Virus record (IMG/VR): IMGVR_UViG_3300042503_001836
Span: 1-64,000 of that record
Direction: 5' to 3' (one strand)
Length of the DNA stretch: 64,000 nucleotides
Origin: a virus
Shown here: in pieces, positions 1 through 64,000 of the stretch
Layout of the letters: every line of letters starts with the position of its first letter
Position numbering within the stretch: position 1 is the first letter of the stretch
Program-made: the position numbers and the translations under genes
Notes under the pieces: model-generated
What the model saw: only the letters and a program-made list of their open reading frames with translations
Databases searched by the model: none
Told to the model about the DNA's origin: nothing

Positions 1-194
1 CTTGAGAAAGGTGAGTAAAGCTATCAAAGTGCTGTTTTATCTGATTTAGGGGACTTATCCGAGGTCGCATCGGCGAGAGCCTTTATCATCAGATCCCTAC
101 AGTTAGAGGGTTTAGGTGGTCAAGCTACTGTTTCAAGCCTGTCTATTAGTTCCTGTTTAATCTTTAATTCCCCGGCCAAAGTTCCTTAAAGGTA

Positions 195-312
195 GTTTCA
201 ATCCAACTCCTTGTTACGGGAGTATTTGTGTTTAGCTATTGTTTCAAGCCTGTCTATTAGTTCCTGTTCCTAAATGTTTCAATCCAACTCCTTGTTAAGG
301 GAGTATTTTAGC
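195..312 (-). CRISPR. Degenerate two-repeat mini-array (195-231 and 276-312) of the phage type I-C repeat
   Basis: GTTTCAATCCAACTCCTTGTTACGGGAGTATTT and GTTTCAATCCAACTCCTTGTTAAGGGAGTATTT compared with array consensus GTTTCAATCCAACTCCCTATTAAGGGAGTATTTATAC; 44-nt gap between them. Confidence 0.85.
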
Positions 313-456
313 TTTTGAGGGAAGTACCTTGAAGCTTTTGCCTCGTCTCCTTAACCCAGGTTGCAGCCCTGACTTCTTATTTTTCCCAGCGTTAGAAGTC
401 AAACGACAACAATCTAAAAATTGAAGTCTGACGCGCAGTGCTACAAGCACATATCT

Positions 457-485
457 AATATATCAAATATTTCTGATTGTGTCAA
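457..485 (-). promoter_or_regulatory. sigma70-type promoter pointing into the non-coding region 1-450
   Basis: Minus strand TTGACA-17 nt-TATATT. Confidence 0.7.
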
Positions 486-589
486 GCCTTTATTTTAAAA
501 TTCTCTAAAACAACAAGCTAACTAAAAATCTACCCTAAACCCCCCTAATTCTGCTAATCTTAAATAACTGATATGCAAGGACAATCATC

Positions 590-805
590 ATGGGCAGGAA
601 AAAACAAAACAAAACCACCTTCATAGTTCGCATGGATGCTGATAAACGTCGGCAACTAGAGGAACAGATCATCGAACTAGGGTACTACTACACTAGGGAT
701 GGTGTATTGCTCCCTAGCATTGGCAGATATTTAGAGGACGTAGTAGACGGTAAAATATTACACCATAAAAGAATTTTAGATTTAAGTATTGACAATTCAA
801 AATAA
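590..805 (+). CDS. Small DNA-binding protein, possibly ribbon-helix-helix
   Basis: 71 aa; basic N-terminus, then alternating beta pattern TTFIVRMD followed by a helix; AGGA RBS. Confidence 0.45.
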   Translation: MGRKKQNKTTFIVRMDADKRRQLEEQIIELGYYYTRDGVLLPSIGRYLEDVVDGKILHHKRILDLSIDNSK

Positions 806-823
806 CTGATATACAGTTATAAA
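789..823 (+). promoter_or_regulatory. Phage early-type promoter, copy 1
   Basis: TTGACA-17-TACAGT; 35 bp identical to 2611-2645. Confidence 0.75.
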
Positions 824-872
824 CATAGGAGACAGGGAAAAACAAAAAACCACTCACGCCCTGGTTAAGTTG

Positions 873-2066
873 ATGACTACAGCTAAATTACAACAACGTC
901 AAGCTACATTAATCAACTTAATCACTCGTGTAGGCGGTCGCCAAAACATCCAGAAATGGATGGATGAACTTCTGCAAATTGACGTAAAACTTGAAACAAA
1001 GGAAGAAAACAAGATGTTTAAAATCAATGCTACTGATTTACATATCTCTATTCAAAAAAAATTAGCCAAATTAATTGATGGTAAGCTGGTAAAAGGCGTT
1101 ATCACTACATCAGTTGATCCTGACTCTCTCAACTGGCACGAATTAGAAATTAATATCTATGGCTACATTGATACTGATGCTGACAGACTATACGAATGTG
1201 TGTCATGGGAAGAAGCAACTCTAATTGTGGATAGCTTAAAATTAGCTATTAAATCTAATTTTACCAGTCTAGATGACTGGCATAAATATCAAACAAGAGG
1301 TGCTTGGGGATTCTTTGGGAGCAGCCTAGATCAAGGCATTAGCTACTACATACTTGGACTAGATCGCAAATATTGCGGTCAAGTTTTCAAAGCTACTGGA
1401 CGTAATAAAGACGTTGCCACTTATGAACAGATGGACGGCTTTGGCTTTGCCGATTCTGTTGACAAGCACGTTTTCACAAAATGGGAATACAAACACTCAG
1501 ATGGTACTATCATCTGGGTTGCTGAAAATAGAAAAATTTACACTATTCCTACAGAACAGGAAGTAGTGGGGAGAATACAGTCTCTAATTTATGAACACTG
1601 CAAAAGAGAAAAAATGACATGGCAAGATTTTGTTAGTGACATTGAAAATCGAAAACAAAAAAATGCAGCATTTGATGCTGCTGAAGAAGCCGCTAGAAAG
1701 GCTGCTGAAGTAGCTATTCCTGCACCAGAATGGTATCAAAAAGAAATCTACTCCAAATCACTATCTCGCTTTTGGATAGGCGATGATTACTTATACTTCT
1801 TTTACTGGAACACTAGAGATGGCAGTGTTTGGGAAGAGTGCGATGATCGTACTCGCGGCTTAGATAACAGAACCAGAAATCGTAGGTCTTTAGGATCTGA
1901 CAAGGAAGTGGTATTAAACTACATCCATGCGCTACTTCAAAAGCGTGAAGAGTACAGTCAACGCAAGCAAGAGCGTGAGGAAGCTTATGAGGCTTATAAG
2001 AAGGCTCAAAAAGCCAAAGGTGGCATCATTAAGCCTTTAGAAAAATGGCTGCAAACTGTAGCCTAA
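873..2066 (+). CDS. Hypothetical protein
   Basis: ~397-aa open ORF downstream of a promoter; no recognised motif. Confidence 0.75.
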   Translation: MTTAKLQQRQATLINLITRVGGRQNIQKWMDELLQIDVKLETKEENKMFKINATDLHISIQKKLAKLIDGKLVKGVITTSVDPDSLNWHELEINIYGYIDTDADRLYECVSWEEATLIVDSLKLAIKSNFTSLDDWHKYQTRGAWGFFGSSLDQGISYYILGLDRKYCGQVFKATGRNKDVATYEQMDGFGFADSVDKHVFTKWEYKHSDGTIIWVAENRKIYTIPTEQEVVGRIQSLIYEHCKREKMTWQDFVSDIENRKQKNAAFDAAEEAARKAAEVAIPAPEWYQKEIYSKSLSRFWIGDDYLYFFYWNTRDGSVWEECDDRTRGLDNRTRNRRSLGSDKEVVLNYIHALLQKREEYSQRKQEREEAYEAYKKAQKAKGGIIKPLEKWLQTVA

Positions 2067-2123
2067 CCCACCTGATGAGTCCGGCTGACTACCGGACGAA
2101 ACTACCATCTTGGTAGTCGTGGG
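2067..2123 (+). ncRNA. Hammerhead ribozyme (type I) HH1
   Basis: CCCAC-CUGAUGA-GUCCGG(7-nt loop)CCGGAC-GAAA-CUACCA(ucu)UGGUAG-UC-GUGGG; predicted cut after C2118. Confidence 0.93.
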
Positions 2124-2153
2124 AAGTTTATAGTTATACCCACTAGGAGATAT

Positions 2154-2510
2154 ATGATCTACTCATTTTTGGATAAGGAAGTTGCTGAAAAATTAAATGT
2201 AACTGCCGATGCTACATTTACCAAAGAATATGGGAACAAGTTTGTTTTCTCTTTAGATGAAAACAATCTAGTAATCAGTGAAGAAGAAGACAACTATGGA
2301 GACAAATCAATAGTCAACGCTGATCATATTCAGCTAAAACCAGGTGATAAAATTATTGCTAGATCAATGGATGGACTGACTGTCATCAGTCTTTTAAAGA
2401 TGGGCGTGAAAGTCGCATTACTTCAATTTGAAGTAGTGGAACTTCCTATTGATAAACAAACATCTGCCAAGAAAGCAGAATTAGTCTATTCATTAGTCTC
2501 ACTAGACTAA
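2154..2510 (+). CDS. Hypothetical protein, paralog of 2999-3298
   Basis: AGGAG RBS; shares MIYSFLDKE..EKLNVT.D and LK.GD.IIA..MDG.TV with 2999-3298. Confidence 0.8.
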   Translation: MIYSFLDKEVAEKLNVTADATFTKEYGNKFVFSLDENNLVISEEEDNYGDKSIVNADHIQLKPGDKIIARSMDGLTVISLLKMGVKVALLQFEVVELPIDKQTSAKKAELVYSLVSLD

Positions 2511-2513
2511 TAC

Positions 2514-2571
2514 CCCACCTGATGATGAGAGGTTGACCACCTCTCGAAACTACCATCTTGGTAGTAGTGGG
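2514..2571 (+). ncRNA. Hammerhead ribozyme HH2
   Basis: CCCAC-CUGAUGA-U-GAGAGG/CCUCUC-GAAA-CUACCA/UGGUAG-UA-GUGGG; one extra U after the core; predicted cut after A2566. Confidence 0.88.
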
Positions 2572-2610
2572 AAGTCTATAATTATACCCACAAAAAAATT
2601 AATTTAGGGG

Positions 2611-2645
2611 TTGACAATTCAAAATAACTGATATACAGTTATAAA
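2611..2645 (+). promoter_or_regulatory. Phage early-type promoter, copy 2
   Basis: Identical to 789-823. Confidence 0.75.
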
Positions 2646-2674
2646 TAAGAAACCGAAAGAGGAGAATAAAACAA

Positions 2675-2908
2675 ATGATTAACAAAGCATTAGAAAGACC
2701 TGAATATTTAAAACCCCAAGAACAGAAGTTCTGGGATGTATGGACTTATAGATATCAAGATGGTAGCGAAGTTTTAAGTTGTCATATTTTTACAGACAAG
2801 AAAGAAGCAATTAAATTTGCTTCTGAATCTGGTGGGGACTTTAACGAAGAATACTATTATTCTACAATTGAAGAAATGAAAAAAAAGAGAGGTATTAAAC
2901 ATTTCTAA
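2675..2908 (+). CDS. Hypothetical protein
   Basis: GAGGAG upstream; 77 aa; stop codon directly before HH3. Confidence 0.75.
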   Translation: MINKALERPEYLKPQEQKFWDVWTYRYQDGSEVLSCHIFTDKKEAIKFASESGGDFNEEYYYSTIEEMKKKRGIKHF

Positions 2909-2910
2909 TA

Positions 2911-2966
2911 CCCACCTGATGAGGGAGGCTGGCTACCTCCCGAAATTACCATTAGGTAATAGTGGG
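2911..2966 (+). ncRNA. Hammerhead ribozyme HH3
   Basis: CCCAC-CUGAUGA-GGGAGG/CCUCCC-GAAA-UUACC/GGUAA-UA-GUGGG; compensatory changes in stems II and III; predicted cut after A2961. Confidence 0.92.
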
Positions 2967-2998
2967 AAGCTAAAGTTTCAAACCCACAAGGAAACAAG

Positions 2999-3298
2999 AT
3001 GATCTATTCTTTTTTGGACAAAGAAATTACTGAAAAATTAAATGTAACGCCGGATGTTATATTTTCAAAACACAAAAAAGAAAACCTATTTCGATTTAAA
3101 ATTGAAGGTAGAAAATTGACTGCTATTGACACTACTTTCAATTTTAGTGGTCATATTTATGAGAATGTCAATATTATCGAGTTAAAAGTCGGCGATCAAA
3201 TAATTGCCGAAGCAATGGATGGTTCAACTGTAGTTGAATTAAACCATTTGGGTGTTAAAGTATCACTACACACTGACAATAAATTAGTTAGTATCTAG
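2999..3298 (+). CDS. Hypothetical protein, paralog of 2154-2510
   Basis: Shared N-terminal and internal motifs; AAGGA RBS. Confidence 0.8.
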   Translation: MIYSFLDKEITEKLNVTPDVIFSKHKKENLFRFKIEGRKLTAIDTTFNFSGHIYENVNIIELKVGDQIIAEAMDGSTVVELNHLGVKVSLHTDNKLVSI

Positions 3299-3307
3299 CT
3301 ACTAATC

Positions 3308-3364
3308 CCTACCTGACGAGGGAGGTTAGCTACCTCCCGAAACTACCATCTTGGTAGTAGTGGG
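3308..3364 (+). ncRNA. Hammerhead ribozyme HH4
   Basis: CCUAC-CUGACGA-GGGAGG/CCUCCC-GAAA-CUACCA/UGGUAG-UA-GUGGG; CUGANGA core; predicted cut after A3359. Confidence 0.92.
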
Positions 3365-3396
3365 AAGCTTAAATTCACACCCACAAAGGAAATAAG

Positions 3397-3696
3397 ATGA
3401 AAGGTTATTTTGTTGACAATTCCAACTTCTCTGGAAAAGATGACCTTTTCCAAGTCCTAAATGGTAAAAGCCGTCGGTTGACTTTTGAAGGTGAGAAAAG
3501 AAATGAAATAGACGGCACTTGGAATACCAGAAATTTTGATGGTATCTCCTACGCGCATCCCGACTCTATTTTGTCTTCTATTCCAGAAGAATTTAAAGAC
3601 CGATTTAGTAGAGTACCCGATCCGGGTAGCACCTCACCCACTTATAAACCCACAGGCGAACCCCGCGAATGGGGTGATTACGGAGATGATGACTAA
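3397..3696 (+). CDS. Hypothetical protein
   Basis: AAGGA RBS, ATG, 99 aa. Confidence 0.7.
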   Translation: MKGYFVDNSNFSGKDDLFQVLNGKSRRLTFEGEKRNEIDGTWNTRNFDGISYAHPDSILSSIPEEFKDRFSRVPDPGSTSPTYKPTGEPREWGDYGDDD

Positions 3697-4054
3697 GGGT
3701 ATTCTATGGGGTGTCTTACAATCACCCCTAACCATCCTCAAGCGTTACCCCTATGGAACGCCGCACCACGTAACACTTCAGTTTGGAGTAGATCGTGAAG
3801 ACTGGATAGACTGGGAAGGTAAGATATTCCAAGCCTCAACACTCTATGAGGCTTGGAACGGTAAAATACAAGCGGTAACGTTGCAATTACCTAAAAGTAT
3901 TCCCTGTCAGATTCAAACACCACACATAAGTATTAGCTGGTGTGATGGTGTCAAGCCTTACGAATCAAATACTATGCTTGCATCAGAATTTGATTCTCAG
4001 ATAATCGTAAGCGCGTATAAATTTAAGATTGAATTTCTGGAGTGGACAACATGA
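3686..4054 (+). CDS. 2H phosphoesterase (2',3'-cyclic phosphodiesterase-like)
   Basis: Two HxT/S motifs (HVTL, HISI) followed by VKPYESNTML, as in tRNA-ligase CPDase-type 2H domains; start reassigned to ATG 3686/3689 after GGAG. Confidence 0.7.
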   Translation: MMTKGILWGVLQSPLTILKRYPYGTPHHVTLQFGVDREDWIDWEGKIFQASTLYEAWNGKIQAVTLQLPKSIPCQIQTPHISISWCDGVKPYESNTMLASEFDSQIIVSAYKFKIEFLEWTT

Positions 4055-4461
4055 ACGTATATTTCTTTTCTCGCCATGATGCACAACCTCAAATGATCAC
4101 CGATCTAGGTGGCACGATCACAGAACAATTCAAAGGAACAATCTCTAGCATTGTTAAAGATGGAGATTCTATCAAGTTTTCAGAAATAACATTGGGTGAA
4201 ACTGAAGCGGTTTCACATAGTATCCCCAAAGATTCAATAGTAGTGGCTGTTGCACCACTACCCATACAAGAAGCATGGCTAAAGGCTGGGATTGAGGTGT
4301 TTCTCGCACCACAAAACAGAAAAGAGACAACAGAGGACGGACAAGTGATCTTTAACTACTCAGGGCTATTGCGTATCTTAAAAATAGAAGTTATTACAGA
4401 ACAATGGACAGGTGCAAGTCCTACTATTGAAGATAAGCACTTAGAGCGAAGCAAACTATAA
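4051..4461 (+). CDS. Hypothetical alpha/beta protein with N-terminal FSRH motif
   Basis: ATG overlaps the previous stop (ATGA); MNVYFFSRH...VVAVAPLP. Confidence 0.7.
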   Translation: MNVYFFSRHDAQPQMITDLGGTITEQFKGTISSIVKDGDSIKFSEITLGETEAVSHSIPKDSIVVAVAPLPIQEAWLKAGIEVFLAPQNRKETTEDGQVIFNYSGLLRILKIEVITEQWTGASPTIEDKHLERSKL

Positions 4462-4471
4462 GTAAAGCTTT

Positions 4472-4496
4472 ACCCGTCACCAATGGCGGGTTTTTT
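4472..4496 (+). terminator. Intrinsic terminator ending the ribozyme operon
   Basis: ACCCGTCA-ccaa-TGGCGGGT followed by a T run. Confidence 0.75.
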
Positions 4497-4563
4497 ATTT
4501 ATTTTAGGTACTAAAAAACCCACATCTAAAGATAAGATCCGGGTTAAATTTATTAAAATATAT

Positions 4564-4830
4564 TTAATTTTTCCCTGCACTATTTTTAATTTCCAATGCT
4601 CTGATCCTCTCATCCTGACTAGCCAATGCAGCTAAGATAGTCTTGTTATTTTCATTCAGAGTAGACAGTTCCACGCGCATCCGTACTATTTCAGAATAGT
4701 TCTGGGATAAAGTATTGACAACGCTGATTGCACTTGTAGAAATTATCCCAGTAACCAACATGACTATCCACGATGATAGTCTCATGTTACTTGGGTCTTT
4801 GGATTCTTCCTCTTCTATGCTCATATTCAC
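4564..4830 (-). CDS. Small single-TM coiled-coil protein (holin-like or membrane protein)
   Basis: Hydrophobic WIVMLVTGIISTSAISVV followed by a heptad-rich C-terminus. Confidence 0.55.
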   Translation of the reverse strand: MNMSIEEEESKDPSNMRLSSWIVMLVTGIISTSAISVVNTLSQNYSEIVRMRVELSTLNENNKTILAALASQDERIRALEIKNSAGKN

Positions 4831-5000
4831 CCCCTTTGATATCCCCCATGCCTACGTATACATAATTACTACTAAATTAGCATATAAAATTTTTAAATAA
4901 CAAAAAATCCTTACTACAATTACCACAGTAGTAAGGATGATAGAATAAAACAAAGGTAAAACAAGATGTACTTTCACAAGGACACTTGATCTATCTTATA

Positions 5001-6089
5001 TCACAGATTTTTATTAATTGCAAACATCTGTGATAATTTTAGGAGATTTGACTCTAGAGTCAACTTTGGGAACTTGGAATTATTGAACTCAGTCTCGGAT
5101 TCTCTAAGTAAAATTGATGCGTCTACCAGTTTATTAATTGGTAATTTACTACCCCAAGCCCTAGCAGCATTATAGGTTTTTGAGTCACAGGTCATAATGG
5201 TGTAGTCAATGGGTGTAGACTGTGAGGCAATGGCATTTCTCACAAAATTACTAACCTCACCTAACAACACAATCGGATCACTACCAGATTTAAAAAGTTC
5301 TTTCAACTGCCTATAGATTGCCGTGTAATCTTGACTAACACAGGCATCAAGTAAAGCTATCATATTGACCGCAGGAACAACGCCCAAAAGTTCATAGATA
5401 TCATTTTCCGTCTTAGCTTCTGACAAAATAACTTTATCCAAAAGTGTCAAGGTATCTCTAAGAATCCCATCGCCGTGACTGACTAGAATCTTGAGTAAAT
5501 CAGGTGCAATACTGTAATCTTCCTCTTCTAAAATTTTTTGGCAGTATGACCGCAGTTCGTAGTCTTTAATTGGGGCAAAGTTAAAGGTTTGACACCTAGA
5601 CTGAATAGTTTTAGGAACTTTTGATAACTCCGTTGTCACTAAGATAAACACAACCTTCTGACCTGGCTCTTCTAAAGTCTTTAACAGGGCATCAAAAGCT
5701 TGTTTAGTAAGATTGTGTGCCTCATCTAAAATATAGACTTTATAGCGAGAATAACCTGTATAGCAGACCTTAGAAACTAGTTCACGGGCATGATCAACGC
5801 CATTGTTAGTTGCACAATCTATTTCATAGATACCAAAGCTAACACCAGCCTGGATATCCAAACAAGTTCTACAAGTTCCACAAGGATCTGAAGTGATACC
5901 AGTTTGGCAATTCAAAGACTTAGCTAAAGCCCGCGCTGTTGATGTCTTACCCGTACCTCTAGCACCTGAAAATAAATAAGCAGAATGTAATTGTTGCTTA
6001 TTAATTGAATTGATTAAAGTTGTAGTGGTAAGACGTTGACCTACTACTTCTTTTAGAGTTTGGGGACGGTATTTTTGAACTAAAGACAT
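5001..6089 (-). CDS. dnaX: DNA polymerase III gamma/tau clamp-loader subunit
   Basis: KYRPQT, GARGTGKTS Walker A, Cys zinc module, DEAH, LLKTLEEP, SRC motif. Confidence 0.95.
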   Translation of the reverse strand: MSLVQKYRPQTLKEVVGQRLTTTTLINSINKQQLHSAYLFSGARGTGKTSTARALAKSLNCQTGITSDPCGTCRTCLDIQAGVSFGIYEIDCATNNGVDHARELVSKVCYTGYSRYKVYILDEAHNLTKQAFDALLKTLEEPGQKVVFILVTTELSKVPKTIQSRCQTFNFAPIKDYELRSYCQKILEEEDYSIAPDLLKILVSHGDGILRDTLTLLDKVILSEAKTENDIYELLGVVPAVNMIALLDACVSQDYTAIYRQLKELFKSGSDPIVLLGEVSNFVRNAIASQSTPIDYTIMTCDSKTYNAARAWGSKLPINKLVDASILLRESETEFNNSKFPKLTLESNLLKLSQMFAINKNL

Positions 6090-6142
6090 GGTTAAATTCC
6101 TTTCAATAAATAAAAAATCCCCTCTTTAGGGGACTATTTAAA

Positions 6143-6364
6143 CTAATCAATTTTTACCTGGATCTTGACATTGGGAAAATCTTTTTGGATAGCGGCGATA
6201 TCACTTTCCCAGTCATCCCATTTTAGACGCCCAAGATGTTTTATATCATCATTTCTACACTCACGGAAAACACCATAACCCCAAAGGGCATTTAATCTAC
6301 CACAGATTTTCCTACTAGCATCATCATTGTACGGCATGATAGCTAATCTATACTGTTTCATTGA
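6143..6364 (-). CDS. Hypothetical protein
   Basis: ORF within the operon; probable start MKQYRL. Confidence 0.55.
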   Translation of the reverse strand, partial: SMKQYRLAIMPYNDDASRKICGRLNALWGYGVFRECRNDDIKHLGRLKWDDWESDIAAIQKDFPNVKIQVKID

Positions 6365-6695
6365 TTTGTCTCCATAAATTTGCAAAATCTTTAACAAGAG
6401 CTTGACTATCAGGATTAACCTGATACATCTTTCTTGGTTGTCCTCTACCTTTGATTGGTTGCTGATAGCTAATAATTAACTTTTCAGCAAGCATAAACTT
6501 TAAAGCATTATTCAAAACGCAAGCTGATAGTTTTAAAGTAGGATACTGTTTCAAATCAGCTTGTATTTTAGCCTGGTAAGTGTCTCCTGACTGGAGAAGA
6601 AAGCATACCCACCAAACAGTTTGACACTGTGATAGATGGGTATAATCTGAAGATTTGTAGATAGTGCTAATCTTCATAAAAGTCTTCGGAGCCAA
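6348..6695 (-). CDS. pex: PadR-family winged-helix regulator, cyanobacterial Pex-like
   Basis: YP.LKLS..VL..ALKF, GRGQPRKMYQV and ANLW match the Pex pattern LSDTVLYSA.KFL...GRGRPRRMYQ...ARLW. Confidence 0.75.
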   Translation of the reverse strand: MAPKTFMKISTIYKSSDYTHLSQCQTVWWVCFLLQSGDTYQAKIQADLKQYPTLKLSACVLNNALKFMLAEKLIISYQQPIKGRGQPRKMYQVNPDSQALVKDFANLWRQINETV

Positions 6696-6921
6696 GTCTA
6701 AACTTTAAGTCTTCAATTTCCATTTCTAGCTGTCTTATTTCCTCTCTAGCTTGTTTGATGTTTGAAGAATGATCAGTATTGTTCAATTCCTCATCATCTT
6801 TAAGCTTTTTAATCAAGTCCTCTTGTTCTACTATGCCAGCTTCTAAGACTTCAATTCTCATTTCAATGTCTTCTAAATCCATGATGTTTTCTCCTAAAGT
6901 TAAAGTTCTTTTTTCAGCCAT
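6667..6921 (-). CDS. Acidic coiled-coil hypothetical protein
   Basis: 84 aa with heptad repeats. Confidence 0.6.
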   Translation of the reverse strand: MAEKRTLTLGENIMDLEDIEMRIEVLEAGIVEQEDLIKKLKDDEELNNTDHSSNIKQAREEIRQLEMEIEDLKFRLGSEDFYED

Positions 6922-7166
6922 AGATCAAGTTCCTTATTCCAATAATGAAACCTCATCATCAGCTTAGTAGCTTGCATCAAAAAGTATTCTCGCAATCCTT
7001 TAAATGACAGTTCTATACACTCATCAGCAAACATAATAGAACCATCGTTAAACACCAGATACTCCATAATACAACAGCCACTAGAATCGTATTTATAGAT
7101 ATCTATCATACGTTCCTTGAGTTGTTTTACCCTACCATTAACTAAATACATCACACAGTGTTTCAA
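6900..7166 (-). CDS. Hypothetical protein starting in, or just after, a solitary CRISPR repeat
   Basis: TTG start inside the repeat, or ATG 8 nt after it. Confidence 0.55.
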   Translation of the reverse strand: MKHCVMYLVNGRVKQLKERMIDIYKYDSSGCCIMEYLVFNDGSIMFADECIELSFKGLREYFLMQATKLMMRFHYWNKELDLWLKKEL

Positions 7167-7196
7167 TCCAACTCCCTATTAAGGGAGTATTTATAC
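7160..7196 (-). CRISPR. Solitary perfect CRISPR repeat (array-1 type)
   Basis: 37/37 match to the array 1 repeat; no neighbouring repeat. Confidence 0.95.
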
Positions 7197-7351
7197 TTTC
7201 AGAACTCTAGGTCGAGTTCCCAGTTAAGCAAGTTTTCAAGCTTACCTGTATACTGTTTTACTTTTGTCATGTCTTTTTGCTTGACATTATTCTAAAATAA
7301 TAGTATAGTTATAAAACAATGTCAAGTAAAATAATAACATAAATTAATAGT

Positions 7352-9673
7352 ATGTCTGTATTATCTGGAACGCAGTTAGACCTATTGTCATGCCTAAACG
7401 TCAGCAACGGCGTTGCTAAAATAGACAACCAAGAACCAATAGCGGATTATATATGGTTTGTCAGTCAGGATGCAGACATCACACCTGAACTATATGATTA
7501 CTGTGAAAAATTATTTACCAGCAACTTACTTGTATTAGATTTAGAAACCTACGGAGCAGAAATGCCTGAAAATGGGGAGTATAAAAGAAAACAAACTAAC
7601 GCCCAGTCATATAAGAAAGGCAAAACATCAGGATTACAGGAATTAGCATTATCTCCTATTTATGGAGATATTAGATTACTCCAGTTAGCATCATTAAGTA
7701 GTGATAAAGTTTTAGTTGTGGACTTCAAAACCAAATGGGATAGACCACAGCTATCTATAAAATATAAGGAATTTATTGATTATTTAATTGAGAAAATGAG
7801 AGAGTTTACCAAGCGTAAAGGTGTATTCATTGGGCATAATATAGGATTTGATCTAGGTTTTCTAAGGGCTAAATATGGTATTAAAACATGGAAAGCTTAT
7901 GACACTATGATTATGTCTCAACTACTATCAGCAGGTATCCTTACGCATAGGCATGGGTTAAAAGATTGTTGTTATCGTTACTTGGGTATAGATGTAGACA
8001 AGACAGAGCAACTAGCAGATAATAGTTTGCCATTAAGGAACGCACAGATCAATTATGCAGCGTCTGATATCGTTAATACAGGTGAGTTGTTTGTCAGATT
8101 AAGACAGGAAATTAAACTAGCTGAACTAGAAGAAGTAACAGAGATTGAGGCAAAGTTTACCCCGGCATTAGTAGAGATTAATTATTGGGGGATGCCTGTG
8201 GATTTAGGTGAGCTAAATAGACAAATTAATTGGTATAACAGAAAACTAATGGAACTTGATCAAGAGTTCCAACAAATCCATCCTGGTTTAAATATCCGAT
8301 CTAGTCAGCAAATAGCGGGTATTATTGCGCTTTTAAATAAAAGGGATGCTGAACAGGATGATGAGATTGGGGAACAAGTAGATAGCATTGAGACAGATGT
8401 ATTTAATGCTATTCAAACTGTTAAAGCTAAAGGTAGTAGTAAATCCGATTTAGCACTACTCAATGATCACCGTGTAGTGCAGCTAGTTGTAGACTTTAGA
8501 ACAGTTTCAATCTATCTCAACTACTGCCAACAAGTGAAGCAAGAAATAGTCTGGATTGAGGGAGTACCGCGTGTAAGTGGAAGTATTAGACAGCTAACCC
8601 GTAAAGGTCAAGGAAGGACTTGTTCAGGGAATAAAAACGCACCTGTTAAGTGTCAAGGTGTTAATATCCAGAACCCTCCGTCTTTAAAGAGTATTAATGT
8701 GAGATTGAAAGCTTGCGGATGTCCTAAAGTTAGGGATATTTTTAGGGCAAAGCAAATAGAACTAATCCCAAAGACAGAACTGAGGCTCATAGCTCAACAT
8801 GAATCACACGCTTTAGTTTGGTTGATGGATTTTAGGATTGTAGATGTTGACTTACCTGCTGCACATTTAGCTATCGCAACTTACATGAGTGGTGAACAAG
8901 ATGTAGAAAAGGGTGTAGATCGCCATGCTATTACAATGAAATGTGTTTTTGACTCCGTAGATAGTTATAAGGAGCATAGACACCTATCAATTAAGGACAT
9001 CACAGCCATTAATAAGAAGGATGATCATAACTTATTTAAAAAGTTTACAAAGATTAGGTCTATGTGTAAGAACGTCGTCTATTCTGGGCTTAACTTTGGG
9101 TCTGCTCCTACACTGCAAACAACTATAAAAACTAATAGTAATGAAGAGGTAGCTTTGCCTATTTGCGAAGCAATGACAGAAGCTTTTCCTGTTATTCTGC
9201 CTAAAATAGCAGAACTTAGGGAAATCCTGTGGAAGAAGGCAAACGATAATAAAATTTGTATTGACGGTCATTGGTATGGTACTTTTCAAGATGACTATGG
9301 AACGTATTCTACACCGGGTTATAGACGACGTATTTATTCGTTCTGCAAGACAAACAAAGCAGATCAACACTATGTCCCTAAAGGAGATATTGCAAATTGC
9401 TGGCTTGCAAGTGAATCAAGTAGCGTCAAAGTGGGTATAGCTACTATATATCAGCAAGGAGTATTTACTGAAAAGTTTGATTTAAGATTATCTTCTATTT
9501 GTCATGATGAGGTTGTTTTATTTTGTCGAAAATACCAGGATATTGAAGTAGCAGCTTTAACTCAAGATTCAATGAGACAAGGTTTAGAACACTTTACGGG
9601 TAATGGTAAAATACCATATCCTGATATGATGAAAAATCCTAGAAAATTAATTAGTGCTAGTTGGGAACATTAA
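7352..9673 (+). CDS. polA: Family A DNA polymerase with 3'-5' exonuclease domain
   Basis: Exonuclease motifs DLET, GHNIGFDL, YAASD; NIQNPP; motif A VDVDLPAAHL; motif B R...KN..Y; motif C CHDEV. Confidence 0.85.
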   Translation: MSVLSGTQLDLLSCLNVSNGVAKIDNQEPIADYIWFVSQDADITPELYDYCEKLFTSNLLVLDLETYGAEMPENGEYKRKQTNAQSYKKGKTSGLQELALSPIYGDIRLLQLASLSSDKVLVVDFKTKWDRPQLSIKYKEFIDYLIEKMREFTKRKGVFIGHNIGFDLGFLRAKYGIKTWKAYDTMIMSQLLSAGILTHRHGLKDCCYRYLGIDVDKTEQLADNSLPLRNAQINYAASDIVNTGELFVRLRQEIKLAELEEVTEIEAKFTPALVEINYWGMPVDLGELNRQINWYNRKLMELDQEFQQIHPGLNIRSSQQIAGIIALLNKRDAEQDDEIGEQVDSIETDVFNAIQTVKAKGSSKSDLALLNDHRVVQLVVDFRTVSIYLNYCQQVKQEIVWIEGVPRVSGSIRQLTRKGQGRTCSGNKNAPVKCQGVNIQNPPSLKSINVRLKACGCPKVRDIFRAKQIELIPKTELRLIAQHESHALVWLMDFRIVDVDLPAAHLAIATYMSGEQDVEKGVDRHAITMKCVFDSVDSYKEHRHLSIKDITAINKKDDHNLFKKFTKIRSMCKNVVYSGLNFGSAPTLQTTIKTNSNEEVALPICEAMTEAFPVILPKIAELREILWKKANDNKICIDGHWYGTFQDDYGTYSTPGYRRRIYSFCKTNKADQHYVPKGDIANCWLASESSSVKVGIATIYQQGVFTEKFDLRLSSICHDEVVLFCRKYQDIEVAALTQDSMRQGLEHFTGNGKIPYPDMMKNPRKLISASWEH

Positions 9674-9745
9674 ACAAAAAATAACCCGCTACCTGTAGAG
9701 TTTTGGTAGTGGGTTTTTTTCTGGGTAAGCTATATTATTTAATGA

Positions 9746-10900
9746 TTATACCACTGCTTTTTCTTTTATCCAAGGTAACATTTTTAATTTTGCACCAGCA
9801 GCATTTTCATGTCCGCCACCGTCTAAACTACGTGCTAATTTGCTAACATCGAAATTGTCGTATTTTTGTCGAGATCGAAAGCTTAATTTATACTCATTTC
9901 CTAAATTAATGTAAGTACAAACAAAAGGTGATTCTGGATTTTCAGTATATAGAATTTCCATCACTTCGTTATAGTAAAAAGCATCATGAGAATCTAACGG
10001 AGCGGCTAAAAACCTATATCCCCAAGCATTAACCCAATGTGCATTATTAGCTAATAACTGTGATCGTTCTCTCTTAGGTGCTAACAACATTTGACCTAAA
10101 GTTTCAAAATGGTACATCAAATCTTTTTGAGAAAAACTAGATAATCTTGTCATTTCACTAATAATTTGATTCCTAGTTAGTCCATGCCGAATATGCCCAA
10201 AAGCTTCGTTTATTTCCTTAGATTTAGGTTGTAACCACTGCCATAAATCTCTATCCTGGACATATAATAAAAACGCTGGCACGGGTTCATCAGGAAAGAA
10301 ATATTCCCAAGTTAAAACTGCACCACATTTATAAATATCAAAGTTTAGATCACCATCTGAGAAGTATTTAAACAGTTGGTTAACACTGGTCACACTGCAA
10401 AACCTTTCAAGATAGTTATCAATATCCCGATTATTTAAAATATCAGTCCAGATATTTGTTAACTTAGCAAATGCTATAAAGTCTCTTAATATATGTACAT
10501 CCGTAGCAACTATTAACGATTCTTGATAGGATTCTAAGTAAGCTACTAACAAATGTTTAAGCGTGACTATAGTATGTTCATGTACTTTATCAACCAAAGT
10601 TTTATGATGATCAATCAGGATGATTTGGCAACCGCGATTACGCCACTGGTTTAGGACTTCTAACTCAAAACTAAAATCAACAATAATCAGTAAGTCACCA
10701 TCATTCACTATTGGTAAATCTGACTGATAGGTACAGCCAACTAGATCCGCAGTAGGGTATTTTCTTAAAGCTACCCAAGCGGCTGCGATACCATCTGGAC
10801 AATCTAACCCAGCGCGGACTCTCTTACCATCTCTATAAACATCAGGTTTGATTTGATGATAAAGAATTTTAATTTTACTATCTATTTTACGCCGTGTCAT
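9746..10900 (-). CDS. DHH-family phosphoesterase
   Basis: DCPDG, IVDFS, IDHH, DRDLW, SFRS, GGGHENAAG. Confidence 0.9.
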   Translation of the reverse strand: MTRRKIDSKIKILYHQIKPDVYRDGKRVRAGLDCPDGIAAAWVALRKYPTADLVGCTYQSDLPIVNDGDLLIIVDFSFELEVLNQWRNRGCQIILIDHHKTLVDKVHEHTIVTLKHLLVAYLESYQESLIVATDVHILRDFIAFAKLTNIWTDILNNRDIDNYLERFCSVTSVNQLFKYFSDGDLNFDIYKCGAVLTWEYFFPDEPVPAFLLYVQDRDLWQWLQPKSKEINEAFGHIRHGLTRNQIISEMTRLSSFSQKDLMYHFETLGQMLLAPKRERSQLLANNAHWVNAWGYRFLAAPLDSHDAFYYNEVMEILYTENPESPFVCTYINLGNEYKLSFRSRQKYDNFDVSKLARSLDGGGHENAAGAKLKMLPWIKEKAVV

Positions 10901-10959
10901 TGTTTTGTTTCATAAGTGTGTTATACTATTATAGTAAAATAAGTGTAATAGCAAATAAT

Positions 10960-11697
10960 ATGGATAAGATTGCTGTCCTCAATAAATGCACAGTAGAAGG
11001 TAATGTTGTCAAGTTGCCTGACATACAGTTAGAGCGTGACACATATTTAGAAGTCAAAAAATCCTTAGAACTTATTGGTGGTAAGTGGAAAGGTGGCAAG
11101 GTCTATGGTTTTGTGTTTCAACAAGATCCCACAGAACTATTAGAAGCAATAGCATCTGGTGATAGAAGAAACTTAAAAAAAGAGTTTCAATTCTTTGCTA
11201 CTCCATCTCCAATAGCAGATGAATTAGTAGTTTTAGCAGACATTCAGGAGCAACATTCAATATTAGAACCTAGCGCGGGTCAAGGCGCGATAATACAAGC
11301 AATCAGCCGATTTAATAGTAATATAACAAAAGTTGATTGCTTTGAATTAATGGATTTAAACAGACAAATACTGTCAAAAATACCAAAAGCTAATATATTA
11401 GGTGATGACTTTTTATTAGCTGATATTCAACAACAATATGATCGAATCATAGCTAACCCACCGTTTACTAAAAATCAGGATATTATTCACATAAGAAAAA
11501 TGTATGACTACTTAAAACCTGGTGGTAGGTTAGTTACTGTTTCCTCAAAACATTGGAGTTTTGCTGATGATAGTAAACCAAAAGAGTTCCGATCTTGGTT
11601 AGAGTCCTTAGATCATCAAGTAATCACCAATGAGCCTGGAGTTTTTAAAGAAAGCGGCACAAGTATTCCAACGCTAACTATCATTATTAATAAGTAA
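10960..11697 (+). CDS. SAM-dependent DNA N6-adenine methyltransferase
   Basis: FFATP, LEPSAGQG, IIANPPF, FKESGT. Confidence 0.85.
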   Translation: MDKIAVLNKCTVEGNVVKLPDIQLERDTYLEVKKSLELIGGKWKGGKVYGFVFQQDPTELLEAIASGDRRNLKKEFQFFATPSPIADELVVLADIQEQHSILEPSAGQGAIIQAISRFNSNITKVDCFELMDLNRQILSKIPKANILGDDFLLADIQQQYDRIIANPPFTKNQDIIHIRKMYDYLKPGGRLVTVSSKHWSFADDSKPKEFRSWLESLDHQVITNEPGVFKESGTSIPTLTIIINK

Positions 11698-11742
11698 GAA
11701 TAAATAGGGGATTAATTATTAATCTATTAGTCTCCTATAAAA

Positions 11743-12102
11743 CTAGCTGACTCTAATAAACCTTGGGTAATCACTACCATCAATTATTCCTAAAAACTCA
11801 TCTAATGGTCGCGCCCACATTTGTGGATAGTCAGGATCTACTCGCTGGTAAATTACATAATCACCTTCTAAGCAATCATCAGTATATACCTCATGCTCAT
11901 AGACTAAAGCAGTCTTATTGTTTTCGTAGGCTATGAGACATTCATAACCTGTTTCATGATGTTTAATACCGTCGGTTGTTATATCAAAATCATCTGAATT
12001 TGTTCCTGAAATTGTCCGTCCAGTGACAAATAATATTTTGTAATTATTACCTTTGAAGTGTTGCCATATCTGTCCGGGTTGTGGGGTTCTTTCTAGTTGC
12101 AT
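11743..12102 (-). CDS. DUF1653-like protein
   Basis: G.WQHFKGN.Y, HHET, VIYQ, MWARPLDEF, PRF. Confidence 0.8.
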   Translation of the reverse strand: MQLERTPQPGQIWQHFKGNNYKILFVTGRTISGTNSDDFDITTDGIKHHETGYECLIAYENNKTALVYEHEVYTDDCLEGDYVIYQRVDPDYPQMWARPLDEFLGIIDGSDYPRFIRVS

Positions 12103-12124
12103 AATATAGCCCTTGAAATTGTGA

Positions 12125-12524
12125 AACCCTAGAGATATATCCTTTCTCCAGGGTCGTGTACTTATTTACCAAAGGTAATTTCAGCGCGTTATTTGTTAAA
12201 TCTAACTCTTTTAAAAAAGAGTATTTATTTTTGTGAACTAACTTTTTGATTTCCGGTTGCCACTATTCATGCTTAGACCAGGCGATTTACCACTTATCCA
12301 CTTTGGCATAAAAGCCAAAGACGGGATTTGAACCCGTGTCTCCAAATGTCTTGATAGTGGACGTTGACGTTAGCCGCGCTGTTTTAACTTGAGTCTGTAA
12401 AATAGTTTAAATATTAAACTAAATCTAAAAAGCGTCTCTACCAGTTGGACTACCTGCGGGTAAGTCCGCAGGGTGGGATTTGAACCACACACTTTACTTT
12501 TGTTTTTAGACTCAACTTAAAACA
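12125..12524 (-). ncRNA. Structured RNA with two circularly permuted tRNA-like modules
   Basis: Modules 12432-12490 and 12281-12337 each read T-arm (GGTTCAAATCCC), 7-bp stem closed by a 6-nt loop, then D-arm (NTGGTA); long enclosing helices. Confidence 0.75.
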
Positions 12525-13256
12525 TTATACATCAAAAAGATAAGAAAAAACAGGTGTTGCTACATCTTTTTTCACAACTTCTATAGAGTTAGCTGTTTCC
12601 CTAGCAAACACAACTGCACGAGATAACAGATCAACTCGCTTGACTAATTCGTTTTGATGTGATCTTGTAATCGCCCCGGTAAATTTAACAGTTTTCCATT
12701 TACCTTCAGGAATATCTTCGGATACTTCTTTAACCTGTGCAGGGTGTTCCTTAGTAGCGTCATACAAAACAACAGGCTTAACTACTCGCTTTGTTTTAGT
12801 AGTGTACTTTGGTTCTGTGGAATAGCAGTCTAACTGACTGTTTTTAATCCATTCCTCAGAAATATCCTGTATGGGTAAAGACAATACAAATGTTTTAATA
12901 TCTGTAAGCTGTTTTTCAAGAAACAAGAGATAAGACACAGGAACAGCAGATAGAATGACACTATCACCAACAACGACATCAGCAATAGCTTGAGTATTCC
13001 CCCAATCCTGAGTAGCCGCGACATTAAACAATTCAGTTAACGCTTCTGAGAATTGTTTGATTAGATCCTCAGATTTAAGTTGTAAGTTGTTTTGCTCTGA
13101 TGGGTAGACAAAACCATCTTCCTGAGCAGGTTCATAAGTGCGAGAAATACCGGAAAATAGATCGGATTTTTGAGCTAATTGATAGATTTTAGTGGTGGCT
13201 TTCTTGGCATCAGCCTTCACGCTGTTAAGGATAGCAATTGCTTGATTAAGTTTCAT
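12525..13256 (-). CDS. Conserved helical hypothetical protein directly upstream of the tRNA-like RNA
   Basis: 243 aa; KLNQ.IA, GISRTYEP, VPVSYLLFLEKQL, YDATKEHPAQV, AREAN-like motifs. Confidence 0.85.
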   Translation of the reverse strand: MKLNQAIAILNSVKADAKKATTKIYQLAQKSDLFSGISRTYEPAQEDGFVYPSEQNNLQLKSEDLIKQFSEALTELFNVAATQDWGNTQAIADVVVGDSVILSAVPVSYLLFLEKQLTDIKTFVLSLPIQDISEEWIKNSQLDCYSTEPKYTTKTKRVVKPVVLYDATKEHPAQVKEVSEDIPEGKWKTVKFTGAITRSHQNELVKRVDLLSRAVVFARETANSIEVVKKDVATPVFSYLFDV

Positions 13257-13520
13257 AATTCAATGGAGTCTGTTGTTTCAATAGTATATCTTGTTTTGTG
13301 TAAAGTTGTTTCAATCCAAACGTAAAATAGCATTAATAAAAATATAAATACTTATTAATGTAATAAATACTCTTTCAGAATATTACAGCTTGTTTGGATG
13401 CCATAATATTTATCCCAAGAAATATCAGCATGAGTTCCTGTATCAATCCAGACCTTGATACAAAAAGATGATATAAACTCATGACTCCATCCATCATGAG
13501 TTAGGCTGTTAGATATAGAA

Positions 13521-13784
13521 CTAAAGCGTTTTGATAGTTGAGTTTGATTCATGTTGTGAGTTAAGATCCGATTTTAGTTTTACGTAGTCATTAAAGGGCT
13601 TGGTGAGCGAAGAATCCTTTAATAACAAGGCTTTGAAGTCTCTACTAGCGTGAGCGTTGGAGAGCGAAACTAAAGTAGCAATTTGCGGTACACCTACGTA
13701 GTAGTTACCTTGCTCATCCATTAAACCATCAATAACAAAGAAACCGAATGGGACTTTTTCTGTCTTAGCTGCTAAAATAGTCAT
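13521..13784 (-). CDS. Antirepressor-like N-terminal DNA-binding fragment, possibly truncated
   Basis: IDGLM..G.YYV.VPQIA...ASRDFKALL pattern; overlaps the 13355-13552 ORF in another frame. Confidence 0.45.
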   Translation of the reverse strand: MTILAAKTEKVPFGFFVIDGLMDEQGNYYVGVPQIATLVSLSNAHASRDFKALLLKDSSLTKPFNDYVKLKSDLNSQHESNSTIKTL

Positions 13785-13964
13785 AGTTGCCTACTTTGCT
13801 TAAATGGATTAGGTGACTCCCATCTGATAAAACATTTGAGGCGTGCTACCGTCTCATCTGTTTGATGGGTGAATATGATTTGATTATTGTAGCATTAAAA
13901 TATAAAATATGTGAGATGTTATAGAGTGTATAGCAATACAATAAACATTGATCAACAGAACACA

Positions 13965-14240
13965 ATGAAACAACGAGTAAAACAAATGGAAGATCACCAC
14001 GACACAGGCTTTATAGTTTTGTCCGCAGTTAGGTACGCTATGGGTAGACGTAGTTATGCTGTTGGATTGATTATTGATTGGGTACAACATTTTTGGGATA
14101 AACTTACGCCTAATGATAAGGAATGTATTGCTAGAGATGTTAAAAGATTTGTGGAAAGTGATTACTCAAAAGGCGATGATTGTGATCAACGTGATTGGGA
14201 GAATTTTAATATTTGGATTGCAAGTAAAATAAATACTTGA
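13965..14240 (+). CDS. Hypothetical phage protein
   Basis: SAVRYAMGRRSY...DW motif; ATG after an AACA-rich leader. Confidence 0.65.
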   Translation: MKQRVKQMEDHHDTGFIVLSAVRYAMGRRSYAVGLIIDWVQHFWDKLTPNDKECIARDVKRFVESDYSKGDDCDQRDWENFNIWIASKINT

Positions 14241-14276
14241 CATAGATAAAACAATTTGATATATCTAATCTAGATG

Positions 14277-14309
14277 AAATAATCCCTAATCTATATTAGG
14301 GATTGAAAG
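14277..14309 (+). repeat. Host-type (Nostocales I-D-like) CRISPR-repeat-like hairpin
   Basis: AAATAATCCCTAATCTATATTAGGGATTGAAAG resembles TAATCCCTATTAGGGATTGAAAC-type repeats, with an extended stem; TTGACA at 14237. Confidence 0.55.
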
Positions 14310-14364
14310 ACATTAAAGGTTAAAACAATGCGTAAAACCAAACAAAACAGCACTAACATTGTGT

Positions 14365-16574
14365 GTTTCAATCCAACTCCCTATTAAGGGAGTATTTATA
14401 CCCTTTTTTCTGATTCTCTTGCAATATTCCACATATGTTTCAATCCAACTCCCTATTAAGGGAGTATTTATACGCTAGATGGCAGTGGTGGTCGGATCTC
14501 CAAGCTAGTGTTTCAATCCAACTCCCTATTAAGGGAGTATTTATACTTCCAAATAATGTTATCAGGGCTATTTTTAGCGATAACTATTAACGTTTCAATC
14601 CAACTCCCTATTAAGGGAGTATTTATACCTTATATAAATTAGATGGAATGTTCAAAAACAGGTTTCAATCCAACTCCCTATTAAGGGAGTATTTATACGC
14701 CCCAAGTGACTGCCTATTATCATCCCAGAAGGTTTCAATCCAACTCCCTATTAAGGGAGTATTTATACTTTAATGGATCAAGGTTTTTGCCCGGCAATGA
14801 ACATTGTTTCAATCCAACTCACTATTAAGGGAGTATTTATACTTTAACATTGTTTTTCTGTTCCTATTTGATAAACTTGTTTCAATCCAACTCCCTATTA
14901 AGGGAGTATTTATACCAAAATTTACACAATCTGAAAGAAGTAATTATGTGTTTCAATCCAACTCCCTATTAAGGGAGTATTTATACCTCTTTAGGCAAGA
15001 TCGACACTCTAGTGCCATCGGTTTCAATCCAACTCCCTATTAAGGGAGTATTTATACGTCGCCAGAACTGGTAATACACCTTTCTAGTTTCAATCCAACT
15101 CCCTTAATAGGGAGTATTTATACTAATAGATTGATCCAAGAACTTCAGGATCTAATCCTTGTTTCAATCCAACTCCCTATTAAGGGAGTATTTATACTTT
15201 GACGCTGGCAGTGATGATTTTAGTCAATCTTTAGGTTTCAATCCAACTCCCTATTAAGGGAGTATTTATACGATAATGTTTTAATGCTTTACCCTTCTTA
15301 CCATTAGTTTCAATCCAACTCCCTATTAAGGGAGTATTTATACCCACTTGCAGAAAAAAGAGAGTAGCGATCCTCAGTTTCAATCCAACTCCCTATTAAG
15401 GGAGTATTTATACCACAAGACGCATTTAATCTGATGCTTGATTTACACGTTTCAATCCAACTCCCTATTAAGGGAGTATTTATACTTCTTCTGGTAATTC
15501 TTCTGGACGGATACTCTTAGTTTCAATCCAACTCCCTATTAAGGGAGTATTTATACACAAGGTGAAAGATAACTGGACGTATTACCAACTTACGTTTCAA
15601 TCCAACTCCCTATTAAGGGAGTATTTATACGTAAAACAAATTAAACAAGTATCACCAAGCACTAAGTTTCAATCCAACTCCCTATTAAGGGAGTATTTAT
15701 ACAAAGAATACAGGAAATACACATTGACCATATATTTGTTTCAATCCAACTCCCTATTAAGGGAGTATTTATACAAATGTAGTGACTGTGGTAAATCTTT
15801 CAATGTTTAAGGTTTCAATCCAACTCCCTATTAAGGGAGTATTTATACTCAGATTGCTTAACTGGTTCAGATTGTTTAACTGGTTCAGTTTCAATCCAAC
15901 TCCCTATTAAGGGAGTATTTATACTGTCAAAATTAATTGATAAACCTTTAATATGTGGGTTTCAATCCAACTCCCTATTAAGGGAGTATTTATACTTACA
16001 TCGTATAACCCGGTGTATAAAGTAGTAGTTTCAATCCAACTCCCTATTAAGGGAGTATTTATACCATTAGTTGTTAGTTTAGGAATTGGCATCGAATCAC
16101 AGTTTCAATCCAACTCCCTATTAAGGGAGTATTTATACCTAAAGGTCAAATGGCAGTACATACTCGATAAGGTTTCAATCCAACTCCCTATTAAGGGAGT
16201 ATTTATACTCTACCCTATCCCACCAATCAGCCCCGGTAACGTTAAGGTTTCAATCCAACTCCCTATTAAGGGAGTATTTATACCGAATTAATTGGCCTAG
16301 TGAGACCGCAACCAATACGTTTCAATCCAACTCCCTATTAAGGGAGTATTTATACGTGCAACTGGAGAAATCGGCGAGCGCTCACCTGGAAGTTTCAATC
16401 CAACTCCCTATTAAGGGAGTATTTATACTTTCACTTCTTCAATTCTTAAATTAGCTGTTGTTCGTTTCAATCCAACTCCCTATTAAGGGAGTATTTATAC
16501 GGAAGGGGTGAATTAACTCAACGTCTTAACCCATCCTGTTTCAATCCAACTCCCTATTAAGGGAGTATTTATAC
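14365..16574 (-). CRISPR. CRISPR array 1: 31 repeats (37 nt), 30 spacers
   Basis: Repeat on minus strand GTATAAATACTCCCTTAATAGGGAGTTGGATTGAAAC; period ~72 nt; leader on the cas7 side. Confidence 0.98.
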
Positions 16575-16800
16575 TGCTGCACTCCAGAGTCCTTACTATA
16601 TTTAGTTTTCAAGGTTCAGTTGCGCGGATGGTATTATAATAGTCCATTTCAGAAATTGTGTCAAGGGGCGAAATAGCTGAAACCTTTGCTGTATAAGGTG
16701 CGCGGGTACTTATAATAGTAAAATGGCTGAAATTCTTATATATAAAGAATTTCAGCCATTTTATTCATTACTTATATTTTTACACCCACCCATCCGCGCA
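16575..16800 (-). promoter_or_regulatory. CRISPR leader 1
   Basis: Homologous to 22110-22336 (CCGCG.AACTGAACCTTGAAAACTAAATAT, TTGACACAATT, GCTGAAATTCTT...TTTCAGC). Confidence 0.85.
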
Positions 16801-16802
16801 AT

Positions 16803-17663
16803 TTAGGTTAATTTTGTTAGACTTACTCCGTTGGGCAAATCATTACTAAGTATCACCTGATAATCGCTAAAACTGCGAGGTACAGCAACGGTAGACTTAA
16901 TTTCCAGTTTATCAAATAACTCATGAACAGGCGCACTGCCATACTTATTATCGTGACTAAAAATATACAGACCACGACACGCCATAAGACCACGACTAGC
17001 AGAACGATCAAACTCCCAAGATTTAACAAGTGCATCCCACAATAATTCTAGGTCGCGTTCCGTTACGTGGCTGGCTAAACTAGGATTATAAAAAACGTAA
17101 GAACGATATAAACCATAGGGAATAGTTTCTTTACGACCCATAGTTTTGTTGTCTTTGTTTTCTTGGGCTTCAGTGGACGCACAGCGAGTAATGCAAACAG
17201 ATTGAGGAAATATAGGATCAATGCTTCTAGCAAAGCTAAATTGTGACGCACCCCATACCTGTCCTGCTTGGTAGTCTCCAGTAGACATAACTGCACCAAA
17301 CATTCTTACATCATAGTAATTTTGGCGCATCCAATTATTAACAACGTCAACACCAGTTTTATCTTTTTTAGACTTCTTAGTTCCAGAAGCATCATAAGCC
17401 GCTTCTAAAGTATTGTTCAGAACCGATCCTGACTTAATAAAGATTCTGAATCTTTCTGGTTTTTGCTCATCAGAGGCAACCATTTGAATGTAGTTCCTAA
17501 CTTTACGTTTTAGACAAGCATCAGTTACCAAACCTTGATTAGTTTGAGGATCAATTCGTGGTTGATTACCAGCATCAGGATCACCGTTAGGATTACCGTC
17601 AAGACAATCAAATAATAGAATAGCGTCGTGTTTTTTGGTTGGGTCTAAATAAATCTGTGTCAT
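16803..17663 (-). CDS. cas7: Type I-C Cas7 (Csd2)
   Basis: GNPNGDPDAGNQPRID, TDACLKRKVRNY, DVRMFGAVM, TMGRK..IPYGLY. Confidence 0.95.
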   Translation of the reverse strand: MTQIYLDPTKKHDAILLFDCLDGNPNGDPDAGNQPRIDPQTNQGLVTDACLKRKVRNYIQMVASDEQKPERFRIFIKSGSVLNNTLEAAYDASGTKKSKKDKTGVDVVNNWMRQNYYDVRMFGAVMSTGDYQAGQVWGASQFSFARSIDPIFPQSVCITRCASTEAQENKDNKTMGRKETIPYGLYRSYVFYNPSLASHVTERDLELLWDALVKSWEFDRSASRGLMACRGLYIFSHDNKYGSAPVHELFDKLEIKSTVAVPRSFSDYQVILSNDLPNGVSLTKLT

Positions 17664-17681
17664 GATGTTTACCTTTTGTTA

Positions 17682-19337
17682 TTAGTCGTTTTCAGTTTCA
17701 GTAGTTTCTAATTCAGCTTCAGTTCTTTTAGCATAGAACTCACTTTTCATTTGCCACCAACCTTGAAAGAATAAAGCTTGAGACTTTGTATCAAGAATAT
17801 CTGGCAGACTAGTTATATCAAAATCCTTAAATTCTTCAGTTAATTTAGGTTTGATATAACCAACATTTTCTAAGTGATAACCCATGCAGTGACTACAGAT
17901 TTTAGCAAACACTTGGGAAGGTGTAGATGATAAAATTTTCAAGTTTTTCATCACTACAGTTTTATCCTCAGAAATCTTCTGTGATTTCCAATGTACAGTG
18001 TGAAATAAGAAAGATATTCTACCCAGTTTAAAGGCAGAATCTAAGGTTAATTGTCCAGTGGGATAACTCATGTTATTGCTTGCTAAGTACAGATATAAAC
18101 CTTGTGCTTTGACATAGCTAAATTGTCTTTCTGCACAGATTCTAGAAATAATCTTTTGGGCGTAACCATCCGATAAGGCAGATCCGAGTAGTGCAAATTT
18201 GGTAATTTCTCTAGCGATACGTGACTTGTAATTGTCCTTACCATCAGCAAAAGCACATTTCACTAACAACCAAATTGGACTAGCTTTAGTAGCGCAACTC
18301 AGTTGTATTTCTACAAATCTTTTTAGGGATGATTTGACCTGACCTAAAGTGGTTTCTGTCCAACTAGATAAAGATATTCTCCCAGCGTTACCAGTTAGGC
18401 AAGCTATGAAAAATAGACTTTCTTCCAGTTCCTCAACATTCAGATTTTGAGGTTTATTTGGCGTGGAAAATATAGTTTCTAAAGATGGGTTATCCCACAC
18501 TTCGGCATTTATACCTTCACTGGTTTCCTCACCCCAATAAACAAAAACCTGATTTTCTGTCTTGAACCTATTGTTAGGTGAATCAAGTAAAAAGTTAAGT
18601 GTCTTATGTGTTCTAATTGCGCTTCTAATACTCATAGAAGCATTAGCATTACCAGCTAATCCATAAGACTCAGTAACTTCTTTATCAAAACTTACTAAAG
18701 CTGCACCTGCTGACTGGGAATTAGGAACGCCTTTAATCTTTAGTGGAACTACAGTTTTTAAAACTAATGCCTGTTCTTCACCGGATATTAAACAAAGTCC
18801 TCGTGTTCCTTCATTAAGCTTCAAAAGGTCACTATTTGCCTTCTTAACCCACCATTCCTTAATAATAGGAATACTGGTTATTTGCTCACCATCTAGCAAA
18901 AAAACAAATACTGATTTAACCCAATCTTCTTTAACTTTAGGGTTAACCTCTTTTAGCTGCTTAAATATCTTAGAACTGTCAGTTGATGTGACATATTCAT
19001 AGACTTTCCTAACAGCTTCATGTTCAGTAGCATTAATACATTGCTGTAATAACTCTAAGTACAAAGGCTGTCTTTTTCGTCCACGATCACCAGCACCAAA
19101 TAAATATTCAGCACTATCATCTATTAAAAGAGGTTTTTCACCATTCCTTAACAGATCCGGTACTAAAAGTTTCTTACTTAATGATGGTTGTCCTTTACTT
19201 TTTGGTGTTTCTAAAGACGTTATACTACCACTACTTAAATCAATAGCATAGTTAACACCTTTAGACTCGTAACCGTAGGGAGATAGTAAATTTTGACTAT
19301 CTAAAAACTTGCCTAGTTTATCTAATTCGGACAGCAT
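17682..19337 (-). CDS. cas8c: Type I-C Cas8c (Csd1)
   Basis: Lies between cas5 and cas7; CLISG, KIKGV...GAALVSF..ESYG, L.GNAGRIS, C-terminal Cas11-like F.LGR...QALF..G. Confidence 0.88.
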   Translation of the reverse strand: MLSELDKLGKFLDSQNLLSPYGYESKGVNYAIDLSSGSITSLETPKSKGQPSLSKKLLVPDLLRNGEKPLLIDDSAEYLFGAGDRGRKRQPLYLELLQQCINATEHEAVRKVYEYVTSTDSSKIFKQLKEVNPKVKEDWVKSVFVFLLDGEQITSIPIIKEWWVKKANSDLLKLNEGTRGLCLISGEEQALVLKTVVPLKIKGVPNSQSAGAALVSFDKEVTESYGLAGNANASMSIRSAIRTHKTLNFLLDSPNNRFKTENQVFVYWGEETSEGINAEVWDNPSLETIFSTPNKPQNLNVEELEESLFFIACLTGNAGRISLSSWTETTLGQVKSSLKRFVEIQLSCATKASPIWLLVKCAFADGKDNYKSRIAREITKFALLGSALSDGYAQKIISRICAERQFSYVKAQGLYLYLASNNMSYPTGQLTLDSAFKLGRISFLFHTVHWKSQKISEDKTVVMKNLKILSSTPSQVFAKICSHCMGYHLENVGYIKPKLTEEFKDFDITSLPDILDTKSQALFFQGWWQMKSEFYAKRTEAELETTETEND

Positions 19338-19963
19338 AATACACCGTCCTTTAATATAAAATTGGCAAATTCAACAACAGATTTTCCTTTGGTAATCCCA
19401 TTTTTAGACTTCCAGGAAATTTTACCTTTCTTATCTGGAATAAAATGCTCTTGTTTAGGCATCATTCCCAGATCCTTAACACCTCTCAAAGTTGCGCTAG
19501 GGTATTCTTTTTCTTGGGGTAATCCAAAGTAAGCAATATACTCTCGACAGCCAAAATAAGGCTGTTTAAAACATTTACCTTCTTTGATTCTGTCAGCAAT
19601 AATCGCGTAATACTTATCAGGATTAAGGTTGTCATCTGTTAATTCAAAGCAAAAATCAATGTGATAGGCAACGTCTTTTAACAATATCTGAGTCCGTTGT
19701 GTACGGTCTTCCTCAATTGTCTTTAACTTACCCACATTGCGGTAACTTTGCTTTGACTTGATCATGTTCCGCATGACGGACAAATGTTTGATTGGCTTTA
19801 GTACAGAAATACTATTTATGGAATATTTTATCTCAGGTTTCCAAAAAATAGATTCTAGGATGCCAACAGCCGCAGTGAACGTCATAACTGGATAGGTATG
19901 CGGTTCACTCTTGTACTCAGGTCTGGTAAATAGGGCAAAGTCACCCCAAACTTTTAATTGCAC
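19322..19963 (-). CDS. cas5: Type I-C Cas5 (Cas5d, crRNA-processing)
   Basis: VWGDFALFTRPE.K.E..TYPV.T..AA.GILESIFWKP, RTQR, QPYFGCREY. Confidence 0.95.
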   Translation of the reverse strand: MQLKVWGDFALFTRPEYKSEPHTYPVMTFTAAVGILESIFWKPEIKYSINSISVLKPIKHLSVMRNMIKSKQSYRNVGKLKTIEEDRTQRTQILLKDVAYHIDFCFELTDDNLNPDKYYAIIADRIKEGKCFKQPYFGCREYIAYFGLPQEKEYPSATLRGVKDLGMMPKQEHFIPDKKGKISWKSKNGITKGKSVVEFANFILKDGVLCCPN

Positions 19964-20042
19964 ACAATAAACCTTTGCTCTCTCTAATTTTGTAAAATAA
20001 TGTTAGTCTTATTTTACGTTGTCTCCTTATCATAATGTACTA

Positions 20043-22097
20043 ATGAGATATTTGTCAAGAGTCAATAAAAACAGTCTAAAACAAGAATTAAAACAGCACT
20101 TAACTAACGTTGCTACAACGTCTAAAAGCATTGTACCATCTGAGTTTCAAGCAGTAGCCTATTATGCCGGGCTATGGCATGATCTAGGTAAGTATAGAGA
20201 AGAATGGCAATATTATTTATTACAACGGGTCGCAGGTGACAAAGTAAAAACTATATCACACGCTGCTCATGGTGCAGTATTAGCTTTGCAGTCACACACA
20301 AGCAAGAAAGATCCGCCAGCTATGGCTTATATAATTGCCGGACATCATGCAGGCTTATATGCTAAAGACAAGTTAAAAGGAACTGAGTACAAACAAAAAG
20401 CAGAAGGTCTAAACGAGTGTTTATGCAACGCTAAAGATGAAATACCTGGTTTTATGCCGGACAAATTACCAGATATTGATTTACCTAAACTATCTAGGGA
20501 GTTTGCTATCAGGATGTTATTTTCTGTGGTAGTTGATTGTGATCGCACCGATGCCCAAATATTTGAATCTGGTAAACCACCTGCACAAATTAAAGACATA
20601 ATTCCTAACTTCCCTACATTCTCTCATACTTCAGATATTGGATTAATTAGGTCTAAGTTTGCAAATTATTGTATAAACGCAGCTAAATACAATAAAGGAT
20701 TTTTTAGATTATCCGGTGCTTGTGGAATAGGTAAGACCATTGCAAGTGCTAAGTTTGCTTATTTGCACAGTGATATTCATAATATGTCAGGAATAGTTTA
20801 TGTTAGTCCGCTAAAAAGCATTATTGAACAAACAGCTAATGTATACCGGGATCTGTTTGGTGATAATGCAGTATTAGAACATCATTCAGGATATGACCCT
20901 AGTGAAGCTAACCATGAAGAGTATAAGCTAAACACAGAAAGATGGGATAAACCAGTAATTGTTACTAGCGGTGTACAGTTTTATGAAAGTTTATTTGCCA
21001 ATAGTCCCTCTAAGTGCCGTAAACTGCAAAGCTTAATCAACAAAGTGATCTTAATAGATGAATCTCAAACTATACCCACTCATTTAGTCCGTCCAACCTT
21101 AGATGTACTAAAAAGTTTAGTTAATGATTGGGGCTGTACTGTAGTTTTAATGAGTGCCACACAGCCAGCATTTAACAACCTAAAAAATGATGATATCAAA
21201 AACATTACAAATATAATCCCTGAACAAGATTGTATAGATTTTTTTGATAAACTTAACAGGGTTAACTATAAATTTAATCCGGCTTTGTGGGAAATAGAAA
21301 ACCTAAAAGATGACGTGATTAATTCAGGAATAAAGCAAGGTTTAATAATAGTTAACACGACTAAACTAGCAAGAGACATCTATCAGGAATTATCTGAATA
21401 TTTACCCTGTTATCATCTCAGTTCTAGAATGTGTCCCGCACATAGACAAGCAACATTAAACACAGTAAAGACGTTATTAGCTGACAATAAACCATGTTTT
21501 TTAGTTAGTACACAAGTAATAGAAGCAGGAGTAGACATAGACTTTCCTCAAGTATGGAGACAGTTAGCACCATTAGATGCAATTATCCAAGCTGCGGGTA
21601 GATGCAACCGTGAGGGTAAACAAGATAAAGGCAATGTAATAATTTTTAAGATGAAAGGTTTTGTTTCATCTGACTATAATAATCGTCAAAAAATCACAGA
21701 ACAGTTATTACTACAAACGGATCTAAATATTAATATGCTTAACACAATTAATAGATATTTCCGTATTCTGTACAATGAAAACCATGATGGCGGATTAGAA
21801 ATACAAAAGCTTAGGGAAAACTATAATTATCCCGAAGTAGCAGAAAAATATAAAGTTTTGGATGACACACAGATATCTGTAGTAGTTGAATATGGGGATA
21901 ATCAACAATTATTAAATGAGTTAAAAACTAAGGAATTTTTAACTAACAATGACTGGAGAAAATTACAGAAATTTACAGTCAATTTACCGCAAAGTATGGT
22001 TGATTTTGAGGAAGTCAATGGAGTAAAATATTGGATAGGGGAGTATAATAATAATGTTGGTTGTCTACCCTTCGAGTATAAAGTTTTAATAGCATAA
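20043..22097 (+). CDS. cas3: Cas3 HD-nuclease/helicase, compact and divergently transcribed
   Basis: HL, WHDLGK, GHH, VVDCD, G.GKT, IDESQ, MSATQP, STQVIEAGVDIDF, QAAGRCNR. Confidence 0.95.
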   Translation: MRYLSRVNKNSLKQELKQHLTNVATTSKSIVPSEFQAVAYYAGLWHDLGKYREEWQYYLLQRVAGDKVKTISHAAHGAVLALQSHTSKKDPPAMAYIIAGHHAGLYAKDKLKGTEYKQKAEGLNECLCNAKDEIPGFMPDKLPDIDLPKLSREFAIRMLFSVVVDCDRTDAQIFESGKPPAQIKDIIPNFPTFSHTSDIGLIRSKFANYCINAAKYNKGFFRLSGACGIGKTIASAKFAYLHSDIHNMSGIVYVSPLKSIIEQTANVYRDLFGDNAVLEHHSGYDPSEANHEEYKLNTERWDKPVIVTSGVQFYESLFANSPSKCRKLQSLINKVILIDESQTIPTHLVRPTLDVLKSLVNDWGCTVVLMSATQPAFNNLKNDDIKNITNIIPEQDCIDFFDKLNRVNYKFNPALWEIENLKDDVINSGIKQGLIIVNTTKLARDIYQELSEYLPCYHLSSRMCPAHRQATLNTVKTLLADNKPCFLVSTQVIEAGVDIDFPQVWRQLAPLDAIIQAAGRCNREGKQDKGNVIIFKMKGFVSSDYNNRQKITEQLLLQTDLNINMLNTINRYFRILYNENHDGGLEIQKLRENYNYPEVAEKYKVLDDTQISVVVEYGDNQQLLNELKTKEFLTNNDWRKLQKFTVNLPQSMVDFEEVNGVKYWIGEYNNNVGCLPFEYKVLIA

Positions 22098-22109
22098 ATA
22101 CTTAGTATC

Positions 22110-22336
22110 AAGCGCGTGTGGTTGGGTGTGAAAATCTAGATAATGAATAAAATAGCTGAAATTCTTGATAGGTAAGAGTTTCAGCTATTTTGTTTTTGTA
22201 AGTACCCGCGCCTTAGTAATGGTAAGGGTTTCGGCTGTTTTTGCTGTTGACACAATTCCTGGAATGGGGTATGATTATCTCATCCGCGAAACTGAACCTT
22301 GAAAACTAAATATAATCAGGCTTTTAGAAAGCAACA
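22110..22336 (+). promoter_or_regulatory. CRISPR leader 2
   Basis: Homologous to leader 1; TTGACA...TATGAT promoter. Confidence 0.85.
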
Positions 22337-23888
22337 GTATAAATACTCCCTTGATAGGGAGTTGGATTGAAACAACCCTATTTGGATAATAGGGTTAATC
22401 ACCTTGGTATAAATACTCCCTTGATAGGGAGTTGGATTGAAACATTGACCTTGCCGATCTGGTTCATACCTACCGCAATGTATAAATACTCCCTTGATAG
22501 GGAGTTGGATTGAAACAAATCATCTATTGTGCGATCGCCTATAGATGGAGATAGTATAAATACTCCCTTGATAGGGAGTTGGATTGAAACATTGTTCCAA
22601 CTGCAAGTAACTTTATCAATAATCCGTATAAATACTCCCTTGATAGGGAGTTGGATTGAAACGTAGCGTTCATATCTAGCAGCCCCTTATCTTGGTATAA
22701 ATACTCCCTTGATAGGGAGTTGGATTGAAACTCAGCAGTTAGATATTTTTCACCTTTCAAGTTAGGTATAAATACTCCCTTGATAGGGAGTTGGATTGAA
22801 ACCACACCCATAATTAACTGAGCCGCTTCAGAAGCTTGGGTATAAATACTCCCTTGATAGGGAGTTGGATTGAAACGCCAATCCAATACGTTACAGACTG
22901 ATAGCTGACCCCGTATAAATACTCCCTTGATAGGGAGTTGGATTGAAACGCTTTGATAGGCAATCCCCTTTAAGTCCTTACCAGGTATAAATACTCCCTT
23001 GATAGGGAGTTGGATTGAAACTTCTATTCCTTCGAGGCTGCACACTCTAACATATTCGGTATAAATACTCCCTTGATAGGGAGTTGGATTGAAACTTTAA
23101 TGTTGCCATTAATCAGCCAGGCGCGAATGTATAAAGTATAAATACTCCCTTGATAGGGAGTTGGATTGAAACATCTGGTTTAGCACTACTAGCTATGGTG
23201 AAAAATTTGGTATAAATACTCCCTTGATAGGGAGTTGGATTGAAACAACCTAAGCGTAAAGCTAAAACGGACAACCTTTAAGTATAAATACTCCCTTGAT
23301 AGGGAGTTGGATTGAAACCACTTTTGGTTAACGGGTAGTCGGTAAAAAGGTCATGGGTATAAATACTCCCTTGATAGGGAGTTGGATTGAAACTTATTAT
23401 TGGAAAACTTTTTAACCATAGCCAGTATAAATACTCCCTTGATAGGGAGTTGGATTGAAACTTAACGCTTTACCCTTCTTACCGTTAGACACCCTGTATA
23501 AATACTCCCTTGATAGGGAGTTGGATTGAAACAATCTGTTTTAGTCCATCAGATAATAGTTGGGAATTTTGACGTATAAATACTCCCTTGATAGGGAGTT
23601 GGATTGAAACAATCTGTTTTAGTCCATCAGATAATAGTTGGGAATTTTGACGTATAAATACTCCCTTGATAGGGAGTTGGATTGAAACAATGGTGCGATC
23701 GCTCAAAAGTATAAATACTCCCTTGATAGGGAGTTGGATTGAAACGTTCACTTCTTCAAAATAATCTAATTCATTCTCAGTATAAATACTCCCTTGATAG
23801 GGAGTTGGATTGAAACTTTTGTCTGCTATCGTTCTAGCAGTGATAACCCAGGTATAAATACTCCCTTAATTGGGAGTTGGATTGATAC
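22337..23888 (+). CRISPR. CRISPR array 2: 22 repeats (37 nt), 21 spacers
   Basis: Repeat GTATAAATACTCCCTTGATAGGGAGTTGGATTGAAAC, 1 nt different from array 1; degenerate terminal repeat at 23852-23888. Confidence 0.98.
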
Positions 23889-23952
23889 TGATTAAAACAA
23901 ATTAAAACTAATTTAAACACAAAATAAAACAAAAAAATATTTTAACCACCCC

Positions 23953-23981
23953 TTGACACACCTAAAATAATTTGATATATT
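23953..23981 (+). promoter_or_regulatory. Promoter of long non-coding region A
   Basis: TTGACA-17-TATATT. Confidence 0.75.
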
Positions 23982-23987
23982 ATATTT

Positions 23988-25000
23988 ATTGGTGAAACCT
24001 TTACGGTGACGTACTGGGGAAACCAACGCTAGTGTAATAATTACTCACTACTGCCTATAGATGCTTGAAAAGGATAGCTGAGGGTATGGACAAGAGGGAT
24101 AACAGACACAAGCGACCGAGCCGATACTTATGTATCTAGCCTGACAAAAAGAAATTTAAGGAAGTACCCATCCGCTTTAATACCTATTGGGAATTGAAAG
24201 CAAGGCCTTGCGAGGTTGATGGCATAGAACCTTAGAAGAAGTAGTGACCCCCGACCGAACTAAGTAAATCAGCAATGATTGAACAGGTCAAGCCACCACC
24301 GAAAGAACGGAGTGAGGTGTTGGAATTAGCCACGAGGGATAGGAGCTATTAAAGTCAGTTGATGGTTATAAAAGCTGACTTCTCATACTGGAGAAGGATA
24401 AACTTTAAATCCGGTTAGTTAGTCAAAAACGAACCGCCTTTGGAAAGCGCAGTAGGACTAGATTTAAAGCATAAGGGTGAAAGTAAGGAGATCATACGTT
24501 CTACGTGTTCTTTAATGAGCCTCCCGAACCAAAAAAACCACACAGCTAGGTCGTTCACTAGGGATTATCAACAATCTTGACTCTATAAAGTATGTAATTT
24601 TTACGTGAATCTAGGATAAAAAAGCAAAAATCAGATACTACTCCAAGCTAGACTGGCAAGGATGAAAGAAGCAGTACATCTGGACTTAGGGAAAAGGATA
24701 ATCACACATTTAGACAGTTCATGCTTATTTGAACCTGTTATAAAACAATGAATCTGTATAAAGATTCGCGGGAATAATCCCAAAAACGTTGTAACTTTTT
24801 TTCTAAGGGAGCAATCCCTAAAAACCCTAAAAATCTCATGATCAAAAACAAGAGCTTCCTCTCATGCTGATTGCGTGACGTTAGTAGAGAGGGTCACGTA
24901 AGCTTACAAAATATTTTTACCAGGGCTACAGGCTCTTAGATTTCTTTTTATACCTGTATGTCCAGACACTTATGCTGCGAATTTTTATTTAAACTAGATA
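23988..25000 (+). ncRNA. Putative long non-coding RNA A (3' end uncertain)
   Basis: Consensus promoter followed by ~1 kb without an ORF in the track; purine-rich, more GC-rich than flanks, local hairpins. Confidence 0.5.
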
Positions 25001-25213
25001 TTTTAGTGGTAATTCTGCCTCAACTAACTAAAACAGCCACTTTTTGCCCTCGACTCTAGAATACAGTCGTGCATTTCTAATAAAATACTTTGCGCTAAAA
25101 ATGCTATTAACTTGATAATAAATAGTAAATATCAAGCAAATAGTATATAAATTATAAAATATAGGAGTAAAAATAGTAAATTGCTGAAAGCCTTATATAG
25201 CAATACTTTTAGA

Positions 25214-25264
25214 GGTGATCCAAAGTTCGTAATATTCTATATCTATTACGAATCTTGGATCACC
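25214..25264. repeat. GGTGATCCAA inverted repeat, copy A
   Basis: GGTGATCCAA-AG-TTCGTAATA...TATTACGAA-TC-TTGGATCACC. Confidence 0.85.
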
Positions 25265-25386
25265 CTTTAGCTTGTATTTACTAAGGTTTCTAGCTATTGT
25301 ACTTAGGAACATGATACCAGTAATTTTAGTAAACGAATCTTTTAAAATAGTGTTTGACATTAAAATAAATACAGGGTAAAATAGTG

Positions 25387-25422
25387 ATATAAATACTTCC
25401 TGAAAAGAAATTGGATTAAAAC
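25387..25422 (+). CRISPR. Degenerate solitary repeat between a promoter and the first gene
   Basis: ATATAAATACTTCCTGAAAAGAAATTGGATTAAAAC, following TTGACA-17-TAAAAT (25354-25382). Confidence 0.6.
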
Positions 25423-25428
25423 AGCAAA

Positions 25429-25704
25429 GTGATCACAAGTACATCAGCACCAATTAAAATTGTTGGCAGCTATTTCAGAGACGTTGACGGCTGGCGACGA
25501 ATGAAGTCGCTAGATAGGGAATGTTCTGAACAAAGGATGTTACAAACCTGGACAAGCAATAAAAACTGTCGAGGTAGGAATTTTGATTTTGTGGTTGACA
25601 GACCCCAGGAAATTACCAGAAACGGTAAAACTTGGGTTTGGAACTTGTACGGATTTAAGGTTTGTAGAAGTAACAGGTTAAGATCACATGGAGAAGACAT
25701 CTAA
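25429..25704 (+). CDS. Hypothetical protein
   Basis: First ORF after the promoter; GTG start. Confidence 0.5.
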   Translation: MITSTSAPIKIVGSYFRDVDGWRRMKSLDRECSEQRMLQTWTSNKNCRGRNFDFVVDRPQEITRNGKTWVWNLYGFKVCRSNRLRSHGEDI

Positions 25705-26137
25705 AATGGTATATTTAGATCCGTTTAGCAACGGTAAAGACCTTGTATTTGTTGACTGGGATTTCGCACTATCTGTAGTAGAAACTTTAGATAAGTATGC
25801 CAGCGATGAGAACAGAACCCTGATCAAAGGCAAAGCAGCGATTAATATACTTGCTGAGTATGGTGCAATTACATATAAAGCTGTTTACCCTCCAACTAAA
25901 TTGGCTATTGTAATCTCACCACCATTTATATTCTTTTGTCCGTCACCTGATGGACTAGATGGTGTATTCATTGAGGATTATTATGAGGACAAACACGGTA
26001 AGTGTTTTATGCAATTAGAAAAGGACAACTTATTTGCTTACACCAATATAGATGCAAGGTTAGACGGATGGTCGTTTGCTGCGGGTATGGTAGAATTAGC
26101 ACAAAAGAATAAGGATCGTAACCAAGGAAAATTATGA
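25688..26137 (+). CDS. Hypothetical protein
   Basis: 149 aa in an overlapping operon arrangement. Confidence 0.65.
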   Translation: MEKTSKMVYLDPFSNGKDLVFVDWDFALSVVETLDKYASDENRTLIKGKAAINILAEYGAITYKAVYPPTKLAIVISPPFIFFCPSPDGLDGVFIEDYYEDKHGKCFMQLEKDNLFAYTNIDARLDGWSFAAGMVELAQKNKDRNQGKL

Positions 26138-26397
26138 AAATCTGGAGAATAGAAGTCAAAATCGAAGCTGATGATGATCTCTCAGAAGATGAAATTATCA
26201 ATTTATTAGAGAGCATAAATCACCGTAGTATTGAATATTTAGTTGTTTCCAAAACGGATAAATATTCGAGTAACAGATTTCTTAGAGGGTTTAGATATAT
26301 CTGGGAAAACTTCAGAGAGTGGCAATTGCATATAGACCCTAGACCAAGTTCACTGATAGATGATTCAATGTTTTGGGATATTCTTTGCAGTAAATAA
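26134..26397 (+). CDS. Hypothetical protein
   Basis: ATGA overlap; AAGGA RBS. Confidence 0.6.
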   Translation: MKIWRIEVKIEADDDLSEDEIINLLESINHRSIEYLVVSKTDKYSSNRFLRGFRYIWENFREWQLHIDPRPSSLIDDSMFWDILCSK

Positions 26398-26478
26398 CGT
26401 TTTGACCAACTCTATAGAACCGTGTAAAAAGCTAACAGCTAACGACTGAACAATACCGCATAAACAAAGGTAAGCAAA

Positions 26479-26799
26479 ATGACAAAAATAAACAATCTCT
26501 TACTATCAATAGAAAACCTATGTGCTGACTTAAATACAACAGAAGCTAAAGCAGCGAAAAGTAAGCGCAAATGGATTTATGATTTTTCCCTTCGTTATGA
26601 CTCGCAGGAAAAGCAATGGTCAGCAGCAATTTACAATTATCTAGTCCTTAGTGATGGTTCACACGACGGTGGTTACGAAGTTGCGGCAGCATCAGCTACT
26701 CAACCAGAAAAAGCCATAGAGTCCCTACTAAAGTCAAAAGAAATTGCTGATAGACTTACTGATAGTCAAACAGCGTATGAATCATTTAAAATGACGTAA
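26479..26799 (+). CDS. Hypothetical protein
   Basis: AAAGGT leader; 106 aa. Confidence 0.65.
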   Translation: MTKINNLLLSIENLCADLNTTEAKAAKSKRKWIYDFSLRYDSQEKQWSAAIYNYLVLSDGSHDGGYEVAAASATQPEKAIESLLKSKEIADRLTDSQTAYESFKMT

Positions 26800-26800
26800 G

Positions 26801-26902
26801 ATAAATACTTCTTGAAAAGGAGTTGGATTGAAACAAAATAGCGAGATAAATACTCCCTTAACCGGAAGTTGGATTGAAACATAAAACAAAACGGATTGAA
26901 AC
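26801..26902 (+). CRISPR. Collapsed intercistronic repeat cluster: two degenerate repeats plus a handle-only remnant
   Basis: Repeats at 26801-26834 and 26846-26880, GGATTGAAAC at 26893-26902; gaps of 11-12 nt. Confidence 0.85.
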
Positions 26903-26906
26903 ACAA

Positions 26907-27149
26907 ATGTTAAAAGCAAGATTGAAAAAAGATTTTGTTGATGAAAGAACAACAAGACTAAATCAAAGGGAAGAATCAGTACAGGTATCATTAGTATGTA
27001 TTCCCCAAGGATCTGAAGTACAGCTAAATTGGACAGGTGCAGATTTAGCAGAAGAAGGTATTCTTGGGAATATTTGTGAAATTGTATATCAGGATACAGT
27101 TGCTTACATTGATTTTGATTTTTTGGAAGTAATTGGTATCATGGATTAA
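26907..27149 (+). CDS. Hypothetical protein
   Basis: ATG 4 nt after the last GGATTGAAAC (alternative TTG start at 26874 inside the repeat). Confidence 0.6.
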   Translation: MLKARLKKDFVDERTTRLNQREESVQVSLVCIPQGSEVQLNWTGADLAEEGILGNICEIVYQDTVAYIDFDFLEVIGIMD

Positions 27150-27170
27150 AACATTAAAACAGAAAATACC

Positions 27171-27308
27171 ATGACCAATTTTGAATTGTTCCTTTATGGT
27201 TTTGAACGGATTGCTTTAGTAGCTAAATGCTGGGTTAAACTACTAAATGATAAATTAAGCAGAGATGACTTTTTCAACAATTTAAAACCATTTAACGGTA
27301 AGATATGA
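27171..27308 (+). CDS. Small protein (45 aa), paralog of the next ORF
   Basis: MTNFELFLYGFERIALVAKCWVKLL...; below the ORF-track size cutoff. Confidence 0.6.
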   Translation: MTNFELFLYGFERIALVAKCWVKLLNDKLSRDDFFNNLKPFNGKI

Positions 27309-27457
27309 CAAACTTTGAACGTTTTATTTACGGATTTGAACGTTTATGTATGGCAACTAAAGCCTGGGTTAGTTTGCTAACTAAAGAAGAAACTGATGAC
27401 ATAAACCACAAAATGTTTTTCTTTTTGTACTTACAGCCATATAGCTGGGATAAGTGA
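27305..27457 (+). CDS. Small protein (50 aa), paralog of the previous ORF
   Basis: MTNFERFIYGFERLCMATKAWVSLL...; ATGA coupling; terminator follows. Confidence 0.6.
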   Translation: MTNFERFIYGFERLCMATKAWVSLLTKEETDDINHKMFFFLYLQPYSWDK

Positions 27458-27563
27458 AAAATTAAACTTAAAAAAACTCCCTAATAAGTAAGGAGTTTTT
27501 TATTTGTTAAAACAAGAAATGATAACTTAACATTTGATCATAAATAATTTAAAGGCGTTAATC

Positions 27564-27785
27564 ATGAGTAATTATCCAAAATCTTTAGAAGGAAAAAGTT
27601 GCGCTAGTTGCCAATATTTAATTCCTGTTTTTTGTCATCCATGGAATAAAGAAATTGGCAAAGGGAAAGTCAGTCAGCAACTGGGGTTTGTTTGTACTTT
27701 GTTCCAAAAAGACAGCAATGCGTCTATATTTTTAGAAGTAAACACGGGTATTTGTGAGTGTTATACCTTGAAAGACCCTTTTTAA
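27564..27785 (+). CDS. Small Cys-rich hypothetical protein
   Basis: CASC, C, CEC motifs. Confidence 0.5.
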   Translation: MSNYPKSLEGKSCASCQYLIPVFCHPWNKEIGKGKVSQQLGFVCTLFQKDSNASIFLEVNTGICECYTLKDPF

Positions 27786-27840
27786 TTGCCAAAATATAAA
27801 ATAAAACATATACTGATTGAAACATTAAAATATTTGACCT

Positions 27841-28080
27841 ATGCCTGGTAAAATGGCGTGGCTATCATCCACATTTGGAGACAGCACTAAAATATTATTT
27901 CTACAGCCTGACCCTACACAGCCCTTTAGACCCTATACAGTATTCCCTCACCTCAAAATACCTGATCATAAAATCCAAGGTGGCAGCAAAGGCTGGGCGA
28001 CCTATCAGAAGTTGTTTAAGTGTGGTTGGGAACTGGTAGCGAGTGACAAAGTAAGAGCAAGTGAAAAAGACTATGAATAA
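27841..28080 (+). CDS. Small cyanobacteria-type hypothetical protein
   Basis: RPYT.FP...PD...GGSKGWATYQKL...GW. Confidence 0.65.
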   Translation: MPGKMAWLSSTFGDSTKILFLQPDPTQPFRPYTVFPHLKIPDHKIQGGSKGWATYQKLFKCGWELVASDKVRASEKDYE

Positions 28081-28261
28081 CCTAAAAATAGAGCAACAAT
28101 TCCAGATAGCATCTTTTAAACAGCAAGTAGCACAAATGTCTAGGGAACAGTCTCAAGACCTCTTAGTTAAACTGTATGAACAGATGCTAGTACAAGAAGT
28201 AACATACAAACAATTACTAAAGCATCAATGGGGTTTAGCTGATGCTATTAAAACAGAATAG
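28073..28261 (+). CDS. nblA: Phycobilisome degradation protein NblA
   Basis: L..EQQF.I.SF..QV.QMSREQ.QD.LVKLYEQM......YK.LLKHQWGL. Confidence 0.93.
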   Translation: MNNLKIEQQFQIASFKQQVAQMSREQSQDLLVKLYEQMLVQEVTYKQLLKHQWGLADAIKTE

Positions 28262-28295
28262 GATAATAAAAGCACTTATTATAAGTGCTTTTATT

Positions 28296-28910
28296 TTAAT
28301 CAACCGGGTTAGTACCATAGAAAAATTTATCACTATTTTCTGATGCCCACTTACCAGAAGATTCGCTCTTGTACTTGTGAGTATGTATTTTGTAACCTGG
28401 ATTACCTGCTAGGGGTTCAGTTATAAAACTCGGATCAAACCAAACTATCCTGTTATTTGGTTGTATGGCAAAACAACCGTTATCTAATTTTAAAACATGA
28501 CCGCATTTATGCTCACTTGGATCTTCTGCCCAGTCTCCACTGATCCAATCAATAGTAAACATATATTCACCACCGTACCATTTCCCGTCTTTGAGAATAG
28601 TTTTACAGCGTAGTTCATGAAGATATGAATAAGCTATTGCACAGGGTTCATAACTTAGGCAATCCCACAATTGCAACCAATCCAATGGTAGTTGATCACA
28701 GTCCTCTTTCCAAACTAAGGCATGAATTGGGACTCTAGCAAATTGCGCTCCTTGATTCGTCATTAAATTGAAACCGACAGATCGGCCAGGAATAGAAGTC
28801 ATGCCAAACACTCGTACGGGAACAAAGCCTGTTTGTTGCACGTCCCAATCGTAAAGAAATGACTTGTTAATCAAACATTTAAAATGAGGAATATCAATAC
28901 TAAAAGTCAT
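28296..28910 (-). CDS. Conserved phage hypothetical protein
   Basis: 204 aa; LQLWDC.SY, YMFTIDW, EHKCGH, QPNNR motifs. Confidence 0.75.
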   Translation of the reverse strand: MTFSIDIPHFKCLINKSFLYDWDVQQTGFVPVRVFGMTSIPGRSVGFNLMTNQGAQFARVPIHALVWKEDCDQLPLDWLQLWDCLSYEPCAIAYSYLHELRCKTILKDGKWYGGEYMFTIDWISGDWAEDPSEHKCGHVLKLDNGCFAIQPNNRIVWFDPSFITEPLAGNPGYKIHTHKYKSESSGKWASENSDKFFYGTNPVD

Positions 28911-29022
28911 AATTACGTTATTGCAAAATAAATATTATTATACCTGTAATGTGTCTAAACAGAATGATTACAAAAATACCCATCAACACATAGCTGATGG
29001 GTATTTTATTGCTGTTTAATGA

Positions 29023-29310
29023 TTAAACATGATTGATAGCAAATATCAAGTTTTCTAAGATAGCTTTGCTAAGGCCTATATCATTAATGTTAACTTTAAT
29101 TGGGATTGCTTCAACACCATCGCCTGTCATATTGATAAATATGTGCTGCATTTCCTCATCATAACCTAATTTAATACCTATAGGTTTATGATAGTGAAAC
29201 CAAGTGCCATGGTTGCTGTACCAAAAATCATTGTTAGCATTTAAAATACTTTCTAAAGCATACAGATTTAATTTGAAAGGTACGGGTAATTTGTCAGTTG
29301 CTATTGCCAT
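29023..29310 (-). CDS. Hypothetical protein
   Basis: GAGGA upstream; terminator downstream. Confidence 0.6.
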   Translation of the reverse strand: MAIATDKLPVPFKLNLYALESILNANNDFWYSNHGTWFHYHKPIGIKLGYDEEMQHIFINMTGDGVEAIPIKVNINDIGLSKAILENLIFAINHV

Positions 29311-29373
29311 ACCTAATAATTCCTCAAAATCAATTTTTAATTTTTCACGTTTCTATTCTGATCCTATTAAGAT

Positions 29374-29721
29374 TTAACCAAGAATATCTAAAATCTTTTG
29401 CAGTTGCAGACTATCTAAACGATTAAGAAATCCTTTGTCTACCTTAGTCTTAATTTCAGATTTTAATTGCTGCTTTTCAATATCCTTAACTAATTCTGGA
29501 CTAGCAATAACAGCTTCATATTTGAAAGATTCGCTTGCGACTTGATTACCTCCATCTTTCTGAAATTTCTTCCCGTCGGCTAAGATTACCTGTGTTTTAG
29601 TAATGCGATCAACCTTACATAGTTCCCAATTGTGGCTGTTGGAATAACATGACGCATTTTTTAGTTTAATTGCCAAGACATCACCTACGACTACACCGCT
29701 TAAATCAGTAGAATACTTCAT
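29374..29721 (-). CDS. Hypothetical protein
   Basis: VGD...KVDRITKTQV pattern; AAAGGGTAAAACAA leader. Confidence 0.65.
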   Translation of the reverse strand: MKYSTDLSGVVVGDVLAIKLKNASCYSNSHNWELCKVDRITKTQVILADGKKFQKDGGNQVASESFKYEAVIASPELVKDIEKQQLKSEIKTKVDKGFLNRLDSLQLQKILDILG

Positions 29722-29742
29722 TTGTTTTACCCTTTGTATTAA

Positions 29743-29955
29743 TCATTCTGAAAATTCAAAACTTTTACTGCCTAATTCTTCAAAAATTTCATAGGCTGTC
29801 TTTAGACCCACATCATAACTTTGTCTGTTGAATCTGGCCTGCCTCCAACCCATGGCTTTAATTCTATTTTTAGGTACAGGTAAGCCAGCATTAAAATCGG
29901 CATAACCTTGGCTAAAAAGATGATCAATCTTGTTTTTTGTTGCTGTGTTTGTCAT
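29743..29955 (-). CDS. Hypothetical protein
   Basis: GAGGA RBS within the end of the upstream gene. Confidence 0.55.
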   Translation of the reverse strand: MTNTATKNKIDHLFSQGYADFNAGLPVPKNRIKAMGWRQARFNRQSYDVGLKTAYEIFEELGSKSFEFSE

Positions 29956-29957
29956 AT

Positions 29958-31984
29958 TCAATAATTCCTCAAAATCAATTCTTTACAACCTTCCCGACTG
30001 CCTAATTTACAGGCAATATTTCGACTTGCTGACACTTCTGTTTTTTGCAAAAAGTGTAAATCATCCCAGTAGTTAGTATTGCTACTGCTCAAGATTATTT
30101 TAGCTTCTTTGCTATTTTGCAACCTGATAAACTCAGCCAGCATTAAGTTATCAGCCAGACCCCATCCATCTTTACCATATCCCACAAAATTAGCTGTGTG
30201 ACTTGCTGGTATATATGGCGGATCTAAATAAACCAAAGTATCACTATCAATAAAAGCAGAACACTCTTGATAGTCGCTTGACTTGATAAACACATTGCGT
30301 AGTTTTTCTGAAACTAACTCAAGGTTGTGGCTATCACATATAAGAGGATTGTCATATTTACCAAAAGAAGTATTAAAGCCACCATCAGATTTTCTCACCC
30401 TCCATAAACCATTAAAGCACGTTCTGTTTAAAAAGATAACAATAGCTGCACGGATAACATGATTAGTAGAATAACCATCATAATTAAAAGTTTTAGCTTC
30501 CACATTAAACTTTTGCCGCACAGCCTCAAAATACTTTCTGCGGTCGTCATCTGACCTCTGAAGGTAATCATCTTGAACTTTAGTCAGAATACTAATTAAC
30601 CGAGTAACATCCTGTTGAATGACTTTATAAGTGAGCATTAAATCCAGGCTATTATCGTTAATTAGCACCTCCTGAATATTGTCCTCACTATTAAGTAAGT
30701 GGAACAATAAAGCTCCGCCACCAACAAAGGGTTCACAGTATTTATAGAACTTAGGTAGGTCTAGTGTGAGAGCATTTAATAGCTGTGTCTTACCACCTGC
30801 CCATTTTAAGAAAGGCTTTGCTCTTGAATTAGTTTTTATCACAGATTTGTTCTCCTGTTTTATCTCTAATGCAGTTGTTTTTATCGTATGTTCTAATACT
30901 GGAAGCTTAATGTCTAAATAACTACTAACATTCTGAGGATTTTTATTTTTCCTAGGTTTGAAAACGGAATCTTCATAAGGTAAGTTCAATATTCTCTTAT
31001 GTTCTGATACTATCCAATCATTTGTATATGTTTCAGGATAGCAAAAATCATCTTTTAATTTTTCCTCTATTTCTGTAATCTCCTCTTGAGTAATATAACC
31101 AAGATTTAGTAGCTTTTGTTTATCTAGTTTTTTCCATATACTTCTGCGGTCTTCTATATAAATAGCCCCAAAGTTTTTAGTCTTTTTACTGTGTATTCGT
31201 CTACAGTTTCTTAACTTTTCTAAAACCTCTCTAAATTCTAATGCGTTTTCCCGTGTTTCATCTTTTTTTAATGTATTAATAGTGATGACTGGACACATTA
31301 AGCAACCCATTCTTAAACTCCCCTTCTCATCTGTAGCTTGTGAGTAAGTTGATTTCATTAGATTAAAAACACCATCATACAAAACTGTCCCATCAGCATA
31401 AAATATTAAATCCCAGACATCACAGTTTCTCAAATTAATAATAGGATCATGTGAGTTTTTTATTTTATCAATACCACATTCACCTGTATTACATGGTGTT
31501 TGTAGTCTAGTGTCTCTAGAAGAGCTTTCTCCTAAATGTCTTCCTGTTAATGCTTGACTGCCTTGTTTCTTTCTTTTGTTTTGTGGAGATACTTTGAGAT
31601 AGTTTGTACACCACCTGTTACGCCAATCTGGTACAGGATACCCTTTGACAAACTGGTAATACCAATAGCTATAATCGGGATCTAATTTATAGAAATTTAC
31701 AATACCTTGTAAAAAATTTTCTATTCTACTTATTACTGTATAAAGAGATTTTGTTTCTAATCTTGTATCAGCAAATAGCACTTCAAAATTATCTGTGTTC
31801 TTATTATATAATTTCTTCCAAAGCAAAAATACTATAAGTAGTGCATGGGAATCTTTACCACCACTAAAAGCAAGATGGTATTTGTTACAAGGACTCAGAT
31901 TGTCAATATATGTGATAGCATCTAAAACTTTAGTTAATAAAGGCAAATCTTCACATTTTAAAATTTTTTTTAATTTATCTATCA
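29958..31984 (-). CDS. Fusion: PAPS-reductase/DndC-like domain plus Dam-family adenine methyltransferase
   Basis: AFSGGKDS, RWCT..LKV.P, RMGCLMC; then KPFLKWAGGK, EPFVGGGA, YLDPPY, all in one frame. Confidence 0.85.
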
Positions 31985-32127
31985 TTTTATTGTACCTTGC
32001 ATCTTTGTGATATTTGATAATTTGATTGTTTATAACAATAACACACTCATGATTTAATGTCAAGCGTAATCTGGTAAAATACTAAAATATGTTGTATAGT
32101 ATTTTAAAATGTTTCTAATGTAAACCA

Positions 32128-32685
32128 GTGCTGAAAATCAAAAAACTGTACCCAGACTCTAAAATCCCTACTCGTGCTTATCCTACAGACAGTGGTTTAG
32201 ATTTATACGCTTATTTACCTGATGGTGAGATCAAGTTATTGCCAGTTATTAGCAAGGGTAAAACAATCACAGTAGAGGACATACCAGGTGAAGGTAGATT
32301 TGTAGATATTGAGGATAGGGTAATTCAACAGTTCTCAGTCACTATTCCCACAGGCATTGCAATAGAACTACCACAAGCTAGAACAATAGTTTTAGAGTCA
32401 GATAATACCCGACGTACTTTAGTTGAAGAAGCTCAAATCCGAGGTAAATCAGGATTAGCAAGTAAGGGAATAGCTGCACATTGGGGGACAGGAGATAATC
32501 CTTATGTGGGTGAATTAAAAGTTATTTTAACTAACATTGGGTCGACGGAACCATTTGTTATTTCTCACGGAATGAAAATAGCACAATTAGTAATTCAAAC
32601 TGTGATAATTCCGGAATTAAAGATAGTGGAAGAATTAGCAAATACAGATCGTGGTGTAAACGGTTTTGGGAGTACAGGAATATAA
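32128..32685 (+). CDS. dut: Trimeric dUTPase
   Basis: DSGLDL, GKSGLA, GTGDNPYVGE, KIAQLV, DRGVNGFGSTG. Confidence 0.92.
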   Translation: MLKIKKLYPDSKIPTRAYPTDSGLDLYAYLPDGEIKLLPVISKGKTITVEDIPGEGRFVDIEDRVIQQFSVTIPTGIAIELPQARTIVLESDNTRRTLVEEAQIRGKSGLASKGIAAHWGTGDNPYVGELKVILTNIGSTEPFVISHGMKIAQLVIQTVIIPELKIVEELANTDRGVNGFGSTGI

Positions 32686-33509
32686 TGTTTCAACCAACAG
32701 CTAAAGTAATTTGTGATTCCGTCAATGTAATGACAGGTGATCGCTTAACAACTATGATTATCAAATATCATCGGTTTATACATAGCGAAATTTTGGCACA
32801 TAGATCACTTTCTCGTAACAGTTCGAGTAGTCGTGCTATACCAATTAATAAACTAATTCAAAACGTAATTGATGACGACGTTTACCCCTTGCATTGGGGT
32901 AAAAACCAAAAAGGTATGCAAGCCTTTAAGGAAATATCAGAATCAGACATTGAGCAAGCTAAGAGATTATGGGAAGTAGCAAGGAATAACGCTATAAATT
33001 CAGCAAGACAACTAGCTGATTTAGGAGTTCATAAACAAGTCGTAAACAGAATATTAGAACCATTTAGCACGATCACCGTCATAGTTTCAGGTACAGAATG
33101 GTCTAATTTTTTTAAACAAAGATGTCATCCTGATGCACAACCTGAAATAAGAATTTTAGCTAATGAAATGTATAATGCTTACAATAATAGCAACCCTAGA
33201 GAACTAGCTGTTGGTGCTTGGCATATACCATTAATAGATGACTGTGATGATTTAATTGGGATTAGCCAAGCATTAAAAATATCTGCGGGTAGGTGCGCTA
33301 GAGTTTCTTATTTAAACCATGAAGGTAAAAGAAACATTGAGGACGATATAGCACTACATGATAAATTATTAAGTTCAAACCCTAAGCACTTATCACCATT
33401 TGAACATCAGGCAGTGCAAACAAAATCAGAATATTTTGGTAACTTTAGAGGCTTTAAACAATACCGTAAATTCATAGAAGAAAATGACCAGACATACCTC
33501 AGATATTAA
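32685..33509 (+). CDS. thyX: FAD-dependent thymidylate synthase (ThyX-like)
   Basis: HRSLSRNSSSSR, HKQVVNR.LEPF, CARVSY, H.SPFEH. Confidence 0.85.
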   Translation: MFQPTAKVICDSVNVMTGDRLTTMIIKYHRFIHSEILAHRSLSRNSSSSRAIPINKLIQNVIDDDVYPLHWGKNQKGMQAFKEISESDIEQAKRLWEVARNNAINSARQLADLGVHKQVVNRILEPFSTITVIVSGTEWSNFFKQRCHPDAQPEIRILANEMYNAYNNSNPRELAVGAWHIPLIDDCDDLIGISQALKISAGRCARVSYLNHEGKRNIEDDIALHDKLLSSNPKHLSPFEHQAVQTKSEYFGNFRGFKQYRKFIEENDQTYLRY

Positions 33510-33798
33510 CAGTCATATCTTCAATATTTCTTATCACCAAATTAGTTTTTATCTACAAGCTAATGGATGGGTACATGAAAAAACGATAGCTGATATAGAT
33601 ATTTACTCACTTGAGTTTGGACAATCAGCTTGTAAAATGCTTTTACCTCATAATGATCAATCTGAAGATTATAAACATAGATTAGCTGATATCTTGTTAA
33701 TTCTTCAAATGACACAATCACCATCTTTAGAAGATATCAGTTGGCAAATTAAAAAATTTTGTACAGACTTTATAACACAGGAACAGACGTATGAATAA
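33484..33798 (+). CDS. Hypothetical protein
   Basis: YLQANGW...LLP....DY motif; lies within the operon. Confidence 0.6.
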   Translation: MTRHTSDINSHIFNISYHQISFYLQANGWVHEKTIADIDIYSLEFGQSACKMLLPHNDQSEDYKHRLADILLILQMTQSPSLEDISWQIKKFCTDFITQEQTYE

Positions 33799-34453
33799 AG
33801 GTAAGTTTATTGTTTTTGAAGGTGGCGAAGGTTCTGGTAAATCGACGCAACTAGAGCTTTTAGCTAAATATTTAGAATTAAAAAATATTCCTGTTTACAA
33901 AACTAAAGAACCCGGTGGAACACAATTAGGAACTAATTTACGAGAGATACTTTTGAGTGATTCAAATATTAGCAAGATATCAGAACTGCTACTGTATGCA
34001 GCAGATAGAGCTAATCATGTTAATCTAATCCAAGACTGCTTAAATAGTGGTTACTGGGTATTATGTGACAGGTTTACATGGTCAACAATGGCTTATCAGG
34101 GTTACGGTACAGGTCATAGTTTAGAAGATATTGAATATCTAAATGATCTAGCCTGTCAAGGGTTAAAACCAGACTGGACAATACTGCTAGACATTAATCC
34201 TAAAGTTGGACTAGCTAGGAAATATCAGCAAGGCGAAACAAATAAGTTTGAAGCTAAAAGTATAGAATTTCACAGCCGTGTTAGGGACGGTTATAGGCTG
34301 CTGTTTCTCAAAGCATTTAATACAAGCGTGGCTAATATATTTTATTGTCAATCAGCCATTAATCCTGATAGACAAATAAGTATAGATGTACTGCATAACA
34401 CAATAATAGGAAATATACCGTTTGAGTTAGTGGAGTGTGCTAGTTTCAAATAA
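33791..34453 (+). CDS. tmk: Thymidylate kinase
   Basis: FEGGEGSGKSTQ, KEPGGT, AADRA.H, CDRF..ST.AYQGYG. Confidence 0.95.
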   Translation: MNKGKFIVFEGGEGSGKSTQLELLAKYLELKNIPVYKTKEPGGTQLGTNLREILLSDSNISKISELLLYAADRANHVNLIQDCLNSGYWVLCDRFTWSTMAYQGYGTGHSLEDIEYLNDLACQGLKPDWTILLDINPKVGLARKYQQGETNKFEAKSIEFHSRVRDGYRLLFLKAFNTSVANIFYCQSAINPDRQISIDVLHNTIIGNIPFELVECASFK

Positions 34454-34823
34454 TTAAAAAGCCACCTGACTGTCAAGTGGCTTTTTGTGTTTACCTTTTT
34501 GCTTTTAATTTTTTACCAATGTTTTTTCTGTAGTACAAATTAAGACAGTGAGGACAAGTTACTTTTTCAATACTACTAGATAAATAAGGAAAAGCACCTT
34601 TCCTATTGCAGGATAGTTCTTTTGAGTAATGGATATTGATTGTCATTTTTATCTCTGTTTTTTTTTCATTATAATTCAATGTCAAGCAAAATATGAATAT
34701 TTATTTTTAGTACAAAAATACTAGCTTGACATATTTGCCTTAAACAGACAATACTGGGAAAACATCCTACACAAAATAATAAAATGTCTCCCCAATCAGT
34801 CAAAATCCTATGGCAGTTAGTGT

Positions 34824-36272
34824 CTAGACTAGAAGCTCAACAGTCACATGACCGTGATCACATACAACACGTTTTACAAGATCCTGAAATAAAATCCGTT
34901 GTTCTTCTACCGTTGCCTGCCTCCAAAGCTGCGGCATAGCTGCATAATGTCTCATTAGTTCATATTTACTATCAAGACCTGTTGATATATTCTCCCGTTT
35001 TAAAGACATCAACAGGTTTTCTAATTTAGTCTGTTTCATCTGAATTGCTTCTTGCAAATCAGGGTCATTAAGTCCTATCAGTTTTTTTATTTGTTGCCTA
35101 ATCTCATCTATTTCCGGCGTTGTTTCCTTTATTTCCTCATGCTGTATAACTTGATTGGCTATTTCATCAGCACGTTGACATAGCGCATTGATAACATAAG
35201 TAATACAATCCTCTATAACTAAGCTATAACTAGCTTTTCTATCACAAGTCGCTAGTTTACCTGGTTCTGGATAAGCATTTTTGCAAAGTAAATAGCTATA
35301 CTTGGTAGTTTCACCTGCCTTAGTTGTGAACTTACTGCTTTGAACACGCATAAAACCACCACAACCAGCACAATATATAAGCCCTATTAACGGGTTTATG
35401 ACGATAGACCTTTTGCGCTTAGTTAGATGTGACTTGTCAAGAATATTACAAATTTCTATATATTTCTCATCTGATAAAATCCGTTCAAACTTATCAGGAA
35501 TAAGCACTCGTTTATTATTATCCTGGTTAAAATAGACTAGGAAACCTCGGAGCATGGGATGTAATAACCACTTCCTAAACCCGCCATGACTATGGGGATG
35601 ATCGGGTATTAATTTTGATTTACTAAATTCAAAACCGTACAGCATATTAAACTTTTTAACAGTACCACTCAATGACCTAGACTGACAGAAATAATCAATC
35701 ATATCTATGGCTACTTGATAATAACTTCTGTTAGATTCTTTATATAAATCATGGTTTATAATCAAAGTGTCATCTACTTTTTTATAACCAAACAAAGCCT
35801 GAAAGACTTTTTCCTGCGCTCTAAAATATTTGACACCTTCCCTAGAATTGTGGATAATCAAATCACGTTCTCTTTCAGCTAAGGCTGATTTTAGTCGTAA
35901 ATTAAACAGGTCATCTGGTTTATCTAATCCAAGTTGGCCACCATCAAGGAAAACAAGAATAACTCCAGTATTTTTTAGTTCCTCCAGTTCTTGCTCAAAA
36001 TGTAGCGATGATCGCGTAAACCTTGAAAAGTAGGGGATAACTAATTTTTTAATTTTCCCAGCCTTGATTAAAGTCAAAACCTTCCGATAATTAACGCGGC
36101 TATCTGAAGCACCACTATCAATATCCCAATAGATTTGGTCATCAGTTAACCCATAATTCCGTAAAGCCTCAATATATCTTTCCAGTCCGTGACCTTCTAA
36201 TTGTTGCCGTTGAGTAGAGACACGGCAGTACCCGACACTATACTTTAAATCCTTATCCTGCATAACTTTCAC
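34824..36272 (-). CDS. Large serine recombinase (integrase-like)
   Basis: YCRVST, DSGA...R, SRFTRS, recombinase domain, CAGC...C...C zinc ribbon, coiled coil. Confidence 0.92.
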   Translation of the reverse strand: MKVMQDKDLKYSVGYCRVSTQRQQLEGHGLERYIEALRNYGLTDDQIYWDIDSGASDSRVNYRKVLTLIKAGKIKKLVIPYFSRFTRSSLHFEQELEELKNTGVILVFLDGGQLGLDKPDDLFNLRLKSALAERERDLIIHNSREGVKYFRAQEKVFQALFGYKKVDDTLIINHDLYKESNRSYYQVAIDMIDYFCQSRSLSGTVKKFNMLYGFEFSKSKLIPDHPHSHGGFRKWLLHPMLRGFLVYFNQDNNKRVLIPDKFERILSDEKYIEICNILDKSHLTKRKRSIVINPLIGLIYCAGCGGFMRVQSSKFTTKAGETTKYSYLLCKNAYPEPGKLATCDRKASYSLVIEDCITYVINALCQRADEIANQVIQHEEIKETTPEIDEIRQQIKKLIGLNDPDLQEAIQMKQTKLENLLMSLKRENISTGLDSKYELMRHYAAMPQLWRQATVEEQRILFQDLVKRVVCDHGHVTVELLV

Positions 36273-36405
36273 CTTTGCTTAGTTAGTTACTTTATTATAT
36301 GCCTAATTGTTACTATACTCTACCCTGGAATCAATTAGGCAGAAAATAAAAAACACTAAACCGTTGAAACGAAAACACAAAATAGACAAAATAAGGTAAA
36401 ATACA

Positions 36406-37299
36406 ATGACTACGATCACACAACCTAACTTAGACCATCTTTATAGAATGTTATCCTCAGACTCAAACAGAGAAACTGAATTTGGTGAACTGTTAATCAA
36501 AATAATAAAGAACCCGGTTATCCCAGTTCTTAGGGAACATCTGTTTCATCCCAGTCCAACACCAAATAAACCAGGACAAAAACAACGACTGCAAACAAGT
36601 CGTTTACCCCAAGAAGTATATGCAAAGGTAAGGGAAGAGTGGACTAAAACAAGCAAGGAACGCAACCTTTACCCTGATTCTCACGGACTATCCTATGATA
36701 TGTTCATGAAAATGCTGCGTGACTTATATGGATGTCAGGATGTGCGTGATCCTGAAATGCCTATAACACGGGAAGCTGTAAATCATTTAGTTCATACTGG
36801 AAATCCCTGGACTAAATCAAAATCGGCAGTCACAGTCCAGGATTACAACTTGCAGTTTATCTGCTGTTTTACTCAGACATATACGTTTGATGAGTTAAAG
36901 GAAGTAGGTGAGCGAGTTTTAAAAGAGTATTACAGAATAAAACACTCAGCAACAAAGCCAGGTACTAGCGAACCTATTAGACTGAATTTAGATTTTACTC
37001 CGCCAAAAGCACCAAATCCTGAGACTATTTATTTAAGCCACAGAGGCGAATTGACCAATGATGAAAAGAAAGCTAATAACCTTAGAAGCTTGTTGTGGAA
37101 TACCCTAATTGAGCGTGGCAAGGATTATTTCTTAAGATCCGGTATTTCCGCAGAAGAACTACTCTCTGTCATTACAGAAGAAAATCCATATGTGCGGATG
37201 ACTACTTTTCAAAGCTTGGCTCTATTATTAGATTTATCCTTAGACGAAGTAGTGAAACGACTTGCTAAGGATACTGATAATTTAGACGCTGGTTTCTGA
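36406..37299 (+). CDS. Hypothetical protein divergent from the recombinase, possibly a regulator
   Basis: 297 aa; AAGGT leader; HTH-like helices at the C-terminus. Confidence 0.65.
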   Translation: MTTITQPNLDHLYRMLSSDSNRETEFGELLIKIIKNPVIPVLREHLFHPSPTPNKPGQKQRLQTSRLPQEVYAKVREEWTKTSKERNLYPDSHGLSYDMFMKMLRDLYGCQDVRDPEMPITREAVNHLVHTGNPWTKSKSAVTVQDYNLQFICCFTQTYTFDELKEVGERVLKEYYRIKHSATKPGTSEPIRLNLDFTPPKAPNPETIYLSHRGELTNDEKKANNLRSLLWNTLIERGKDYFLRSGISAEELLSVITEENPYVRMTTFQSLALLLDLSLDEVVKRLAKDTDNLDAGF

Positions 37300-37768
37300 C
37301 TTTTCATCCCTGATAATCCAGGGATGATTATCTAAAACATATTGCCATGTTTTTTTAAGTTCAGGACTCAATGATTCAAACGGATCATTGAGTTTTTCTT
37401 TGTCTTTTAGTGTTACCTCAGTTTGTTGTTCTGTGATTGGTTTTGACGAAGGCATAGTCAGCAAAAAAATAAATATTTCTAATGTATATTCTACTTTATA
37501 TTTTATGCTCATGCAACAAAATAAAAAACAAGTTAACACATATTAATCATACTTTTAGTAGATGACTAAAGTCCCTTTTTATGTAATGACAATAATTACA
37601 TTTGTAATATGTAGTAGCATTATATATACTATAAGTAATAATAGATAGATTGTCTGATTACAATATTTCTAAGGGTAAATGTAAGAATTAGACGTTTAGG
37701 CTATCTAGGCATAAAACACAAAAAAGTGTTTTAATAGTAAATGTAAAATATTTTAAACTATCCGTAGT

Positions 37769-40700
37769 ATGCCAGTAGTTAAATTTTCTCTGAATCAGTA
37801 TCGTGCTTACTTTGACTTAGTTAAGCCTCAATATATTAGCTGGGATTTCTATAAAAAATATATAGACAGAAAACCGCCATTTGGCGAGTTAGGTGCAATT
37901 ATATATTTGAGAACTTACAGCCGATTTATTAATGAACTAAAACGCCGTGAACTATGGCAAGAAACCGTATTAAGAAACATTGAGTACAGCCTAAGCTTAG
38001 ACACTGTAACCCCATTAGAGGACAAATTTACAGAAGCTAAAGCGTTATTTGATATGATGTTTAACTTGCAGGGTTTTCCTGCGGGTAGAAGTCTATGGAC
38101 AGCAGGATCACCACAAACTGAAAAAGATTCATCCAGTAATTGGAACTGTACATTTAAGACTGTAGACAGTTTAAGCGCGTTTAGTGAGATTTTTTATTGG
38201 TTGTTAATTGGTGCTGGTACTGGTTTTAGTGTTGAGCAAAAATATATTTCTCAACTACCAGAATTTAATGCAAAAGTCCATGTGATTCATGAAGACTACA
38301 ACTATCAAAAGAGACTTGATGGTACTTTTGTTAATATCACAGATTCAGAAAGTAGTCCGCAGTTCCTAACAACTTACACCGATTTTGTAGAGACTTCAGA
38401 AATAATTAGACCTGACAATGAGTTTGTTAGACATCTAGATGATAACCACAAGATAGTTAGATTACAAATTGGCGATAGTAAAGAAGATTGGTGTAATGCT
38501 TTGAGAATATTTTTAAAAGCATTGACTAATAAAAATGTAGAGAAAATCTACATTAATTATGATCCTATACGTCCGCAGGGAACGCCTATCAAAACTTTTG
38601 GCGGACGTGCTAGTGGGCATAGAACATTATTAGAAATGTTTGATAATATTTCATATGTTCTTCAAAGATGTTCAGGTGTTTTAGCCTCTATTGACTGCTT
38701 AGATATCATAAATGCTTTAGGTTATAACGTAATGGCAGGTGGTGTACGTCGCTGCTTACCTAAAGGTACATTAGTTCATCTTCAAAATGGACTAGTACCA
38801 ATTGAAAAAGTCAAAGTGGGTGACATAGTAGCAACATCAAAAGGCTATCATCAGGTGACTGACTTTGTTTATCAAGGTATTCAACCAATATCCCAAATTA
38901 CAACGCAAGCGGGCATTTTTGAATGTACAGATAAACACAAAATAGCGATCATTTCTGACACTCAAGGTAACTATATCTGGAAGCAAGCTAAGGATATACA
39001 AATTGGTGACAGAATGGTATTTGTTAAAAATACTATTCCAGGTACAGAAACTAAACTTCCAGAATTTGACTACATTTATCCTGAACATAGTACAACCTGC
39101 AAAGCAATAACCATACCGGATATGAGTGATGATATCGCCTATTTGCTAGGTTTCTTACACGGAAATGGTTATGTTAGACTAACATCTTCAGAAGGAAATA
39201 TCAGCTTTGCAATAGCTCCTGATTTACCACAAATAGTAGAAAAAATTGACAGTATTATTAAGCAGTTCGGTGTTCATACAAAATTACGTGAACCCCAAGA
39301 AAATGATAACTGCTATAAGCTAGTAATTAAGTCAAAACAATTAGCTACTTTTTTAAGTCAGTTTAAGTTATCTAATCAAACTTTAGTTATTCCCGATCTA
39401 ATTCTTCAGGGTCTTGATTCTTATAGAGCAGCATACACGGCAGGCGTATTTGATGCCGACGGTTCAGTTAAAAACAGACCTATTACTGTTGCCACAAGTG
39501 TTTATCCTGAATTTTTGAAACAGTTGCAAGTAGTTTTATCAAGTTTAGGCATCTTAACTACTTTAAATAAAAAAAGAGATGCTAAAGGCAATTGGAAAGC
39601 ACTTCACATACTTAATCTGAAAGGGGAAATGTTTATTGATAGATTTGAAAGACAAGTAGCATCATTTTCACTTAAGTTTAGAGACAATAGAAAATCTGCA
39701 AGATCACAAAATGATTTTGGTTTTCCGTCCAGGATGGTCACTTCTGATAAAGTTAAGTTTGGCAGTCAATGGGATGCTAAATGTAAACAGATGACTGTAG
39801 CTAGACTTGAGAAAATCACAGGCATTGAGGTTTATAGAGTCCCTGTAGAAGTGTTAAGTATCAATCACGCGGTAAGAAATGATTACACTTACGATATCAG
39901 TGTGGATTCAGTAAATGAGTTTATTGCTGATACTGGTTATTTAGTACATAACACTGCTGAACTGGCTCTAGGCGATAGTTCAGATGAATCCTTTAAGACC
40001 GCAAAAGTAGGACTGTTTAGTGATCCAGCTAAAGCAAGAGTTAAGGATCTAAGAACAATGTCTAATAACTCTACAGGCGAATATGATCATCCTGGAGTAG
40101 ATGCAATTAATAAGACATTTGAATGTTTAGAAACTCAAGGTGACCCAGGTTTTTGGATTATTGGAAATAGTCAGAAATTAGCAACATCACCCGTTAAAGG
40201 CACGAATCCATGTGCTGAAGCGGCTTTAGACGACAAACAATCATGCAACTTAACGACTAAGAACGTTAGGGCTTGCATATACTTTGATAAAAAGTCTGGC
40301 AAGTGGGAGTATAACTGGGAACTAGGGAAAAAAGTCATTGAACTAATTACCCGACTAGGAACTCGGATCACACTAGCTAAACAATGGCATCCAGAATGGG
40401 ACAGAACACAGAAGAGAGATCGTTTGCTTGGAGTTTCTATGACAGGCGTAATGGATGCCTTTGATCTACTTGGTTGGGATTATGAGCAGCAAAAGTATTT
40501 CTTCCAATGGTGTAAGCAAACAGCGATAAAAGCCTCAGACGATTACCACGACTATTTAGGAATTAACAGAAGTGCTAGAGTCTGTTTAATGAAACCAGAA
40601 GGAACAATCAGCCTACTACCAACCGTTTCTAGTGGTATCCATCGCGCTTATGCTCCTTACTATTTACGTCGCGTTAGATTTAGTAAATCAGATCCTTTAG

Positions 40701-41209
40701 CACAAGTATTATTAGACTTGGGTCTTAAACCTGTACCGCAAAATGGGCAAGGCGACGATTTATTCAGTGATATTTGTAATACTTGGGTCTTTACATTTCC
40801 TATCAAGACTAATGCTAAAACTCGCGCAATTGATGAGCCAGTTACAGAACAATTAGAACGCTATAGACTAGCACAAACTAACTATGCTGATAGGGGCCAT
40901 AACATTTCAATAACTGTAACTGTTGCGCCAGATGAATATAAAACAGCCGCAAATTGGGTAAATGATAATTGGGATGACATTATTGGAATTGCTTTTTTAC
41001 CTAGATTTGATCCGGTTGAAGGTGGTAAAGCAGCTTATCCTTTGATGCCCCTAGAACCGTGTGACAAGGAAACTTATGAAGCTTTGAAAGCACAATTACC
41101 TGTACTTTCTCAAACAGATATTATCAATAAATTATCTGAGATTGAGAAAGGATTTGAGGAACAGGAATTAGATCAAGGATGTGTTACAGGTGCGTGTCCT
41201 ATTCGCTAG
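37769..41209 (+). CDS. nrdJ: Class II (B12-dependent) ribonucleotide reductase with intein
   Basis: RTYSR, PAGR.LW, WNC, GTGF, FGGRASG, AGGVRR|TAE, GTNPCAE, CNLT, KPEGT.S, C-terminal C..G.CPIR. Confidence 0.92.
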   Translation: MPVVKFSLNQYRAYFDLVKPQYISWDFYKKYIDRKPPFGELGAIIYLRTYSRFINELKRRELWQETVLRNIEYSLSLDTVTPLEDKFTEAKALFDMMFNLQGFPAGRSLWTAGSPQTEKDSSSNWNCTFKTVDSLSAFSEIFYWLLIGAGTGFSVEQKYISQLPEFNAKVHVIHEDYNYQKRLDGTFVNITDSESSPQFLTTYTDFVETSEIIRPDNEFVRHLDDNHKIVRLQIGDSKEDWCNALRIFLKALTNKNVEKIYINYDPIRPQGTPIKTFGGRASGHRTLLEMFDNISYVLQRCSGVLASIDCLDIINALGYNVMAGGVRRCLPKGTLVHLQNGLVPIEKVKVGDIVATSKGYHQVTDFVYQGIQPISQITTQAGIFECTDKHKIAIISDTQGNYIWKQAKDIQIGDRMVFVKNTIPGTETKLPEFDYIYPEHSTTCKAITIPDMSDDIAYLLGFLHGNGYVRLTSSEGNISFAIAPDLPQIVEKIDSIIKQFGVHTKLREPQENDNCYKLVIKSKQLATFLSQFKLSNQTLVIPDLILQGLDSYRAAYTAGVFDADGSVKNRPITVATSVYPEFLKQLQVVLSSLGILTTLNKKRDAKGNWKALHILNLKGEMFIDRFERQVASFSLKFRDNRKSARSQNDFGFPSRMVTSDKVKFGSQWDAKCKQMTVARLEKITGIEVYRVPVEVLSINHAVRNDYTYDISVDSVNEFIADTGYLVHNTAELALGDSSDESFKTAKVGLFSDPAKARVKDLRTMSNNSTGEYDHPGVDAINKTFECLETQGDPGFWIIGNSQKLATSPVKGTNPCAEAALDDKQSCNLTTKNVRACIYFDKKSGKWEYNWELGKKVIELITRLGTRITLAKQWHPEWDRTQKRDRLLGVSMTGVMDAFDLLGWDYEQQKYFFQWCKQTAIKASDDYHDYLGINRSARVCLMKPEGTISLLPTVSSGIHRAYAPYYLRRVRFSKSDPLAQVLLDLGLKPVPQNGQGDDLFSDICNTWVFTFPIKTNAKTRAIDEPVTEQLERYRLAQTNYADRGHNISITVTVAPDEYKTAANWVNDNWDDIIGIAFLPRFDPVEGGKAAYPLMPLEPCDKETYEALKAQLPVLSQTDIINKLSEIEKGFEEQELDQGCVTGACPIR
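38753..39952 (+). mobile_element. Intein with LAGLIDADG homing endonuclease (400 aa)
   Basis: Starts CLPKGT, ends LVHN, +1 residue Thr; YLLGFLHGNG and AGVFDADG motifs. Confidence 0.92.
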
Positions 41210-41350
41210 TTTCACACTAGAACAATTAATAGAGGTAGCTGATTTTTATGGATTAAAGCTACCTTTAATCTATTACAAAAGTCGAGTACAGCTAACAAAA
41301 GAAATACTTGACTTTGTACCAACATTTAACTACTACCAATAGACAAGACT

Positions 41351-41647
41351 ATGGGATATAAACCTCACGTTGAGCCAATACCAGAAAATTATTTTATTCC
41401 TGGCGATGTAGTTTATGACTGCGCTCTAAACTATTACGAAATAAGAAGTTATCCCCTTTGCAGACTTTACTTTGATCCTAACCCTAATGCTAAATTTCCA
41501 ATACAACCTAACGCTTTTGAAGGCATCACACCGGAAGAAAGAAAAGCAGGAAGGAAAGCAAATCATCTAAGTTATTTAGCTGTATTACGTGGGTACAATA
41601 GGGAGCATTTAGTAACAGATACTAGTTTTAAAAAAGTAGTTAATTAA
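41351..41647 (+). CDS. Hypothetical protein
   Basis: 98 aa; terminator follows. Confidence 0.5.
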   Translation: MGYKPHVEPIPENYFIPGDVVYDCALNYYEIRSYPLCRLYFDPNPNAKFPIQPNAFEGITPEERKAGRKANHLSYLAVLRGYNREHLVTDTSFKKVVN

Positions 41648-41709
41648 ACATAAAAAAGACTTATCTTGTTAATAGGATAAGTCTTTTTGTTTATTTAGTT
41701 TTTGTTAGA

Positions 41710-42183
41710 TTAAAACCCTAAGCTATAGCCAGCGTCAGCATACGCTTGGATTTCCACGTCAAAACTATCTAGTTTATGTGGTGGTTTTACAGGTGTAGGT
41801 TCACCTGCTAGATATTCCCCATCAAAATAGAAGATGGGAATATCTTTTTGCTTACAAAATTCAATTTCTGCTTTTGTGCTATTACCTATGTATCCAGATT
41901 TGTCTGATACTACTACGATCACATCAGACATTAATATTTTCTTGTAATGCAATGTTTTGATTTTCTCATAGACTTCCCCGGTGTTTCCTTCTCTATCTTT
42001 ATGATAAGAGTGTCCCCAGCTACCGCACATTAATACTATCCAACCATCAAATGTAAGACGACGGTTGATTTCCATGCACTCAGTAAAGAACTTTGTACTA
42101 CCACACAAAGTTACTATACCGTTGCCCAATTGAAAAAAATTATAAGCGGAGTACAGTTCAAACTCTTGTTCTTGATATGTCAT
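41710..42183 (-). CDS. Nucleoside 2-deoxyribosyltransferase-like protein
   Basis: TLCGSTKF, LH..KI.MSD, GYIG.ST..EIEF. Confidence 0.6.
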   Translation of the reverse strand: MTYQEQEFELYSAYNFFQLGNGIVTLCGSTKFFTECMEINRRLTFDGWIVLMCGSWGHSYHKDREGNTGEVYEKIKTLHYKKILMSDVIVVVSDKSGYIGNSTKAEIEFCKQKDIPIFYFDGEYLAGEPTPVKPPHKLDSFDVEIQAYADAGYSLGF

Positions 42184-42502
42184 TGGTTTACCTTTGTTGT
42201 TGAGATGTTGTCTATCTACCACTACCACGTTCGTCTTCAATCTTTAGCATATCCCCATCCTCATTAAAAATACTAGTCTGACTGTTATCAAAGCAGTTGC
42301 TACTATGAGCAACAGTAAAGTATTCAGCAGTAATTTTGTACTGCTAGAGCTTGTTTGTTCCATCTGTGTTTTATTGTTTTGATTAAAAATAAGATAACAC
42401 AAAATAAAATAATGTCAAACAGAAAATTATTAAGAAATGTTAAGACTTTATTTTTTGAGAAAACTAAGCTAGTATTAACGTACCTTAAACAAACTAAGAC
42501 CT

Positions 42503-42727
42503 ATGAAACTATTAACAGGAAAACAAGACGCGATCACACAATATAAACAACAATCAACACAGCCTATAATATATGAGGCTGAAGTAGTTGATTTACATCC
42601 TGAACCAGTGGCAGACATAGATTTTTTTAGATGTCCAACGGCTGAAGACATAGCACAAGCAGAACAGGAATTAGAACAAACTAGAAAGTTATCTTACTGG
42701 CAATGGCTTAAAAGTGTGCTAGGATAG
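42503..42727 (+). CDS. Hypothetical protein
   Basis: 74-aa ORF with ATG start. Confidence 0.5.
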   Translation: MKLLTGKQDAITQYKQQSTQPIIYEAEVVDLHPEPVADIDFFRCPTAEDIAQAEQELEQTRKLSYWQWLKSVLG

Positions 42728-42854
42728 GATTGTTAATCAAGGTTCATAAATCCACTAGGTGTAACAAGCGTTTCAGGTGTTATGCCTTATTTTTTATTTA
42801 TTAACAACTAGCAGATATCATGACCGAAAATAATGGGATACAAGCCCCGTCCTT

Positions 42855-43262
42855 TTAGGACGGCTTTTCTTGATTTTTAATACACTCCTTCAATATTTCT
42901 AGCGGCGCACCTCCTACAGAAATAGCAAAATAACTAGGACTCCATAATGCTTCTTTATGGGGTTTTTTATAGCCAGCTTGTCCGTATCTACGACTAGATA
43001 CACCTTTTAAAGCATTTACTATCTGGGAAATAGATAATTTAGGCGGGTACTCAATAAGTGCATGAACGTGATTATCTTCACCATTAAACTCAATCACTTG
43101 AAAGTTCATTTTTTCAGCAACTTCCCGAAATGATTTCTCAATCAAATCAATACTTTCTCCAGTAAATACAGACCGACGATATTTAGTAACACAGACTAAG
43201 TGAATCTTTAAGTCTGTAACACTATGTCTTTCACGCCTAAAGATAGTTGCCATTTTAATCAA
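42855..43262 (-). CDS. tnpA: IS200-family Y1 transposase with catalytic Tyr replaced by Cys
   Basis: HLVCVTKYR, HVH (HUH motif), LKGVSSR, LWSPSYF; ECIKNQ where YIxNQ is expected. Confidence 0.9.
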   Translation of the reverse strand: MIKMATIFRRERHSVTDLKIHLVCVTKYRRSVFTGESIDLIEKSFREVAEKMNFQVIEFNGEDNHVHALIEYPPKLSISQIVNALKGVSSRRYGQAGYKKPHKEALWSPSYFAISVGGAPLEILKECIKNQEKPS

Positions 43263-43304
43263 ACCAATATATAATTAATCTACCAACCAATTATAGCACT
43301 GATT

Positions 43305-44492
43305 ATGAAAGCCAGATATCAGTATCGTTTTTACCCCACAATTCAACAACAACAGAGTCTAGCTCAGTTGTTTGGTTGCGTTCGGGTGGTATGGAACGAT
43401 GCTTTGGCTATTTGTAAACAAGCAGAAAAATTGCCAAGCAATAATGATTTGCAAAAACTAGTTATTACTCAAGCAAAGAAAACTGCTGAACGTAATTGGT
43501 TGTCCGAGGTATCTAATATTCCTTTGCAGCAATCAGTTGCAGACTTAGGGGTTGCCTACAAAAACTTTTTTGACTCCATTAAAGGTAAGCGAAAAGGTAA
43601 AAAATTTGGGAGTCCCAAGTTTAAAAAGAAAACAAATCAGCAATCGGCACGGTTTAGAATTGGTGGTTTTTCAATTAAAGGAAATGAAGTTTATCTTGCT
43701 AAAATTGGAAACGTAAAACCAATCTGGTCTAGGGAATTACCAGCTTCGCCTAGTTCTGTAACAGTAATCAAAGATTGTGCTAATCGTTATTTTCTTAGTT
43801 TTGTAGTAGAAGTTGAACCTGTTAATATTGATGCCAAAAACCAAAGTATCGGTATTGATTTAGGAATTAAAACTTTTGCTGTCATGAGTAATGGGGAAAA
43901 AGCTAAAAGTCCTGATTACGCACAATTAGATAGGAAAATTCGTAAACTTCAAAAGAAGTTAGCACGTCAATCGAAAGACTCAAAGCGCAGAAATAAAACC
44001 CGAATTAAAATTGCAAAACTCCATAATCAAATTACTGATATCCGTAAAGACTTCTTGCACAAATTATCTACCAAAATTATTAACGAAAACCAAGTTATTG
44101 TTTTAGAAGACTTGAATGTGTCGGGCATGGTCAAAAACCGCAAACTTGCCAGAGTAATTAGTCTACAAGGATGGAGGCAATTTAGAACTTTATGCGAGGG
44201 TAAATCGCAAAAGTTTAATAGGGATTTTCGTGTTATTAGCAGATGGGAAGCAACAAGCCAAATTTGCTCTGAATGTGGATACAAATGGGGTAAACTTGAT
44301 TTGAAAATTCGGTCGGTTAAGTGCATGAGTTGTGGAACTGAACACGACCGAGACGAAAATGCTGCCAAAAATATAAATAAAGTCGGGATAGGGCATTGCC
44401 ACGACTCTAAACGGACGCAGAGACAGAATAAGACTACTTCGGTAGCATCAGTCGGTGAAGCGTCAAGAATCACCGCGCCTTTAGGTCGGTGA
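43305..44492 (+). CDS. tnpB: TnpB RNA-guided nuclease
   Basis: YRFYPT, GIDLG, VLEDL, CSECG...CMSCG, DRDENAA. Confidence 0.95.
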   Translation: MKARYQYRFYPTIQQQQSLAQLFGCVRVVWNDALAICKQAEKLPSNNDLQKLVITQAKKTAERNWLSEVSNIPLQQSVADLGVAYKNFFDSIKGKRKGKKFGSPKFKKKTNQQSARFRIGGFSIKGNEVYLAKIGNVKPIWSRELPASPSSVTVIKDCANRYFLSFVVEVEPVNIDAKNQSIGIDLGIKTFAVMSNGEKAKSPDYAQLDRKIRKLQKKLARQSKDSKRRNKTRIKIAKLHNQITDIRKDFLHKLSTKIINENQVIVLEDLNVSGMVKNRKLARVISLQGWRQFRTLCEGKSQKFNRDFRVISRWEATSQICSECGYKWGKLDLKIRSVKCMSCGTEHDRDENAAKNINKVGIGHCHDSKRTQRQNKTTSVASVGEASRITAPLGR

Positions 44493-44494
44493 GT

Positions 44495-44698
44495 ATGTCA
44501 AAACAGTATTTACAAGATTTAATAGATTTGAAGACTAAAGATCATCCTGAGATTGGAGATTGGTATATAGAGTACCGACCTTTTGATGGTTGGTATACTG
44601 TACCAGACTATCCAAGGTACACTGGTGATCCTGGTGAGTTTCTGGGTGCTAACTGGAAACAGAGCGCAAAAGCGATAAAAAGATTTTATAAACCTTGA
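44495..44698 (+). CDS. Hypothetical protein; start codon supplied by the IS right end
   Basis: ATGTCAA|AACAG is in frame with the downstream ORF. Confidence 0.6.
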   Translation: MSKQYLQDLIDLKTKDHPEIGDWYIEYRPFDGWYTVPDYPRYTGDPGEFLGANWKQSAKAIKRFYKP

Positions 44699-44851
44699 TC
44701 TATTACGCAGTTATTTGGATTCTGTTCCATCCCTAAAATTATTTTAAATTATTTTTCTCAAAACACTTGACATTAATTTTAAGTGCTGTTATATTAATGA
44801 TATAAGGAAAGCCACCGAACGTCTTAATTCCCGGTGGCGATGCAAAAAGTT

Positions 44852-45445
44852 ATGTCTACCACAATAGCACGTCCAGTTCTTAAAAAACAACCTCGCAAAG
44901 TTCAATCATTAAACCAAGTCAGCAAACACTACTATGAAGTAGTAGGAGACACTGGTAATCTCTACCAGTATGATTCTTTGATGGACTGCTGTAACTGCAA
45001 GGCAGGGCAGAACGGAATAGACTGCTATCATGCTAAAGCAGTCAGAGATAAAATAGAATACGACAACTTAAACAAGACTGAGTATCTAGTAGGAATACCC
45101 ACCACGGACATAGGTGGTATGATTCACGATCTTGGCTTAACTGCCAAATTTAAGGGTTTAGTTACCATTTGTGAGTTTTGGGGTGGACAACAAGCCATGT
45201 TAATTCAGGTCTACCACAAAGATTATTTTCTGTGTGAGATACATTGTATAAACCGTATTTTTGTTATTACAAACAACATGACTGGTAGATCCAAGACTCA
45301 TTGCCCCAAGGATCGGGGTGTGCTAGAAGTTCTTAAAGATAATTTACAGCGTCTTCGGAACTCCAGTCAATACTGGGATAGACAAGAAGCCAAAAACGCC
45401 TTACTTCCTACAGGTAACTGGGGTGTAATCAACGCAGGATTGTAA
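44852..45445 (+). CDS. SWIM zinc-finger protein
   Basis: Y.V......Y......CNC.......CYH. Confidence 0.7.
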   Translation: MSTTIARPVLKKQPRKVQSLNQVSKHYYEVVGDTGNLYQYDSLMDCCNCKAGQNGIDCYHAKAVRDKIEYDNLNKTEYLVGIPTTDIGGMIHDLGLTAKFKGLVTICEFWGGQQAMLIQVYHKDYFLCEIHCINRIFVITNNMTGRSKTHCPKDRGVLEVLKDNLQRLRNSSQYWDRQEAKNALLPTGNWGVINAGL

Positions 45446-45594
45446 AATTAAACAAAATAAAAGCGATGACCCACATCATCGCTCCAACCGATATCTCATT
45501 CATATAAAATAGTAGCATAAAGTATTTTTATATGAGTGAGATATTTTATTGTTTTGTGTAGTATGCTAGAAAACAGTCGTTATTATGCAGAACA

Positions 45595-45873
45595 ATGAAC
45601 AAAACAGAATTTGTATCAGCTATATTTGAAAGAACAAAACTCAAAAAGAATCAAGCTAAAGAAGCCATTGATGCTGCCTTAGAAATAATCCAAGAACAAG
45701 TAGCATCCGGTGAGTCTGTAGATTTTGTAGGCTTTGGATCTTTTTGTTCTGTGGAACTAAAAGAAAGAGAAGGCATTAACCCAAAAACTAAAGAAAAGAT
45801 TAGTATTCCTGCTAAAGTAACTCCTAAGTTTAAGCCAGGTAAAGCGTTTAAAGAGTTAGTTGCTAAAGCATAA
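45595..45873 (+). CDS. hup: HU/IHF-family DNA-binding protein
   Basis: MNKTE, V.FVGFGSF, R.GINPKT.E.I.IPA...PKFKPGK. Confidence 0.95.
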   Translation: MNKTEFVSAIFERTKLKKNQAKEAIDAALEIIQEQVASGESVDFVGFGSFCSVELKEREGINPKTKEKISIPAKVTPKFKPGKAFKELVAKA

Positions 45874-45916
45874 AAACAAAACCTCAGACTTATATAGTTC
45901 TGAGGTTTTTTTATAC

Positions 45917-46723
45917 TTATTTTTTTGGTAGTTCCAATACTTTTTTCTTAGGTGGTTCAGTCGTTGGTAGCTCTGTTATTTTACTAGGTAATACTTTCTT
46001 GATAGTTTCTACCGGATCACTAGTTACTACACCAACAGTTATTTTTTTCTTAACCAGTGGCTTATCCCCAGTTGGTTCAACTGTGATCACTTTCTTATTT
46101 TTTTTCTTTTTGATTTTCTTTTTGAGGCTTTTTAGTAGACTCTTATCCGGCACTTCTTCACTAATTAATTGATGACTGACTACTTGCAATTGACCATCTT
46201 CAAGCTTACAGACTAAAGCAGCTAATTTATGCTTATATAGTCCCCATAGGTCATCTGTAGCTGATACTTTAACTTTAAAACTACGAGTAGCAAAATTGAC
46301 CTTATGTTTAGTTGGTATTGGACTGTTAAAGTTCCGCTTAAGAATAAATTGGTAAACCTTCTCTTCTTTTTTACCACCCACTAATGCACCTGTAACCAAA
46401 AAGCAATTATCCACACCTTCTAGACCACATCCCACAATCGTAAATTGAACAGTTGCAGTGTTATCTTCAGTAGCCAATCTGTTTCTAAACCATACTAAAA
46501 AATAGTGAGATTTTGAGTATAAATTTTTTACTACTTGCCTACATTTAATGTGTACAAAAGCAGGAAACTCACCGTATTTAGTTTTCAGAACACCTTTACC
46601 CTTGTTTATCCCAGTCTGGTCTTCTAAATATGTGAACTTACCTTTAACTGTTCCCAATGCTTGAAAACCAGCATGATTAGGTATAGGTTCAATCTTGAAT
46701 GAGGGTTTGATTTTAGTTGCCAT
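45917..46723 (-). CDS. Basic hypothetical protein with Lys/Pro-rich tail
   Basis: 268-aa open ORF. Confidence 0.7.
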   Translation of the reverse strand: MATKIKPSFKIEPIPNHAGFQALGTVKGKFTYLEDQTGINKGKGVLKTKYGEFPAFVHIKCRQVVKNLYSKSHYFLVWFRNRLATEDNTATVQFTIVGCGLEGVDNCFLVTGALVGGKKEEKVYQFILKRNFNSPIPTKHKVNFATRSFKVKVSATDDLWGLYKHKLAALVCKLEDGQLQVVSHQLISEEVPDKSLLKSLKKKIKKKKNKKVITVEPTGDKPLVKKKITVGVVTSDPVETIKKVLPSKITELPTTEPPKKKVLELPKK

Positions 46724-46851
46724 TGCTGTAGTCCTGTTTTATCTAGCAGTATGGCATATTCTAGGCAGCTTGTAAAATGTGTGATTATTTTGCTTGACAT
46801 TATAATAAAATGGTGATATATTAATGAAAACAAACAAAGGTAAAATAACTT

Positions 46852-47136
46852 ATGGCAACCTATAAAATTTTTTACAATGCCTACATTGATCAAGAATCCC
46901 ACCCAAGTATAACTACTAAACAATCAGCAATAAAAATTGCTAAAACTTTGACCACTAATCAAGTTGGCGATTTCGACTGGGATGAAGATTGTAAATCCTT
47001 AAACTTCTGTGAATACGTCTTGGTTGAGGCAGAAACTCAACGGGAAGCGGTAGAATTTAACCCGGCAGCAATGCCACAAATAAAAGATGCGGATTATGCA
47101 GGAGTATCAAAACTTCGTAAAGCAAAAGTAGCATAA
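46852..47136 (+). CDS. Hypothetical protein
   Basis: Own promoter (TTGACA-17-TATATT), AAAGGT leader, terminator. Confidence 0.65.
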   Translation: MATYKIFYNAYIDQESHPSITTKQSAIKIAKTLTTNQVGDFDWDEDCKSLNFCEYVLVEAETQREAVEFNPAAMPQIKDADYAGVSKLRKAKVA

Positions 47137-47258
47137 TAAAAACCCCATGACTTGAAGTGTTTTAGTCATGGGGTTTGTGTGGATCTAGTACAAGTAACTT
47201 AGATTATAACATAAAATAAATAAGTTGCTTAAAATGCCAACTATTAAGTAAAACAAAA

Positions 47259-48362
47259 ATGAAAGTAATATGCTCCGTTGTTGATCTGCGTGATCAACTA
47301 GAAAAACTGGTATTAGCTTGTAATACTAAGTATTCCCCTACTCTTAGCTATGTTTTAGTAGAATCAAAAGATTCTATTATAAGAATGACCACTACTGACT
47401 TAAGCATTAGCTTATCAATAACTGTAGTAGGTCAAGTAGTAAAGTCTGGTAACGGTTTACTACCATGTAAGCAGTTATTAAGCTTACTTAAAGTTTTAGC
47501 TGCTGATGAAGTAGTTTTGACTATAAATGATGAAATCTGTTTAGTACAAACTAATACAGGTAATTACCGATTACCAAGCGAACCGTTTACAAATTTTCCC
47601 AACTTACCCACAATACAAGATGGGGACACTTATCAGCTAGAAGCAAAGAAACTTACTGAAGGTATAAAAGCAGTTTTATTTAGTGCTAGTACAGATGAAA
47701 CTAAAGGTGTTTTATGTGGAGTGCATCTGACCATGCTACAAGGACATAATTTAGAATTTGCAACTACTAATGCTCATATACTTTCATTAATAGAATTAAC
47801 TAGTGAATATACAAACTCTGATACAGAGTTTACTATTCCTAACCAAGCTTGTTTGTTGCTGCAAAAACTCCTAGAAAAAGTTGATGATGTCAAGATCACT
47901 GTTAAAGATTCGGACATTGCCTTTGAGTTTGATAATTACAAACTTACTAGCCGATTGTTAGAGGGACAATACCCAAGATATTATCATTTGTTCCCTCGAC
48001 AGTTTGATAAAAAACTAACTGTTGATCGGGTAGCTTTACTTGATGCTGTTGAGAAAATTCAAGTAATATCATCATTAAAAAATAATGGTGTTATTTTTAA
48101 TCTAAGTCTAGAAAATCAAGAAATAAATCTAACATCTCAAGTAACAGAGGTGGGTATCACAAAGATATCCTTACCAGCACAAATATCCGGTGATAGTTTG
48201 AAAACTGCGTTTTATTGTCCATACTTAGTTAGCGTATTAAAAAATCTTTCATCTACTGAAGTGCAGATTAAGCTTAATGCTAAATTAACCCCTGTAGTGT
48301 TTTCCCCATTAAGCACTCAGAAAATCAAATATTTAGTAATGCCCTTTGAAATCAGAAAATAA
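47259..48362 (+). CDS. dnaN: DNA sliding clamp (beta subunit)
   Basis: TDL, FPNLP, FSASTDETK.VL.GV, ATTN.H.L, SRLLEGQYP.Y, YLVMP. Confidence 0.93.
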   Translation: MKVICSVVDLRDQLEKLVLACNTKYSPTLSYVLVESKDSIIRMTTTDLSISLSITVVGQVVKSGNGLLPCKQLLSLLKVLAADEVVLTINDEICLVQTNTGNYRLPSEPFTNFPNLPTIQDGDTYQLEAKKLTEGIKAVLFSASTDETKGVLCGVHLTMLQGHNLEFATTNAHILSLIELTSEYTNSDTEFTIPNQACLLLQKLLEKVDDVKITVKDSDIAFEFDNYKLTSRLLEGQYPRYYHLFPRQFDKKLTVDRVALLDAVEKIQVISSLKNNGVIFNLSLENQEINLTSQVTEVGITKISLPAQISGDSLKTAFYCPYLVSVLKNLSSTEVQIKLNAKLTPVVFSPLSTQKIKYLVMPFEIRK

Positions 48363-48365
48363 AAA

Positions 48366-49772
48366 ATGAAAATCATAACAACAATTAAAGAAATAACTGA
48401 AGCTTTACCTGGACTATTAGCTGTAATTCCTAAGCGTCCTACCCATGCAGTGTTAGCTAATATTTACTGCCAAACCATAAAAGAAAACGGTAAAGAAGGT
48501 ATTAGATTAAGGGCAACTAATTTACAGTCATACCTCACAGTTTTTATTGCCTGTAATGTAGTGGAATCTGGCGAGTGCTGTATACCTGCTAAATTGTTTT
48601 CTGATATCATCACCAAAACTAAATCTAGCGGTGTATTAGAGTTAATCCTATCTGGTAATGGTGAAGAATTAACAATAGGAACTAACAATCTGAAACAAGC
48701 TATTAAAGCTTATGACAGTCCTGAGTTCATAGAGTTTCCAAAACCTGAAAAAACAGATAAACAAGTGACTGTTGATGGTATTCAGTTTTTCAATAAAGCT
48801 AAAACCTTGTGTGAACACATCAGCAAAAATAGTTACACAGAAAACCTTAATAATGTACATTTAGCTTATGGTAAACTCGCAGCCTGTGATGGTCATAAAT
48901 TAGCCTATGCAGATTTGAAAGTAAGCAAAGATGCACCTAGTATTTTTATACCGCCAGATTTAATTCCAGTTTTAAATAAATTGAATCTGGTCAAAAAATT
49001 AAAGGGCTTAGAGAACACTGATATTACTTTTAGTGTACAGGAATATGAATTAACAAACGGTGATCTACTGTTCTTTAACTTTGATAATTGGGAACTAATA
49101 CAAGGCACTCGCAGTTATAAACCACTACCTGACACAAATTTAGAAGATGGTACTGTTTACACTGATGTAGAGTTTGATAGGAAGCACTTATTATCAAGAA
49201 TAAAAGCGGCAATCATTTGTAATGAAAAGAAGATTACAAGGTTATGGTTGCATTTACAAGCAGGTAATCTTCACTTTATTACAGATAATAGTTCCGACTA
49301 TTTAGAAGCTTATACTTCTGGTGTGATTGCTTCCTGTTTGATAGAGGCTGAAAAGCTTGTACAGATAGTGGATAGTTTAAAAACTAAAACAATTAAAATC
49401 AAACTACCCCATTCTTGGGGATTGTTAGGCGTGGAAGTAGATGATTTTAACATTGGTTTATTATTAATGAAATCTAAGGATTATGATCAAATAACTTTAG
49501 ATGAGTTTGTAGAAACTATAGGTGTAGAAAGTCCAGTAGAGATTACTTGGAAAGAATTACCACAGTTATCTACAGAAGTTAATCATGAAACTGAGGAAGC
49601 ATTACCAGAAATAAAATCAACGGCTGTTGCTGTGTTAGAACCCGTTACCACAGAACCAACTATTGATAGCCAAGTGAAGGATGCTACTACACATCTACAA
49701 AACCTTTTGGCTACTGTCACAGATGTACAACTTAAAGAAGCAATAGTTAAAGAAGTTTTAGCTTTAGTTTAG
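48366..49772 (+). CDS. Divergent second beta-clamp-like protein with acidic tail
   Basis: PKRPTHAVLANI, LRATNL, G..CIPAKLFSDII, AACDGHKLA. Confidence 0.7.
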   Translation: MKIITTIKEITEALPGLLAVIPKRPTHAVLANIYCQTIKENGKEGIRLRATNLQSYLTVFIACNVVESGECCIPAKLFSDIITKTKSSGVLELILSGNGEELTIGTNNLKQAIKAYDSPEFIEFPKPEKTDKQVTVDGIQFFNKAKTLCEHISKNSYTENLNNVHLAYGKLAACDGHKLAYADLKVSKDAPSIFIPPDLIPVLNKLNLVKKLKGLENTDITFSVQEYELTNGDLLFFNFDNWELIQGTRSYKPLPDTNLEDGTVYTDVEFDRKHLLSRIKAAIICNEKKITRLWLHLQAGNLHFITDNSSDYLEAYTSGVIASCLIEAEKLVQIVDSLKTKTIKIKLPHSWGLLGVEVDDFNIGLLLMKSKDYDQITLDEFVETIGVESPVEITWKELPQLSTEVNHETEEALPEIKSTAVAVLEPVTTEPTIDSQVKDATTHLQNLLATVTDVQLKEAIVKEVLALV

Positions 49773-49836
49773 TAACATTCCCCAGAAATATCTGGGGATT
49801 TAACAAGTTTCAAACTATCTTAATAGGACACTACAA

Positions 49837-51402
49837 ATGTTAGAAAATGAATTTTTTCCCACACCTAACGCAACTATAGGCGAAATGGTCAGCTTTGCTA
49901 ATTACAAATCTGGTAATGCTGGTTCAGTATTAGATCCTAATGGTGGATCTGGTGCAATTCTAGACTATCTAAAGGAGTTTAATACAAACAGATTTAATAA
50001 TAGTGATATAAGAAAATTCTATGCTTTAGAAATTAATCAAGATTTAAAATACACGCTTCAGGGTAAAGGTTATAAAGTTTTGGGTTTTGATTTCCTGGAA
50101 TATGATGAGCCGATGACTTTTAATTGGATCTTTATGAATCCGCCATTTAGTAACGGCGTTGATCATGTTCTTAAAGCATATACACATTTAAAAGACGGTG
50201 GCACATTAGTTGCTTTACTCAACGCCCAAACAATTAAGAATCCCCATACCAAGAATAAGCAAAACTTGATTCACCTGCTTTGTAAATCTTTCAATGAGCA
50301 AAGCAAAGACGGATGGAGTATTAACTACTCAGAAAATAACCTGACAGATGCCCTAGAACACCTTGAAAATCAGAAGAGGATTAAATGGTTAGGTAGATGT
50401 TTTACTAATGCAGAACGCCCTACAACTGTTGAGGTTGTCATGCTTAAAATTACTAAACCTAAAAAGTTAGTAACCATTAACTTTGAGGAAATTAAATTTG
50501 ATCTAGATGCTGAATTAGGTCAACAACAATTTAACCCTAATGCCTTAGCTAGTCGGGATATAGTTAGAGACTTAGTAGCACGTTATAACGCTGTGAGGAA
50601 AATAGTAATAGAACGCTACGAGACACAAGCAAAACTAGACTTTTACTTACAAGGTATATCAGATTCAGTTTATGGTACATTTGATCGTAATGATAGATAT
50701 GATAAGACTACAACCTGTTTAGACAATGAGACAGACTTAAACACCCAGCTTGCTTATTTAAAGTCAAGATTTTGGAACACAGTATTTATCAAAACTGAAA
50801 TAGGAAACAAGGCAACATCTAACTTTAGGAAGAAATTTGAAGAATTTACAGTACAACAATCTACAATTGCATTTACTGAAGAGAACGTTAAAGAAGTTTT
50901 ATATCTCTTTATTGCCAACATGGGATCTATGATGCGTGATTGTGTGATAGAGATTTTTGATAAAGCCACTGCGTATCATGAAAAGAATCAAATACATAAC
51001 GAAGGATGGAAAACTAACAAATCTTGGAAACTTAATAAAAGAATAATTGTTCCCAATGGTGTAACTTTTGATGGTAGATGGTCAGATGATGGAAGTTTTA
51101 GCATTAACTATTATCAAAGTGATTTTCTCAATGATTTAGATCGCGTTATGAATTTTTTATCAGGAATAAAGTCCGATAAAGACAACAGATACAATGGATC
51201 AACTTATTCCACAATTAGCAACTTTTGTAATAATTATCAAAAGTATGGTAAACACTACTCTGATACTTTTGAGAATGAGCATTTCAAGTTTAAGATTTTT
51301 AAAAAAGGTACATTGCATATAGACTTCAAAGATTTAAAAGTCTTGGAACAGATTAACCGTATAGCTGCCGAAGGTAAAAATTGGTTAGGTCAAGGCTGTT
51401 GA
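49837..51402 (+). CDS. N6-adenine methyltransferase with DUF4942-like C-terminal domain
   Basis: EFFPTP, LDPNGGSG, MNPPFS; WKTNK.W..NKRII, F..K.FKKGTLHI.FK. Confidence 0.8.
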   Translation: MLENEFFPTPNATIGEMVSFANYKSGNAGSVLDPNGGSGAILDYLKEFNTNRFNNSDIRKFYALEINQDLKYTLQGKGYKVLGFDFLEYDEPMTFNWIFMNPPFSNGVDHVLKAYTHLKDGGTLVALLNAQTIKNPHTKNKQNLIHLLCKSFNEQSKDGWSINYSENNLTDALEHLENQKRIKWLGRCFTNAERPTTVEVVMLKITKPKKLVTINFEEIKFDLDAELGQQQFNPNALASRDIVRDLVARYNAVRKIVIERYETQAKLDFYLQGISDSVYGTFDRNDRYDKTTTCLDNETDLNTQLAYLKSRFWNTVFIKTEIGNKATSNFRKKFEEFTVQQSTIAFTEENVKEVLYLFIANMGSMMRDCVIEIFDKATAYHEKNQIHNEGWKTNKSWKLNKRIIVPNGVTFDGRWSDDGSFSINYYQSDFLNDLDRVMNFLSGIKSDKDNRYNGSTYSTISNFCNNYQKYGKHYSDTFENEHFKFKIFKKGTLHIDFKDLKVLEQINRIAAEGKNWLGQGC

Positions 51403-51515
51403 TTTGAATAACAGAAAGCACATTTAGATTCAACTAAATGTGCTTATCATACTTAAAAAATGATTTAATATTTTGTACTTACAAGAAAAAACCCTGAAGT
51501 TATCAGGGTTTTTTA

Positions 51516-52043
51516 TCACACTTTTTTATAAGTTTTTCCGTTCTTAATCAAGTTGATTGTTTGCCGGCTAACTCCATATTTCTTAGCAAGGTAGCCACCT
51601 ATTCTACCATTAGCAATACCGGGAACACCTTCTTTAAATGCTTCTCTGATTTCCTTAACTTGTTCAATAGTCAAGGCATAACTAGAGTTTTCTGTTAGTG
51701 GTTTTTGTGGTTGGTTCATACTACTTAAATAAGTTCTAAACTGGTGTATAGTTTGTTTTTCAGGATCAAACTCATTTAAAAAGAGGTTTTTATGCTCTTC
51801 TGGTAAAGCATCCCACCAAGGTCTTTCTTGGAGTGGTTTCCTCCTTAAACTTTCTTTCCTATGCCAAATACTTGCCTTTGCTTTTTGCTCATCTGTTAAT
51901 GGTTTTCTAGGTCTAGATTTCTTAGCTATTCGCGCCATAATCTTGATTTTATCTTTATATTTTGCCCTGTATCTCAGATTAGCTTCTACGTGTGCTGGTA
52001 ATTCAAATGCTTCGGAATAATCCTGATTTCTTCTGAATCTCAT
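51516..52043 (-). CDS. Basic protein with C-terminal HTH
   Basis: LT.EQV.EIR...LAKKYGVSRQTI..IK.GKTYK. Confidence 0.65.
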   Translation of the reverse strand: MRFRRNQDYSEAFELPAHVEANLRYRAKYKDKIKIMARIAKKSRPRKPLTDEQKAKASIWHRKESLRRKPLQERPWWDALPEEHKNLFLNEFDPEKQTIHQFRTYLSSMNQPQKPLTENSSYALTIEQVKEIREAFKEGVPGIANGRIGGYLAKKYGVSRQTINLIKNGKTYKKV

Positions 52044-52172
52044 AGTTTCGCCTTTGTGTTTCAAAATGATATTTATTAGTATAGCAGCATAGCTATATTT
52101 AATATTAATGTCAAGTACCCATAAAAAAAGATAGCTTGTTAGGCTATCTTATGTTTGTTTTATTTGTGTACT

Positions 52173-52460
52173 CTATAAAACATGGTAATACCAATGTTTA
52201 AATTCCCTAGCTTGCCGTCCTTCCTCAGCTATAAGTTGTTCTAATTTTTTAAAATCATGATCATAATCAGGATCAAACTTTCGGTAGTTACCTAACACAA
52301 TACTAAGATCATTCTCTAGTTCTATTCCACGCCGTTCTACTCGGCTGTAGAGTTTATCAAATGTTTTATCCATGTCTCTAATATCATGTAATTGTGTTAC
52401 ATGACCATCCCAGCGATCTATTAATTTGTAGCCATCTAATATGGCATATCCTTTAAGCAT
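52173..52460 (-). CDS. Hypothetical protein
   Basis: GGAGAATAAAACAATG leader. Confidence 0.6.
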   Translation of the reverse strand: MLKGYAILDGYKLIDRWDGHVTQLHDIRDMDKTFDKLYSRVERRGIELENDLSIVLGNYRKFDPDYDHDFKKLEQLIAEEGRQAREFKHWYYHVL

Positions 52461-52464
52461 TGTT

Positions 52465-52725
52465 TTATTCTCCCACTAATGCAGCGTATTTTAAACGATA
52501 TTTTTCACCATTTATGGCATTTATCGCATCATCTTCTTCTATGATTAGCTGCTCCATTCTCTTAACTAACTCTTGCGCTTTTTGTCTGGAACAATTAACC
52601 AAAGGTCTGTTTGGTGGCAGTTTACAGAACCTTTCATGCTCCTCACTAGGAAGCTGTTTTAGAATTGCAATCCTTTCTTGGCGGATTGCTTCAAGATTGT
52701 CTTGTAATTGTTTTAGGGTTGCCAT
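52465..52725 (-). CDS. Hypothetical protein
   Basis: First gene after the minus-strand promoter at ~52751-52779. Confidence 0.6.
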   Translation of the reverse strand: MATLKQLQDNLEAIRQERIAILKQLPSEEHERFCKLPPNRPLVNCSRQKAQELVKRMEQLIIEEDDAINAINGEKYRLKYAALVGE

Positions 52726-53194
52726 AGCTTGTTTTACTTATTTTTTTTATAATATAACTGCATTTAAAAATAATGTCAAGTATTCTATAAGATTATTTTT
52801 AATACAAAATAAAACACTCTAGATTACAGGCTAGAGTGCTAAAATACCTATTATTTTTGCTCCCATGTTATGTAACAATCCTTAAATTCAGGATTATTTT
52901 TAAGAAAGTGATCTTTGATAAATATTGCTCCTAAATAGTCATCAGCAGTAAACCAAGAACTATAAAATATAATCTTACTGGTTTTGTGCTGATGTTTACG
53001 AAGTTTAAAGCGGTAATTGCCCATTTTAATTGTCACTAAAAGTAACTAAGAGAACCTTGTGATCATCATGCCAAATATAATCAACAATGCTTTTATTTTG
53101 CTGACTACCTTCTTGCCTTGCTATATGTAAAGCAGATGGACAATCTGTTATTTTTGGATTTTGATGATGAGCAAAATAGCCATTATTATGTTTA

Positions 53195-53503
53195 TCAATC
53201 ATTGCAGTCTCCTATTTTTAATGCTTTTAACTTGGCAAGAAATTCTTGCATATATTTTTCTTCCTTCTCCATAGAGAAAGAATAAAAGGCTGCTAAGGAA
53301 CATCGTCCTTCCATACGGTCAAAAAAGCTTTTCTGGTAATGCCCATCTGTCCAAGTCCATATCTCATCAAACAAGTCATCTGATATGCTGCTTGGTTGTG
53401 ATCTAACATGAATATACTCATCATCAAGATAAGCAATTTTTATTGCTGCTTGATAACATTCCCACATTAGATCATTTACAGATTGTTCAAATACTTCCGT
53501 CAT
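53195..53503 (-). CDS. Hypothetical protein
   Basis: Promoter and AAGGA leader upstream. Confidence 0.6.
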   Translation of the reverse strand: MTEVFEQSVNDLMWECYQAAIKIAYLDDEYIHVRSQPSSISDDLFDEIWTWTDGHYQKSFFDRMEGRCSLAAFYSFSMEKEEKYMQEFLAKLKALKIGDCND

Positions 53504-53696
53504 TGTTTTATCTATGTTTCCTTTGCTCTCTTACTATAACTGCATATAAAAATAATGTCAAGTATTCTATAAAAAAATACTTGACACAGATTTGATTATT
53601 TTAGGAACTTGATGTATAATCTAATAACAACACCAAGAAACACTTACGGTTTATGAAAGTCGTCCTGATAGTCCCTAAGCTATTAGGATTATTTTT

Positions 53697-55301
53697 TTAC
53701 CTGGTTAAGCTTTCAAAATCAGAATCAAAGCAATCTTTTGATTGCAGTTCATTTGCACACCATTTAGCGATCACTGGCTTACAGTCGTTCATTGCGGACA
53801 AGTCATTATGAAAGGCTCGATAGTCTTTATGAGAGCCTTTTAACTGGCATCTTTCAAAAAGTTTAAGCATGAGTAGTCTATTCTTGTACGGAATATGATA
53901 CTTGTCTGCTAAGACTTTGAGCATTTTTTCTACATCTAAGATGGCATCAAACACTTGGGGATAATAGAAATGATGTCTTTCTAAATAAGGCAAGCCCCGG
54001 TACTGTTCATGTATATACAACTCTTGATCTGGTGGTAAGTATCTAGTTGGCATAAAGGGTAGACTGTTTGCAGGTGCTACGTCTACAATCATTTTTGCCC
54101 AGCTTGAAAAAGCGCATATAGAACAGTACAATTGTTTTTCACTAGAATAGAATTGCCGCAAAAGTCCTACAAAAGTACGCATCTGATGACGTAATTTGTA
54201 ACTAGCATCAAATCTTGGGTAATCTCTCTCTAGCAGTTTTCCCTTCTCTACATCAGATTGTGCTAACCGTTCTAAAAGGTAAGCTTCCTCAAGATTATTT
54301 TGGGATCTGTAAGTATTTATCTCAAACAAGTCTAGTCGTTCTGGATAGTCTGCTTTAAACCTGTCAACCATTGCATTAATCAATGGTTCATCTTTAACCA
54401 GCCGATTTTCCTTAGCAGTAGCACAGACTATTTTGCTAATGTCCTTACGTCTGCCAAATTTAGAAACGCCTTGCTTATCAGTAGAAACTAAGGTTTCTTC
54501 ATACAGCATATTAAAATCCAGACTGAAAAGTTTATCCCACTGCCAAGTTTTCAGATCACAACCACGTCCAGGTACACCCCTGGTAGTAGTCAATGCTGCG
54601 GGTAAAGTAGTATTTACAATCTCGATCCGGTCTTTTGATAGTTGGTCAAGTGAGGATACGCCACAATCCCTTCTAATTTTATAAATCGTCCAGAATATCT
54701 CTTTCAGATTATTGATGTGCTTGAAGGCGTTTTTCTGTACCTGTGGAGGCAAAACTGCTAAATCCTGGTAGTAGCTTTTGCCGTCCCTAAACTCTAGGAG
54801 ATGTTGCCAGATATCGGAAATGTGATCTCGGAAGTATTCTAGATTAGCTACTTTATGATCCGTCCTCCTTAACATTTCCGCAGTGATGTCTAGACGGTCG
54901 TGTAAGGAGTCCAAATCAGTCTGCCCTCCTAAATGTACCTGAAACCCGGTAACGTGCTGTATATAGGCACGTAGTCCAATATGCCCAATAGAGACTAGAG
55001 ATTTTATTGCTTCGGAGTTCCTTTCTATTTCTGCATAGTAGGCAATTATCCCAAAAGCATAATTGCTGTCAAAAAGATTCTGATGCCCAAAGACATCTAG
55101 CAGATATTGAGATTCTGTCTTTTTGTAAAAACATTGAAGCGGTTCATAGTTAGATAATGTTTGTCTTACGTTATTGACTAATCTACCTACTGTAGTTTGA
55201 TGCACTCCAGATAGTTTAGCGATCGCTTCCTGATTTAACCCAGTTTGACCACCATCCAAGGCAATGAAATACTGGTCATCCTTAAAAAATTGGTACGGCA
55301 T
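53697..55301 (-). CDS. Large hypothetical protein with possible N-terminal DNA-binding region
   Basis: 534 aa; LNQEAIAKLSGVHQTTVGRL is HTH-like. Confidence 0.75.
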   Translation of the reverse strand: MPYQFFKDDQYFIALDGGQTGLNQEAIAKLSGVHQTTVGRLVNNVRQTLSNYEPLQCFYKKTESQYLLDVFGHQNLFDSNYAFGIIAYYAEIERNSEAIKSLVSIGHIGLRAYIQHVTGFQVHLGGQTDLDSLHDRLDITAEMLRRTDHKVANLEYFRDHISDIWQHLLEFRDGKSYYQDLAVLPPQVQKNAFKHINNLKEIFWTIYKIRRDCGVSSLDQLSKDRIEIVNTTLPAALTTTRGVPGRGCDLKTWQWDKLFSLDFNMLYEETLVSTDKQGVSKFGRRKDISKIVCATAKENRLVKDEPLINAMVDRFKADYPERLDLFEINTYRSQNNLEEAYLLERLAQSDVEKGKLLERDYPRFDASYKLRHQMRTFVGLLRQFYSSEKQLYCSICAFSSWAKMIVDVAPANSLPFMPTRYLPPDQELYIHEQYRGLPYLERHHFYYPQVFDAILDVEKMLKVLADKYHIPYKNRLLMLKLFERCQLKGSHKDYRAFHNDLSAMNDCKPVIAKWCANELQSKDCFDSDFESLTR

Positions 55302-55306
55302 ATGTT

Positions 55307-55531
55307 CTATGGTTGTGTTTGCTGTTCTAACGCTTGTTTCATAACCTGAAATACTTTCTTGATTCTGGAATAGCTTGCTGTTTCATAGCCAGAATCAATC
55401 CAAATGCGGACTCGTTTATAGCTAAAGCCTGTCTCACTTGCTAATTGTCTTTTAGACCATCCCAACTGCAAGCGCATCAATTCCAGTGTTTCATGCAACT
55501 TGTTAATGTCAACCTGTCTTAAGTCTAACAT
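55307..55531 (-). CDS. XRE-family HTH regulator
   Basis: R..LGWSKRQLASETGFSY..V..W. Confidence 0.7.
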   Translation of the reverse strand: MLDLRQVDINKLHETLELMRLQLGWSKRQLASETGFSYKRVRIWIDSGYETASYSRIKKVFQVMKQALEQQTQP

Positions 55532-55854
55532 AAAAAAAGTCCTAAAAAGTCCACTATCTAAAATATATCAGAAAACGTGCTTTCTTTATAAAAATAAATA
55601 AAACAGCACCATTACACTATAATTTCCTATCTGTCAATCAGTAATTTTTTGAAAAACTCTATTTTTGCACGATACTTCAAATCTTTATACAGTAATAGTT
55701 TTAATGCCAGACGGTAGGAATAAACAAAGGTATCTGCACTATAGTATACAGATATACAGCAATATAAAAAATACTTAAATAAATAGCTGAAACTATTGAT
55801 ATATAAAGCTTTTCACTTTTAATGTTTTTTAGTAAGTGATGTTATTAACTGTAG

Positions 55855-55918
55855 GGTGATCCAAAAGTTCTAAAAACGATAGCTTATATATTATGATTTT
55901 CTCAACTTTTGGATCACC
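55855..55918. repeat. GGTGATCCAA inverted repeat, copy B
   Basis: 15-bp perfect arms GGTGATCCAAAAGTT / AACTTTTGGATCACC. Confidence 0.85.
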
Positions 55919-56049
55919 TTAGCTTTTTTTGCTATTTTTCTCAGTAAATTATAAGTAATCCGTATTAAAAATAACTTTAGTAAAAAACATATTAAAAACT
56001 ATATTTTAACTCCTAGAATACTTATATAAAGCCCACTCTGTTATTACAA

Positions 56050-57115
56050 GTCGGCGCGGAAATTCCAATTAGCTAACTATAAACACTTAATTAGGTAATT
56101 TATAAAACAGTAAGCAGTTAGTATAGTAATTATGTACTAAAGTAAAAATTGACAGCACAAATGTTTGAGCATTTTTAGTTAAAAAAACTTTTTAATGCCC
56201 GGTTTTCTATTTAATTTTTTAAGCCGTAATAAACCCTATGGATAACTGACATCCTATCCACTAGATGTCAAGGGCTATAGCTGGCTGTTAACCTACAGCC
56301 AGAGTTACTTTAGTTTCTTCAAATTAATCAGGTTGCGAGCCGTCATTCTTTTTAGTCCCCTCAGATAAATCTGTTTTACCCACAGATGGGAGTCAAATTA
56401 CCTTTTAACCAATAGGCTTGTCTGTTTTTGTTTAGGATTCGCGGTCTTCAACATACTTCATCCAAGACGCTAAGTGTCGTTTAGCTGCGTCCTATTTACT
56501 TGATCAGCTAGGTTACTGATATGTGGGTGTTTTTACATCTTGCTCTGATGGTTTTTGCGCTTATACAGTCGCACTTTCGATACCCAATAGAATTTGCTAA
56601 CATCTACACCGCCGCACCTGGAGTCATTTATTTCTAAAAGTAGTTCCCATTGTCGTTTCAATCCAACTCCCTATTAAGAGAGTATTTATACATTCCCCTT
56701 GTCTAGTTAATACCTAATGTTCATGGAAATCGCGCTCAAATATGGATCTAGTTTTTTGGTTCAATCCCTTCAGTAAAGTCTCACTACCTTACTAAATTTT
56801 TGATATCCCCTCAAGTCCGCCCAATTATATTGTCCCCATTTCAGGGTATCGTCATGGCCAACGCAATCTGCACTACTTTTTTATTGATTCACTTTTAATC
56901 CTTACAGGATTTAGGTCTCAACTAGAATCCGCCACGCGCACGCATACGGACTAGAAGCAATTTCCAATTAAAAACTAAATGAGAGTCTTTAATTTTCAAG
57001 CCGGGTAATGACTTCACCGACTCATCTTGCGTTCCTTACTGGTCTAGGGCTTTTATAATAAACGCTGAGGTGTGTTACAACGCTCGATTGTTTCGCCTAT
57101 CAGATTTATTCGATT
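56050..57115 (-). ncRNA. Putative long non-coding RNA B (3' end uncertain)
   Basis: Promoter at 57122-57150 followed by ~1 kb with no ORF in the track; contains an embedded CRISPR repeat. Confidence 0.5.
56655..56691 (-). CRISPR. Solitary CRISPR repeat inside region B
   Basis: 36/37 match to the array 1 repeat; the single change gives a U-G pair on the minus strand. Confidence 0.93.
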
Positions 57116-57121
57116 AAATAT

Positions 57122-57150
57122 AATATAACACGGGATAAAATAAATGTCAA
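57122..57150 (-). promoter_or_regulatory. Promoter of long non-coding region B
   Basis: Minus strand TTGACA-17-TATATT. Confidence 0.75.
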
Positions 57151-57267
57151 CCCCATATAAAATAAAAAAACCTAGTAATTTTGTACTAGGTTTGAGTTCT
57201 TATTACTTAGAATTAATTAAAACTAGGGGCTTTTCTGTTGCGGTTTCTGATATCTTAGCTGGTTTAT

Positions 57268-57304
57268 GTTTCAATCCAACTCCCTATCAAGGGAGTATTT
57301 ATAC
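57268..57304 (-). CRISPR. Solitary perfect CRISPR repeat (array-2 type)
   Basis: 37/37 match to the array 2 repeat; lies in the 3' region after ORF 57354-57623, before a terminator. Confidence 0.95.
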
Positions 57305-57353
57305 CATAAGCTTGTGTTTTATGGTTTCTAAATTCATTTTAACACAAATGTGC

Positions 57354-57623
57354 TTACTTGACTTCAAATACATAACCAGATTCAGTTACTTTGACTAATC
57401 TCAATACAGTATCAGTCCCGTCTTTTTTCAGGCTACCTTTCCACGCTAGGCAACCAAAAGATGTTTTATCTCGAATGTCTTCCGCTTCCTCTAAAAGCTG
57501 TTTGCATCTAGTATTATACTTTTTCCAAACATCCTCTATTTTGCAGGATGTAAACTTAGCTACAATTTTGTTATTAGCAGCTAAGATATGGTATTCTGTT
57601 TTTTCTGTATTTCTTAAAGTCAT
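57354..57623 (-). CDS. Hypothetical protein
   Basis: AAGGAGAATAAGATG RBS. Confidence 0.7.
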   Translation of the reverse strand: MTLRNTEKTEYHILAANNKIVAKFTSCKIEDVWKKYNTRCKQLLEEAEDIRDKTSFGCLAWKGSLKKDGTDTVLRLVKVTESGYVFEVK

Positions 57624-57970
57624 CTTATTCTCCTTATTTTTTTTTAACTTGACACAACTCGGGATAATGCCTAATTTTAAGAGTCACCTATTTAAGGCGA
57701 TGTTTGGTTTACCTTTGTTTTTTAACCACACTAATAATATAACAGCATTTAAAATTAATGTCAAGCATTTTATAAAACTATTTTAGAAGTATAAAATATT
57801 ATACATAAGTTATAAATATTTAAATGTTATACATAATACACTCGGATCAAGACTTATACAAAATCGGGATATCTCACAATCCAGAAAACAAAACCATTCT
57901 AGGTAAATCAGAATAGTTTAGGCTGTGTCCTGAAACCTTAGAATGGCTAGATGAATTTTTGAACAAACAC

Positions 57971-58603
57971 TTAACTTCTAATTCTGTTTACTGAAGGAAA
58001 CCCACCAAATCTTAAAGTATGCCCGTGATATTGTTTACACGCGTCTAAATCTTTTCTACAGGCTCTATTAGCTGGTGTAGTAGGATTGCCAAAGATGTCA
58101 AAATTAAGATTAATAGGTGCTTGACAATCTTGATCGCCTAATTGCCACTGGCATCTTTTAGAATATACCCTAGCTGGTAGTTTCTTTCTTTCTAATGAGT
58201 AGGGAGTTAGGGAAAATGTAAATTGATTTTGATATTCTCCAGTGTACTGATTAATCTTTAAATTTAATTCATAGAATTGTGTAGAGTCAGCCGTAGGTTT
58301 ATCGTCTAAAAACATAGGCTGCGTACGTTTTACGTTTACGTCCGCACCGATAACAAAATAATTATCAATTACATCTCCAACTAAACCAGATATATCAGAA
58401 ACTATTAAGGATGCACGTGCTTCTACACTTTCACCTGATTTGCTAAAACTACTAATTTTACAAGGAAAACCTTGATAAATAGTGTTACTAAAACTTACAG
58501 TTCCATAGTTACAGATTTTAATATCAAAATCTTGGTTTCTGATATTAATTAAATCTATAAATATTTCGGTGTCTAGCTGTTGGGCATTGGATATTAAACT
58601 CAT
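57971..58603 (-). CDS. Minor tail protein L-like
   Basis: GADV.VKRT...FLD, LPAR.....CQW.....C...C.K....C.....RFGGFP. Confidence 0.85.
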   Translation of the reverse strand: MSLISNAQQLDTEIFIDLINIRNQDFDIKICNYGTVSFSNTIYQGFPCKISSFSKSGESVEARASLIVSDISGLVGDVIDNYFVIGADVNVKRTQPMFLDDKPTADSTQFYELNLKINQYTGEYQNQFTFSLTPYSLERKKLPARVYSKRCQWQLGDQDCQAPINLNFDIFGNPTTPANRACRKDLDACKQYHGHTLRFGGFPSVNRIRS

Positions 58604-58631
58604 AATTTTCCCACAAAGATAATTAAAAAAT

Positions 58632-59084
58632 CTAAGGTATGTGTGCTGAATATAAAGAAACATGATCCACGATATATCCATTAGCAGCACTAGCAATTCC
58701 AAAAGAATGAGTGTGAGTATCTTGCGCTCCTAGTCCGTAGATACTCGCATTAACTGCTGTGCCATTAGCAATGGTAGTCCTAATCGGTGTAAGAAACATA
58801 GGCACTCTAAAAGGAAAATAGAGGAATAGATTTCCTACTTCCGGAGACTGTAATCCATTAGTTATCAACTGAGCGTATCTCTGACACTTAGCTAATTCAA
58901 CAGCGTAATCATCAGAAGTAAAAGCAGTAGCACTACTGCCTTCTTCTAGTTTTGGGCGTGAGATTACCCATGTTCCTGAAGTTTGCGCTCCTACCCTTAG
59001 TCTTACTTCCAATCCATTTGATACCTCAGCAGGTAATGTTACTGTAGCTGTATATCTTGTAAGTGTGGAGTTAACAGTCCATGT
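58632..59084 (-). pseudogene. 5'-truncated third copy of the tail-fibre tip (silent cassette)
   Basis: Near-identical to 59870-60010 but lacks the N-terminus; upstream ATG (59087-59089) is out of frame; distinct C-terminus ending AHIP. Confidence 0.7.
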
Positions 59085-59108
59085 AACATGGTTTACAAGC
59101 TACCTCAA

Positions 59109-59537
59109 CTAAATTTTAACTAAATTACTAAAATGCAATTCTTGAACTGCATTATTCCAAAGCGTTTTTTCTTGTTCACTTAACACATACCCATCATTAA
59201 TTAACTCATCAAGACTATCTTTTAATGCTTGTTCTGTTCTAATATTTGACAGGACAGTAATTAAATTAACGTAATCAACAGATAAAATATTGTCTGTTTT
59301 AGCCTCTTGTTTCAAACGTAAATAAAGCGGCTTTAATTCACCTGCTAAAACACTACTATAAAGACCATCCCAATCCGGTAGCATAGGTAGAATAATAACA
59401 TCAGCAGGCTCAGGGGTGTTGCCTTTAGCTAACCACGCTTCATATAATTGCCAGTCACCGTTCTGACCTTGGGGAATTGTTGCACCATCAAATAAACGAA
59501 TTATTTGATTTGGGTTGGAAGTTAGTTTGTAAGTCAT
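59109..59537 (-). CDS. Tail fibre assembly/chaperone-like protein, copy 2
   Basis: IIRL.DGA.IP...NGDWQ.Y.AW...GNTP.PAD; paralog of 60881-61306. Confidence 0.75.
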
Positions 59538-59541
59538 AAGT

Positions 59542-60861
59542 CTAGGGGATATGCGCTAAAAATGTAGTAAGGTTTAGGGATGCAGCAGCACCGCCAGACG
59601 CAGCACTTCCTATTTGAGTACGCAAAGAGTTTTTTGTAGTAGTAATACCAACAATTACGTAGGAATTAAAGAAATTGCTCCAAGTACTAGAAGTGATAGG
59701 GGCAGAAAACATTTCAACAGGAAAAGTAATAATAGGTGAATGTCCTCTAGCACCAAGTTCGCCATACCAAACAAAATCCTGAGTAATATTTAAAGCGTAG
59801 AAATGCCTTAAGCATCGCAGCAATTCCGTAGAATAGTTACCGCAATTAAAGTCAGTAGCACTACTGCCTTCTTCTAGTTTAGGTCTAGCAATTACCCATG
59901 TACCGGAAGTTTGCGCTCCTACCCTTAGTCTTACTTCCAATCCATTTGATACCTCAGCAGGTAATGTTACTGTAGCTGTATATCTTGTAAGTGTGGAGTT
60001 AACAGTCCACGTACCTGAAGCTATAAGTGTCTGCGTAGGTGTGGCAATCGTTCCATGAGTATCTGATGTGGTGGTTGGTCTAAATAGTTCCCACGTCACA
60101 GTAGATAATTGTGAGTTACTCAGTTCTACACTTAGTGTTACAGTTTTCCCACTAAGTTTGGCTGTGTCTCTACTTTCTAATCTTTGTAATAAATAAACCG
60201 CAGTAGTTAAAGTTGCTCCTCTAATTGTGAGAGATTGATTAGACCTATCAAATACATAGCTAGGATTACCACCAGATGCAGCTAAACACCATTCTGACTC
60301 GCCAGGGTAGCCTAAAGAAGCTGTGGGAAGATTAAGAGAATTAGGTATAGTCCCAGATGCCGCACCTTGGATCACAGCCAAAGCAGGATTTTTTAAATAA
60401 TTAAGACTATTTAATTTAAAAGAAAGATTTAACTTAGCAAAATTTACCGCACCATCTGCTATTTTATCAGTCGTAATTGATCCATCAGCTATAGTATCCG
60501 TAATAATTTCTGTTTTCTGTTCTATAAACGTTGCTGTTATTTGCCATAAATAAGTACCTTGTTGAATTACACTCCACTTATCACAAACATACTCCTTATA
60601 ATTATAAGGAGTATATTGTGTGTCTAATGGTCGCCATCTAAATTTTGTAATTCCACCATAGCTAGTGAACAGGTCAATTATTTCATCTTTATCCGCCGTG
60701 CTTAAATTAGGGATTATTAACTCTGTAGTAGTTCTAGCAGAGTTAGGCGATATAACCATTAAACCATAGCCATCACCTAATTTAGTATTTTGAATTTGAG
60801 CTTTTACCTCTTGACTAAATTCCCATTTAGTTGGTGGTAATATTAATATGGGTGATGGCAT
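59542..60861 (-). CDS. Minor tail protein M-like domain fused to a tail-fibre domain
   Basis: N-terminal KLGDGY...F.WRP....C..W.......ATF.EQ; C-terminus paralogous to 61332-62324. Confidence 0.75.
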
Positions 60862-60880
60862 GGTTTAGAAACTACCTCAA

Positions 60881-61306
60881 CTAAACTTTAACTAAATTAC
60901 TAAAATGCAACTCTGTAACAGCATTATTCCAAAGCGTTTTTTCTTGTTCACTTAAATCATACCCATCATTAATTAATTCATCAAGACTATCTTTTAATGC
61001 TTGTTCTGTTCTAATATTTGACAGGACAGTAATTAAATTAATGTAGTCAACAGACAAGATAATATCTGCTTTTGCTGCTTGTTTCAAACGCAAATAAAGC
61101 GGCTTTAAATCACCAGCTAAAACACGATTATAAAGACCATCCCAATCAGGAAAAATAGACGCGACAATAACATCAGCAGGTTGTGGAGTGTTACCCTTAG
61201 CTACCCACGCTTCGTATAATTGCCAGTCGCCGTTGTTGCCTTCAGGGATTGCGGCACCGTCAAATAATCGGATTATTTGACTAGGAAATTGACTTAATTT
61301 GTACAT
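60881..61306 (-). CDS. Tail fibre assembly/chaperone-like protein, copy 1
   Basis: Paralog of 59109-59537. Confidence 0.75.
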   Translation of the reverse strand: MYKLSQFPSQIIRLFDGAAIPEGNNGDWQLYEAWVAKGNTPQPADVIVASIFPDWDGLYNRVLAGDLKPLYLRLKQAAKADIILSVDYINLITVLSNIRTEQALKDSLDELINDGYDLSEQEKTLWNNAVTELHFSNLVKV

Positions 61307-61331
61307 ATTTTTGTATTAAAGAAATTGTGAT

Positions 61332-62324
61332 TTAAGGAATATGTGCTGCAAAAGACCCTAATGACAAATTTGCTCCAGCACCACCAGAGTTTACGTTTCC
61401 TATTTGAGTAAAATATCCTTGTTTAGTCGTGTAATCAACCATCACGTAGGCATTCTCCCCACCAATCCAATAAGTATTCAATCTTATCGGTGCTTGAAAC
61501 ATTTCTACTGGAAAATTAATAATAGGGCTGTGACCTCTTGCTCCTAGTTCTCCATACCAGACAAAAGATTGAACAAGATTGTTCAGCGTATAAAAATATC
61601 TTTGGCATTTTTGCAATTCAACGGCGTAATCATCACAAACAAAAGCAGTAGCAGTAGATCCCTCCTCTAGTTTAGGTCTGGCAATTACCCATGTACCGGA
61701 AGTTTGCGCTCCTACCCTTAGTCTTACTTCCAATCCGTTAGATACCTCAGCAGGTAAGGTTACAGTAGCACTATATCTTGTAAGTGTTGAGTTTACTGTC
61801 CATGTTCCACTTGCCACAACTGTCTGAGTAGGGGATGCTATTGTACCATGCGCATCTACTGTAGTGGATGGTCTAAAAAATTCCCACGTCACAGTTGATA
61901 ATTGTGAATTTGATAGTTCTACACTCAAAGTCACTTGCTTTGAGCGCAATCTAATTGCATCAATGGATTCTATTCTTTGTAATACATGAATAGCCGTAGT
62001 TGATGCTGCACCTCCTAGAGTTAAAGTTTGATTAGCCGTGCTAAAAGCGTAGGTAGGTGTACCACCAGATGCAGCAATACACCACTCTGTTTCACTAGGG
62101 TATCCTAAAGATGCCGTAGGTAAAGTAAGAGAGTTAGTGAGTGTACCTGATGATCCAGCACCTTGGATCACAGCAAAAGCAGGATTTTTAAAATAATTTG
62201 GATTATTTAATTGAATAGCGACACTCAGTTTAGCTGGTGTCACTGCACCGTCTGCTATCTTAGCCGTCGTAATTGATCCATCTGGAACTGTACCACTACC
62301 AGAATTATTAATGATGATTCCCAT
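61332..62324 (-). CDS. Tail fibre / receptor-binding protein
   Basis: DGSITTAKIADGAVT repeat, KLEEGS.AT.F...Y..EL.KCQRYF, FPVEM..AP. Confidence 0.75.
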   Translation of the reverse strand: MGIIINNSGSGTVPDGSITTAKIADGAVTPAKLSVAIQLNNPNYFKNPAFAVIQGAGSSGTLTNSLTLPTASLGYPSETEWCIAASGGTPTYAFSTANQTLTLGGAASTTAIHVLQRIESIDAIRLRSKQVTLSVELSNSQLSTVTWEFFRPSTTVDAHGTIASPTQTVVASGTWTVNSTLTRYSATVTLPAEVSNGLEVRLRVGAQTSGTWVIARPKLEEGSTATAFVCDDYAVELQKCQRYFYTLNNLVQSFVWYGELGARGHSPIINFPVEMFQAPIRLNTYWIGGENAYVMVDYTTKQGYFTQIGNVNSGGAGANLSLGSFAAHIP

Positions 62325-63193
62325 TATACAATCTCCGTAATTCTTGCAAATCCATTGGCACTACTCCATATTCCTCTAATTTCACCTGAATAATCCTCAC
62401 CATTAAAAGTTGCAAAAGATGGTGTATTCCCTACTCTAGCAGGTAGAAAGATAGAAAAGTTGGTTGTACTAGCCGCACTAGCATTTAATACAATATATAA
62501 ATCTGAAGCTGAGTCATTAACAATAATTACAGTTTTTCTATCATTGTTAGCTACTAATAATATTACTGACGTTGCGCTACTGGCGACGTTAGATATTGTT
62601 GATGTGGCTGCAAAAGATTGAACTACAGAAATAGATCCTGAAGGTGCTTTTGCTCCCAAAGATGCCGGAATTTTACCGTCAATACTACTTAATGAGTTAT
62701 TACCAGTAGTTTGTAAGGCACTTGTAGACGCACCAGTAGGTAATGACACTGTACCGGAAATATTAGCAATTGAGCCAATAGTATTTGTACCGCTATTAAT
62801 TCCTACAGAAGTTGGTGGTGTTAATGTTGTTAATTGTGCAGCAGGTAATACTACAGGCACACTACCACTAGCTAAAGCCTGACCTAAATTAGGTAATTTA
62901 GTATTTATACTAGCTAAATTACCACCAGATTCTAATGCAAGTGCAGATGTGTTTAAATTAGTTCCTGCATTAGCAATAAAGCTAGTGTTGGTGAAAGTAA
63001 GATCAGGTGCGGTACCAATATTAAAAGTAGGGATAGTAGTAAACGCTGGTAATGTACCACTAATTCCTACATTCCAAGTCCCTAATTGTACTGCCGTAAA
63101 TTCAGGGACATAAGGATCTGCAAGTGTTCCGCTTCCTGTAGCTTTTCTGTAGGCTGTTGCGCCTGTCACATCTATATACGGCTGATGTGCCAT
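62324..63193 (-). CDS. Thr/Ser/Gly-rich virion structural protein
   Basis: Amino-acid composition and position in the tail module. Confidence 0.65.
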   Translation of the reverse strand: MAHQPYIDVTGATAYRKATGSGTLADPYVPEFTAVQLGTWNVGISGTLPAFTTIPTFNIGTAPDLTFTNTSFIANAGTNLNTSALALESGGNLASINTKLPNLGQALASGSVPVVLPAAQLTTLTPPTSVGINSGTNTIGSIANISGTVSLPTGASTSALQTTGNNSLSSIDGKIPASLGAKAPSGSISVVQSFAATSTISNVASSATSVILLVANNDRKTVIIVNDSASDLYIVLNASAASTTNFSIFLPARVGNTPSFATFNGEDYSGEIRGIWSSANGFARITEIV

Positions 63194-63195
63194 TT

Positions 63196-64000
63196 TTAAA
63201 ATTCTCCTGTAAACACTGTGAAATATTGATTACTTACGTCTGCCGTCGCTTGTGGTGCAGATGGTGCTTCTACAAAAGTGCTAACTTTATTATTAGTTGT
63301 GATAGCAGCTACCCTCACATAGAAGAATCCGTTACCTACATTTTCCCACCTAGCTGATAGTTCAGTAGTTACTTGAGTAGAACCCCATTCAGCCGTTGCA
63401 CCTCTTTTAAATTCAACTTTATATCTATCAGTATATGGTTCTTCTATAGTAACACCATTTACTTCCTTTGTAGGACGTTGCCACGATGCAACAAGTGTAA
63501 AACTTGTTCTTTCACCGTAGTTAATTCTTTGTATTCGGCAAGCAACATCTCTAGGTGGTGAGGCTACTATTGGTAGTCTTGCCACCGGAATAATTACTGG
63601 TACTTTTATCCCTGATTCAATCTGATTGTAATAATCTGCACTATAAGTTTTAGCAGTAATATCAAAAACATTCAGATTATCTTCAACTGGATTTACTTCT
63701 GTAATTCGGTAAAGCTGTGTCCTGCTTATAGTATCTATTATTTGCCAAGGTGATCCCGGTGCAGGTAAATCTGTTAAAGGTGTAGCTAGATTAATTTCTG
63801 TAAATGTTCCTGCCCCATTGCTAATTAACCTTTCTACAACTGTTTCATCTGGTAATGTTAATAAAATCTTTTTGTCTGTACTCCCTGTTAATGCTAATGG
63901 TGAATCAATTATTATTTTTGTGCTAGTTACATCTGAAACTAAACCACCGTTTCTAATTCTATTTTTAGCACTATCCGCCACTTGGATTACATCACCAGGC
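63196..64000 (-). CDS. Tail tip / host-specificity protein J-like, C-terminal part (runs off the window)
   Basis: PGDVIQVAD at the window edge, YRI..V......F.ITA..Y, FN3-like YVRV.A. Confidence 0.8.
   Translation of the reverse strand, partial: PGDVIQVADSAKNRIRNGGLVSDVTSTKIIIDSPLALTGSTDKKILLTLPDETVVERLISNGAGTFTEINLATPLTDLPAPGSPWQIIDTISRTQLYRITEVNPVEDNLNVFDITAKTYSADYYNQIESGIKVPVIIPVARLPIVASPPRDVACRIQRINYGERTSFTLVASWQRPTKEVNGVTIEEPYTDRYKVEFKRGATAEWGSTQVTTELSARWENVGNGFFYVRVAAITTNNKVSTFVEAPSAPQATADVSNQYFTVFTGEF

Follow-up and report, generated by a model that had tools for sequence, protein, structure and literature searches.

A cyanophage genome carries about ten single copies of its own type I-C CRISPR repeat, placed between genes and oriented in the sense of local transcription. 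The explanation that we favour, although we judge it somewhat short of an even chance, is that selection has kept these units as sense-transcribed imitations of the phage's own repeat, recognised as RNA by the phage Cas5, and that they also serve as recombination junctions. The repeats belong to a CL131-like cyanophage with a genome of 118.5 kb, and the 64,000-nt stretch analysed here (the window) is its left half. A phage origin had been read from the sequence alone; it agrees with the status of the DNA as an IMG/VR virus record and with a distant similarity to Aphanizomenon phage CL131.

That the phage has a type I-C system of its own, also proposed earlier, was confirmed by Pfam matches. 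On the minus strand lie cas7 (16803..17663; Cas_Cas7, E 1.6e-87), cas8c/csd1 (17682..19337; Cas_Csd1, E 9.4e-61) and cas5d/cas5c (19322..19963; Cas_Cas5d, E 2.8e-26). The last encodes the presumed pre-crRNA endoribonuclease, with PDB relatives titled Cas5 or pre-crRNA processing endonuclease (3vzi, E 3.6e-32; 8g9t, E 8.8e-31; 8dex, E 5.1e-28). The gene for the HD nuclease and helicase Cas3 follows on the plus strand (20019..22097; Cas3-like_C_2, E 1.6e-20, with DEAD and Cas3_HD); neither Cas1 nor Cas4 was found in the phage's type I-C set. Two arrays flank the cas genes: array 1 (14365..16574, minus strand) with 31 repeats and the loop TTAATA, and array 2 (22337..23888, plus strand) with 22 repeats and the loop TTGATA. 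Both have a 37-nt repeat, and their spacers are mostly 31–45 nt long, the exceptions being single spacers of 29 and 20 nt. The repeat sequence, GTATAAATACTCCCTT[A/G]ATAGGGAGTTGGATTGAAAC, has 55 window matches at ≤3 mismatches against 0 expected, and for the 9-mer GATTGAAAC the window has 63 occurrences where 0.84 would be expected. The canonical type I-C handle is an 11-nt sequence, (U)GGAUUGAAAC, 3′ of the hairpin. The strong units have this hairpin and handle form, with a stem of 5–6 bp followed by a TTGGATTGAAAC end.

Outside the arrays, all eight loci listed in the sequence-only reading proved to be significant matches to the phage's own repeat, and a ninth, decayed copy that was absent from its list was added. 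Four loci lie in leaders downstream of strong promoters. At the first, the promoter-like sequence TTGACA-17-TATATT (457..485, minus strand, 11/12) reads through two degenerate minus-strand copies 44 nt apart, at 276–312 (5 mismatches, 55.6 bits; ∼140 nt downstream of the promoter) and 195–231 (6 mismatches, 53.4 bits). At the second, TTGACA-17-TATTAT (7297..7325, minus strand, 11/12) precedes a perfect copy at 7160–7196 (minus strand, 0 mismatches, 63.3 bits) in the leader of the minus operon 7166–4564. At the third, TTGACA-17-TAAAAT (25354..25382, plus strand, 11/12) ends 5 nt before a decayed copy at the start of a plus operon (25387–25422, plus strand; 44.5 bits, E 2.5e-9). The fourth is a minus-strand copy at 56655–56691, downstream of a TG-extended TTGACA-17-TATATT (57122..57150, minus strand, 11/12), whose single mismatch is a G-U wobble in the stem.

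Three further copies lie between cistrons. The plus-strand copy at 26799–26834 (46.9 bits) overlaps the stop of the gene at 26479–26799 and is followed after 9 nt by another at 26844–26880 (plus strand; 5 mismatches, 54.3 bits); the positions 26801 and 26846, given earlier as their starts, fall within these copies. The added copy, at 12195–12230 (minus strand; covariance model 28 bits, E 1e-4), lies between two minus-strand genes. The remaining unit, at 57268–57304 (minus strand), is exactly the array-2 variant and is 576 nt from the copy at 56655. It sits in the 3′ region of the ORF at 57354–57623 (minus strand), after the gene and 75 nt before a terminator-like hairpin (57168..57193, minus strand).

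All the units are intergenic and confined to the first 57 kb: over positions 63901–118553 there were no repeat copies at ≤10 mismatches, and the sole model match there gave 15.5 bits (E 0.25). The handle-only remnants proposed earlier are present as sequence matches, but their scores are weak: a 12-nt TTGGATTGAAAC at 13308..13319 (minus strand; model on 13308–13349, 16.8 bits, E 0.13) and an extra 10-nt handle, GGATTGAAAC, at 26893..26902 (plus strand; model on 26884–26902, 15.2 bits, E 0.36), which lies 4 nt before an ATG. Another 9-mer, at 27815, is also weak (E 0.21), and one at 8504, antisense within a polymerase gene, is at chance level.

Every unit in the window is co-oriented with flanking genes or with near-consensus promoters, as the sequence-only reading had it; for the 195/276 pair the orientation is given solely by the promoter at 485–457 (minus strand), because there is no gene downstream within the contig. 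Metagenomic relatives also carry such units, and all eight of their independent sites between co-directional genes hold the unit in sense (one-sided binomial, 0.004; ORFs were crude, longest-ORF greedy calls). These orientations bear on an alternative that we consider unlikely, while giving it real weight: that the units are neutral debris, array fragments that illegitimate or homologous recombination has dispersed and gene conversion has kept array-like, with a junction effect and no RNA function. Most window units do share the direction of the nearer array, as debris might, but those at 56655 and 57268 oppose it, and a sense orientation at 8/8 informative sites argues against scattering.

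The pattern of divergence within the unit argues in the same direction. Among 20 variants that did not match the scan pattern, a set biased by its selection on resemblance to the consensus, divergence was 2.3% in the 11-nt handle, 8–15% in the stem arms, 32.5% in the loop and 41% in nucleotides 1–4, whereas neutral decay predicts uniform divergence. The four variable bases at the 5′ end could be junction scars instead of a sign of relaxed selection. Of the stem cells in 28 distinct unit variants, 91.7% were paired; three of the six stem pairs showed changes on both sides, and the covariation score was reached by 0/500 shuffles. The earlier proposal, that wobble or compensatory changes preserve the stems, is thus upheld, with the copies at 12195–12230 (stem ACTCTT/AAGAGT) and 26799 as examples. 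Several copies are decayed (25387, 12195), as expected of debris, but gene conversion cannot explain the compensatory stem changes because these occur in decayed copies unlike the array consensus. The perfect copy at 7160 and the array identity of the 57268 unit, on the other hand, might reflect gene conversion or a recent origin and not selection.

Conservation of position among the relatives is partial, with some sites shared and others different or new. The unit at 7160 is perfectly conserved in two relatives (L033 and L048) and missing from one RNA contig; the 276 variant recurs in L030 and L047, and the 195/276 locus is missing from L048. At the 25387 site the repeat is present in four haplotypes despite different leader contexts, with one mismatch in L035 and L042 and as two copies of two mismatches each in L040. 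Such variation in unit position among close relatives counts against the explanation that we favour and is compatible with debris, as is a 5′ flank, ACATATATAC, shared by units at two loci (L047:302 and L037:6463), as though a stretch of DNA had been relocated.

The repeated unit forms the border of segments that differ between relatives. Between relatives, 10 of 89 distinct homology breakpoints fell ≤5 nt from a unit edge where ∼0.95 were expected, a roughly ten-fold enrichment. The clearest case is a 595-nt segment (26835..27429, plus strand) that is present in the window and absent from L043. Its start coincides with the 3′ edge of the 26799 unit, which has an orthologue in L043; homology with L043 breaks exactly at the 26834/26835 boundary, and the 26844 unit lies within the segment that L043 lacks. 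Likewise, a 399-nt segment between leader and repeat (56692..57090, minus strand) is missing in L010 and L038, and leader and repeat are directly adjacent there. This coincidence of unit edges with indel or homology breakpoints is what debris would give, and it also fits the alternative offered in the sequence-only reading, ectopic spread followed by domestication.

Identical 37-bp units are dispersed in the genome, and a second effect, at the DNA level, is therefore part of the reading that we favour: the units would act as crossover points among co-infecting relatives, and cassettes of genes would therefore be exchanged at unit edges. The PeSL cassettes of T4-type phages, attributed to Arbiol et al. 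in 2010, are reportedly comparable, with short repeats that border small accessory genes and act as crossover points. The phage units would share with them a short repeated regulatory sequence at module borders and a role in shuffling, but they consist of the phage's own CRISPR repeat, and only ∼1 in 9 breakpoints involve it.

Transcription through one unit is seen in relatives, where RNA contigs from freshwater metatranscriptomes run across it. For three of four RNA runs (X1, X2 and X4) the unit lies inside highly covered RNA, in contigs that reveal no starts, ends or strand; the RNA joints run from 15305/15340 and 16026/16061 to 24676–24763, with the unit found at L035:2366 and L040:2062. 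Some transcripts at least (or contaminating DNA) are therefore uncut at this unit. In a contig from the fourth run, X3, homology ends at the 3′ edge of the 7160 unit.

At the RNA level, we infer that Cas5 would bind the unit hairpin and cut at its 3′ base, leaving upstream an RNA that ends in a Cas5-bound hairpin and downstream one that begins with the 11-nt handle, a possible platform for the assembly of Cas7 and Cas8c. Cas action would in this way split, cap or tag phage transcripts, with possible effects on expression and with no guiding to DNA targets. Processing of solitary I-C units by Cas5c has been demonstrated in bacteria (bioRxiv 10.1101/2024.12.27.630466), and engineered Csy4/Cas6 cleavage sites are described as insulating or controlling mRNAs (PMC4604432). 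As with the engineered sites in that description, where the cognate endoribonuclease splits the transcript, the phage units place a repeat hairpin in 5′ UTRs, between cistrons and in 3′ UTRs; the engineered sites are synthetic, unlike those of the phage, and a literature search found no natural phage version of Csy4/Cas6-type mRNA cleavage sites.

Improbable, in our view, is that the units are RNA anti-CRISPRs, Racr-like decoys which, strongly expressed, titrate Cas5 and Cas7 of a rival I-C system in a co-infecting relative or the host. Viral solitary repeat units that act in this way are known and are described as intergenic repeat mimics that keep the hairpin, have no associated cas genes and match the host's system; they often follow closely on a promoter, or on a gene with which they share a transcript, as in one I-C example (Camara-Wilpert et al. 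2023, PMC10651486). The phage units are likewise single intergenic repeats in a virus, with similar placement and with the hairpin kept. There is targeting among relatives: one spacer of L039 matches window positions 1639–1680 at 42/42, and another matches L043 and L035 at 35/36. The small ORFs adjoining units are ORFans (0/7 with a PHROG family), and a haplotype with its arrays head to head and no intervening cas genes (L039/L034/L049) keeps units on its contig (L040), which also weighs against the explanation that we favour. Against the decoy reading, the phage's own Cascade, which uses the same repeat, would be inhibited too, and several units lie within mRNAs and not in small RNA genes. 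The repeat has no match in 185,579 species-representative genomes, so there is no known host system that the units would imitate. With cognate I-C effector genes, two arrays and about ten units, the phage also departs from the Racr class as there described.

CRISPR-Cas systems carried by phages and mini-arrays carried by viruses are said, in work by Medvedeva et al. in 2019 and Al-Shayeb et al. in 2020, to take part in conflict between viruses. Conflicts of this kind are also the subject of a review of ICP1 (PMC9040626). The present phage resembles such systems in having effector genes without adaptation genes and spacers that match relatives, and differs from the descriptions given there in its single repeats dispersed in mRNAs and leaders.

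It is more doubtful still that the units are crRNA-like regulators (crlRNA, CreR, CreA), with the sequence after each unit guiding Cascade by PAM-adjacent partial pairing to repress a phage or host promoter. The CreTA/CreR mini-arrays of archaea are related to crlRNA. Type I-C crlRNAs, known from solitary units in Neisseria, are described as pairing over ∼16 bp with a PAM-flanked site in a nearby promoter, carrying a 3′ hairpin and repressing defence genes (bioRxiv 10.1101/2024.12.27.630466). In common with those described there, which are cut by Cas5c and in some cases have two degenerate repeats around a spacer-like stretch, the phage units have a hairpin and an 11-nt handle; the 276/195 pair, with its 44-nt gap, resembles a mini-array, and the 57268 unit is followed by ∼75 nt and then a terminator. 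Unlike the crlRNAs of that account, which are chromosomal and occur once per cas locus, the phage units are many and lie in a virus. When pairing at 12 or more of 14 positions next to a TTC or TTA PAM was required (the two protospacers identified have GTG and GTC as flanks), none of the 12 pseudo-spacers had a match in the 118.5-kb phage genome, against three matches for the 51 array spacers. A looser test gave three matches for 10 pseudo-spacers against 14 for the 51 array spacers, which is background level. No consistent 3′ hairpin was found among the units 35–40 nt after the handle, and the sequence 3′ of orthologous units is conserved no better than what surrounds it and in L038 is cut short.

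The sequence-only reading had proposed that Cas5d/Cascade was co-opted as a regulator of the phage's genes, parallel to its ribozymes. The own cas genes, the matching sense repeats and the stems support this proposal in part, but the PAM-flanked targets did not emerge in the phage genome, and the ribozymes drawn on as a parallel have no Rfam match in the window.

An equally slim chance attaches to the units being seeds or remnants of small arrays (promoter, leader and single repeat) that gain and lose spacers via Cas1-Cas2 in trans: the promoter and leader at 57150 abut the repeat in two relatives much like an array start, one-spacer mini-arrays occur in L031 (with a gap of 34 nt), L038, L046 and L030, array content differs between relatives despite a phage without Cas1 or Cas4, and insertions lie exactly at repeat borders, but the 'spacers' have odd lengths (9, 24, 44–51, 92 and 576 nt), some copy neighbouring sequence and not foreign DNA, and no integrase is known in the record (93% complete).

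The reading of the units as selected mimics of the phage's own repeat can be extended, as a possibility that we hold with some doubt, to the cyanophage group as a whole. The group may have made its own repeat a dispersed, cis-acting 'Cas5 box', which exposes phage mRNAs, along with an abundant non-coding RNA, to processing, capping or tagging by the I-C endoribonuclease and Cascade, the 37-bp units being crossover points as well. If this is true, these phages would have a Cas-dependent post-transcriptional regulon, and accessory gene cassettes would pass between relatives by way of the same units.

Full copies or clear derivatives of the phage's own 37-nt type I-C CRISPR repeat stand alone, outside both arrays, at 195–231, 276–312, 7160–7196, 56655–56691 and 57268–57304 on the minus strand and at 25387–25422, 26799–26834 and 26844–26880 on the plus strand (units, named by their start coordinate). 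These eight were on the list of the sequence-only reading, and they score 44–63 bits with a covariance model of the unit built from 28 distinct variants. A ninth unit, absent from that list, lies at 12195–12230 on the minus strand (28 bits, E = 1e-4); two handle-only remnants, at 13308 (E = 0.13) and 26884–26902 (E = 0.36), are weak with the same model. All window units are intergenic on a crude gene map, and the genome's right half has none. The motif GATTGAAAC occurs 63 times in the window against 0.84 expected. Behind several units the 3′-terminal 10 nt of the repeat (GGATTGAAAC), which are close to the mature crRNA 5′ handle, are duplicated in tandem once or twice (window 26893–26902; metagenome relatives L032:21–40, L037:2666–2675 and 6453–6462, L038:4359–4368 and L046 after 4972; an RNA contig of metatranscriptome run X1 at 22590). 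A different repeat-like hairpin, AATCCCTAAT/ATTAGGGATT ending in GGATTGAAAG, lies at 14277–14309 (+), just beyond array 1 and 37 nt past the plus-strand gene 13911–14240. It matches Rfam CRISPR-DR25 weakly (22.5 bits, E = 0.24) and could be either a plain terminator or an imitation of a repeat from another family.

The phage record is a single contig of 118,553 bp with 36% G+C, a linear virus in IMG/VR with an estimated completeness of 93%, and the window is its first 64 kb. When the whole record was compared with GenBank phages, the sole match was to a short segment, 79% identical, of Aphanizomenon phage vB_AphaS-CL131, whose reported locus is of type V-U2 rather than I-C (PMC6293099); the array region gave no match to GenBank phages. 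Pfam profiles identify replication and nucleotide genes of a phage (a clamp loader, a polymerase exonuclease, methylases, dUTPase, ThyX, thymidylate kinase and a serine recombinase), together with a type I-C effector set: cas7 (16803–17663), cas8c (17682–19337) and cas5 (19322–19963) on the minus strand and cas3 (20019–22097) on the plus strand. The phage Cas5 is clearly related to I-C pre-crRNA endonucleases of solved structure (3vzi, E = 3.6e-32; also 8g9t and 8dex). The cas genes are flanked by array 1 (14365–16574, minus, 31 repeats) and array 2 (22337–23888, plus, 22 repeats), which read away from them and whose repeats differ by one loop base. Neither Cas1 nor Cas4 profiles matched anywhere in the whole record (estimated 93% complete), and despite this the arrays are of considerable length and vary from one relative to another. 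Some array repeats have the same stem with a flipped loop (TATTAA for TTAATA; window 15087–15123, L036:55–313, L043:7662–7846), as after a flip between the stem arms. In three assemblies (L039:3524–3630, L034 and L049) a minus and a plus array stand head to head, 33 nt apart, with neither leaders nor cas genes at the junction; the arrangement represents either a haplotype that lacks cas genes or an assembly join that recurs. A single ORF of 5050 codons (69322–84474, minus) lies outside the window, in the genome's right half.

The true repeat is carried by one IMG/VR contig (L010) and by 21 metagenome stretches (L030–L050), which are 68–99% identical to parts of the window. A 16-mer was present in 21 IMG/VR stretches, only one of which (L010) has the true repeat, and a single-protein scan of IMG/VR for relatives with the polymerase or Cas8c gave none. 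L033 and L048 carry perfect copies of the 7160 unit, and the 26799 unit is also found in L043 and L040. At the 25387 site, L035 and L042 have near-perfect repeats (one mismatch), and L040 has two repeats (two mismatches each); the promoter in front of them is the same, but the 74-nt leader is different. The 276 variant is common to L030 and L047, each with one further unit upstream of it, and in L010 and L038 the leader of the promoter at 57150 directly adjoins a repeat. Units also occur where the window has none (L032, L038:4236, L050, L031, L044, L046 and L037). An apparent excess of conservation of the 276 unit over its flank was dropped, as a 49-nt insertion accounts for the low BLAST identity and the flank close to the unit is nearly identical.

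Among the 28 distinct variants, 91.7% of stem cells are paired and three of the six stem pairs show changes on both sides (five cells). The covariation score was reached by none of 500 shuffles, and slid controls pair far less. Compensatory stems are seen in L038:583 (CTCTC/GAGAG), L046:4936 (CTCAC/GTGAG), L038:4322 and the 12195 unit (ACTCTT/AAGAGT), and in the 26799 unit a C to U change re-forms pairing with the A found in the common AGGAGT variant; the closing stem pair is open in 10 of 28 variants. With the ninth copy, the units in relatives and this covariation, the solitary repeats seen from sequence alone are real, and the case for them is stronger than first stated. Divergence from the consensus, measured on 20 variants that the scan pattern would have missed, was 41% at nt 1–4, 3.8% at nt 5–8, 8.3% in the 5′ stem arm, 32.5% in the loop, 15% in the 3′ stem arm and 2.3% in the 11-nt handle. 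Such uneven divergence fits a constraint on the hairpin and handle, although the variants were collected by their similarity to the consensus and the variable 5′ bases might be junction scars; that the units are neutral array debris is possible but doubtful. Cas5 of type I-C systems is reported to recognise the repeat hairpin and handle. The conservation pattern points to recognition of these two parts rather than to a guide function.

The sequence-only reading had every unit lying in the sense orientation. Promoter-like sites that match the consensus at 11 of 12 positions, mostly TTGACA-17-TATATT, lie upstream of four unit loci on the strand of the sense transcript: at 485–457 (minus, preceding 276/195), 7325–7297 (minus, preceding 7160), 25354–25382 (plus, ending 5 nt before 25387) and 57150–57122 (minus, preceding 56655). 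The 12195 and 26799/26844 units are sited between co-directional genes. The 57268 unit comes after an 89-codon ORF (57354–57623, minus) with its own promoter at 57764–57736, and is followed 75 nt downstream by a terminator-like hairpin. Because promoters or co-directional genes fit at every locus, the rule holds across the window, with the promoter as the sole indicator for 195/276. Across the relatives, orientation was sense at 8 of 8 independent sites between two same-direction genes, the sites where orientation is informative, with genes taken as simple longest-ORF calls. An ATG closely following the handle was rejected as a feature, with 8 of 32 cases against a null of 0.19 (P = 0.25).

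Four freshwater metatranscriptome runs from two studies were compared with 7050–27049 as assembled contigs, which carry no strand or end information and whose cover is informative only where present. RNA depth was 1–8 over the cas genes and 20–460, in all four runs, over the non-coding stretch 23725–25058, downstream of a near-consensus promoter at 23953–23981 (+). One RNA contig begins at 24017, right behind the adapter. The stretch 23953–25060 may be an abundant phage non-coding RNA; Rfam has no match to it, and its folding z-score of 0.65 gives no signal. In three runs (X1, X2 and X4) contigs of the abundant RNA contain a repeat between the equivalents of 24676 and 24713/24763, which is the unit L035:2366/L040:2062, co-oriented with the promoter. 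Since these contigs carry it, the unit is transcribed within an abundant RNA of the relatives, and not every molecule is cut at it.

A second long non-coding region, a gap of about 1.8 kb without a convincing ORF at 55532–57350 (minus), holds two units, a promoter, a terminator and a 399-nt insert. It matches no Rfam family, and the insert plus leader has a fold z-score of −1.16; a thermodynamic signal was therefore rejected for both regions, which share no similarity besides the repeats. An 82-nt long-hairpin element occurs twice at 97.6% identity (window 25185–25266, genome 107411–107492), and a like hairpin, GGTGATCCAAAG...CTTTGGATCACC, lies at 55851–55921; Rfam gave only weak miRNA-like matches for these hairpins. 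No Rfam match in the window reached gathering scores, with only weak miRNA-like or short matches (E up to 1) in 55400–57400, 23850–25450 and 12050–14400. The window has no tRNAs. Two GGTTCAAATCC motifs, like tRNA T-arms, lie in the intergenic stretch 12260–12500 (minus), where ARAGORN found no tRNA and Rfam an 18-nt tmRNA-end match only.

Several units coincide with junctions between related genomes. The window and L043 are 94–98% identical on both sides of the 26799 unit, and 595 extra window bases (26835–27429), carrying a second unit, an extra handle and small ORFs, begin exactly after it. The 399 nt at 56692–57090 lie exactly between leader and repeat and are missing from L010 and L038. 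In L032 a repeat adjoins the equivalent of 54202, within the window's 534-codon ORF. One RNA contig of run X3 matches the window as far as 7153 and departs from it there, precisely at the 3′ edge of the 7160 unit. Taking all BLAST segments of at least 100 nt in the window and relatives, 10 of 89 distinct breakpoints were within 5 nt of a unit edge, against about 0.95 expected from the share of sequence near unit edges; a stricter set (window edges only, segments of at least 150 nt) gave 3 of 76 against 0.24. Most junctions are thus without units, yet the unit edges are enriched about ten-fold. Crossovers inside the identical 37 bp would suffice for this pattern with no special enzyme, although it could conceivably be made by an integrase acting at the repeat borders.

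The units had been proposed to be elements of a co-opted Cas5/Cascade regulator of phage genes. This proposal is supported in part: presence, orientation, conservation pattern, transcription and junction enrichment are shown, and the further steps we infer. Our leading reading, held tentatively, is that the units are selected RNA elements which Cas5 would recognise in phage transcripts, that the transcripts would be split or tagged at them, and that they would serve as recombination junctions as a by-product. Processing of solitary units by Cas5c in I-C systems is described in one preprint (bioRxiv 10.1101/2024.12.27.630466).

The viral solitary repeat units described so far, according to PMC10651486, are decoys against host CRISPR (RNA anti-CRISPRs, Racrs), mimicking a host system in elements without cas genes. 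Here, in contrast, the phage owns the cognate I-C system, and its repeat matched none of 185,579 species genomes, which argues against classical Racr decoys. Decoys directed at sibling phages are possible because the relatives' arrays carry spacers against this group, but we consider them unlikely. A 42-nt spacer of L039 matches window 1639–1680 at 42/42, inside gene 870–2066, and another spacer matches the non-coding RNA region of L043:6876–6911 and L035:2859–2894 at 35/36; they are flanked by GTG and GTC rather than TTC. Members of this phage group seem to target each other. Two array-2 spacers (22517–22553 and 23689–23708) contain GCGATCGC, a palindrome highly iterated in cyanobacterial genomes, which hints that spacers were taken from the host; for one spacer containing it, a 24-nt piece had no genome match.

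Bacterial solitary units are known as promoter-repressing guides from the crRNA-like RNA preprint (bioRxiv 10.1101/2024.12.27.630466). A guide role for the phage units is improbable: the PAM-flanked partial targets suggested earlier were absent from the phage genome at the strict criterion, the stretch behind orthologous units shows no special conservation, and no regular 3′ hairpin was seen. The test modelled on the preprint's description gave 0 of 12 pseudo-spacers (the sequence 3′ of a unit) against 3 of 51 array spacers, and a loose one (TTC + 12 nt, at most two mismatches) gave 3 matches with 10 pseudo-spacers and 14 with 51 array spacers; such targets were rejected for the phage genome. 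Among the matches listed, spacers and pseudo-spacers had chance-level short self-matches only, apart from the 276 ‘spacer’, which resembles the sequence following the 195 unit. That the units are proto-arrays has, in our judgement, no better chance than a guide role.

Cas5-recognised elements in phage transcripts would differ from the known viral and bacterial units in that this virus has matching Cas proteins and about ten units inside its own transcripts. In the literature searched, the use by a phage of its own repeat within its mRNAs was not found described; this record or its relatives may figure in the supplementary IMG/VR unit lists of the Racr and crRNA-like RNA papers. If Cas5 really cuts the units, they would be a natural counterpart of engineered Csy4 insulators and a natural case of a CRISPR nuclease serving a virus's own gene expression. 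Independently of the Cas5 question, scattered CRISPR repeats mark mosaic junctions in the phage genome, which gives a concrete mechanism of module exchange in this uncultured cyanophage group.

Follow-up and report, generated by a model that had tools for sequence, protein, structure and literature searches.

Four predicted type I hammerhead ribozymes between genes of a CL131-related virus, with a covarying pseudoknot and a lineage-specific refolding hairpin

The locus and its genes

Our analysis covered a 64-kb window, the first 64 kb of an IMG/VR virus record of 118,553 bases (118.5 kb), and the virus it comes from is kin of Aphanizomenon phage CL131. Four hammerhead elements (HH1-HH4) lie within 1.3 kb of this window, with one gene between each neighboring pair (Table 1). 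The surrounding genes form a co-oriented string between a promoter-like sequence (789-823) and a terminator-like hairpin (4472-4491), in agreement with the first-pass annotation, which had read the elements as punctuating a phage operon; as it also proposed, the mRNA may be an early one. The 35-nt sequence of the promoter-like P1 recurs exactly as P2 (two copies against none expected), and with P2 as an internal promoter gene B need not rely on processing.

Table 1. Features of the putative transcription unit, in window positions
Feature	Position	Strand	Remarks
Promoter-like P1	789..823	+	TTGACA, 17 nt, TACAGT; contains a 7-5-7 inverted repeat
398-aa ORF	870..2066	+	No Pfam or PHROG family; stop codon adjoins HH1
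HH1, predicted type I hammerhead	2067-2123	+	Predicted cut after C2118; 77.3 bits (E 4e-16)
HH1 3'-product hairpin	2119..2143	+	2119-2123 with 2139-2143; then RBS-like AGGAG, ATG 2154
Gene A, 118 aa	2154..2510	+	Paralog of A'; orthologs in relatives follow a hammerhead
HH2, predicted type I hammerhead	2514-2571	+	Predicted cut after A2566; 75.8 bits
HH2 3'-product hairpin	2567..2591	+	2567-2571 with 2587-2591
Promoter-like P2	2611..2645	+	Exact 35-nt copy of P1; follows HH2, precedes gene B
Gene B, 77 aa	2675..2908	+	N-terminus like post-hammerhead genes in several related viral contigs
HH3, predicted type I hammerhead	2911-2966	+	Predicted cut after A2961; 69.5 bits
HH3 3'-product hairpin	2962..2987	+	2962-2966 with 2983-2987
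Gene A', 99 aa	2999..3298	+	Paralog of gene A
HH4, predicted type I hammerhead	3308-3364	+	Predicted cut after A3359; 67.0 bits
HH4 3'-product hairpin	3360..3384	+	3360-3364 with 3380-3384
Gene C, 99 aa	3397..3696	+	Follows HH4
122-aa protein, putative minimal 2H phosphoesterase	3686..4054	+	Homolog of CL131 gp125
139-aa ORF, last gene of the unit	4042..4461	+	Under a DNA match to CL131 (hypothetical proteins)
Terminator-like hairpin, 8 bp + T run	4472..4491	+	Sole strong + strand candidate in 817-5200

Parts of this gene order recur in related viruses. Three relatives (L012, L018 and L094) carry a ~400-aa ORF, a hammerhead and an A-like gene in succession, and L012 and L034 have another hammerhead in front of a B-like gene; the ~400-aa ORFs found before a hammerhead in relatives are orthologs of the 398-aa ORF. 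Most leaders measure 31-41 nt. The products of A and A' share 48% identity (E 6e-24), and the cassette of a hammerhead with A or A' was duplicated, both ribozymes staying intact through compensatory changes. The CL131 genome holds two hammerhead copies as against four in the window, both without annotation, and one of them overlaps the coding sequence of a 24-aa "hypothetical protein". Their predicted cuts lie on the minus strand of MG209611, at 105183/105182 and 98391/98390. Gene B was matched to a CL131 gene by eye only, and comparison of the 398-aa ORF with CL131 gp131 found no homology. CL131 is in culture, its host can be grown, and it carries the same ribozyme family, so that in vivo cleavage is directly testable there.

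Two genes downstream of HH4, in the same operon, the 122-aa protein is probably a minimal 2H phosphoesterase, as judged from its sequence features. It has two H-x-T/S motifs, in which both histidines and the threonine of the first motif are invariant across 20 aligned homologs and the second motif ends in Ser or Thr. Its PF08302 score of 22.8 bits lies against a cut-off of 23, and a precomputed match to this family exists for 28 of 34 homologs. The profile of the protein found no sequence match in the PDB. With the predicted structure (pLDDT 78.6), Foldseek repeatedly returned the catalytic domain of mouse CNPase (probability up to 0.98, TM 0.44, E 0.06) and gave no match at E<=0.001. The search for a link to RNA repair found neither RtcB nor an RNA ligase nor a homolog of the CL131 polynucleotide kinase/phosphatase; the sole AAA_33 match was the clamp loader (18.3 bits).

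The hammerhead elements and their pseudoknot

By their predicted folds, HH1-HH4 are canonical type I hammerheads. Each contains the core C3 U4 G5 A6 N7 G8 A9 with G12 A13 A14, and each reads as CUGANGA, a 6-7-bp stem II hairpin, GAAA, a 5-6-bp stem III hairpin and a 5-bp stem I. Stem III includes the A15.1-U16.1 pair, which is followed by U and then by H (C or A). The residue H17 is C, A, A and A in the four elements and never G, and from the chemistry of the class cleavage is predicted after it. The topology is type I, with stem I open and loops closing stems II and III. Stem I begins 0, 3, 2 and 9 nt after the upstream stop codon in HH1-HH4, respectively. The first-pass annotation had placed four type I elements here, on the plus strand and 0-9 nt past stop codons; all were found at those positions, the covariation it quoted for stems II and III is correct, and the core and helices lead to the same predicted cut sites (2118, 2566, 2961 and 3359).

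Small departures distinguish the copies. HH2 has one additional U between A9 and stem II, the majority state (consensus) among its relatives; an extra core nucleotide has reportedly been described in a viroid hammerhead. HH4 has C at N7 and a U.G wobble within stem I, and stem III of HH3 carries a compensatory change from C-G to U-A. All four copies share one 3' strand of stem I, and three of them also have the same 5' strand.

We aligned 42 distinct elements, the four from the window and 38 relatives, many of which are close kin. The relatives were picked by a sequence pattern and by a structural descriptor requiring the core and paired stems, and 96.9% of 877 cells in the alignment are paired partly by construction, because selection was for these features; 16 of the 21 pairs vary on both sides. 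The covariation score was reached by none of 500 shuffles, and slid controls were 27-48% paired. The A15.1-U16.1 pair is A-U in 42/42 elements, and none of the core bases given above varies in any row. Within the window copies alone, 83 of 84 pair cells are standard, and five pairs changed on both sides (three in stem II, one in stem III and one in the pseudoknot). This pseudoknot, a helix of 3-4 bp, joins loop II to the four bases after stem I, the 3' tail; in HH1 it pairs 2087-2090 with 2125-2128. It lay outside the selection criteria, and across the 42 elements it is 89.8% paired, with all four pairs varying on both sides. The loop II/3' tail pseudoknot is the putative tertiary contact between the regions of stem I and stem II.

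The elements stand out clearly from chance. The sequence pattern matched four times in the window and never in 100 dinucleotide shuffles. The structural descriptor, which combines the core with the three helices, returned the four sites and an alternative register of HH4 (cut after 3356, 3-bp stem III), dropped as the weaker solution, against none in 200 shuffles; across the whole 118,553-base record, it found no further type I, II or III hammerhead. A covariance model (R1), built without the window from 34 relatives on other viral contigs, scored HH1-HH4 at 67-77 bits and nothing else in the 64 kb at E<=10. The first viral scan gave 118 loci, 78 of which failed the descriptor and were removed. 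The pattern also matched at least 120 loci in genome contigs, and among the matches listed four passed the descriptor; the other loci are most likely chance matches, from which host range is not inferable.

The Rfam search proposed in the first-pass annotation gave a different outcome, as no model reached its gathering score in the 64-kb window. The best match was RF03152 (RAGATH-1 hammerhead) at 18.0 and 14.7 bits (gathering cut-off, 56.3), and no other hammerhead family was among the listed matches at E<=10. At permissive E-values, only sub-threshold matches to RAGATH-1-hammerhead and RAGATH-7 overlap the elements, whereas two other sub-threshold matches there do not. The RF03152 model shares the type I topology, and its core, stem I and stem III can be aligned with the window elements; it differs in stem II, where the full 6-7 bp hairpin of the window elements is an insertion. 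This viral subfamily is abundant and yet missed by Rfam models, which means that virome ribozyme censuses at Rfam thresholds undercount.

A refolding hairpin on the cut 3' product

Each predicted 3' product begins with a pentamer, the 3' strand of stem I, that can pair again with a second copy of its complement downstream of the cut (Table 1). Among the 42 elements, 32 have a Watson-Crick complement of the first 5 nt at +8..+45, compared with 1/42 at +45..+85 and 0/42 in the 40 nt upstream; for a 4-mer complement the count is 40 of 42 against 2 and 1 in the controls. Base 1 is paired in the minimum free energy fold of the first 45 nt in 41/42. The downstream copy also follows changes in stem I: six of seven GCGGG elements have a CCCGC partner, the sole ACGGG element has CCCGU, and CCCAC occurs in none of these eight. 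In eight rows the 5' strand of stem I is inexact, and the downstream copy exactly complements the 3' strand in six of them. HH4 has the same property, its downstream arm being fully Watson-Crick to the 3' strand while the ribozyme's own 5' strand is not.

This hairpin is restricted to certain lineages and is not general. It is present in both members of a separate GUAGC/GCUAC lineage. In a sample chosen regardless of stem I (27 elements minus one with a stem I under 4 bp), it was found in five of 26 elements, namely GUGGG 3/4, GUAGC 2/2, AGGAU 0/11, GGGAU 0/6 and others 0/3. A hairpin upstream of the ribozymes was not supported as a general feature (-4.3 vs -3.3 kcal/mol in controls, Wilcoxon p = 0.11, 41 elements). 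When each state is enforced in turn, nearest-neighbor energies, in which the pseudoknot is ignored, make the refolded hairpin 0.2-3.3 kcal/mol more stable than stem I; before cleavage, the hairpin could for this reason be a competitor of the active fold. Narrow literature searches did not find the refolding hairpin in print, and a term search did not find it in the main text of PMC3088659. Conserved and covarying, the hairpin offers a hypothesis, open to mutation, for why the cut message survives.

Proposed mechanism, alternatives and known systems

Taking these observations together, we consider it probable, though far from certain, that HH1-HH4 are functional ribozymes in one P1(789)-P2(2611)-terminator(4472) unit that fold, cut and refold to yield single-gene mRNAs. 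As sequence and covariation show, each element folds through stems I-III and the 3-4-bp pseudoknot between loop II and the bases after stem I. According to the chemistry of the class, the upstream mRNA would keep nearly the whole ribozyme, with its stem II and stem III hairpins and a 2',3'-cyclic phosphate end, and the first base of the stem I 3' strand would become the 5'-OH end of the downstream mRNA. This strand would then switch to the second, better-matched pentamer 10-16 nt downstream, a pairing that conservation and covariation show; the resulting hairpin would be flush with the newly made 5' end, with the RBS and start codon predicted within about 10 nt. The long message would be converted into single-gene mRNAs structured at both ends, and the hairpin would sequester the 5'-OH end of the cut mRNA. 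Because the 3' strand swaps its partner, the cut would become irreversible and the 5'-OH end may be shielded from 5'-3' exonuclease.

A more specific version is possible but doubtful. It holds that the hammerhead of this lineage forms half of a two-state processing-and-capping module made of RNA only, a natural counterpart of RiboJ in which the flush hairpin seals the 5'-OH, and that this seal arose in response to the destruction of 5'-OH mRNAs in hosts that possess RNase J; the downstream 2H phosphoesterase may also act on the cyclic phosphate ends.

Other roles for the elements seem unlikely to us. One is that the ribozymes mainly mark the borders of mobile or shuffled cassettes, the ~80-nt element being a recombination hotspot and cleavage incidental. 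Hammerhead number differs between relatives (4 here, 2 in CL131), as does the gene before the hammerhead (the 398-aa ORF is no homolog of gp131); the HH-A cassette was duplicated, and a wide variety of genes follows the ribozyme across the 42 elements. However, recombination sites need neither a catalytic core nor compensatory stems, and both are present; the downstream pentamer, moreover, follows RNA complementarity and not a simple direct repeat in six of the eight informative rows. The cassette-border and processing roles are not mutually exclusive. We give equally little weight to a regulatory switch, in which Mg2+, temperature, transcription speed or a terminating ribosome would set the choice between stem I and the hairpin and so tune how much of each gene's mRNA is severed from its neighbor. 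The near-equal energies of the two folds would suit such a switch, as would the start of stem I 0-9 nt after a stop codon, a distance within the terminating ribosome's reach. Passages of Perreault et al. (PMC3088659) discuss salt-tuned hammerheads in haloviruses. Nevertheless, we see no element that would bind a ligand or act as a sensor, and some lineages lack the hairpin. The pseudoknot, moreover, contributes its 3-4 bp to the active fold alone and should thereby tilt the precursor toward cutting.

Two further readings are much less credible. Hammerhead cleavage is chemically reversible, and stem I is shared, so that docking could occur between any 5'-OH end and any ribozyme upstream of it; ribozyme-catalyzed ligation after cleavage could in this way produce circular single-gene RNAs or spliced transcripts. 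This outcome is very improbable in our view, since the conserved hairpin occupies exactly the 5' bases required for docking and non-cognate tail-to-loop II pairing would be weaker, as judged by eye only. In the relevant passages of PMC3088659, Perreault et al. sought circular or spliced products and detected none. The circularization suggested by the first-pass annotation is likewise unneeded by the sequence, and the hairpin would hide the 5'-OH that it requires. It is slightly less plausible still that the motifs are decayed or chance look-alikes without activity. The missing Rfam gathering match, the extra core-adjacent U of HH2 and the wobble in stem I of HH4 could be taken in this sense, but most relatives have the extra U too, and the absence of matches in 200 shuffles, the 67-77 bits with an independent model and the compensatory changes all speak against this reading.

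The processing role that we prefer has a close precedent. Passages of Perreault et al. 2011 (PMC3088659) describe clustered hammerheads that flank single genes of prophages and phages, propose for them a role in dividing long transcripts into gene-sized mRNAs, show in vitro cleavage for three tandem arrays from other organisms, and report for all three types a pseudoknot replacing the loop-loop contact. The window resembles those arrays in having several canonical hammerheads close together and co-oriented with small phage genes, each neighboring pair enclosing one gene in this virus record, and in sharing the pseudoknot; it differs in host group, its virus being a cyanophage of the CL131 kind. 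The phage arrangement has thus been known since 2011, and the window array adds no new principle; the protein-free cutting into single-gene units favored by the first-pass annotation is the interpretation that earlier work gave to arrays of this kind. In D. vulgaris, type II hammerheads situated close to phage-like genes cleave in vivo, as stated in part of PMC8782182, and passages of two reviews (PMC6765202 and PMC6155905) describe the role of bacterial and phage hammerheads as open. A title and abstract search found no paper on cyanophage hammerheads, and a search for recent work on phage-ribozyme function brought up nothing related. What goes beyond the first reading is the covarying pseudoknot and the lineage-specific refolding hairpin.

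In phage T7, host RNase III cuts the early polycistronic mRNA between genes into hairpin-ended monocistronic mRNAs with 5'-phosphate and 3'-OH ends. A protein enzyme acts there, in contrast to the self-cutting RNA predicted here, which would leave 5'-OH and 2',3'-cyclic phosphate ends. The glmS ribozyme of B. subtilis likewise cleaves itself within the leader of a bacterial mRNA and leaves a 5'-OH on the coding part, a product that RNase J1, a 5'-3' exonuclease, takes as its substrate (Collins 2007, cited in a passage of PMC3328962), contrary to the first-pass expectation that 5'-OH ends would be poor RNase J substrates. However, the 5'-OH marks the glmS mRNA for destruction, whereas in the window a flush hairpin is conserved that would be expected to hinder such decay. 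The synthetic insulator RiboJ combines a hammerhead with a 23-nt hairpin before the RBS, as described in part of PMC7536230. As in the predicted products of the window, its leader is trimmed by the ribozyme to a fixed 5' end, with the hairpin placed after the cut and before the RBS. RiboJ, however, is an engineered device to which the hairpin was added as a stem of its own, while the window hairpin reuses the 3' strand of stem I and would therefore form solely at the expense of the ribozyme fold.

Identity of the four hammerheads

On the + strand, the sequence between 1800 and 3700 contains four near-identical intergenic elements (HH1–HH4; see table), with stem I starting 0, 3, 2 and 9 nt after a stop codon. 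From 5′ to 3′, each element comprises the 5-nt 5′ strand of stem I, the CUGANGA core, the stem II hairpin (6–7 bp, with a loop of 5–7 nt, the exact size turning on whether one more closing pair is included), GAAA, the stem III hairpin (5–6 bp, closed by A15.1-U16.1), H17 (C, A, A and A in HH1–HH4) and the 3′ strand of stem I. The cut sites predicted by the first-pass annotation, after 2118, 2566, 2961 and 3359, match this anatomy. Standard pairs occupy 83 of the 84 pair cells among the four copies, and five pairs have changed on both sides. A sequence pattern retrieved exactly HH1–HH4 from the window and nothing from 100 shuffles. A custom structural descriptor, which demanded the core and all three helices, returned HH1–HH4 and one weaker alternative register of HH4, against none in 200 dinucleotide shuffles, and across the complete 118.5-kb record it retrieved no other hammerhead, be it type I, II or III. 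This IMG/VR virus record, whose bases 1–64000 make up the window, has 118,553 bases and an estimated completeness of 93%; the sole deposited phage to match is Aphanizomenon phage vB_AphaS-CL131 (79% DNA identity, 628 bases).

The Rfam search that the first-pass annotation had called for came back negative, with no family at its gathering score within the window. At permissive thresholds, RAGATH-1-hammerhead scored 18.0 bits on HH1 and 14.7 bits on HH3 (cut-off 56.3), and the matches listed at E<=10 included no other hammerhead family. A sub-threshold RAGATH-7 match (23.4 bits against 111.8, E 0.014) covers HH2 and the P2 region and is probably driven by hammerhead-like segments.

Because the Rfam check formally failed, an independent covariance model was built from 34 distinct elements, none of them from the window. 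A pattern scan of viral contigs had given at least 118 loci; among those listed, 40 passed the descriptor and 78, probably chance matches, were dropped. The relatives' model scored HH1–HH4 at 77.3, 75.8, 69.5 and 67.0 bits (E 4e-16 to 1e-13) and retrieved nothing else at E<=10 in the 64 kb. In the cultured phage CL131, it also detected two copies, which scored 79 and 53 bits. Neither is marked in the CL131 annotation, and a 24-aa 'hypothetical protein' CDS, gp130, which is probably not a gene, overlaps one of them. The four window copies are the type I hammerheads that the first-pass annotation had taken them for, and the array is a real, well-supported set.

Features of the hammerhead array and its surroundings (window coordinates unless an accession or contig is named)
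Feature	Coordinates	Strand	Position	Remark
Interleaved direct repeats	123–308	+	contig end	35 nt x2 (123, 234); 33 nt x2 (195, 276)
Diverged third copy of promoter-like repeat	562–609			
71-aa ORF	590–805		just upstream of P1	candidate regulator
Promoter-like P1	789–823	+	start of string	
398-aa ORF		+	between P1 and HH1	
7-bp hairpin	2047–2063	+	just before HH1	from final codons of 398-aa ORF
HH1	2067–2123	+		
Gene A	2154–2510	+	between HH1 and HH2	
RAGATH-7 match	2480–2644	+		sub-threshold
HH2	2514–2571	+		
P2	2611–2645	+	between HH2 and gene B	identical to P1 over 35 nt; 7-5-7 inverted repeat inside
Gene B	2675–2908	+	between P2 and HH3	
HH3	2911–2966	+		
Gene A′	2999–3298	+	between HH3 and HH4	
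HH4	3308–3364	+		
Gene C	3397–3696	+	after HH4	
122-aa protein gene	3686–4054	+	after gene C	
139-aa protein gene		+	after 122-aa protein gene	
Terminator-like hairpin	4472–4491	+	end of string	
CL131 hammerhead	L005 6672–6734 = MG209611 98379–98441	minus	overlapped by gp130	53 bits; stem I mismatch
CL131 hammerhead	MG209611 105171–105232	minus		found by relatives' model

A pseudoknot and a second partner for stem I

We aligned 42 distinct elements, the four in the window and 38 relatives. The full structure, in which the pairing of stems I–III is partly guaranteed by selection, is 96.9% paired, against 27–48% for slid partners, and 16 of the 21 pairs show changes on both sides. A fourth helix lies outside the selection criteria: four loop II bases pair with four bases beginning one base past stem I. 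This loop II-tail pseudoknot is 89.8% paired in the alignment, with both-side changes in all four pairs.

We regard a refolding hairpin as the most interesting detail of the array. A second complement copy of the stem I 3′ strand lies 10–16 bases downstream of that strand. After it come an RBS-like sequence and a start codon, the latter within ~10 nt in all cases but HH2; the leaders after HH1–HH4 are 35, 108, 37 and 37 nt long. The five bases that open the 3′ product have an exact Watson-Crick complement at +8..+45 in 32 of 42 elements, against 1/42 at +45..+85 and 0/42 in the 40 nt upstream; for four-base complements, the count is 40/42, against 2 and 1 in these controls. Base 1 is paired in 41 of 42 minimum-energy folds of the first 45 nt of the 3′ product. 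When precursor folds with stem I or with the hairpin were enforced, nearest-neighbour energies, which ignore the pseudoknot, differed by 0.2–3.3 kcal/mol and slightly favoured the hairpin.

The downstream copy might represent either an RNA partner or a direct repeat at the DNA level. The partner changes in step with the 3′ strand, being CCCGC in six of seven GCGGG elements and CCCGU in the single ACGGG element. Moreover, in eight rows, HH4 included, the 5′ strand within the ribozyme itself matches only with a wobble, and the downstream copy is a perfect complement in six of these. Because of both observations, the covariation of the downstream pentamer points to RNA pairing rather than to a DNA-level repeat.

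A second viral scan, with stem III fixed and stem I free, added 46 loci representing 27 distinct elements, one of which was dropped (stem I <4 bp). The refolding hairpin was present in 5 of the 26 elements: 3/4 with GUGGG as stem I type, 2/2 with GUAGC, 0/11 with AGGAU, 0/6 with GGGAU and 0/3 of the others. The hairpin is lineage-specific, and a narrow search of the published literature did not find it. Viral contigs of ~100–270 kb (L259–L303) carry a separate type I hammerhead lineage with stem I AAUCCU/AGGAUU (11 distinct copies) and an A-rich leader without the refolding hairpin.

The gene string and a putative 2H phosphoesterase

HH1–HH4 lie within one co-oriented gene string. The 35-nt promoter-like repeat with its inverted repeat is probably an operator, for which the 71-aa ORF could encode the regulator. 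Genes A and A′ are paralogous, sharing 48% identity (E 6e-24); therefore, we infer that a ribozyme-plus-gene cassette was duplicated, with both ribozymes still intact. Parts of the gene order are common to related viral contigs: a ~400-aa ORF, a hammerhead and an A-like gene follow one another in L012, L018 and L094, and an additional hammerhead stands upstream of a B-like gene in L012 and L034. The gene before the ribozyme in CL131 is unrelated to the 398-aa ORF. L012, L034 and L094 carry the 7-bp hairpin before HH1 at the orthologous position, with one G.U to A-U change; upstream hairpins are not a general feature before hammerheads (p = 0.11). In the repeats at the contig end, the 33-nt unit includes a hairpin with a T run after it, and the region could be CRISPR-like or a terminator-repeat region.

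Pfam and PHROGs gave no match for the small proteins of the string, apart from a borderline one of the 122-aa protein to the tRNA-ligase cyclic phosphodiesterase domain (PF08302; 22.8 bits, cut-off 23). This protein, homologous to gp125 of CL131, contains two H-x-T/S motifs; an alignment of 20 homologs shows no variation at either histidine or at the Thr of the first motif, and Ser and Thr both occur in the second. CNPase catalytic domains were the only consistent structural neighbours of its predicted fold (pLDDT 78.6), at E ~0.06 and none at E<=0.001. The protein, which shares an operon with the ribozymes, probably represents a minimal 2H phosphoesterase; it may act on ribozyme-made cyclic-phosphate ends or on other substrates, for example cyclic nucleotide signals. 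Neither RtcB nor an RNA ligase or polynucleotide kinase was found in the phage.

Putative processing and relation to known arrays

Given the motif, helices, pseudoknot and alternative pairing observed here, we propose a putative mechanism for processing of the transcript. By the known chemistry of the hammerhead class, cleavage after H17 would generate a 2′,3′-cyclic phosphate and a 5′-OH. Type I anatomy implies that the upstream mRNA would keep nearly the whole ribozyme, with its two hairpins, at its 3′ end, and that the downstream mRNA would retain nothing of it but the stem I 3′ strand. This strand could then snap onto its downstream partner to form a flush 5′ hairpin, which would render the cut irreversible. 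RNase J is present in cyanobacteria. The first-pass annotation had expected 5′-OH ends to be poor substrates for this enzyme, which is contradicted by the B. subtilis result, as related in PMC3328962 (citing Collins 2007), that RNase J1 acts on the 5′-OH product of the glmS ribozyme. Because of this attack, we suggest by analogy that the hairpin may shield the mRNA from RNase J1-type enzymes. The suggestion that segments between ribozymes circularise found no support: the hairpin occupies the docking bases, and Perreault et al. 2011 (PMC3088659) detected neither circles nor spliced products.

The processing reading itself is likely right and in line with the published proposal for phage arrays. 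As described by Perreault et al., prophages carry multiple hammerheads around single genes or short blocks, proposed to convert long phage transcripts into operon- or gene-length mRNAs, and three tandem arrays cleaved in vitro. Hammerhead function was still called open in reviews from 2017 and 2019 (PMC6155905, PMC6765202). The pseudoknots that Perreault et al. describe for all three hammerhead types are of the same kind as the loop II-tail helix, and the closest functional analogue of the ribozyme-hairpin element is the synthetic RiboJ, a hammerhead with a 23-nt hairpin (PMC7536230). The window array belongs to the already-known class of clustered phage hammerheads.

Follow-up and report, generated by a model that had tools for sequence, protein, structure and literature searches.

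Four hammerheads between small genes

The stretch of DNA analysed here (the window, 64,000 nucleotides) is the start of a 118.5-kb (118,553-base) IMG/VR phage record, the phage being a cyanophage. Four type I hammerheads (HH1-HH4) lie between small genes, all on the plus strand (2067-2123, 2514-2571, 2911-2966 and 3308-3364), and a parser run over the whole 118,553-base genome found these four only. Every 3' product starts with GUGGGAAG, with CCCAC 15-16 nt further downstream, so that a second copy of this stem I strand is present 3' of all four hammerheads in the genome. Exact copies of GTGGGAAG were located at 2119, 2567, 2962 and 3360 and ACCCAC at 2138, 2586, 2982 and 3379; one more exact GTGGGAAG occurs in the window at 60323, in a stretch without a hammerhead core. 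A pattern scan for GTGGG-N8-25-CCCAC returned the four hammerhead sites and nowhere else in the 118,553-base genome. A first-pass annotation had described this anatomy, with the GTGGGAAG start and the downstream ACCCAC at all four elements and a Shine-Dalgarno (SD) sequence directly after CCCAC at three of them (all but HH2), and its coordinates were all correct. The elements and their flanking signals are as follows.

2064-2066, plus strand: stop codon TAA, adjoining stem I of HH1
2067-2123, plus strand: HH1, type I hammerhead (read from the sequence, and found by pattern, parser and consensus fold with relatives)
2067-2071, plus strand: HH1 stem I 5' strand, CCCAC
2072-2078, plus strand: HH1 core, CUGAUGA
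2079-2117, plus strand: HH1 stem II and loop II (2079-2097), GAAA (2098-2101) and stem III (2101-2117)
2118, plus strand: HH1 C17, with predicted cleavage between 2118 and 2119
2119-2123, plus strand: HH1 stem I 3' strand, GUGGG
2145-2156, plus strand: SD AGGAG (2145-2149) and ATG (2154-2156) of a 118-aa ORF (2154-2510)
2508-2510, plus strand: stop codon TAA before HH2
2514-2571, plus strand: HH2, type I hammerhead (sequence, pattern, parser, consensus fold with relatives); CCCAC 2514-2518, GUGGG 2567-2571, predicted cleavage between 2566 and 2567
2526, plus strand: extra U of HH2, between A9 and stem II
2906-2908, plus strand: stop codon TAA before HH3
2911-2966, plus strand: HH3, type I hammerhead (sequence, pattern, parser, consensus fold with relatives); CCCAC 2911-2915, GUGGG 2962-2966, predicted cleavage between 2961 and 2962
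2989-3001, plus strand: SD-like AGGA (2989-2992) and ATG (2999-3001) of a 99-aa ORF (2999-3298)
3296-3298, plus strand: stop codon TAG before HH4
3308-3364, plus strand: HH4, type I hammerhead (sequence, pattern, parser, consensus fold with relatives); stem I 5' strand CCUAC 3308-3312, giving a U-G wobble, core CUGACGA, GUGGG 3360-3364, predicted cleavage between 3359 and 3360
3387-3399, plus strand: SD-like AGGA (3387-3390) and ATG (3397-3399) of a 99-aa ORF (3397-3696)

HH2 has no SD directly 3', and an A-run and a promoter-like site (2611-2639) are found there instead. Stems are common to HH1 and HH2 and to HH3 and HH4, and two of the flanked genes are paralogs (ORF 2999-3298 is a paralog of ORF 2154-2510). 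The four window copies are paralogous, so their agreement with one another is not independent evidence; the deciding test is therefore conservation in other phages, where the second copy was indeed found to be kept. Counts of relative loci and families given below are at-least figures from the matches listed in scans, and are not phylogenetically independent. A 2H-phosphoesterase-like gene (ORF 3707-4054) comes after the hammerhead array; a sequence search of this ORF against the PDB gave no meaningful match.

All four elements carry the full core (CUGANGA, GAAA, U-H) and an open stem I. The conserved positions C3 U4 G5 A6 N7 G8 A9, G12 A13 A14 and A15.1-U16.1 are present in every copy, with H17 (never G) being C, A, A and A in HH1-HH4, and the extra U after A9 in HH2 recurs in many relatives in the alignments of the loci listed. 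RNAalifold, applied to 50 of the 77 distinct GUGGG-family ribozymes listed, returned the canonical three-helix fold; compensatory double changes were seen at 10 of its 16 pairs. An Rfam scan of the window at gathering thresholds gave no match, including any hammerhead model on the four copies. In E-value mode there was a weak match to RAGATH-1-hammerhead (RF03152; 2045-2123, E 6.8, 18 bits vs gathering 56.3), one to RAGATH-7 (RF03159; 2480-2644, E 0.014, 23.4 bits) that covers the promoter-like site as well as HH2 and its hairpin, and two further matches at chance level. The sub-gathering scores reflect the models and not the core, which is intact. A RAGATH-7 identity for the HH2 region was rejected, the score being far below the gathering value of 111.8, and no paper text on RAGATH-7 was found in the literature searched.

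The hairpin predicted at the 5' end of each product

The second CCCAC is complementary to the GUGGG with which each 3' product begins. Minimum free energies (MFE) were compared with 200 shuffles per leader, and pair probabilities (P) were calculated in 70-nt 3' products.

2119-2143, plus strand: predicted HH1 product hairpin, GUGGG 2119-2123 with CCCAC 2139-2143, 15-nt loop; leader MFE -6.3 kcal/mol, z -0.74, P 0.94-0.95 in the 70-nt product
2567-2591, plus strand: predicted HH2 product hairpin, second copy CCCAC 2587-2591, no ribosome-binding site (RBS) directly 3'; leader MFE -6.8 kcal/mol, z -1.90, P 0.99
2962-2987, plus strand: predicted HH3 product hairpin, second copy CCCAC 2983-2987; leader MFE -7.9 kcal/mol, z -1.84, P 0.62-0.90
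3360-3384, plus strand: predicted HH4 product hairpin, second copy CCCAC 3380-3384, all Watson-Crick; leader MFE -6.8 kcal/mol, z -2.21

A GUGGG/CCCAC hairpin from nucleotide 1 was the predicted MFE and centroid structure of all four leaders, and this predicted start of the stem in each 3' product is the position of a 5'-terminal stabiliser hairpin. In the cleaved product 19 of the 20 hairpin pairs had a probability of 0.89-1.0, with one HH3 pair at 0.62. These are small hairpins, of 5 bp closing a loop of 15-16 nt, and unusual stability was not found, as z lay between -0.74 and -2.21 and 45, 10, 10 and 6 of 200 shuffles folded at least as well for HH1-HH4, respectively. That the downstream CCCAC competes for GUGGG, as first proposed from the sequence, agrees with folding of both conformers in uncut RNA, where the free energy of the alternative hairpin minus that of the hammerhead was +1.1, +1.1, 0.0 and -1.2 kcal/mol for HH1-HH4 with the pseudoknot not counted. 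The two folds are thus predicted to be near-isoenergetic before cleavage, with the hairpin predicted over stem I in uncut RNA for HH4 only (-1.2 kcal/mol). Before cleavage, a hairpin that matches stem I in stability could equally slow or help the ribozyme.

The downstream copy might act as a switch or attenuator before cleavage, competing with stem I in uncut RNA and setting the fraction or timing of the cut; such a switch could sense terminating ribosomes, temperature or Mg2+ and yield both polycistronic and processed RNAs. The conformers lie within ~1.2 kcal/mol and the HH4 hairpin is the predicted MFE structure of the uncut RNA, although the pseudoknot, which is absent from the energy model, should favour the ribozyme fold, and a competitor lying 3' of the ribozyme would leave the ribozyme to fold first. 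The hairpin strand and the pseudoknot strand share nucleotides in short-type relatives, which would make the two states strongly mutually exclusive. The first-pass annotation had coupled the switch to ribosomes terminating on the upstream stop. Its geometric premise was accurate, with stop codons ending 0, 3, 2 and 9 nt upstream of stem I (HH1, HH2, HH3 and HH4), and a stop lies within -3 to +6 nt in 132 of the 200 loci listed vs 85 of 200 control segments. A ribosome terminating at a stop that adjoins stem I would, from the size of its footprint, cover the 5' strand. However, stop proximity was the same with or without a second copy (61/95 vs 71/105 of the loci listed, Fisher p 0.66) and is common among phage type I hammerheads regardless of it, and the proposed coupling is not supported.

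The placing of the switch next to the RBS fared no better. Predicted accessibility of the SD hardly changed between cut and uncut RNA, the probability of being unpaired (cleaved/uncleaved) being 0.39/0.49 at HH1, 0.63/0.63 at HH3, 0.61/0.61 at HH4 and 0.69/0.60 for HH2, and a switch by RBS occlusion was rejected on these grounds. In 12 of the 27 long-type loci listed, the 8 nt that follow CCCAC contain no SD-like motif. Overall we consider control of the cut before cleavage improbable.

The hammerhead fold is also held by a pseudoknot between loop II and the first nucleotides of the 3' product.

2125-2128 with 2087-2090, plus strand: HH1 pseudoknot, AGUU with loop II GACU (3 Watson-Crick pairs and 1 G-U, the G-U by eye)
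2574-2576 with 2535-2537, plus strand: HH2 pseudoknot, GUC with loop II GAC
2968-2971 with 2931-2934, plus strand: HH3 pseudoknot, AGCU with loop II GGCU (3 Watson-Crick pairs and 1 G-U, by eye)
3366-3369 with 3328-3331, plus strand: HH4 pseudoknot, AGCU with loop II AGCU (4 Watson-Crick pairs)

At least 4 Watson-Crick pairs between loop II and nucleotides 6-12 of the 3' product were present in 41 of the 81 loci listed, compared to 15.9 (sd 3.1, maximum 25) with loops permuted. Loop-to-tail pairing of about 4 bp or more with covariation, as in Perreault et al. (2011), is therefore found in the family, the window copies having 3-4 Watson-Crick pairs. The HH1 pseudoknot strand falls within the loop that the alternative hairpin would form.

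The CC of the short form GUGG-GAAA-CCAC, at times together with the A, is also part of the pseudoknot, so part of that conservation has another cause. This raises the idea that the downstream strand of the window family serves mainly the tertiary structure of the ribozyme, or another contact for cleavage, with the hairpin as a by-product. The ACC(A) of the short form GUGGGAAACCAC pairs loop II GGU/UGGU, and at one locus (L097) CCGC could pair GCGG in loop II (by eye). Against this, loop II has no complement to CCCAC in the window or in any of the long-type loci listed (CUGACUA, UUGACCA, CUGGCUA, UUAGCUA), where the pseudoknot takes up nucleotides 7-10 only; even in the short form C12 takes part in the pseudoknot at just 3 of the 81 loci listed, yet it pairs G1 in 26 of 37 distinct rows. 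A mainly tertiary role for the strand appears highly unlikely on this evidence.

Conservation and covariation of the second copy

The 5-bp hairpin from nucleotide 1 was present in all 19 unique loci listed of the window's cluster, and in one alignment (A1) the sole invariant columns between ribozyme and start codon were GUGGGA and the CCC of the second copy. CCCAC was kept in the 27 long-type loci listed, over a linker of 7-20 nt that varied in sequence, and the same design is found in the cultured phage CL131 between gp142 and gp141. The upstream strand had wobble variants in 7 of the 27 long-type loci listed (CCCGC in five, CCCAU in one and CCUAC in one); the downstream strand was the Watson-Crick CCCAC in all seven, with downstream variants in 0/27. 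Wobbles occur on both strands across the loci listed of the whole GUGGG family, so this asymmetry is no general rule. A search with the core pattern found a hammerhead in neither of the Nodularia phages 2AV2 and kac65v151, and blastn of window positions 1-8000 against GenBank phages gave coding matches only, with none in the ribozyme region.

The downstream strand also changed together with stem I. Products starting GCGG had CCGC downstream instead of CCCAC. Among the G[U/C]GG products listed, U2 paired with A in 65 and with G in 3, while C2 paired with A in 2 and with G in 7 (Fisher 1.7e-6); the same table restricted to loops of 4-5 nt was 35/3/0/5 (6e-5; loci listed). In a second alignment (A2) the structure-pair count for pair 2-11 was UA 21, CG 4, UG 4 and other 8, with four cells changed on both sides vs 1.3 in shuffles (8 of 500 shuffles reached four). 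GUAGC was matched by GCUAC in both loci listed, a 4-bp pairing was found for a fraction of 0.75 of 4 GCGGG and 0.57 of 7 GCGGA loci listed, and there were also examples with CUGUC, GAUAC, CCACA, GCCC and GCCA.

Enrichment was assessed with shuffles and a swap control in place of a permuted k-mer null, which was dropped; its expectation is inflated because permutations of GUGGG overlap the real CCCAC site (ACCCC, CACCC). Class-weighted positives were 13.8/58 vs 8.4 (sd 2.0) in shuffles, with a maximum of 13.7 in 500 (loci listed). Outside the GUGGG class the enrichment was ~1.6-2 fold and marginally significant (13.0/57 vs 8.2, reached by 7 of 500 shuffles, and by 36 of 500 at k=5; loci listed). 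With the swap control a Wilcoxon p of 0.05-0.07 was obtained at k=4, and at k=5 there was no effect. An ensemble test on the GUGGG family (probability that nucleotides 1-3 are paired) was not significant at cluster level (15.0/23 vs 11.7, sd 1.9), the shuffle maximum of 15.7-16.2 exceeding the observed 15.0 as a G-rich 5' end pairs readily with C-rich leaders. Of the 200 unique type I hammerheads listed, 105 lacked a Watson-Crick hairpin of 4 bp or more beginning at nucleotide 1, among them GUGGG-type loci such as L181, L191, L236, L240 and L027, and the feature is thus not needed for a hammerhead to exist.

Two other explanations of the repeat meet this evidence. CCCAC could be part of the translation start region or a protein site, unrelated to pairing with GUGGG, and an SD-like motif does lie 0-2 nt after it in 15 of the 27 long-type loci listed. 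Yet CCCAC is equally kept where there is no RBS 3' of it (HH2, L226, L048 and others) and the strand becomes CCGC, GCUAC, CUGUC and so on as stem I changes, and we regard a site of this kind as very improbable. The direct repeat could instead be a functionless relic of the spread of a cassette, by duplication or by insertion with a short target repeat, and cassettes of ribozyme plus gene have been duplicated in the window (stems of HH1/HH2 and HH3/HH4; ORFs 2154 and 2999). Against this, the repeat has stayed intact as the linker diverged in length (7-20 nt) and sequence. Upstream-copy variants are all wobble-compatible (the RNAalifold alignment has 14 one-sided changes in stem I and 0 broken pairs in 250 cells), the upstream variant is mirrored downstream in 0 of 7 long-type loci listed, and covariation holds across families. 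We give the relic very little credence.

Proposed partner exchange and comparison with known systems

The first-pass annotation had combined a 5' hairpin that displaces the 5' product with a switch tied to the RBS and to ribosomes; predicted MFE structures, conservation (the 19 cluster and 27 long-type loci listed) and covariation lend indirect support to the hairpin and product displacement and leave the switch aside. Our preferred reading, to which we assign an even chance, is that cleavage is followed by formation of a hairpin that frees the 5' fragment, prevents reversal of the cut and leaves the mRNA with its 5'-OH end base-paired, as a natural counterpart of RiboJ.

The analysis itself shows the anatomy of the sequence, its conservation and covariation, and predicted energies; self-cleavage, a folding order, product release and stabilisation are inferred, along the following lines. 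GUGGG, the 3' strand of stem I, could pair with either of two strands. Pairing with the upstream CCCAC would give the active ribozyme, which a 3-4 bp pseudoknot (product nucleotides 7-10 with loop II) would help to hold; pairing with the downstream CCCAC would give a hairpin that excludes stem I and has the pseudoknot strand in its loop. Because the downstream copy is transcribed last, the ribozyme fold would form first and cut. The cut would put the upstream partner on a separate RNA, so the intramolecular hairpin should win, strip off the 5' fragment and make cleavage irreversible. The downstream mRNA would be left with a 5'-OH end and its first nucleotide paired, directly before the RBS where one is present, and 5'-end-dependent decay (RNase J, RNase E) should start poorly from an end of this kind. 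At its 3' end the upstream mRNA would retain a 2',3'-cyclic phosphate together with stems II and III, and a polycistronic phage transcript would be cut into units with structured ends.

More tentatively, and with the balance against it, a large family of phage type I hammerheads, those with GUGGG or GCGG products, may be two-state punctuation modules, in which the exchange of partners ejects the upstream mRNA (its 3' end capped by stems II/III and the cyclic phosphate) and pairs the 5'-OH, with every gene of an operon separately stabilised by an economical natural RiboJ; the 2H-phosphoesterase-like gene might process the cyclic phosphate ends.

For type I hammerheads of phages and prophages, a role in dividing long transcripts into mRNAs of gene length has been proposed (Perreault et al., 2011; PMC3088659). 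The elements described there and those described here have a common catalytic core and three-helix junction, clustered ribozymes that flank single phage genes of unknown function, and a pseudoknot instead of a loop-loop contact. The portions consulted of that survey make no mention of a second stem I strand copy or a 5' hairpin on the product, and no description of such a hairpin was found in the freely accessible literature covered, which included portions of PMC8782182. If correct, partner exchange bears on why bacterial and phage hammerheads exist, for which the part of the 2011 survey consulted suggested only the cutting of long phage transcripts. A conserved exchange of strands would explain product release and irreversibility in ribozymes held by stem I plus a pseudoknot, and the strong conservation of the first ~12 nt of the 3' product. 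The idea is testable in culture, with Aphanizomenon flos-aquae and phage CL131.

RiboJ is an engineered insulator consisting of the sTRSV hammerhead followed by a 23-nt hairpin, and its terminal hairpin is proposed in the portions consulted to raise mRNA level or stability after cleavage and to expose the RBS (PMC6206723). In both cases the ribozyme would remove upstream RNA and leave a hairpin at the new 5' end upstream of the RBS, a layout found at HH1, HH3 and HH4 and in 15 of the 27 long-type loci listed, and absent at HH2 and in the other 12. As far as that source describes it, the RiboJ hairpin is a separate added element, whereas the predicted hairpin here makes use of the stem I strand left over from the ribozyme and so competes with the ribozyme fold. 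The element here is also natural and intergenic, whereas RiboJ is placed after a promoter. The design would offer a compact natural template for the ribozyme insulators of synthetic biology.

In E. coli and B. subtilis, stem-loops at the 5' terminus make mRNA more stable, and a hairpin without a 5' overhang is the feature reported to block 5'-end-dependent decay, according to the sections consulted of a review (PMC3997798). As in the stabiliser stem-loops it describes (ompA, papA and others), the predicted hairpin is at the extreme 5' end with no single-stranded overhang. The ompA and papA stabilisers carry triphosphate ends from transcription initiation, whereas a 5'-OH from ribozyme cleavage is predicted here, and the stems here are short (5 bp), unlike those of the ompA/papA type. 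In the glmS ribozyme, too, self-cleavage of the leader leaves a 5'-OH on the coding fragment. In the account given by the same review, the 5'-OH product of that ribozyme is degraded by RNase J1, which enters at the 5'-OH end, and the mRNA is lost; pairing of the end in the design here would have the opposite effect, and a conserved exchange of strands would explain how a 5'-OH cut could be productive rather than destructive.

Hammerhead anatomy and genomic setting

Four short intergenic elements lie between small ORFs at 2064-3400 (+ strand), and each contains a complete hammerhead core (HH1-HH4; 2067-2123, 2514-2571, 2911-2966 and 3308-3364). Each consists of a 5-nt strand, CUGANGA, closed stem II, GAAA, closed stem III, U-H and GUGGG; stem I is open, making these type I hammerheads. 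The 5-nt strand is CCCAC in HH1-HH3 and CCUAC in HH4, cleavage is predicted immediately 5' of 2119, 2567, 2962 and 3360, and the upstream stop codon ends 0, 3, 2 and 9 nt from stem I, respectively. No other hammerheads were detected in the whole 118,553-base genome, whose first 64 kb make up the window, and HH1-HH4 were unrecognised at Rfam thresholds. The four are paralogous copies, so their mutual agreement proves little. A weak Rfam match to RAGATH-7 (2480-2644, +; 23.4 bits, E 0.014, gathering 111.8) covers HH2, its 3' hairpin and a promoter-like site, a hint that RAGATH-7 might likewise combine a ribozyme with a downstream module; a literature search found no paper text on RAGATH-7.

The first-pass annotation had described a common product start followed by a second CCCAC, and all details of this description were confirmed. 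GTGGGAAG matched exactly at each of the four cleavage sites (the one extra copy, at 60323, has no hammerhead core around it), and ACCCAC follows every ribozyme (2138, 2586, 2982, 3379). AGGAG or AGGA and then ATG come next at HH1, HH3 and HH4, the three of four cases described; at HH2 there is an A-run and then a promoter-like site instead. The pattern GTGGG-N8-25-CCCAC occurs only at HH1-HH4 in the entire genome.

The closest named relative is Aphanizomenon phage vB_AphaS-CL131, with Nodularia phages farther off. ORFs 870-2066, 2154-2510, 2675-2908, 2999-3298 and 3397-3696 had no Pfam or PHROGs match. Given a promoter-like site and a terminator-like hairpin, the ribozyme region looks like a single operon:

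789-817, + strand, promoter-like site, ahead of the first ORF
3707-4054, + strand, 2H-like ORF, directly 3' of the ribozyme array, same operon
4472-4491, + strand, terminator-like hairpin, after the last ORF of the operon

The promoter-like module (TTGACA, 17 nt, TACAGT) is present twice on the + strand with identical flanks, before ORF 870 (789-825) and between HH2 and ORF 2675 (2611-2647). In relatives L226 and L048, a TTGTCA-containing A-rich stretch lies 3' of some ribozymes.

ORF 3707-4054 matched Pfam PF08302 (E 3.2e-5, 24 bits, cutoff 23), a 2H-family domain that is the cyclic phosphodiesterase part of fungal tRNA ligase, and contains two HxT/S motifs by eye (HVTL and HISI); a PDB sequence search gave no result. 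Its product could act on 2',3'-cyclic phosphate ends of the kind that hammerheads generate; in CL131, an annotated polynucleotide kinase/phosphatase lies ~1.5 kb from the homologous region. The ORF could also encode an unrelated 2H enzyme, such as one that counters cyclic-nucleotide defence. The phage also carries type I-C CRISPR-Cas genes (window 16806-22094), a large serine recombinase (34827-36263), a ribonucleotide reductase split by a LAGLIDADG endonuclease-containing intein (37769-41206) and an IS200/IS605 pair (42858-44489):

16806-17663, - strand, Cas7
17685-19337, - strand, Csd1/Cas8c
19325-19885, - strand, Cas5d
20043-22094, + strand, Cas3-like helicase
42858-43253, - strand, TnpA
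43305-44489, + strand, TnpB

Conservation and covariation of the second strand

Three IMG/VR pattern scans, none keyed to the downstream copy, used as anchors the window-type stem III (scan 1), a common stem II (scan 2, among the matches listed) and GTGGGA (scan 3, among the matches listed). After parsing and removal of duplicates, they and the window supplied at least 200 type I hammerheads, in which the 3' strand of stem I takes at least 58 different forms. From the 77 distinct GUGGG-family ribozyme sequences among the matches listed, 50 were given to RNAalifold, which returned a canonical hammerhead consensus with compensatory double changes supporting 10/16 pairs; each of the 14 one-sided changes in stem I is wobble-compatible, and none of its pairs is broken.

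Conservation of the second copy (the downstream CCCAC able to pair with GUGGG) was borne out in homologous loci: a 5-bp hairpin starts at nucleotide 1 of the product in 19/19 unique loci of the window's cluster among the matches listed, and from ribozyme to start codon the only invariant columns in their alignment are GUGGGA and the CCC of the second copy. Among the matches listed, 27 long-type loci (GUGGG, a longer linker, then CCCAC) have linkers of 7-20 nt and an upstream strand of CCCAC (20), CCCGC (5), CCCAU (1) or CCUAC (1). This set was picked for a downstream CCCAC, which is therefore fixed by selection, so that 0/7 upstream variants are copied downstream. Cultured phage CL131 has one element of the same design, with stop TAA, upstream CCCGC and later GUGGGAAGCC, a 10-nt linker and CCCAC; the element is absent from both Nodularia phages checked.

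MG209611.1 105178-105227, - strand, CL131 hammerhead (L305), type I, unannotated, between gp142 and gp141

Scan 3 also contained a large, mostly GC-rich second form among the matches listed, in which GUGGGAAACCAC (GUGG-GAAA-CCAC) opens 28/71 unique leaders and forms a short hairpin whose 3' strand shares nucleotides with the pseudoknot strand ACC(A). Many phage contigs have clusters of two or three hammerheads within ~1 kb (IMG/VR loci L104, L130, L136, L157, L203, L214, L237, L256 and L261). At L104 a second CUGAUGAG core starts ~14 nt past the site where the first ribozyme would cleave, which shows that ribozymes can stand almost back to back.

Position 2 of the product covaried with its downstream partner in the 95 G[U/C]GG-start loci among the matches listed (U-A 65, U-G 3, C-A 2, C-G 7; Fisher 1.7e-6), also with 4-5 nt loops (35, 3, 0, 5; 6e-5), and the upstream partner obeys the same rule (U2 with A 68, U2 with G 14, C2 with G 13). 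Among 58 aligned 14-nt product starts from the matches listed (37 distinct rows), pair 2-11 was UA in 21, CG in 4, UG in 4 and other in 8; as rows were selected for G3, G4, C9 and C10, information comes solely from pairs 1-12 and 2-11. Two-sided changed cells in these rows numbered 4 vs 1.3 in shuffles (reached by 8/500). Other stem I types among the matches listed had matching second copies: GUAGC..GCUAC in 2/2 loci, and GACAG..CUGUC, GUAUC..GAUAC, UGUGG..CCACA, GGGC..GCCC and UGGC..GCCA.

The second copy is less general than the eye suggests. Its hairpin is missing from 105/200 type I loci among the matches listed, including most loci with A/U-rich 6-bp stems and a few of GUGGG type. Class-weighted among the matches listed, nt 1-4 had a Watson-Crick partner within 30 nt in 13.8/58 classes vs 8.4 expected from shuffles (sd 2.0, maximum 13.7 in 500). 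With the GUGGG class removed this was 13.0/57 vs 8.2 (reached by 7/500 shuffles), and the 5-nt value was reached by 36/500. A swap control on the matches listed gave 13.8 vs 6.5 when four product-start nt required partners (k=4; Wilcoxon p 0.048, or 0.073 minus GUGGG) and no effect at 5 nt. Scans 1 and 2 under an earlier clustering gave 17.9/65 vs 7.9 (sd 2.3; reached by 0/500 shuffles) among the matches listed. An ensemble-based test of scan 3 scored >0.5 in 61/71 loci among the matches listed and was not significant at cluster level (15.0/23 vs 11.7, sd 1.9).

Competing folds and a proposed strand exchange

The proposed competition of upstream and downstream CCCAC for GUGGG held when both conformers were folded by nearest-neighbour energies, the alternative keeping stems II and III with GUGGG moved to the downstream CCCAC. 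Energies were almost equal (ddG, alternative minus ribozyme fold, +1.1, +1.1, 0.0 and -1.2 kcal/mol for HH1-HH4). For the 70-nt RNAs downstream of the cut, predicted pairing probabilities in the terminal hairpin were 0.89-1.0 at 19/20 pairs (one HH3 pair, 0.62), and this hairpin was the MFE and centroid structure of all four leaders (-6.3 to -7.9 kcal/mol). Its stability is unremarkable (z -0.74 to -2.21), with 45, 10, 10 and 6 of 200 shuffles folding at least as well. With the second copy barred from pairing, the folded GUGGG either stayed free (HH3, 0.61 unpaired) or took other partners, which for HH1 lay in the coding region.

Loop II is able to base-pair with nucleotides 7-10 of each HH1-HH4 product (AGUU, GUC, AGCU, AGCU). 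A pseudoknot of at least 4 Watson-Crick pairs was found in 41/81 GUGGG-type loci among the matches listed, vs 15.9 (sd 3.1) with loops permuted among loci. Because the pseudoknot strand lies inside the alternative hairpin's loop, the ribozyme and hairpin states are mutually exclusive.

We give roughly even chances to the element being a strand-swap device; the analysis shows its anatomy, conservation, covariation and energies, and we infer cleavage, folding order, release and stabilisation. The ribozyme would fold first, its partner strand being the earlier one to be transcribed, with the pseudoknot helping to keep that fold. After the cut, the two RNAs would be joined only by the 5 bp of stem I and the 3-4 bp of the pseudoknot; the intramolecular hairpin would capture GUGGG, the remaining contacts would come apart and religation would be blocked, leaving the 3' product with a base-paired 5'-OH end.

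The competing strands might instead work before cleavage as an attenuator, and the first-pass annotation had suggested a switch tied to terminating ribosomes. Its premise stands because stop codons adjoin stem I, with a stop triplet ending within -3 to +6 nt of stem I in 132/200 loci among the matches listed vs 85/200 control segments; stop proximity was unrelated to the second copy (71/105 loci without vs 61/95 with, among the matches listed; p 0.66). Predicted SD accessibility did not differ between cut and uncut RNA, which gives no support to a switch next to the RBS, and 12/27 long-type loci among the matches listed, as well as HH2, had no SD-like motif in the 8 nt that follow the hairpin. 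A pre-cleavage attenuator seems improbable, and readings besides it and the strand swap still more so.

Comparison with known systems

According to the review PMC3997798, stem-loops at the 5' end make mRNAs more stable, and the 5'-OH end from glmS ribozyme cleavage is an entry point for RNase J1; the abstract of a paper on cyanobacteria (PMC10939160) describes RNase E and RNase J as central ribonucleases. Hammerheads flanking phage genes, with pseudoknots, were already known, and the HH1-HH4 pseudoknot is of the type reported there in 2011 (PMC3088659). In searches of openly available paper text, including passages of PMC3088659, no description was found of a conserved downstream copy of a stem I strand. 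The engineered RiboJ (PMC6206723) follows the same logic as the strand swap, but its hairpin is separate.

Follow-up and report, generated by a model that had tools for sequence, protein, structure and literature searches.

A cyanophage-borne type I-C CRISPR-Cas module without adaptation genes and with leaders resembling those of host type I-D arrays

The virus record IMGVR_UViG_3300042503_001836 comprises 118,553 bp (linear; CheckV completeness of 93%), and its first 64,000 nucleotides, the window analysed here, harbor a CRISPR-Cas locus in the order array 1 (31 repeats), cas7-cas8c-cas5, a divergent cas3 and array 2 (22 repeats), with 51 spacers in all (Table 1). Both gene blocks, cas3 as well as cas5c-cas8c-cas7, have their own leader, promoter and array downstream. 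A first-pass annotation of the sequence had described this layout, the number of spacers, homologous leaders and a 37-nt repeat featuring a 7-bp stem and an 11-nt tail, and all of these were recovered where it had placed them.

Table 1. Features of the CRISPR-Cas locus and further repeat copies in the window.
Feature	Position	Strand	Description
Two degenerate repeat copies	~195-231 and 276-312	-	similar sequence follows each
Solitary repeat, intergenic	7160..7196	-	conserved in sister phage (contig L140)
CRISPR array 1	14365..16574	- (crRNA sense)	31 repeats (37 nt each), 30 spacers of 29-45 nt; leader-side end 16574
Leader 1	16575..16802	-	promoter-like site 16664-16636 (TTGACA-17-TATTAT); three CGCGC boxes; host I-D kind
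cas7 (csd2)	16803..17663	-	286 aa; Pfam PF05107 1.6e-87; TIGR02589 280.7 bits (cut-off 182.25)
cas8c (csd1)	17682..19337	-	551 aa, divergent; Pfam PF09709 9.4e-61, 206.6 bits (cut-off 27)
cas5c (cas5d)	19322..19963	-	213 aa; Pfam PF09704 2.8e-26; TIGR01876 130.9 bits (cut-off 85)
cas3	20019..22097	+	692 aa; HD nuclease and helicase; divergent from cascade operon
Promoter-like site upstream of cas5c-cas8c-cas7	20029..20058	-	11/12 matches; consensus match only
Leader 2	22098..22336	+	shares homology with leader 1 and host I-D leaders; hairpin 22147-22193 after cas3; promoter-like site 22247-22275
CRISPR array 2	22337..23888	+	22 repeats, 21 spacers; last repeat degenerate
Degenerate solitary repeat	26844..26880	+	conserved in L140; 9 nt upstream is another degenerate copy
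Two solitary repeats	56655-56691 and 57268-57304	-	576 nt apart; contig L001 has a copy

The cas genes are those of a type I-C system, i.e., Cas8c, a Cas7 of the Csd2 kind, Cas5c without Cas6, and a Cas3 with fused HD and helicase domains (NCBIfam cas3_core, 128.4 bits, cut-off 102.45; cas3_HD, 82.6 bits, cut-off 43.45). All four are open and full length with intact domains. Cas8c passes the Pfam cut-off but not that of the stricter NCBIfam model TIGR01863 (173.7 bits, cut-off 218.65), and is therefore a divergent member of Cas8c (Csd1). The cas5c product is presumed to be the pre-crRNA nuclease. Only I-C genes are found at the locus, where the I-D effector genes for Cas10d, Csc1 and Csc2 are absent.

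Judged by its gene content, the module is located on a bona fide phage genome and the system is phage-encoded. The record codes for a large terminase, a major head/protease protein, tail fibre proteins, a DNA polymerase and a ribonucleotide reductase, together with many genes without family match, and a search of 301 genomes of the host family gave no copy of its head gene. Furthermore, the sister contig L140 (Cas7 99% identical; 89–98% nucleotide synteny with the phage) carries the same locus in the same place. In the GenBank phage collection, the cas region gave no nucleotide match to vB_AphaS-CL131 or N-1.

The repeat versions of the two arrays are separated by a single loop base. In the predicted fold of the 37 nt (–10.7 kcal/mol), a 7-bp stem with a 4-nt loop is preceded by an 8-nt tail and followed by an 11-nt 3' tail; of 200 shuffled sequences, at most one folded as well. 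This predicted hairpin followed by an 11-nt 3' tail is of the type I-C form, and the host I-C repeats share the tail. The first-pass annotation had assumed that I-C repeats are typically about 32 nt long and that the phage repeat was reshaped to 37 nt, a premise which fails here: 37-nt repeats with the 11-nt tail occur in 13 of 13 arrays adjoining cyanobacterial-type I-C cas7, and among the arrays at 80 I-C loci of other bacteria, 24 of 46 feature 37-nt repeats and 17 repeats of 31–33 nt. This length is hence common in I-C and universal in the cyanobacterial clade. The exact phage repeat did not occur in any of 185,579 species genomes, which speaks against its having been copied from an array of a host, and a single copy was found in IMG/VR outside its own record, at the end of contig L001. 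Within the window, about 85 nt separate the solitary repeat at 57268-57304 from a terminator-like hairpin downstream, and array 2 contains one spacer in two copies (23533-23573 and 23611-23651).

Genes for Cas1, Cas2, Cas4, Cas6 or Cas1d were not detected when the entire 118,553-bp record was searched in six frames, and tblastn of host Cas4, Cas1d and Cas2 against it gave no match. The lack of cas1, cas2 and cas4, previously noted at the locus, thus extends to the complete 118.5-kb record, and an own cas4-cas1-cas2 module as found in type I-C is missing. Cas4, Cas1d or Cas2 were likewise found in 0 of 15 cyanobacterial-type I-C loci (one of which is that of the sister phage), with a control locus being positive, and in four of five genomes with chromosomal cyanobacterial I-C, Cas1 is encoded on a different contig or at a distance of more than 400 kb; I-C loci of other bacteria, in contrast, contain a Cas1 homologue in 65 of 80 cases. 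As the chromosomal cyanobacterial I-C loci share the missing cas1/2/4, the leader family and the gene order, the "hybrid" state largely predates the phage. The host genomes themselves carry two to four Cas1 genes each, also of other types, beside arrays with other repeats. Cas1d scored above cut-off in three of five target-bearing genomes; in G421, a fragmentary assembly featuring the best-matching island (see below), all Cas1 matches were under the I-D cut-off.

The two phage leaders align throughout (77% identity over the last 130 nt), and both contain strong promoter-like sites. Their alignment with host I-D leaders extends over about 230 nt, and they contain the I-D-specific TTGACA –35 box and GCAACTGAACCTTGAAAACTAAATATA, blocks which are missing from host I-C leaders. 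In three genomes with both systems, leader 1 showed 85, 79 and 75% to the I-D leader vs. 66, 67 and 70% to the I-C leader, and leader 2 showed 78, 75 and 77% vs. 68, 69 and 68%. The host-style leaders proposed in the annotation are therefore closer to I-D than to I-C in three out of three same-genome comparisons, and this holds for both. Over the last 130 nt, 32 host leaders displayed 75–88% identity to leader 1 and 72–79% to leader 2. A leader homologue is present in 217 of 301 host-family genomes and is followed by an I-D-type repeat in 18 of 18 parsed loci; cas1d-cas2 lies directly upstream in 17 of 33 cases, the remaining 16 being without it within the DNA examined. The host locus L107 was typed as I-D, with the order cas10d-csc2-csc1-cas6-cas4-cas1d-cas2-leader-array. 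Leaders of other Cas1-linked arrays (L103, L105, L106, L108, L109) did not resemble those of the phage. From these alignments, both phage leaders belong with the host type I-D leaders that lie downstream of cas4-cas1d-cas2 and are homologous to them. Neither the I-D repeat, with its hairpin abutting the ATTGAAAC handle, nor the I-D effector genes are found at the phage locus. As the conserved leader blocks include the promoter, the likeness may also reflect shared transcription control instead of integration signals.

Further hints came from the spacers. For 11 distinct spacers with mapped targets, the 5' flank was RTY in 10 (background 8.2%, p = 1.5e-10) and GTN in six (background 5.1%, p = 7e-6), with the set being small (n = 11) and targets carrying up to 8 mismatches; TTC was found in none of the 11 (natural matches only). 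The PAM of I-C is TTC, as given in 10.1101/2022.06.15.496202, and for Synechocystis, PMC5896167 describes I-D repeats of 37 bp, spacers of 35 bp and a Cas4 selecting GTN. The flanks consequently appear I-D-like rather than I-C-like. ATT, which is outside the published GTN, occurred in four of the 11 cases, one of these being a 35/35 match, and GCC in one. Overall, the flanks are non-random, with G or A at –3 and T at –2; overlapping spacer pairs imply GTC, GTT, ?TA and ATT, and host chromosomal I-C spacers matching this phage have the flanks ACT, ATT, ATT and GTG, none being TTC. Cas8c retains the equivalents of N72 and Q212, which read TTC in Desulfovibrio vulgaris, and a changed PAM reading is thus not visible in the sequence.

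At least seven protospacers, matched by both arrays and by the sister phage, are located inside a 16,980-bp island between tRNA-Gly copies of a host genome. This island of about 17 kb bears an integrase and is integrated at tRNA-Gly; the flanking host genes contain no protospacer. It is the main target, with further elements resident in hosts and at least one regulator gene of host type being targeted as well. In comparison to L140, the phage has 0 of 30 spacers in common in one array and only three in the other. These are located at the trailer end, which indicates polarised turnover at the leader end, the sister phage having exchanged all leader-side spacers.

Taken together, we consider it probable that a tailed cyanophage infecting filamentous (Nostocaceae-family) cyanobacteria carries an adaptation-less I-C module, the arrays of which are loaded by the host I-D Cas4-Cas1d-Cas2, chiefly against the tRNA-Gly island. 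The module traces back to a lineage of cyanobacterial I-C systems; chromosomal loci of this lineage feature 37-nt repeats, the same gene order and no cas4-cas1-cas2, and the genomes in which they are located have their adaptation genes at I-D loci. In the course of an infection, the I-D Cas4-Cas1d-Cas2 of the host could insert new spacers where the phage leaders meet the repeats, the phage Cas5c would process the transcripts into crRNAs bearing an 11-nt handle, and phage Cascade together with Cas3 could destroy the targets, chiefly the integrase-bearing island. Spacer loading by host Cas1-Cas2-Cas4 had already been suggested in the first-pass annotation, and we likewise infer it from the I-D leaders, the flanks and the leader-end turnover; the repeat length, in contrast, does not speak for it. 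Since the phage repeat differs from I-D repeats in sequence and hairpin position, its recognition by the I-D integrase is not self-evident. A wider scenario is possible, but considerably more tentative: the whole cyanobacterial I-C lineage, with leaders of the I-D family and arrays whose spacers have GTN/RTY flanks in place of TTC, might have given up its adaptation genes and use I-D Cas4-Cas1d-Cas2, and the phage might have taken the effector-only module and added two I-D-type leaders, so that host immune-memory enzymes would write spacers into a viral genome in an arms race with the 17-kb island like that of ICP1 and PLE. If true, the island may be a phage parasite or a defence element.

An alternative option, which we regard as unlikely, is that the arrays are loaded or changed by other host Cas1-Cas2, or by recombination with related phages or unsampled host I-C arrays, and that the I-D-like leader is only a host-tuned promoter. 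The several Cas1 genes of the host genomes beside arrays of other repeats, the four ATT flanks, the overlap of the conserved leader blocks with the promoter and the 16 of 33 leader homologues without adjacent cas1d-cas2 would be in line with this, as would the fact that the phage leaders are as near to host leaders as to one another, as after recombination. However, the leaders of other Cas1-linked arrays are unlike those of the phage, the exact repeat is found in none of the species genomes and only once in IMG/VR outside the record, a common stock of spacers restricted to the trailer end is what polarised integration leaves behind, and the flanks are strongly non-random.

That adaptation genes of the phage itself lie in a stretch missing from the record, or have diverged beyond recognition, is very improbable: even in a linear record of 93% completeness with many genes lacking a family match, six-frame and tblastn searches gave no candidate at all for Cas1, Cas2, Cas4 or Cas1d. 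Moreover, chromosomal relatives of the same operon layout also lack these genes, and the phage leader directly follows cas7, the place where canonical I-C systems have their adaptation genes. We give hardly any credence to an inert passenger from the host or an assembly chimera, with arrays as frozen relics without a role for the phage. The Cas8c score under the NCBIfam cut-off could be seen as a hint in this direction, but all four cas genes are intact, an independent contig has the locus in the same phage synteny, leader-end spacers differ between the two phages, the flanks of spacer matches in real mobile elements are consistent, and both leaders feature strong promoter-like sites.

With the canonical I-C systems of D. 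vulgaris and Bacillus halodurans, the phage module shares the HD Cas3, Cas5c, Cas8c, Cas7 and the lack of Cas6, as well as the repeat hairpin followed by the 11-nt ...GGATTGAAAC tail, 37-nt repeats being common in this I-C branch; it differs by the missing cas4-cas1-cas2, the divergent cas3 with its own array, the leader of the I-D kind and the flanks (RTY/GTN; TTC in 0/11). The nearest Cas7 relatives are I-C proteins of Nostocales (about 70% identity). Chromosomal I-C loci of Nostocales-type cyanobacteria (G042, G066, G108, G138; L141-L145, L179) have the same gene order as the phage, i.e., a divergent cas3 and cas5-cas8c-cas7-leader-array, and share the 37-nt repeats with 11-nt tail, the lack of adaptation genes and the leader family with three CGCGC boxes, but they feature one array instead of two, a Cas7 which is 64–72% identical and a different repeat stem sequence. 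With cyanobacterial I-D (Synechocystis 6803 as the model; PMC5896167), the phage shares the repeat length of 37 nt, a spacer length of about 35 nt and a GTN-like flank; the leaders are homologous as well. The hairpin of the I-D repeat, however, abuts the 3' end with a 4-nt tail, instead of the 11-nt tail of the phage repeat.

[quoted passage not shown] 2013 in PMC7162821 and PMC6293099), and is reported to be equipped with its own adaptation genes. Both cases represent a lytic-type phage with a complete type I interference system and spacers against an integrase-bearing host island of similar size, but differ in subtype and in the adaptation genes, which are absent from the phage described here, and the cyanobacterial island has no known anti-phage activity (PADLOC matched 0 of 10 island proteins). 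Among phages of filamentous cyanobacteria, arrays are described in PMC6293099 for vB_AphaS-CL131 (10 spacers, beside a TnpB-like type V-U2 protein) and for cyanophage N-1 (array alone), neither being presented there with a Cascade-Cas3 module. For huge phages, CRISPR systems lacking adaptation genes are reported (PMC7162821), and for systems residing together, adaptation in trans was proposed or shown (10.1101/2020.02.20.957498; 10.1101/2024.10.25.620265); with these, the present case shares an effector and arrays without Cas1/2/4 and variable spacers. It would thus be a variant of both kinds already known, where, compared to earlier in-trans cases, the putative donor subtype can be named from leader and flanks, the borrower is a phage-borne I-C system and a sister genome displays polarised turnover.

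The arrangement described by the first-pass annotation, with an array, cas7-cas8c-cas5c, a divergent cas3 and a second array, proved exact, and the locus appears from its sequence to provide the phage with an intact type I-C interference module. All four Cas proteins match type I-C families, including a divergent Cas8c, which scores above the Pfam cut-off and reaches 173.7 bits against a cut-off of 218.65 in NCBIfam. The genes cas7, cas8c and cas5c are located on the minus strand and cas3 on the plus strand; both arrays point away from the genes, each leader comes after cas7 or cas3, the final gene of the respective block, and the degenerate last repeat of array 2 agrees with the assigned orientation. 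The 37-nt repeat is predicted to form a stem of 7 bp followed by a 3' tail of 11 nt, and promoter-like sites with 11/12 matches were observed once per leader and, as a third, upstream of cas5c. Adaptation genes, reported missing from the locus, are missing from the remainder as well, where cas1 was searched for: no Cas1, Cas2, Cas4, Cas6 or Cas1d was detected anywhere in the 118,553-bp record. A Cas7 search of IMG/VR returned no other phage, the exact repeat occurred there only as one solitary copy in the related phage contig L001, and a comparison of the cas region and both arrays with GenBank phages gave nothing meaningful.

Features of the phage, its sister phage contig (L140) and host-family genomes; coordinates refer to the window unless stated otherwise
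Feature	Coordinates	Strand	Details
CRISPR-Cas locus	14365-23888		type I-C
Array 1	14365-16574		31 repeats, 30 spacers
Leader 1	16575-16802	-	beside cas7
Leader 2	22098-22336	+	beside cas3
Array 2	22337-23888		22 repeats, 21 spacers; last repeat degenerate
Array 1 spacer 13	15631-15665		
Doubled spacer	23533-23651		41-nt spacer in tandem
Short spacer	23689-23708		20 nt; contains cyanobacterial HIP1 palindrome GCGATCGC; same spacer in sister phage
Solitary or paired repeats	195-312	-	intergenic, far from arrays
	7160-7196	-	as above
	26800-26880	+	as above
	56655-56691	-	as above
	57268-57304	-	as above
Region syntenic with L140	4510-29183		89-98% nucleotide identity
Region by array 1 trailer end	10951-14364		~3.4 kb; methyltransferase-like, DUF1653 and DUF7873 genes
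Fusion gene	29958-32063		701 aa; PAPS-reductase-like domain and DNA methyltransferase
Serine recombinase gene	34824-36272		482 aa
Ribonucleotide reductase	37769-41209		inserted endonuclease-like part
5050-aa open reading frame	record 69322-84474		
Large terminase	record 94054-96768		904 aa; primase/helicase-like part at N-terminus
Sites matched by host I-C spacers	record 67517-67558, 67680-67718, 84875-84908, 91664-91701		
Main target island	genome G421, contig C102, L191:3916 to L192:994		16,980 bp
I-C Cas7 fragment	G421:C240:21752-22114		121 residues, in-frame TGA
NarL-type response-regulator gene	L196:1036-1740; also L197		REC and LuxR HTH domains

The nearest relatives of the phage Cas7 are Nostocales I-C proteins, those of Dolichospermum and Sphaerospermopsis being about 70% identical, and matches at E <= 1e-30 were found in 13 of 401 sampled cyanobacterial genomes, four of them at 70-72% identity. 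Five I-C loci from those genomes and nine from metagenomes were compared, the sister phage's own locus among them and the named Dolichospermum and Sphaerospermopsis loci left out. The cyanobacterial loci have the gene order of the phage (divergent cas3, then cas5-cas8c-cas7-leader-array), and 37-nt repeats ending ...G(G/A)(A/T)TTGAAAC are present in 13/13 arrays adjoining cas7, one locus having no array in the fetched part. The 15 cyanobacterial-type I-C loci (sister phage counted) gave no homologue of Cas4, Cas1d or Cas2, a control locus being positive, and in the five I-C genomes Cas1 genes lie more than 400 kb away or on other contigs, one genome being without a Cas1 match. As a control set, 80 I-C loci of more distant kinship and of other phyla were taken from among the matches listed by a Cas7 search with very general peptide patterns, which missed the named Nostocales loci. 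A Cas1 homologue is present in 65 of these 80 listed loci. Having lost the adaptation genes thus characterises the cyanobacterial clade rather than the phage. The repeat length, which the first-pass annotation regarded as unusual for type I-C, turned out to be ordinary for this branch, given the 13 cyanobacterial arrays and 24 of 46 arrays in the listed distant loci (17 others have 31-33 nt); the idea that 37 nt marks a hybrid repeat was therefore rejected.

Both arrays are preceded by I-D-type leaders with predicted promoters. In the same host genomes, some arrays that follow Cas1 belong to type I-D loci, e.g., L107 with the order cas10d-csc2-csc1-cas6-cas4-cas1d-cas2-leader-array. The two phage leaders are indeed homologous to each other, and host I-D, host I-C and phage leaders align across about 230 nt (both phage leaders and host loci L095-L098, L102, L104 and L107). 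Together with three invariant CGCGC boxes common to all three groups, this alignment defines one leader family; the boxes read TGCGCGG, CCCGCGCAC and (T/C)CGCG(C/A)A, their core is invariant in 8/8 aligned leaders, I-C and I-D alike, and they are candidates for recognition by a leader-binding factor. Besides these boxes, the phage leaders show I-D states, namely the -35 box TTGACA and the I-D block GCAACTGAACCTTGAAAACTAAATATA, where host I-C leaders have GCAAATCGTTGTGGAAATGTCCTATTT. The alignment to host I-D leaders, proposed earlier as a check, placed the phage leaders closer to I-D than to I-C in all three genomes with both systems: over the last 130 nt, leader 1 is 85, 79, and 75% identical to the I-D and 66, 67, and 70% to the I-C leaders, and leader 2 is 78, 75, and 77% identical to the I-D and 68, 69, and 68% to the I-C leaders. 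In the wider set, 32 I-D-type leaders share 72-88% identity with leader 1 and 72-79% with leader 2, and nine I-C leaders 63-72 and 68-73%, respectively; because the top matches to the phage leader supplied 30 of the 33 fetched I-D-type loci (29 of the 32 compared leaders), bias is absent from the three same-genome comparisons only. Leader 2, used as a DNA query, matched 217 of 301 host-family genomes. The I-D-type repeat ...TCCCTATTAGGGATTGAAAC follows the leader in 18/18 loci parsed, of 30, and cas1d-cas2 is located directly upstream in 17 of 33 leader-homologue loci, about half being without it in the DNA fetched.

Spacer matches point to host-resident mobile DNA as the probable target. No spacer matches the phage's own genome or GenBank phages, and two degenerate spacer patterns gave no match in IMG/VR; targets were found by searching the 301 host-family genomes. 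The main one is an island that lies between two tRNA-Gly(TCC) copies, has a direct repeat of 118 nt at these and carries a tyrosine integrase at one end, a HerA/FtsK-like ATPase, genes without family matches and a helicase-type protein of 1467 aa, which is 23% identical to the 1472-aa putative replication protein of the phage. PHROGs matched only the integrase, PADLOC none of 10 island proteins, and tblastx of the island against the phage gave nothing at 1e-5. At least seven spacers, drawn from both arrays and the sister phage, match within the island with 1-6 mismatches (an eighth, at 24/35, is weak), none matches the housekeeping genes flanking it, and island-related sequences in other genomes are also matched. 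Spacer 13 of array 1 matches the NarL-type response-regulator gene at 35/35 in two host-family genomes and reaches 32-33/35 in nine further loci fetched, with the flank ATT or ATC; another spacer matches a gene without family matches beside a ParM-like gene, and some mapped targets carry 5-8 mismatches. Conversely, chromosomal I-C spacers of host genome G138 (locus L097) and of metagenome locus L142 match the phage at four sites with 4-8 mismatches, so hosts of this family direct a system of the same type against the phage.

The 5' protospacer flanks are I-D-like and non-TTC. For 11 distinct mapped spacers they read GTT (3), GTC (3), ATT (4), and GCC (1); RTY accounts for 10/11 against a background of 8.2% (p = 1.5e-10), GTN for 6/11 against 5.1% (p = 7e-6), the four ATT flanks falling outside GTN, and TTC for 0/11 against 1.9%. 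The absence of a motif by eye in the 3' flanks supports the assigned orientation. Two pairs of independent spacers match one target region each on opposite strands, a single pair of this kind, never more, turning up in 2 of 20 trials with shuffled spacers; flanks from overlapping spacer pairs are GTC, GTT, ?TA, and ATT, and those of the four phage-matching host I-C spacers ACT, ATT, ATT, and GTG. Excerpts of published work describe the I-D motif as GTN, chosen by Cas4, the repeats and spacers of that system measuring 37 and 35 bp (PMC5896167), and the I-C motif as TTC, read by Cas8c N72 and Q212 (10.1101/2022.06.15.496202). The phage Cas8c has equivalents of both residues. The flanks suggest that the I-C Cascade here works with a non-TTC PAM, which fits the proposal, in the same excerpt, that I-C PAM preference is fixed at acquisition (10.1101/2022.06.15.496202) and, if true, would let compact I-C editing tools address a wider range of targets.

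Comparison with the sister phage, whose Cas7 is 99% identical, points to polarised spacer turnover. Its cas7-side array has six spacers, none common to the 30 of the window, and its cas3-side array 14, of which only three, at the trailer end, are common to the 21 of the window. Old spacers in common beside different new ones are characteristic of arrays that acquired spacers in a polarised manner once the two phages had diverged. Wholesale copying of arrays from a host is unlikely, because the exact repeat pattern has no match in 185,579 species genomes. The resemblance between phage and host leaders extends to the promoter and may be a matter of expression only. Loading in a prophage state cannot be claimed: a serine recombinase is encoded, but the major head protein matched none of the 301 host-family genomes, which gives no evidence of a prophage copy.

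We propose that during infection the host I-D Cas4-Cas1d-Cas2 would insert spacers at the phage leaders, that Cas5c would process the array transcripts and that Cascade-Cas3 would degrade the island and other targets. Among the five target-bearing genomes, Cas1d scores above the I-D cut-off in three, G421 being a fragmentary assembly without clear Cas1d, and an intact I-C Cas7 was found in none. In such hosts the phage would provide the effector and the host the loader. The island-bearing G421 also contains an I-C Cas7 fragment, which may derive from a decayed chromosomal I-C locus.

Apart from the arrays, repeat copies are also scattered singly or in pairs through intergenic DNA, three of them being kept in related phage contigs (two in L140, one in L001). 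The copy at 57268 has a promoter-like site on one side and a terminator-like hairpin on the other and resembles a small RNA gene; these repeats could be Cas5c processing sites or one-guide units. Their pseudo-spacers gave no convincing target in local data or the 301 genomes, where 14 weak matches were obtained, two partial ones among them having, when inspected, the flanks AAA and TAC. The phage is tailed; its record, of which the window is the first 64 kb, is linear and about 93% complete (CheckV) and encodes a large terminase, a major head/protease protein, tail fibre proteins, a DNA polymerase, an intein-type ribonucleotide reductase, whose relatives in Nodularia phages bear an intein by their annotation, and several DNA methyltransferases. 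The region by the array 1 trailer end is without counterpart in the sister phage, where array 1 adjoins the 10950 side directly.

The spacer source of phage-borne arrays without cas1 and cas2 is an open question, for which this locus points to a named donor (host I-D Cas4-Cas1d-Cas2); the I-D-type leader and its three CGCGC boxes would be the signal and the GTN/RTY flanks the read-out. As the I-D adaptation module is functional in Escherichia coli (excerpt of PMC5896167), the proposed loading could be put to a direct test. In addition, the locus suggests that a phage and a chromosomal island are in conflict in bloom-forming filamentous cyanobacteria. In the open papers and preprints covered, including the excerpted review PMC11903412, we came across neither a cyanophage with a Cascade-Cas3 module nor cyanobacterial I-C loci that share I-D leaders and flanks while having no adaptation genes. 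Already known, judging from excerpts, are CRISPR systems of phages that have no adaptation genes (PMC7162821), adaptation supplied in trans by a co-resident system (10.1101/2020.02.20.957498, 10.1101/2024.10.25.620265) and CRISPR arrays in cyanophages (PMC6293099). A reading of the phage as CL131-like with the same CRISPR was rejected, since the system of cyanophage CL131 is of type V-U2, in contrast to the type I-C system described here.
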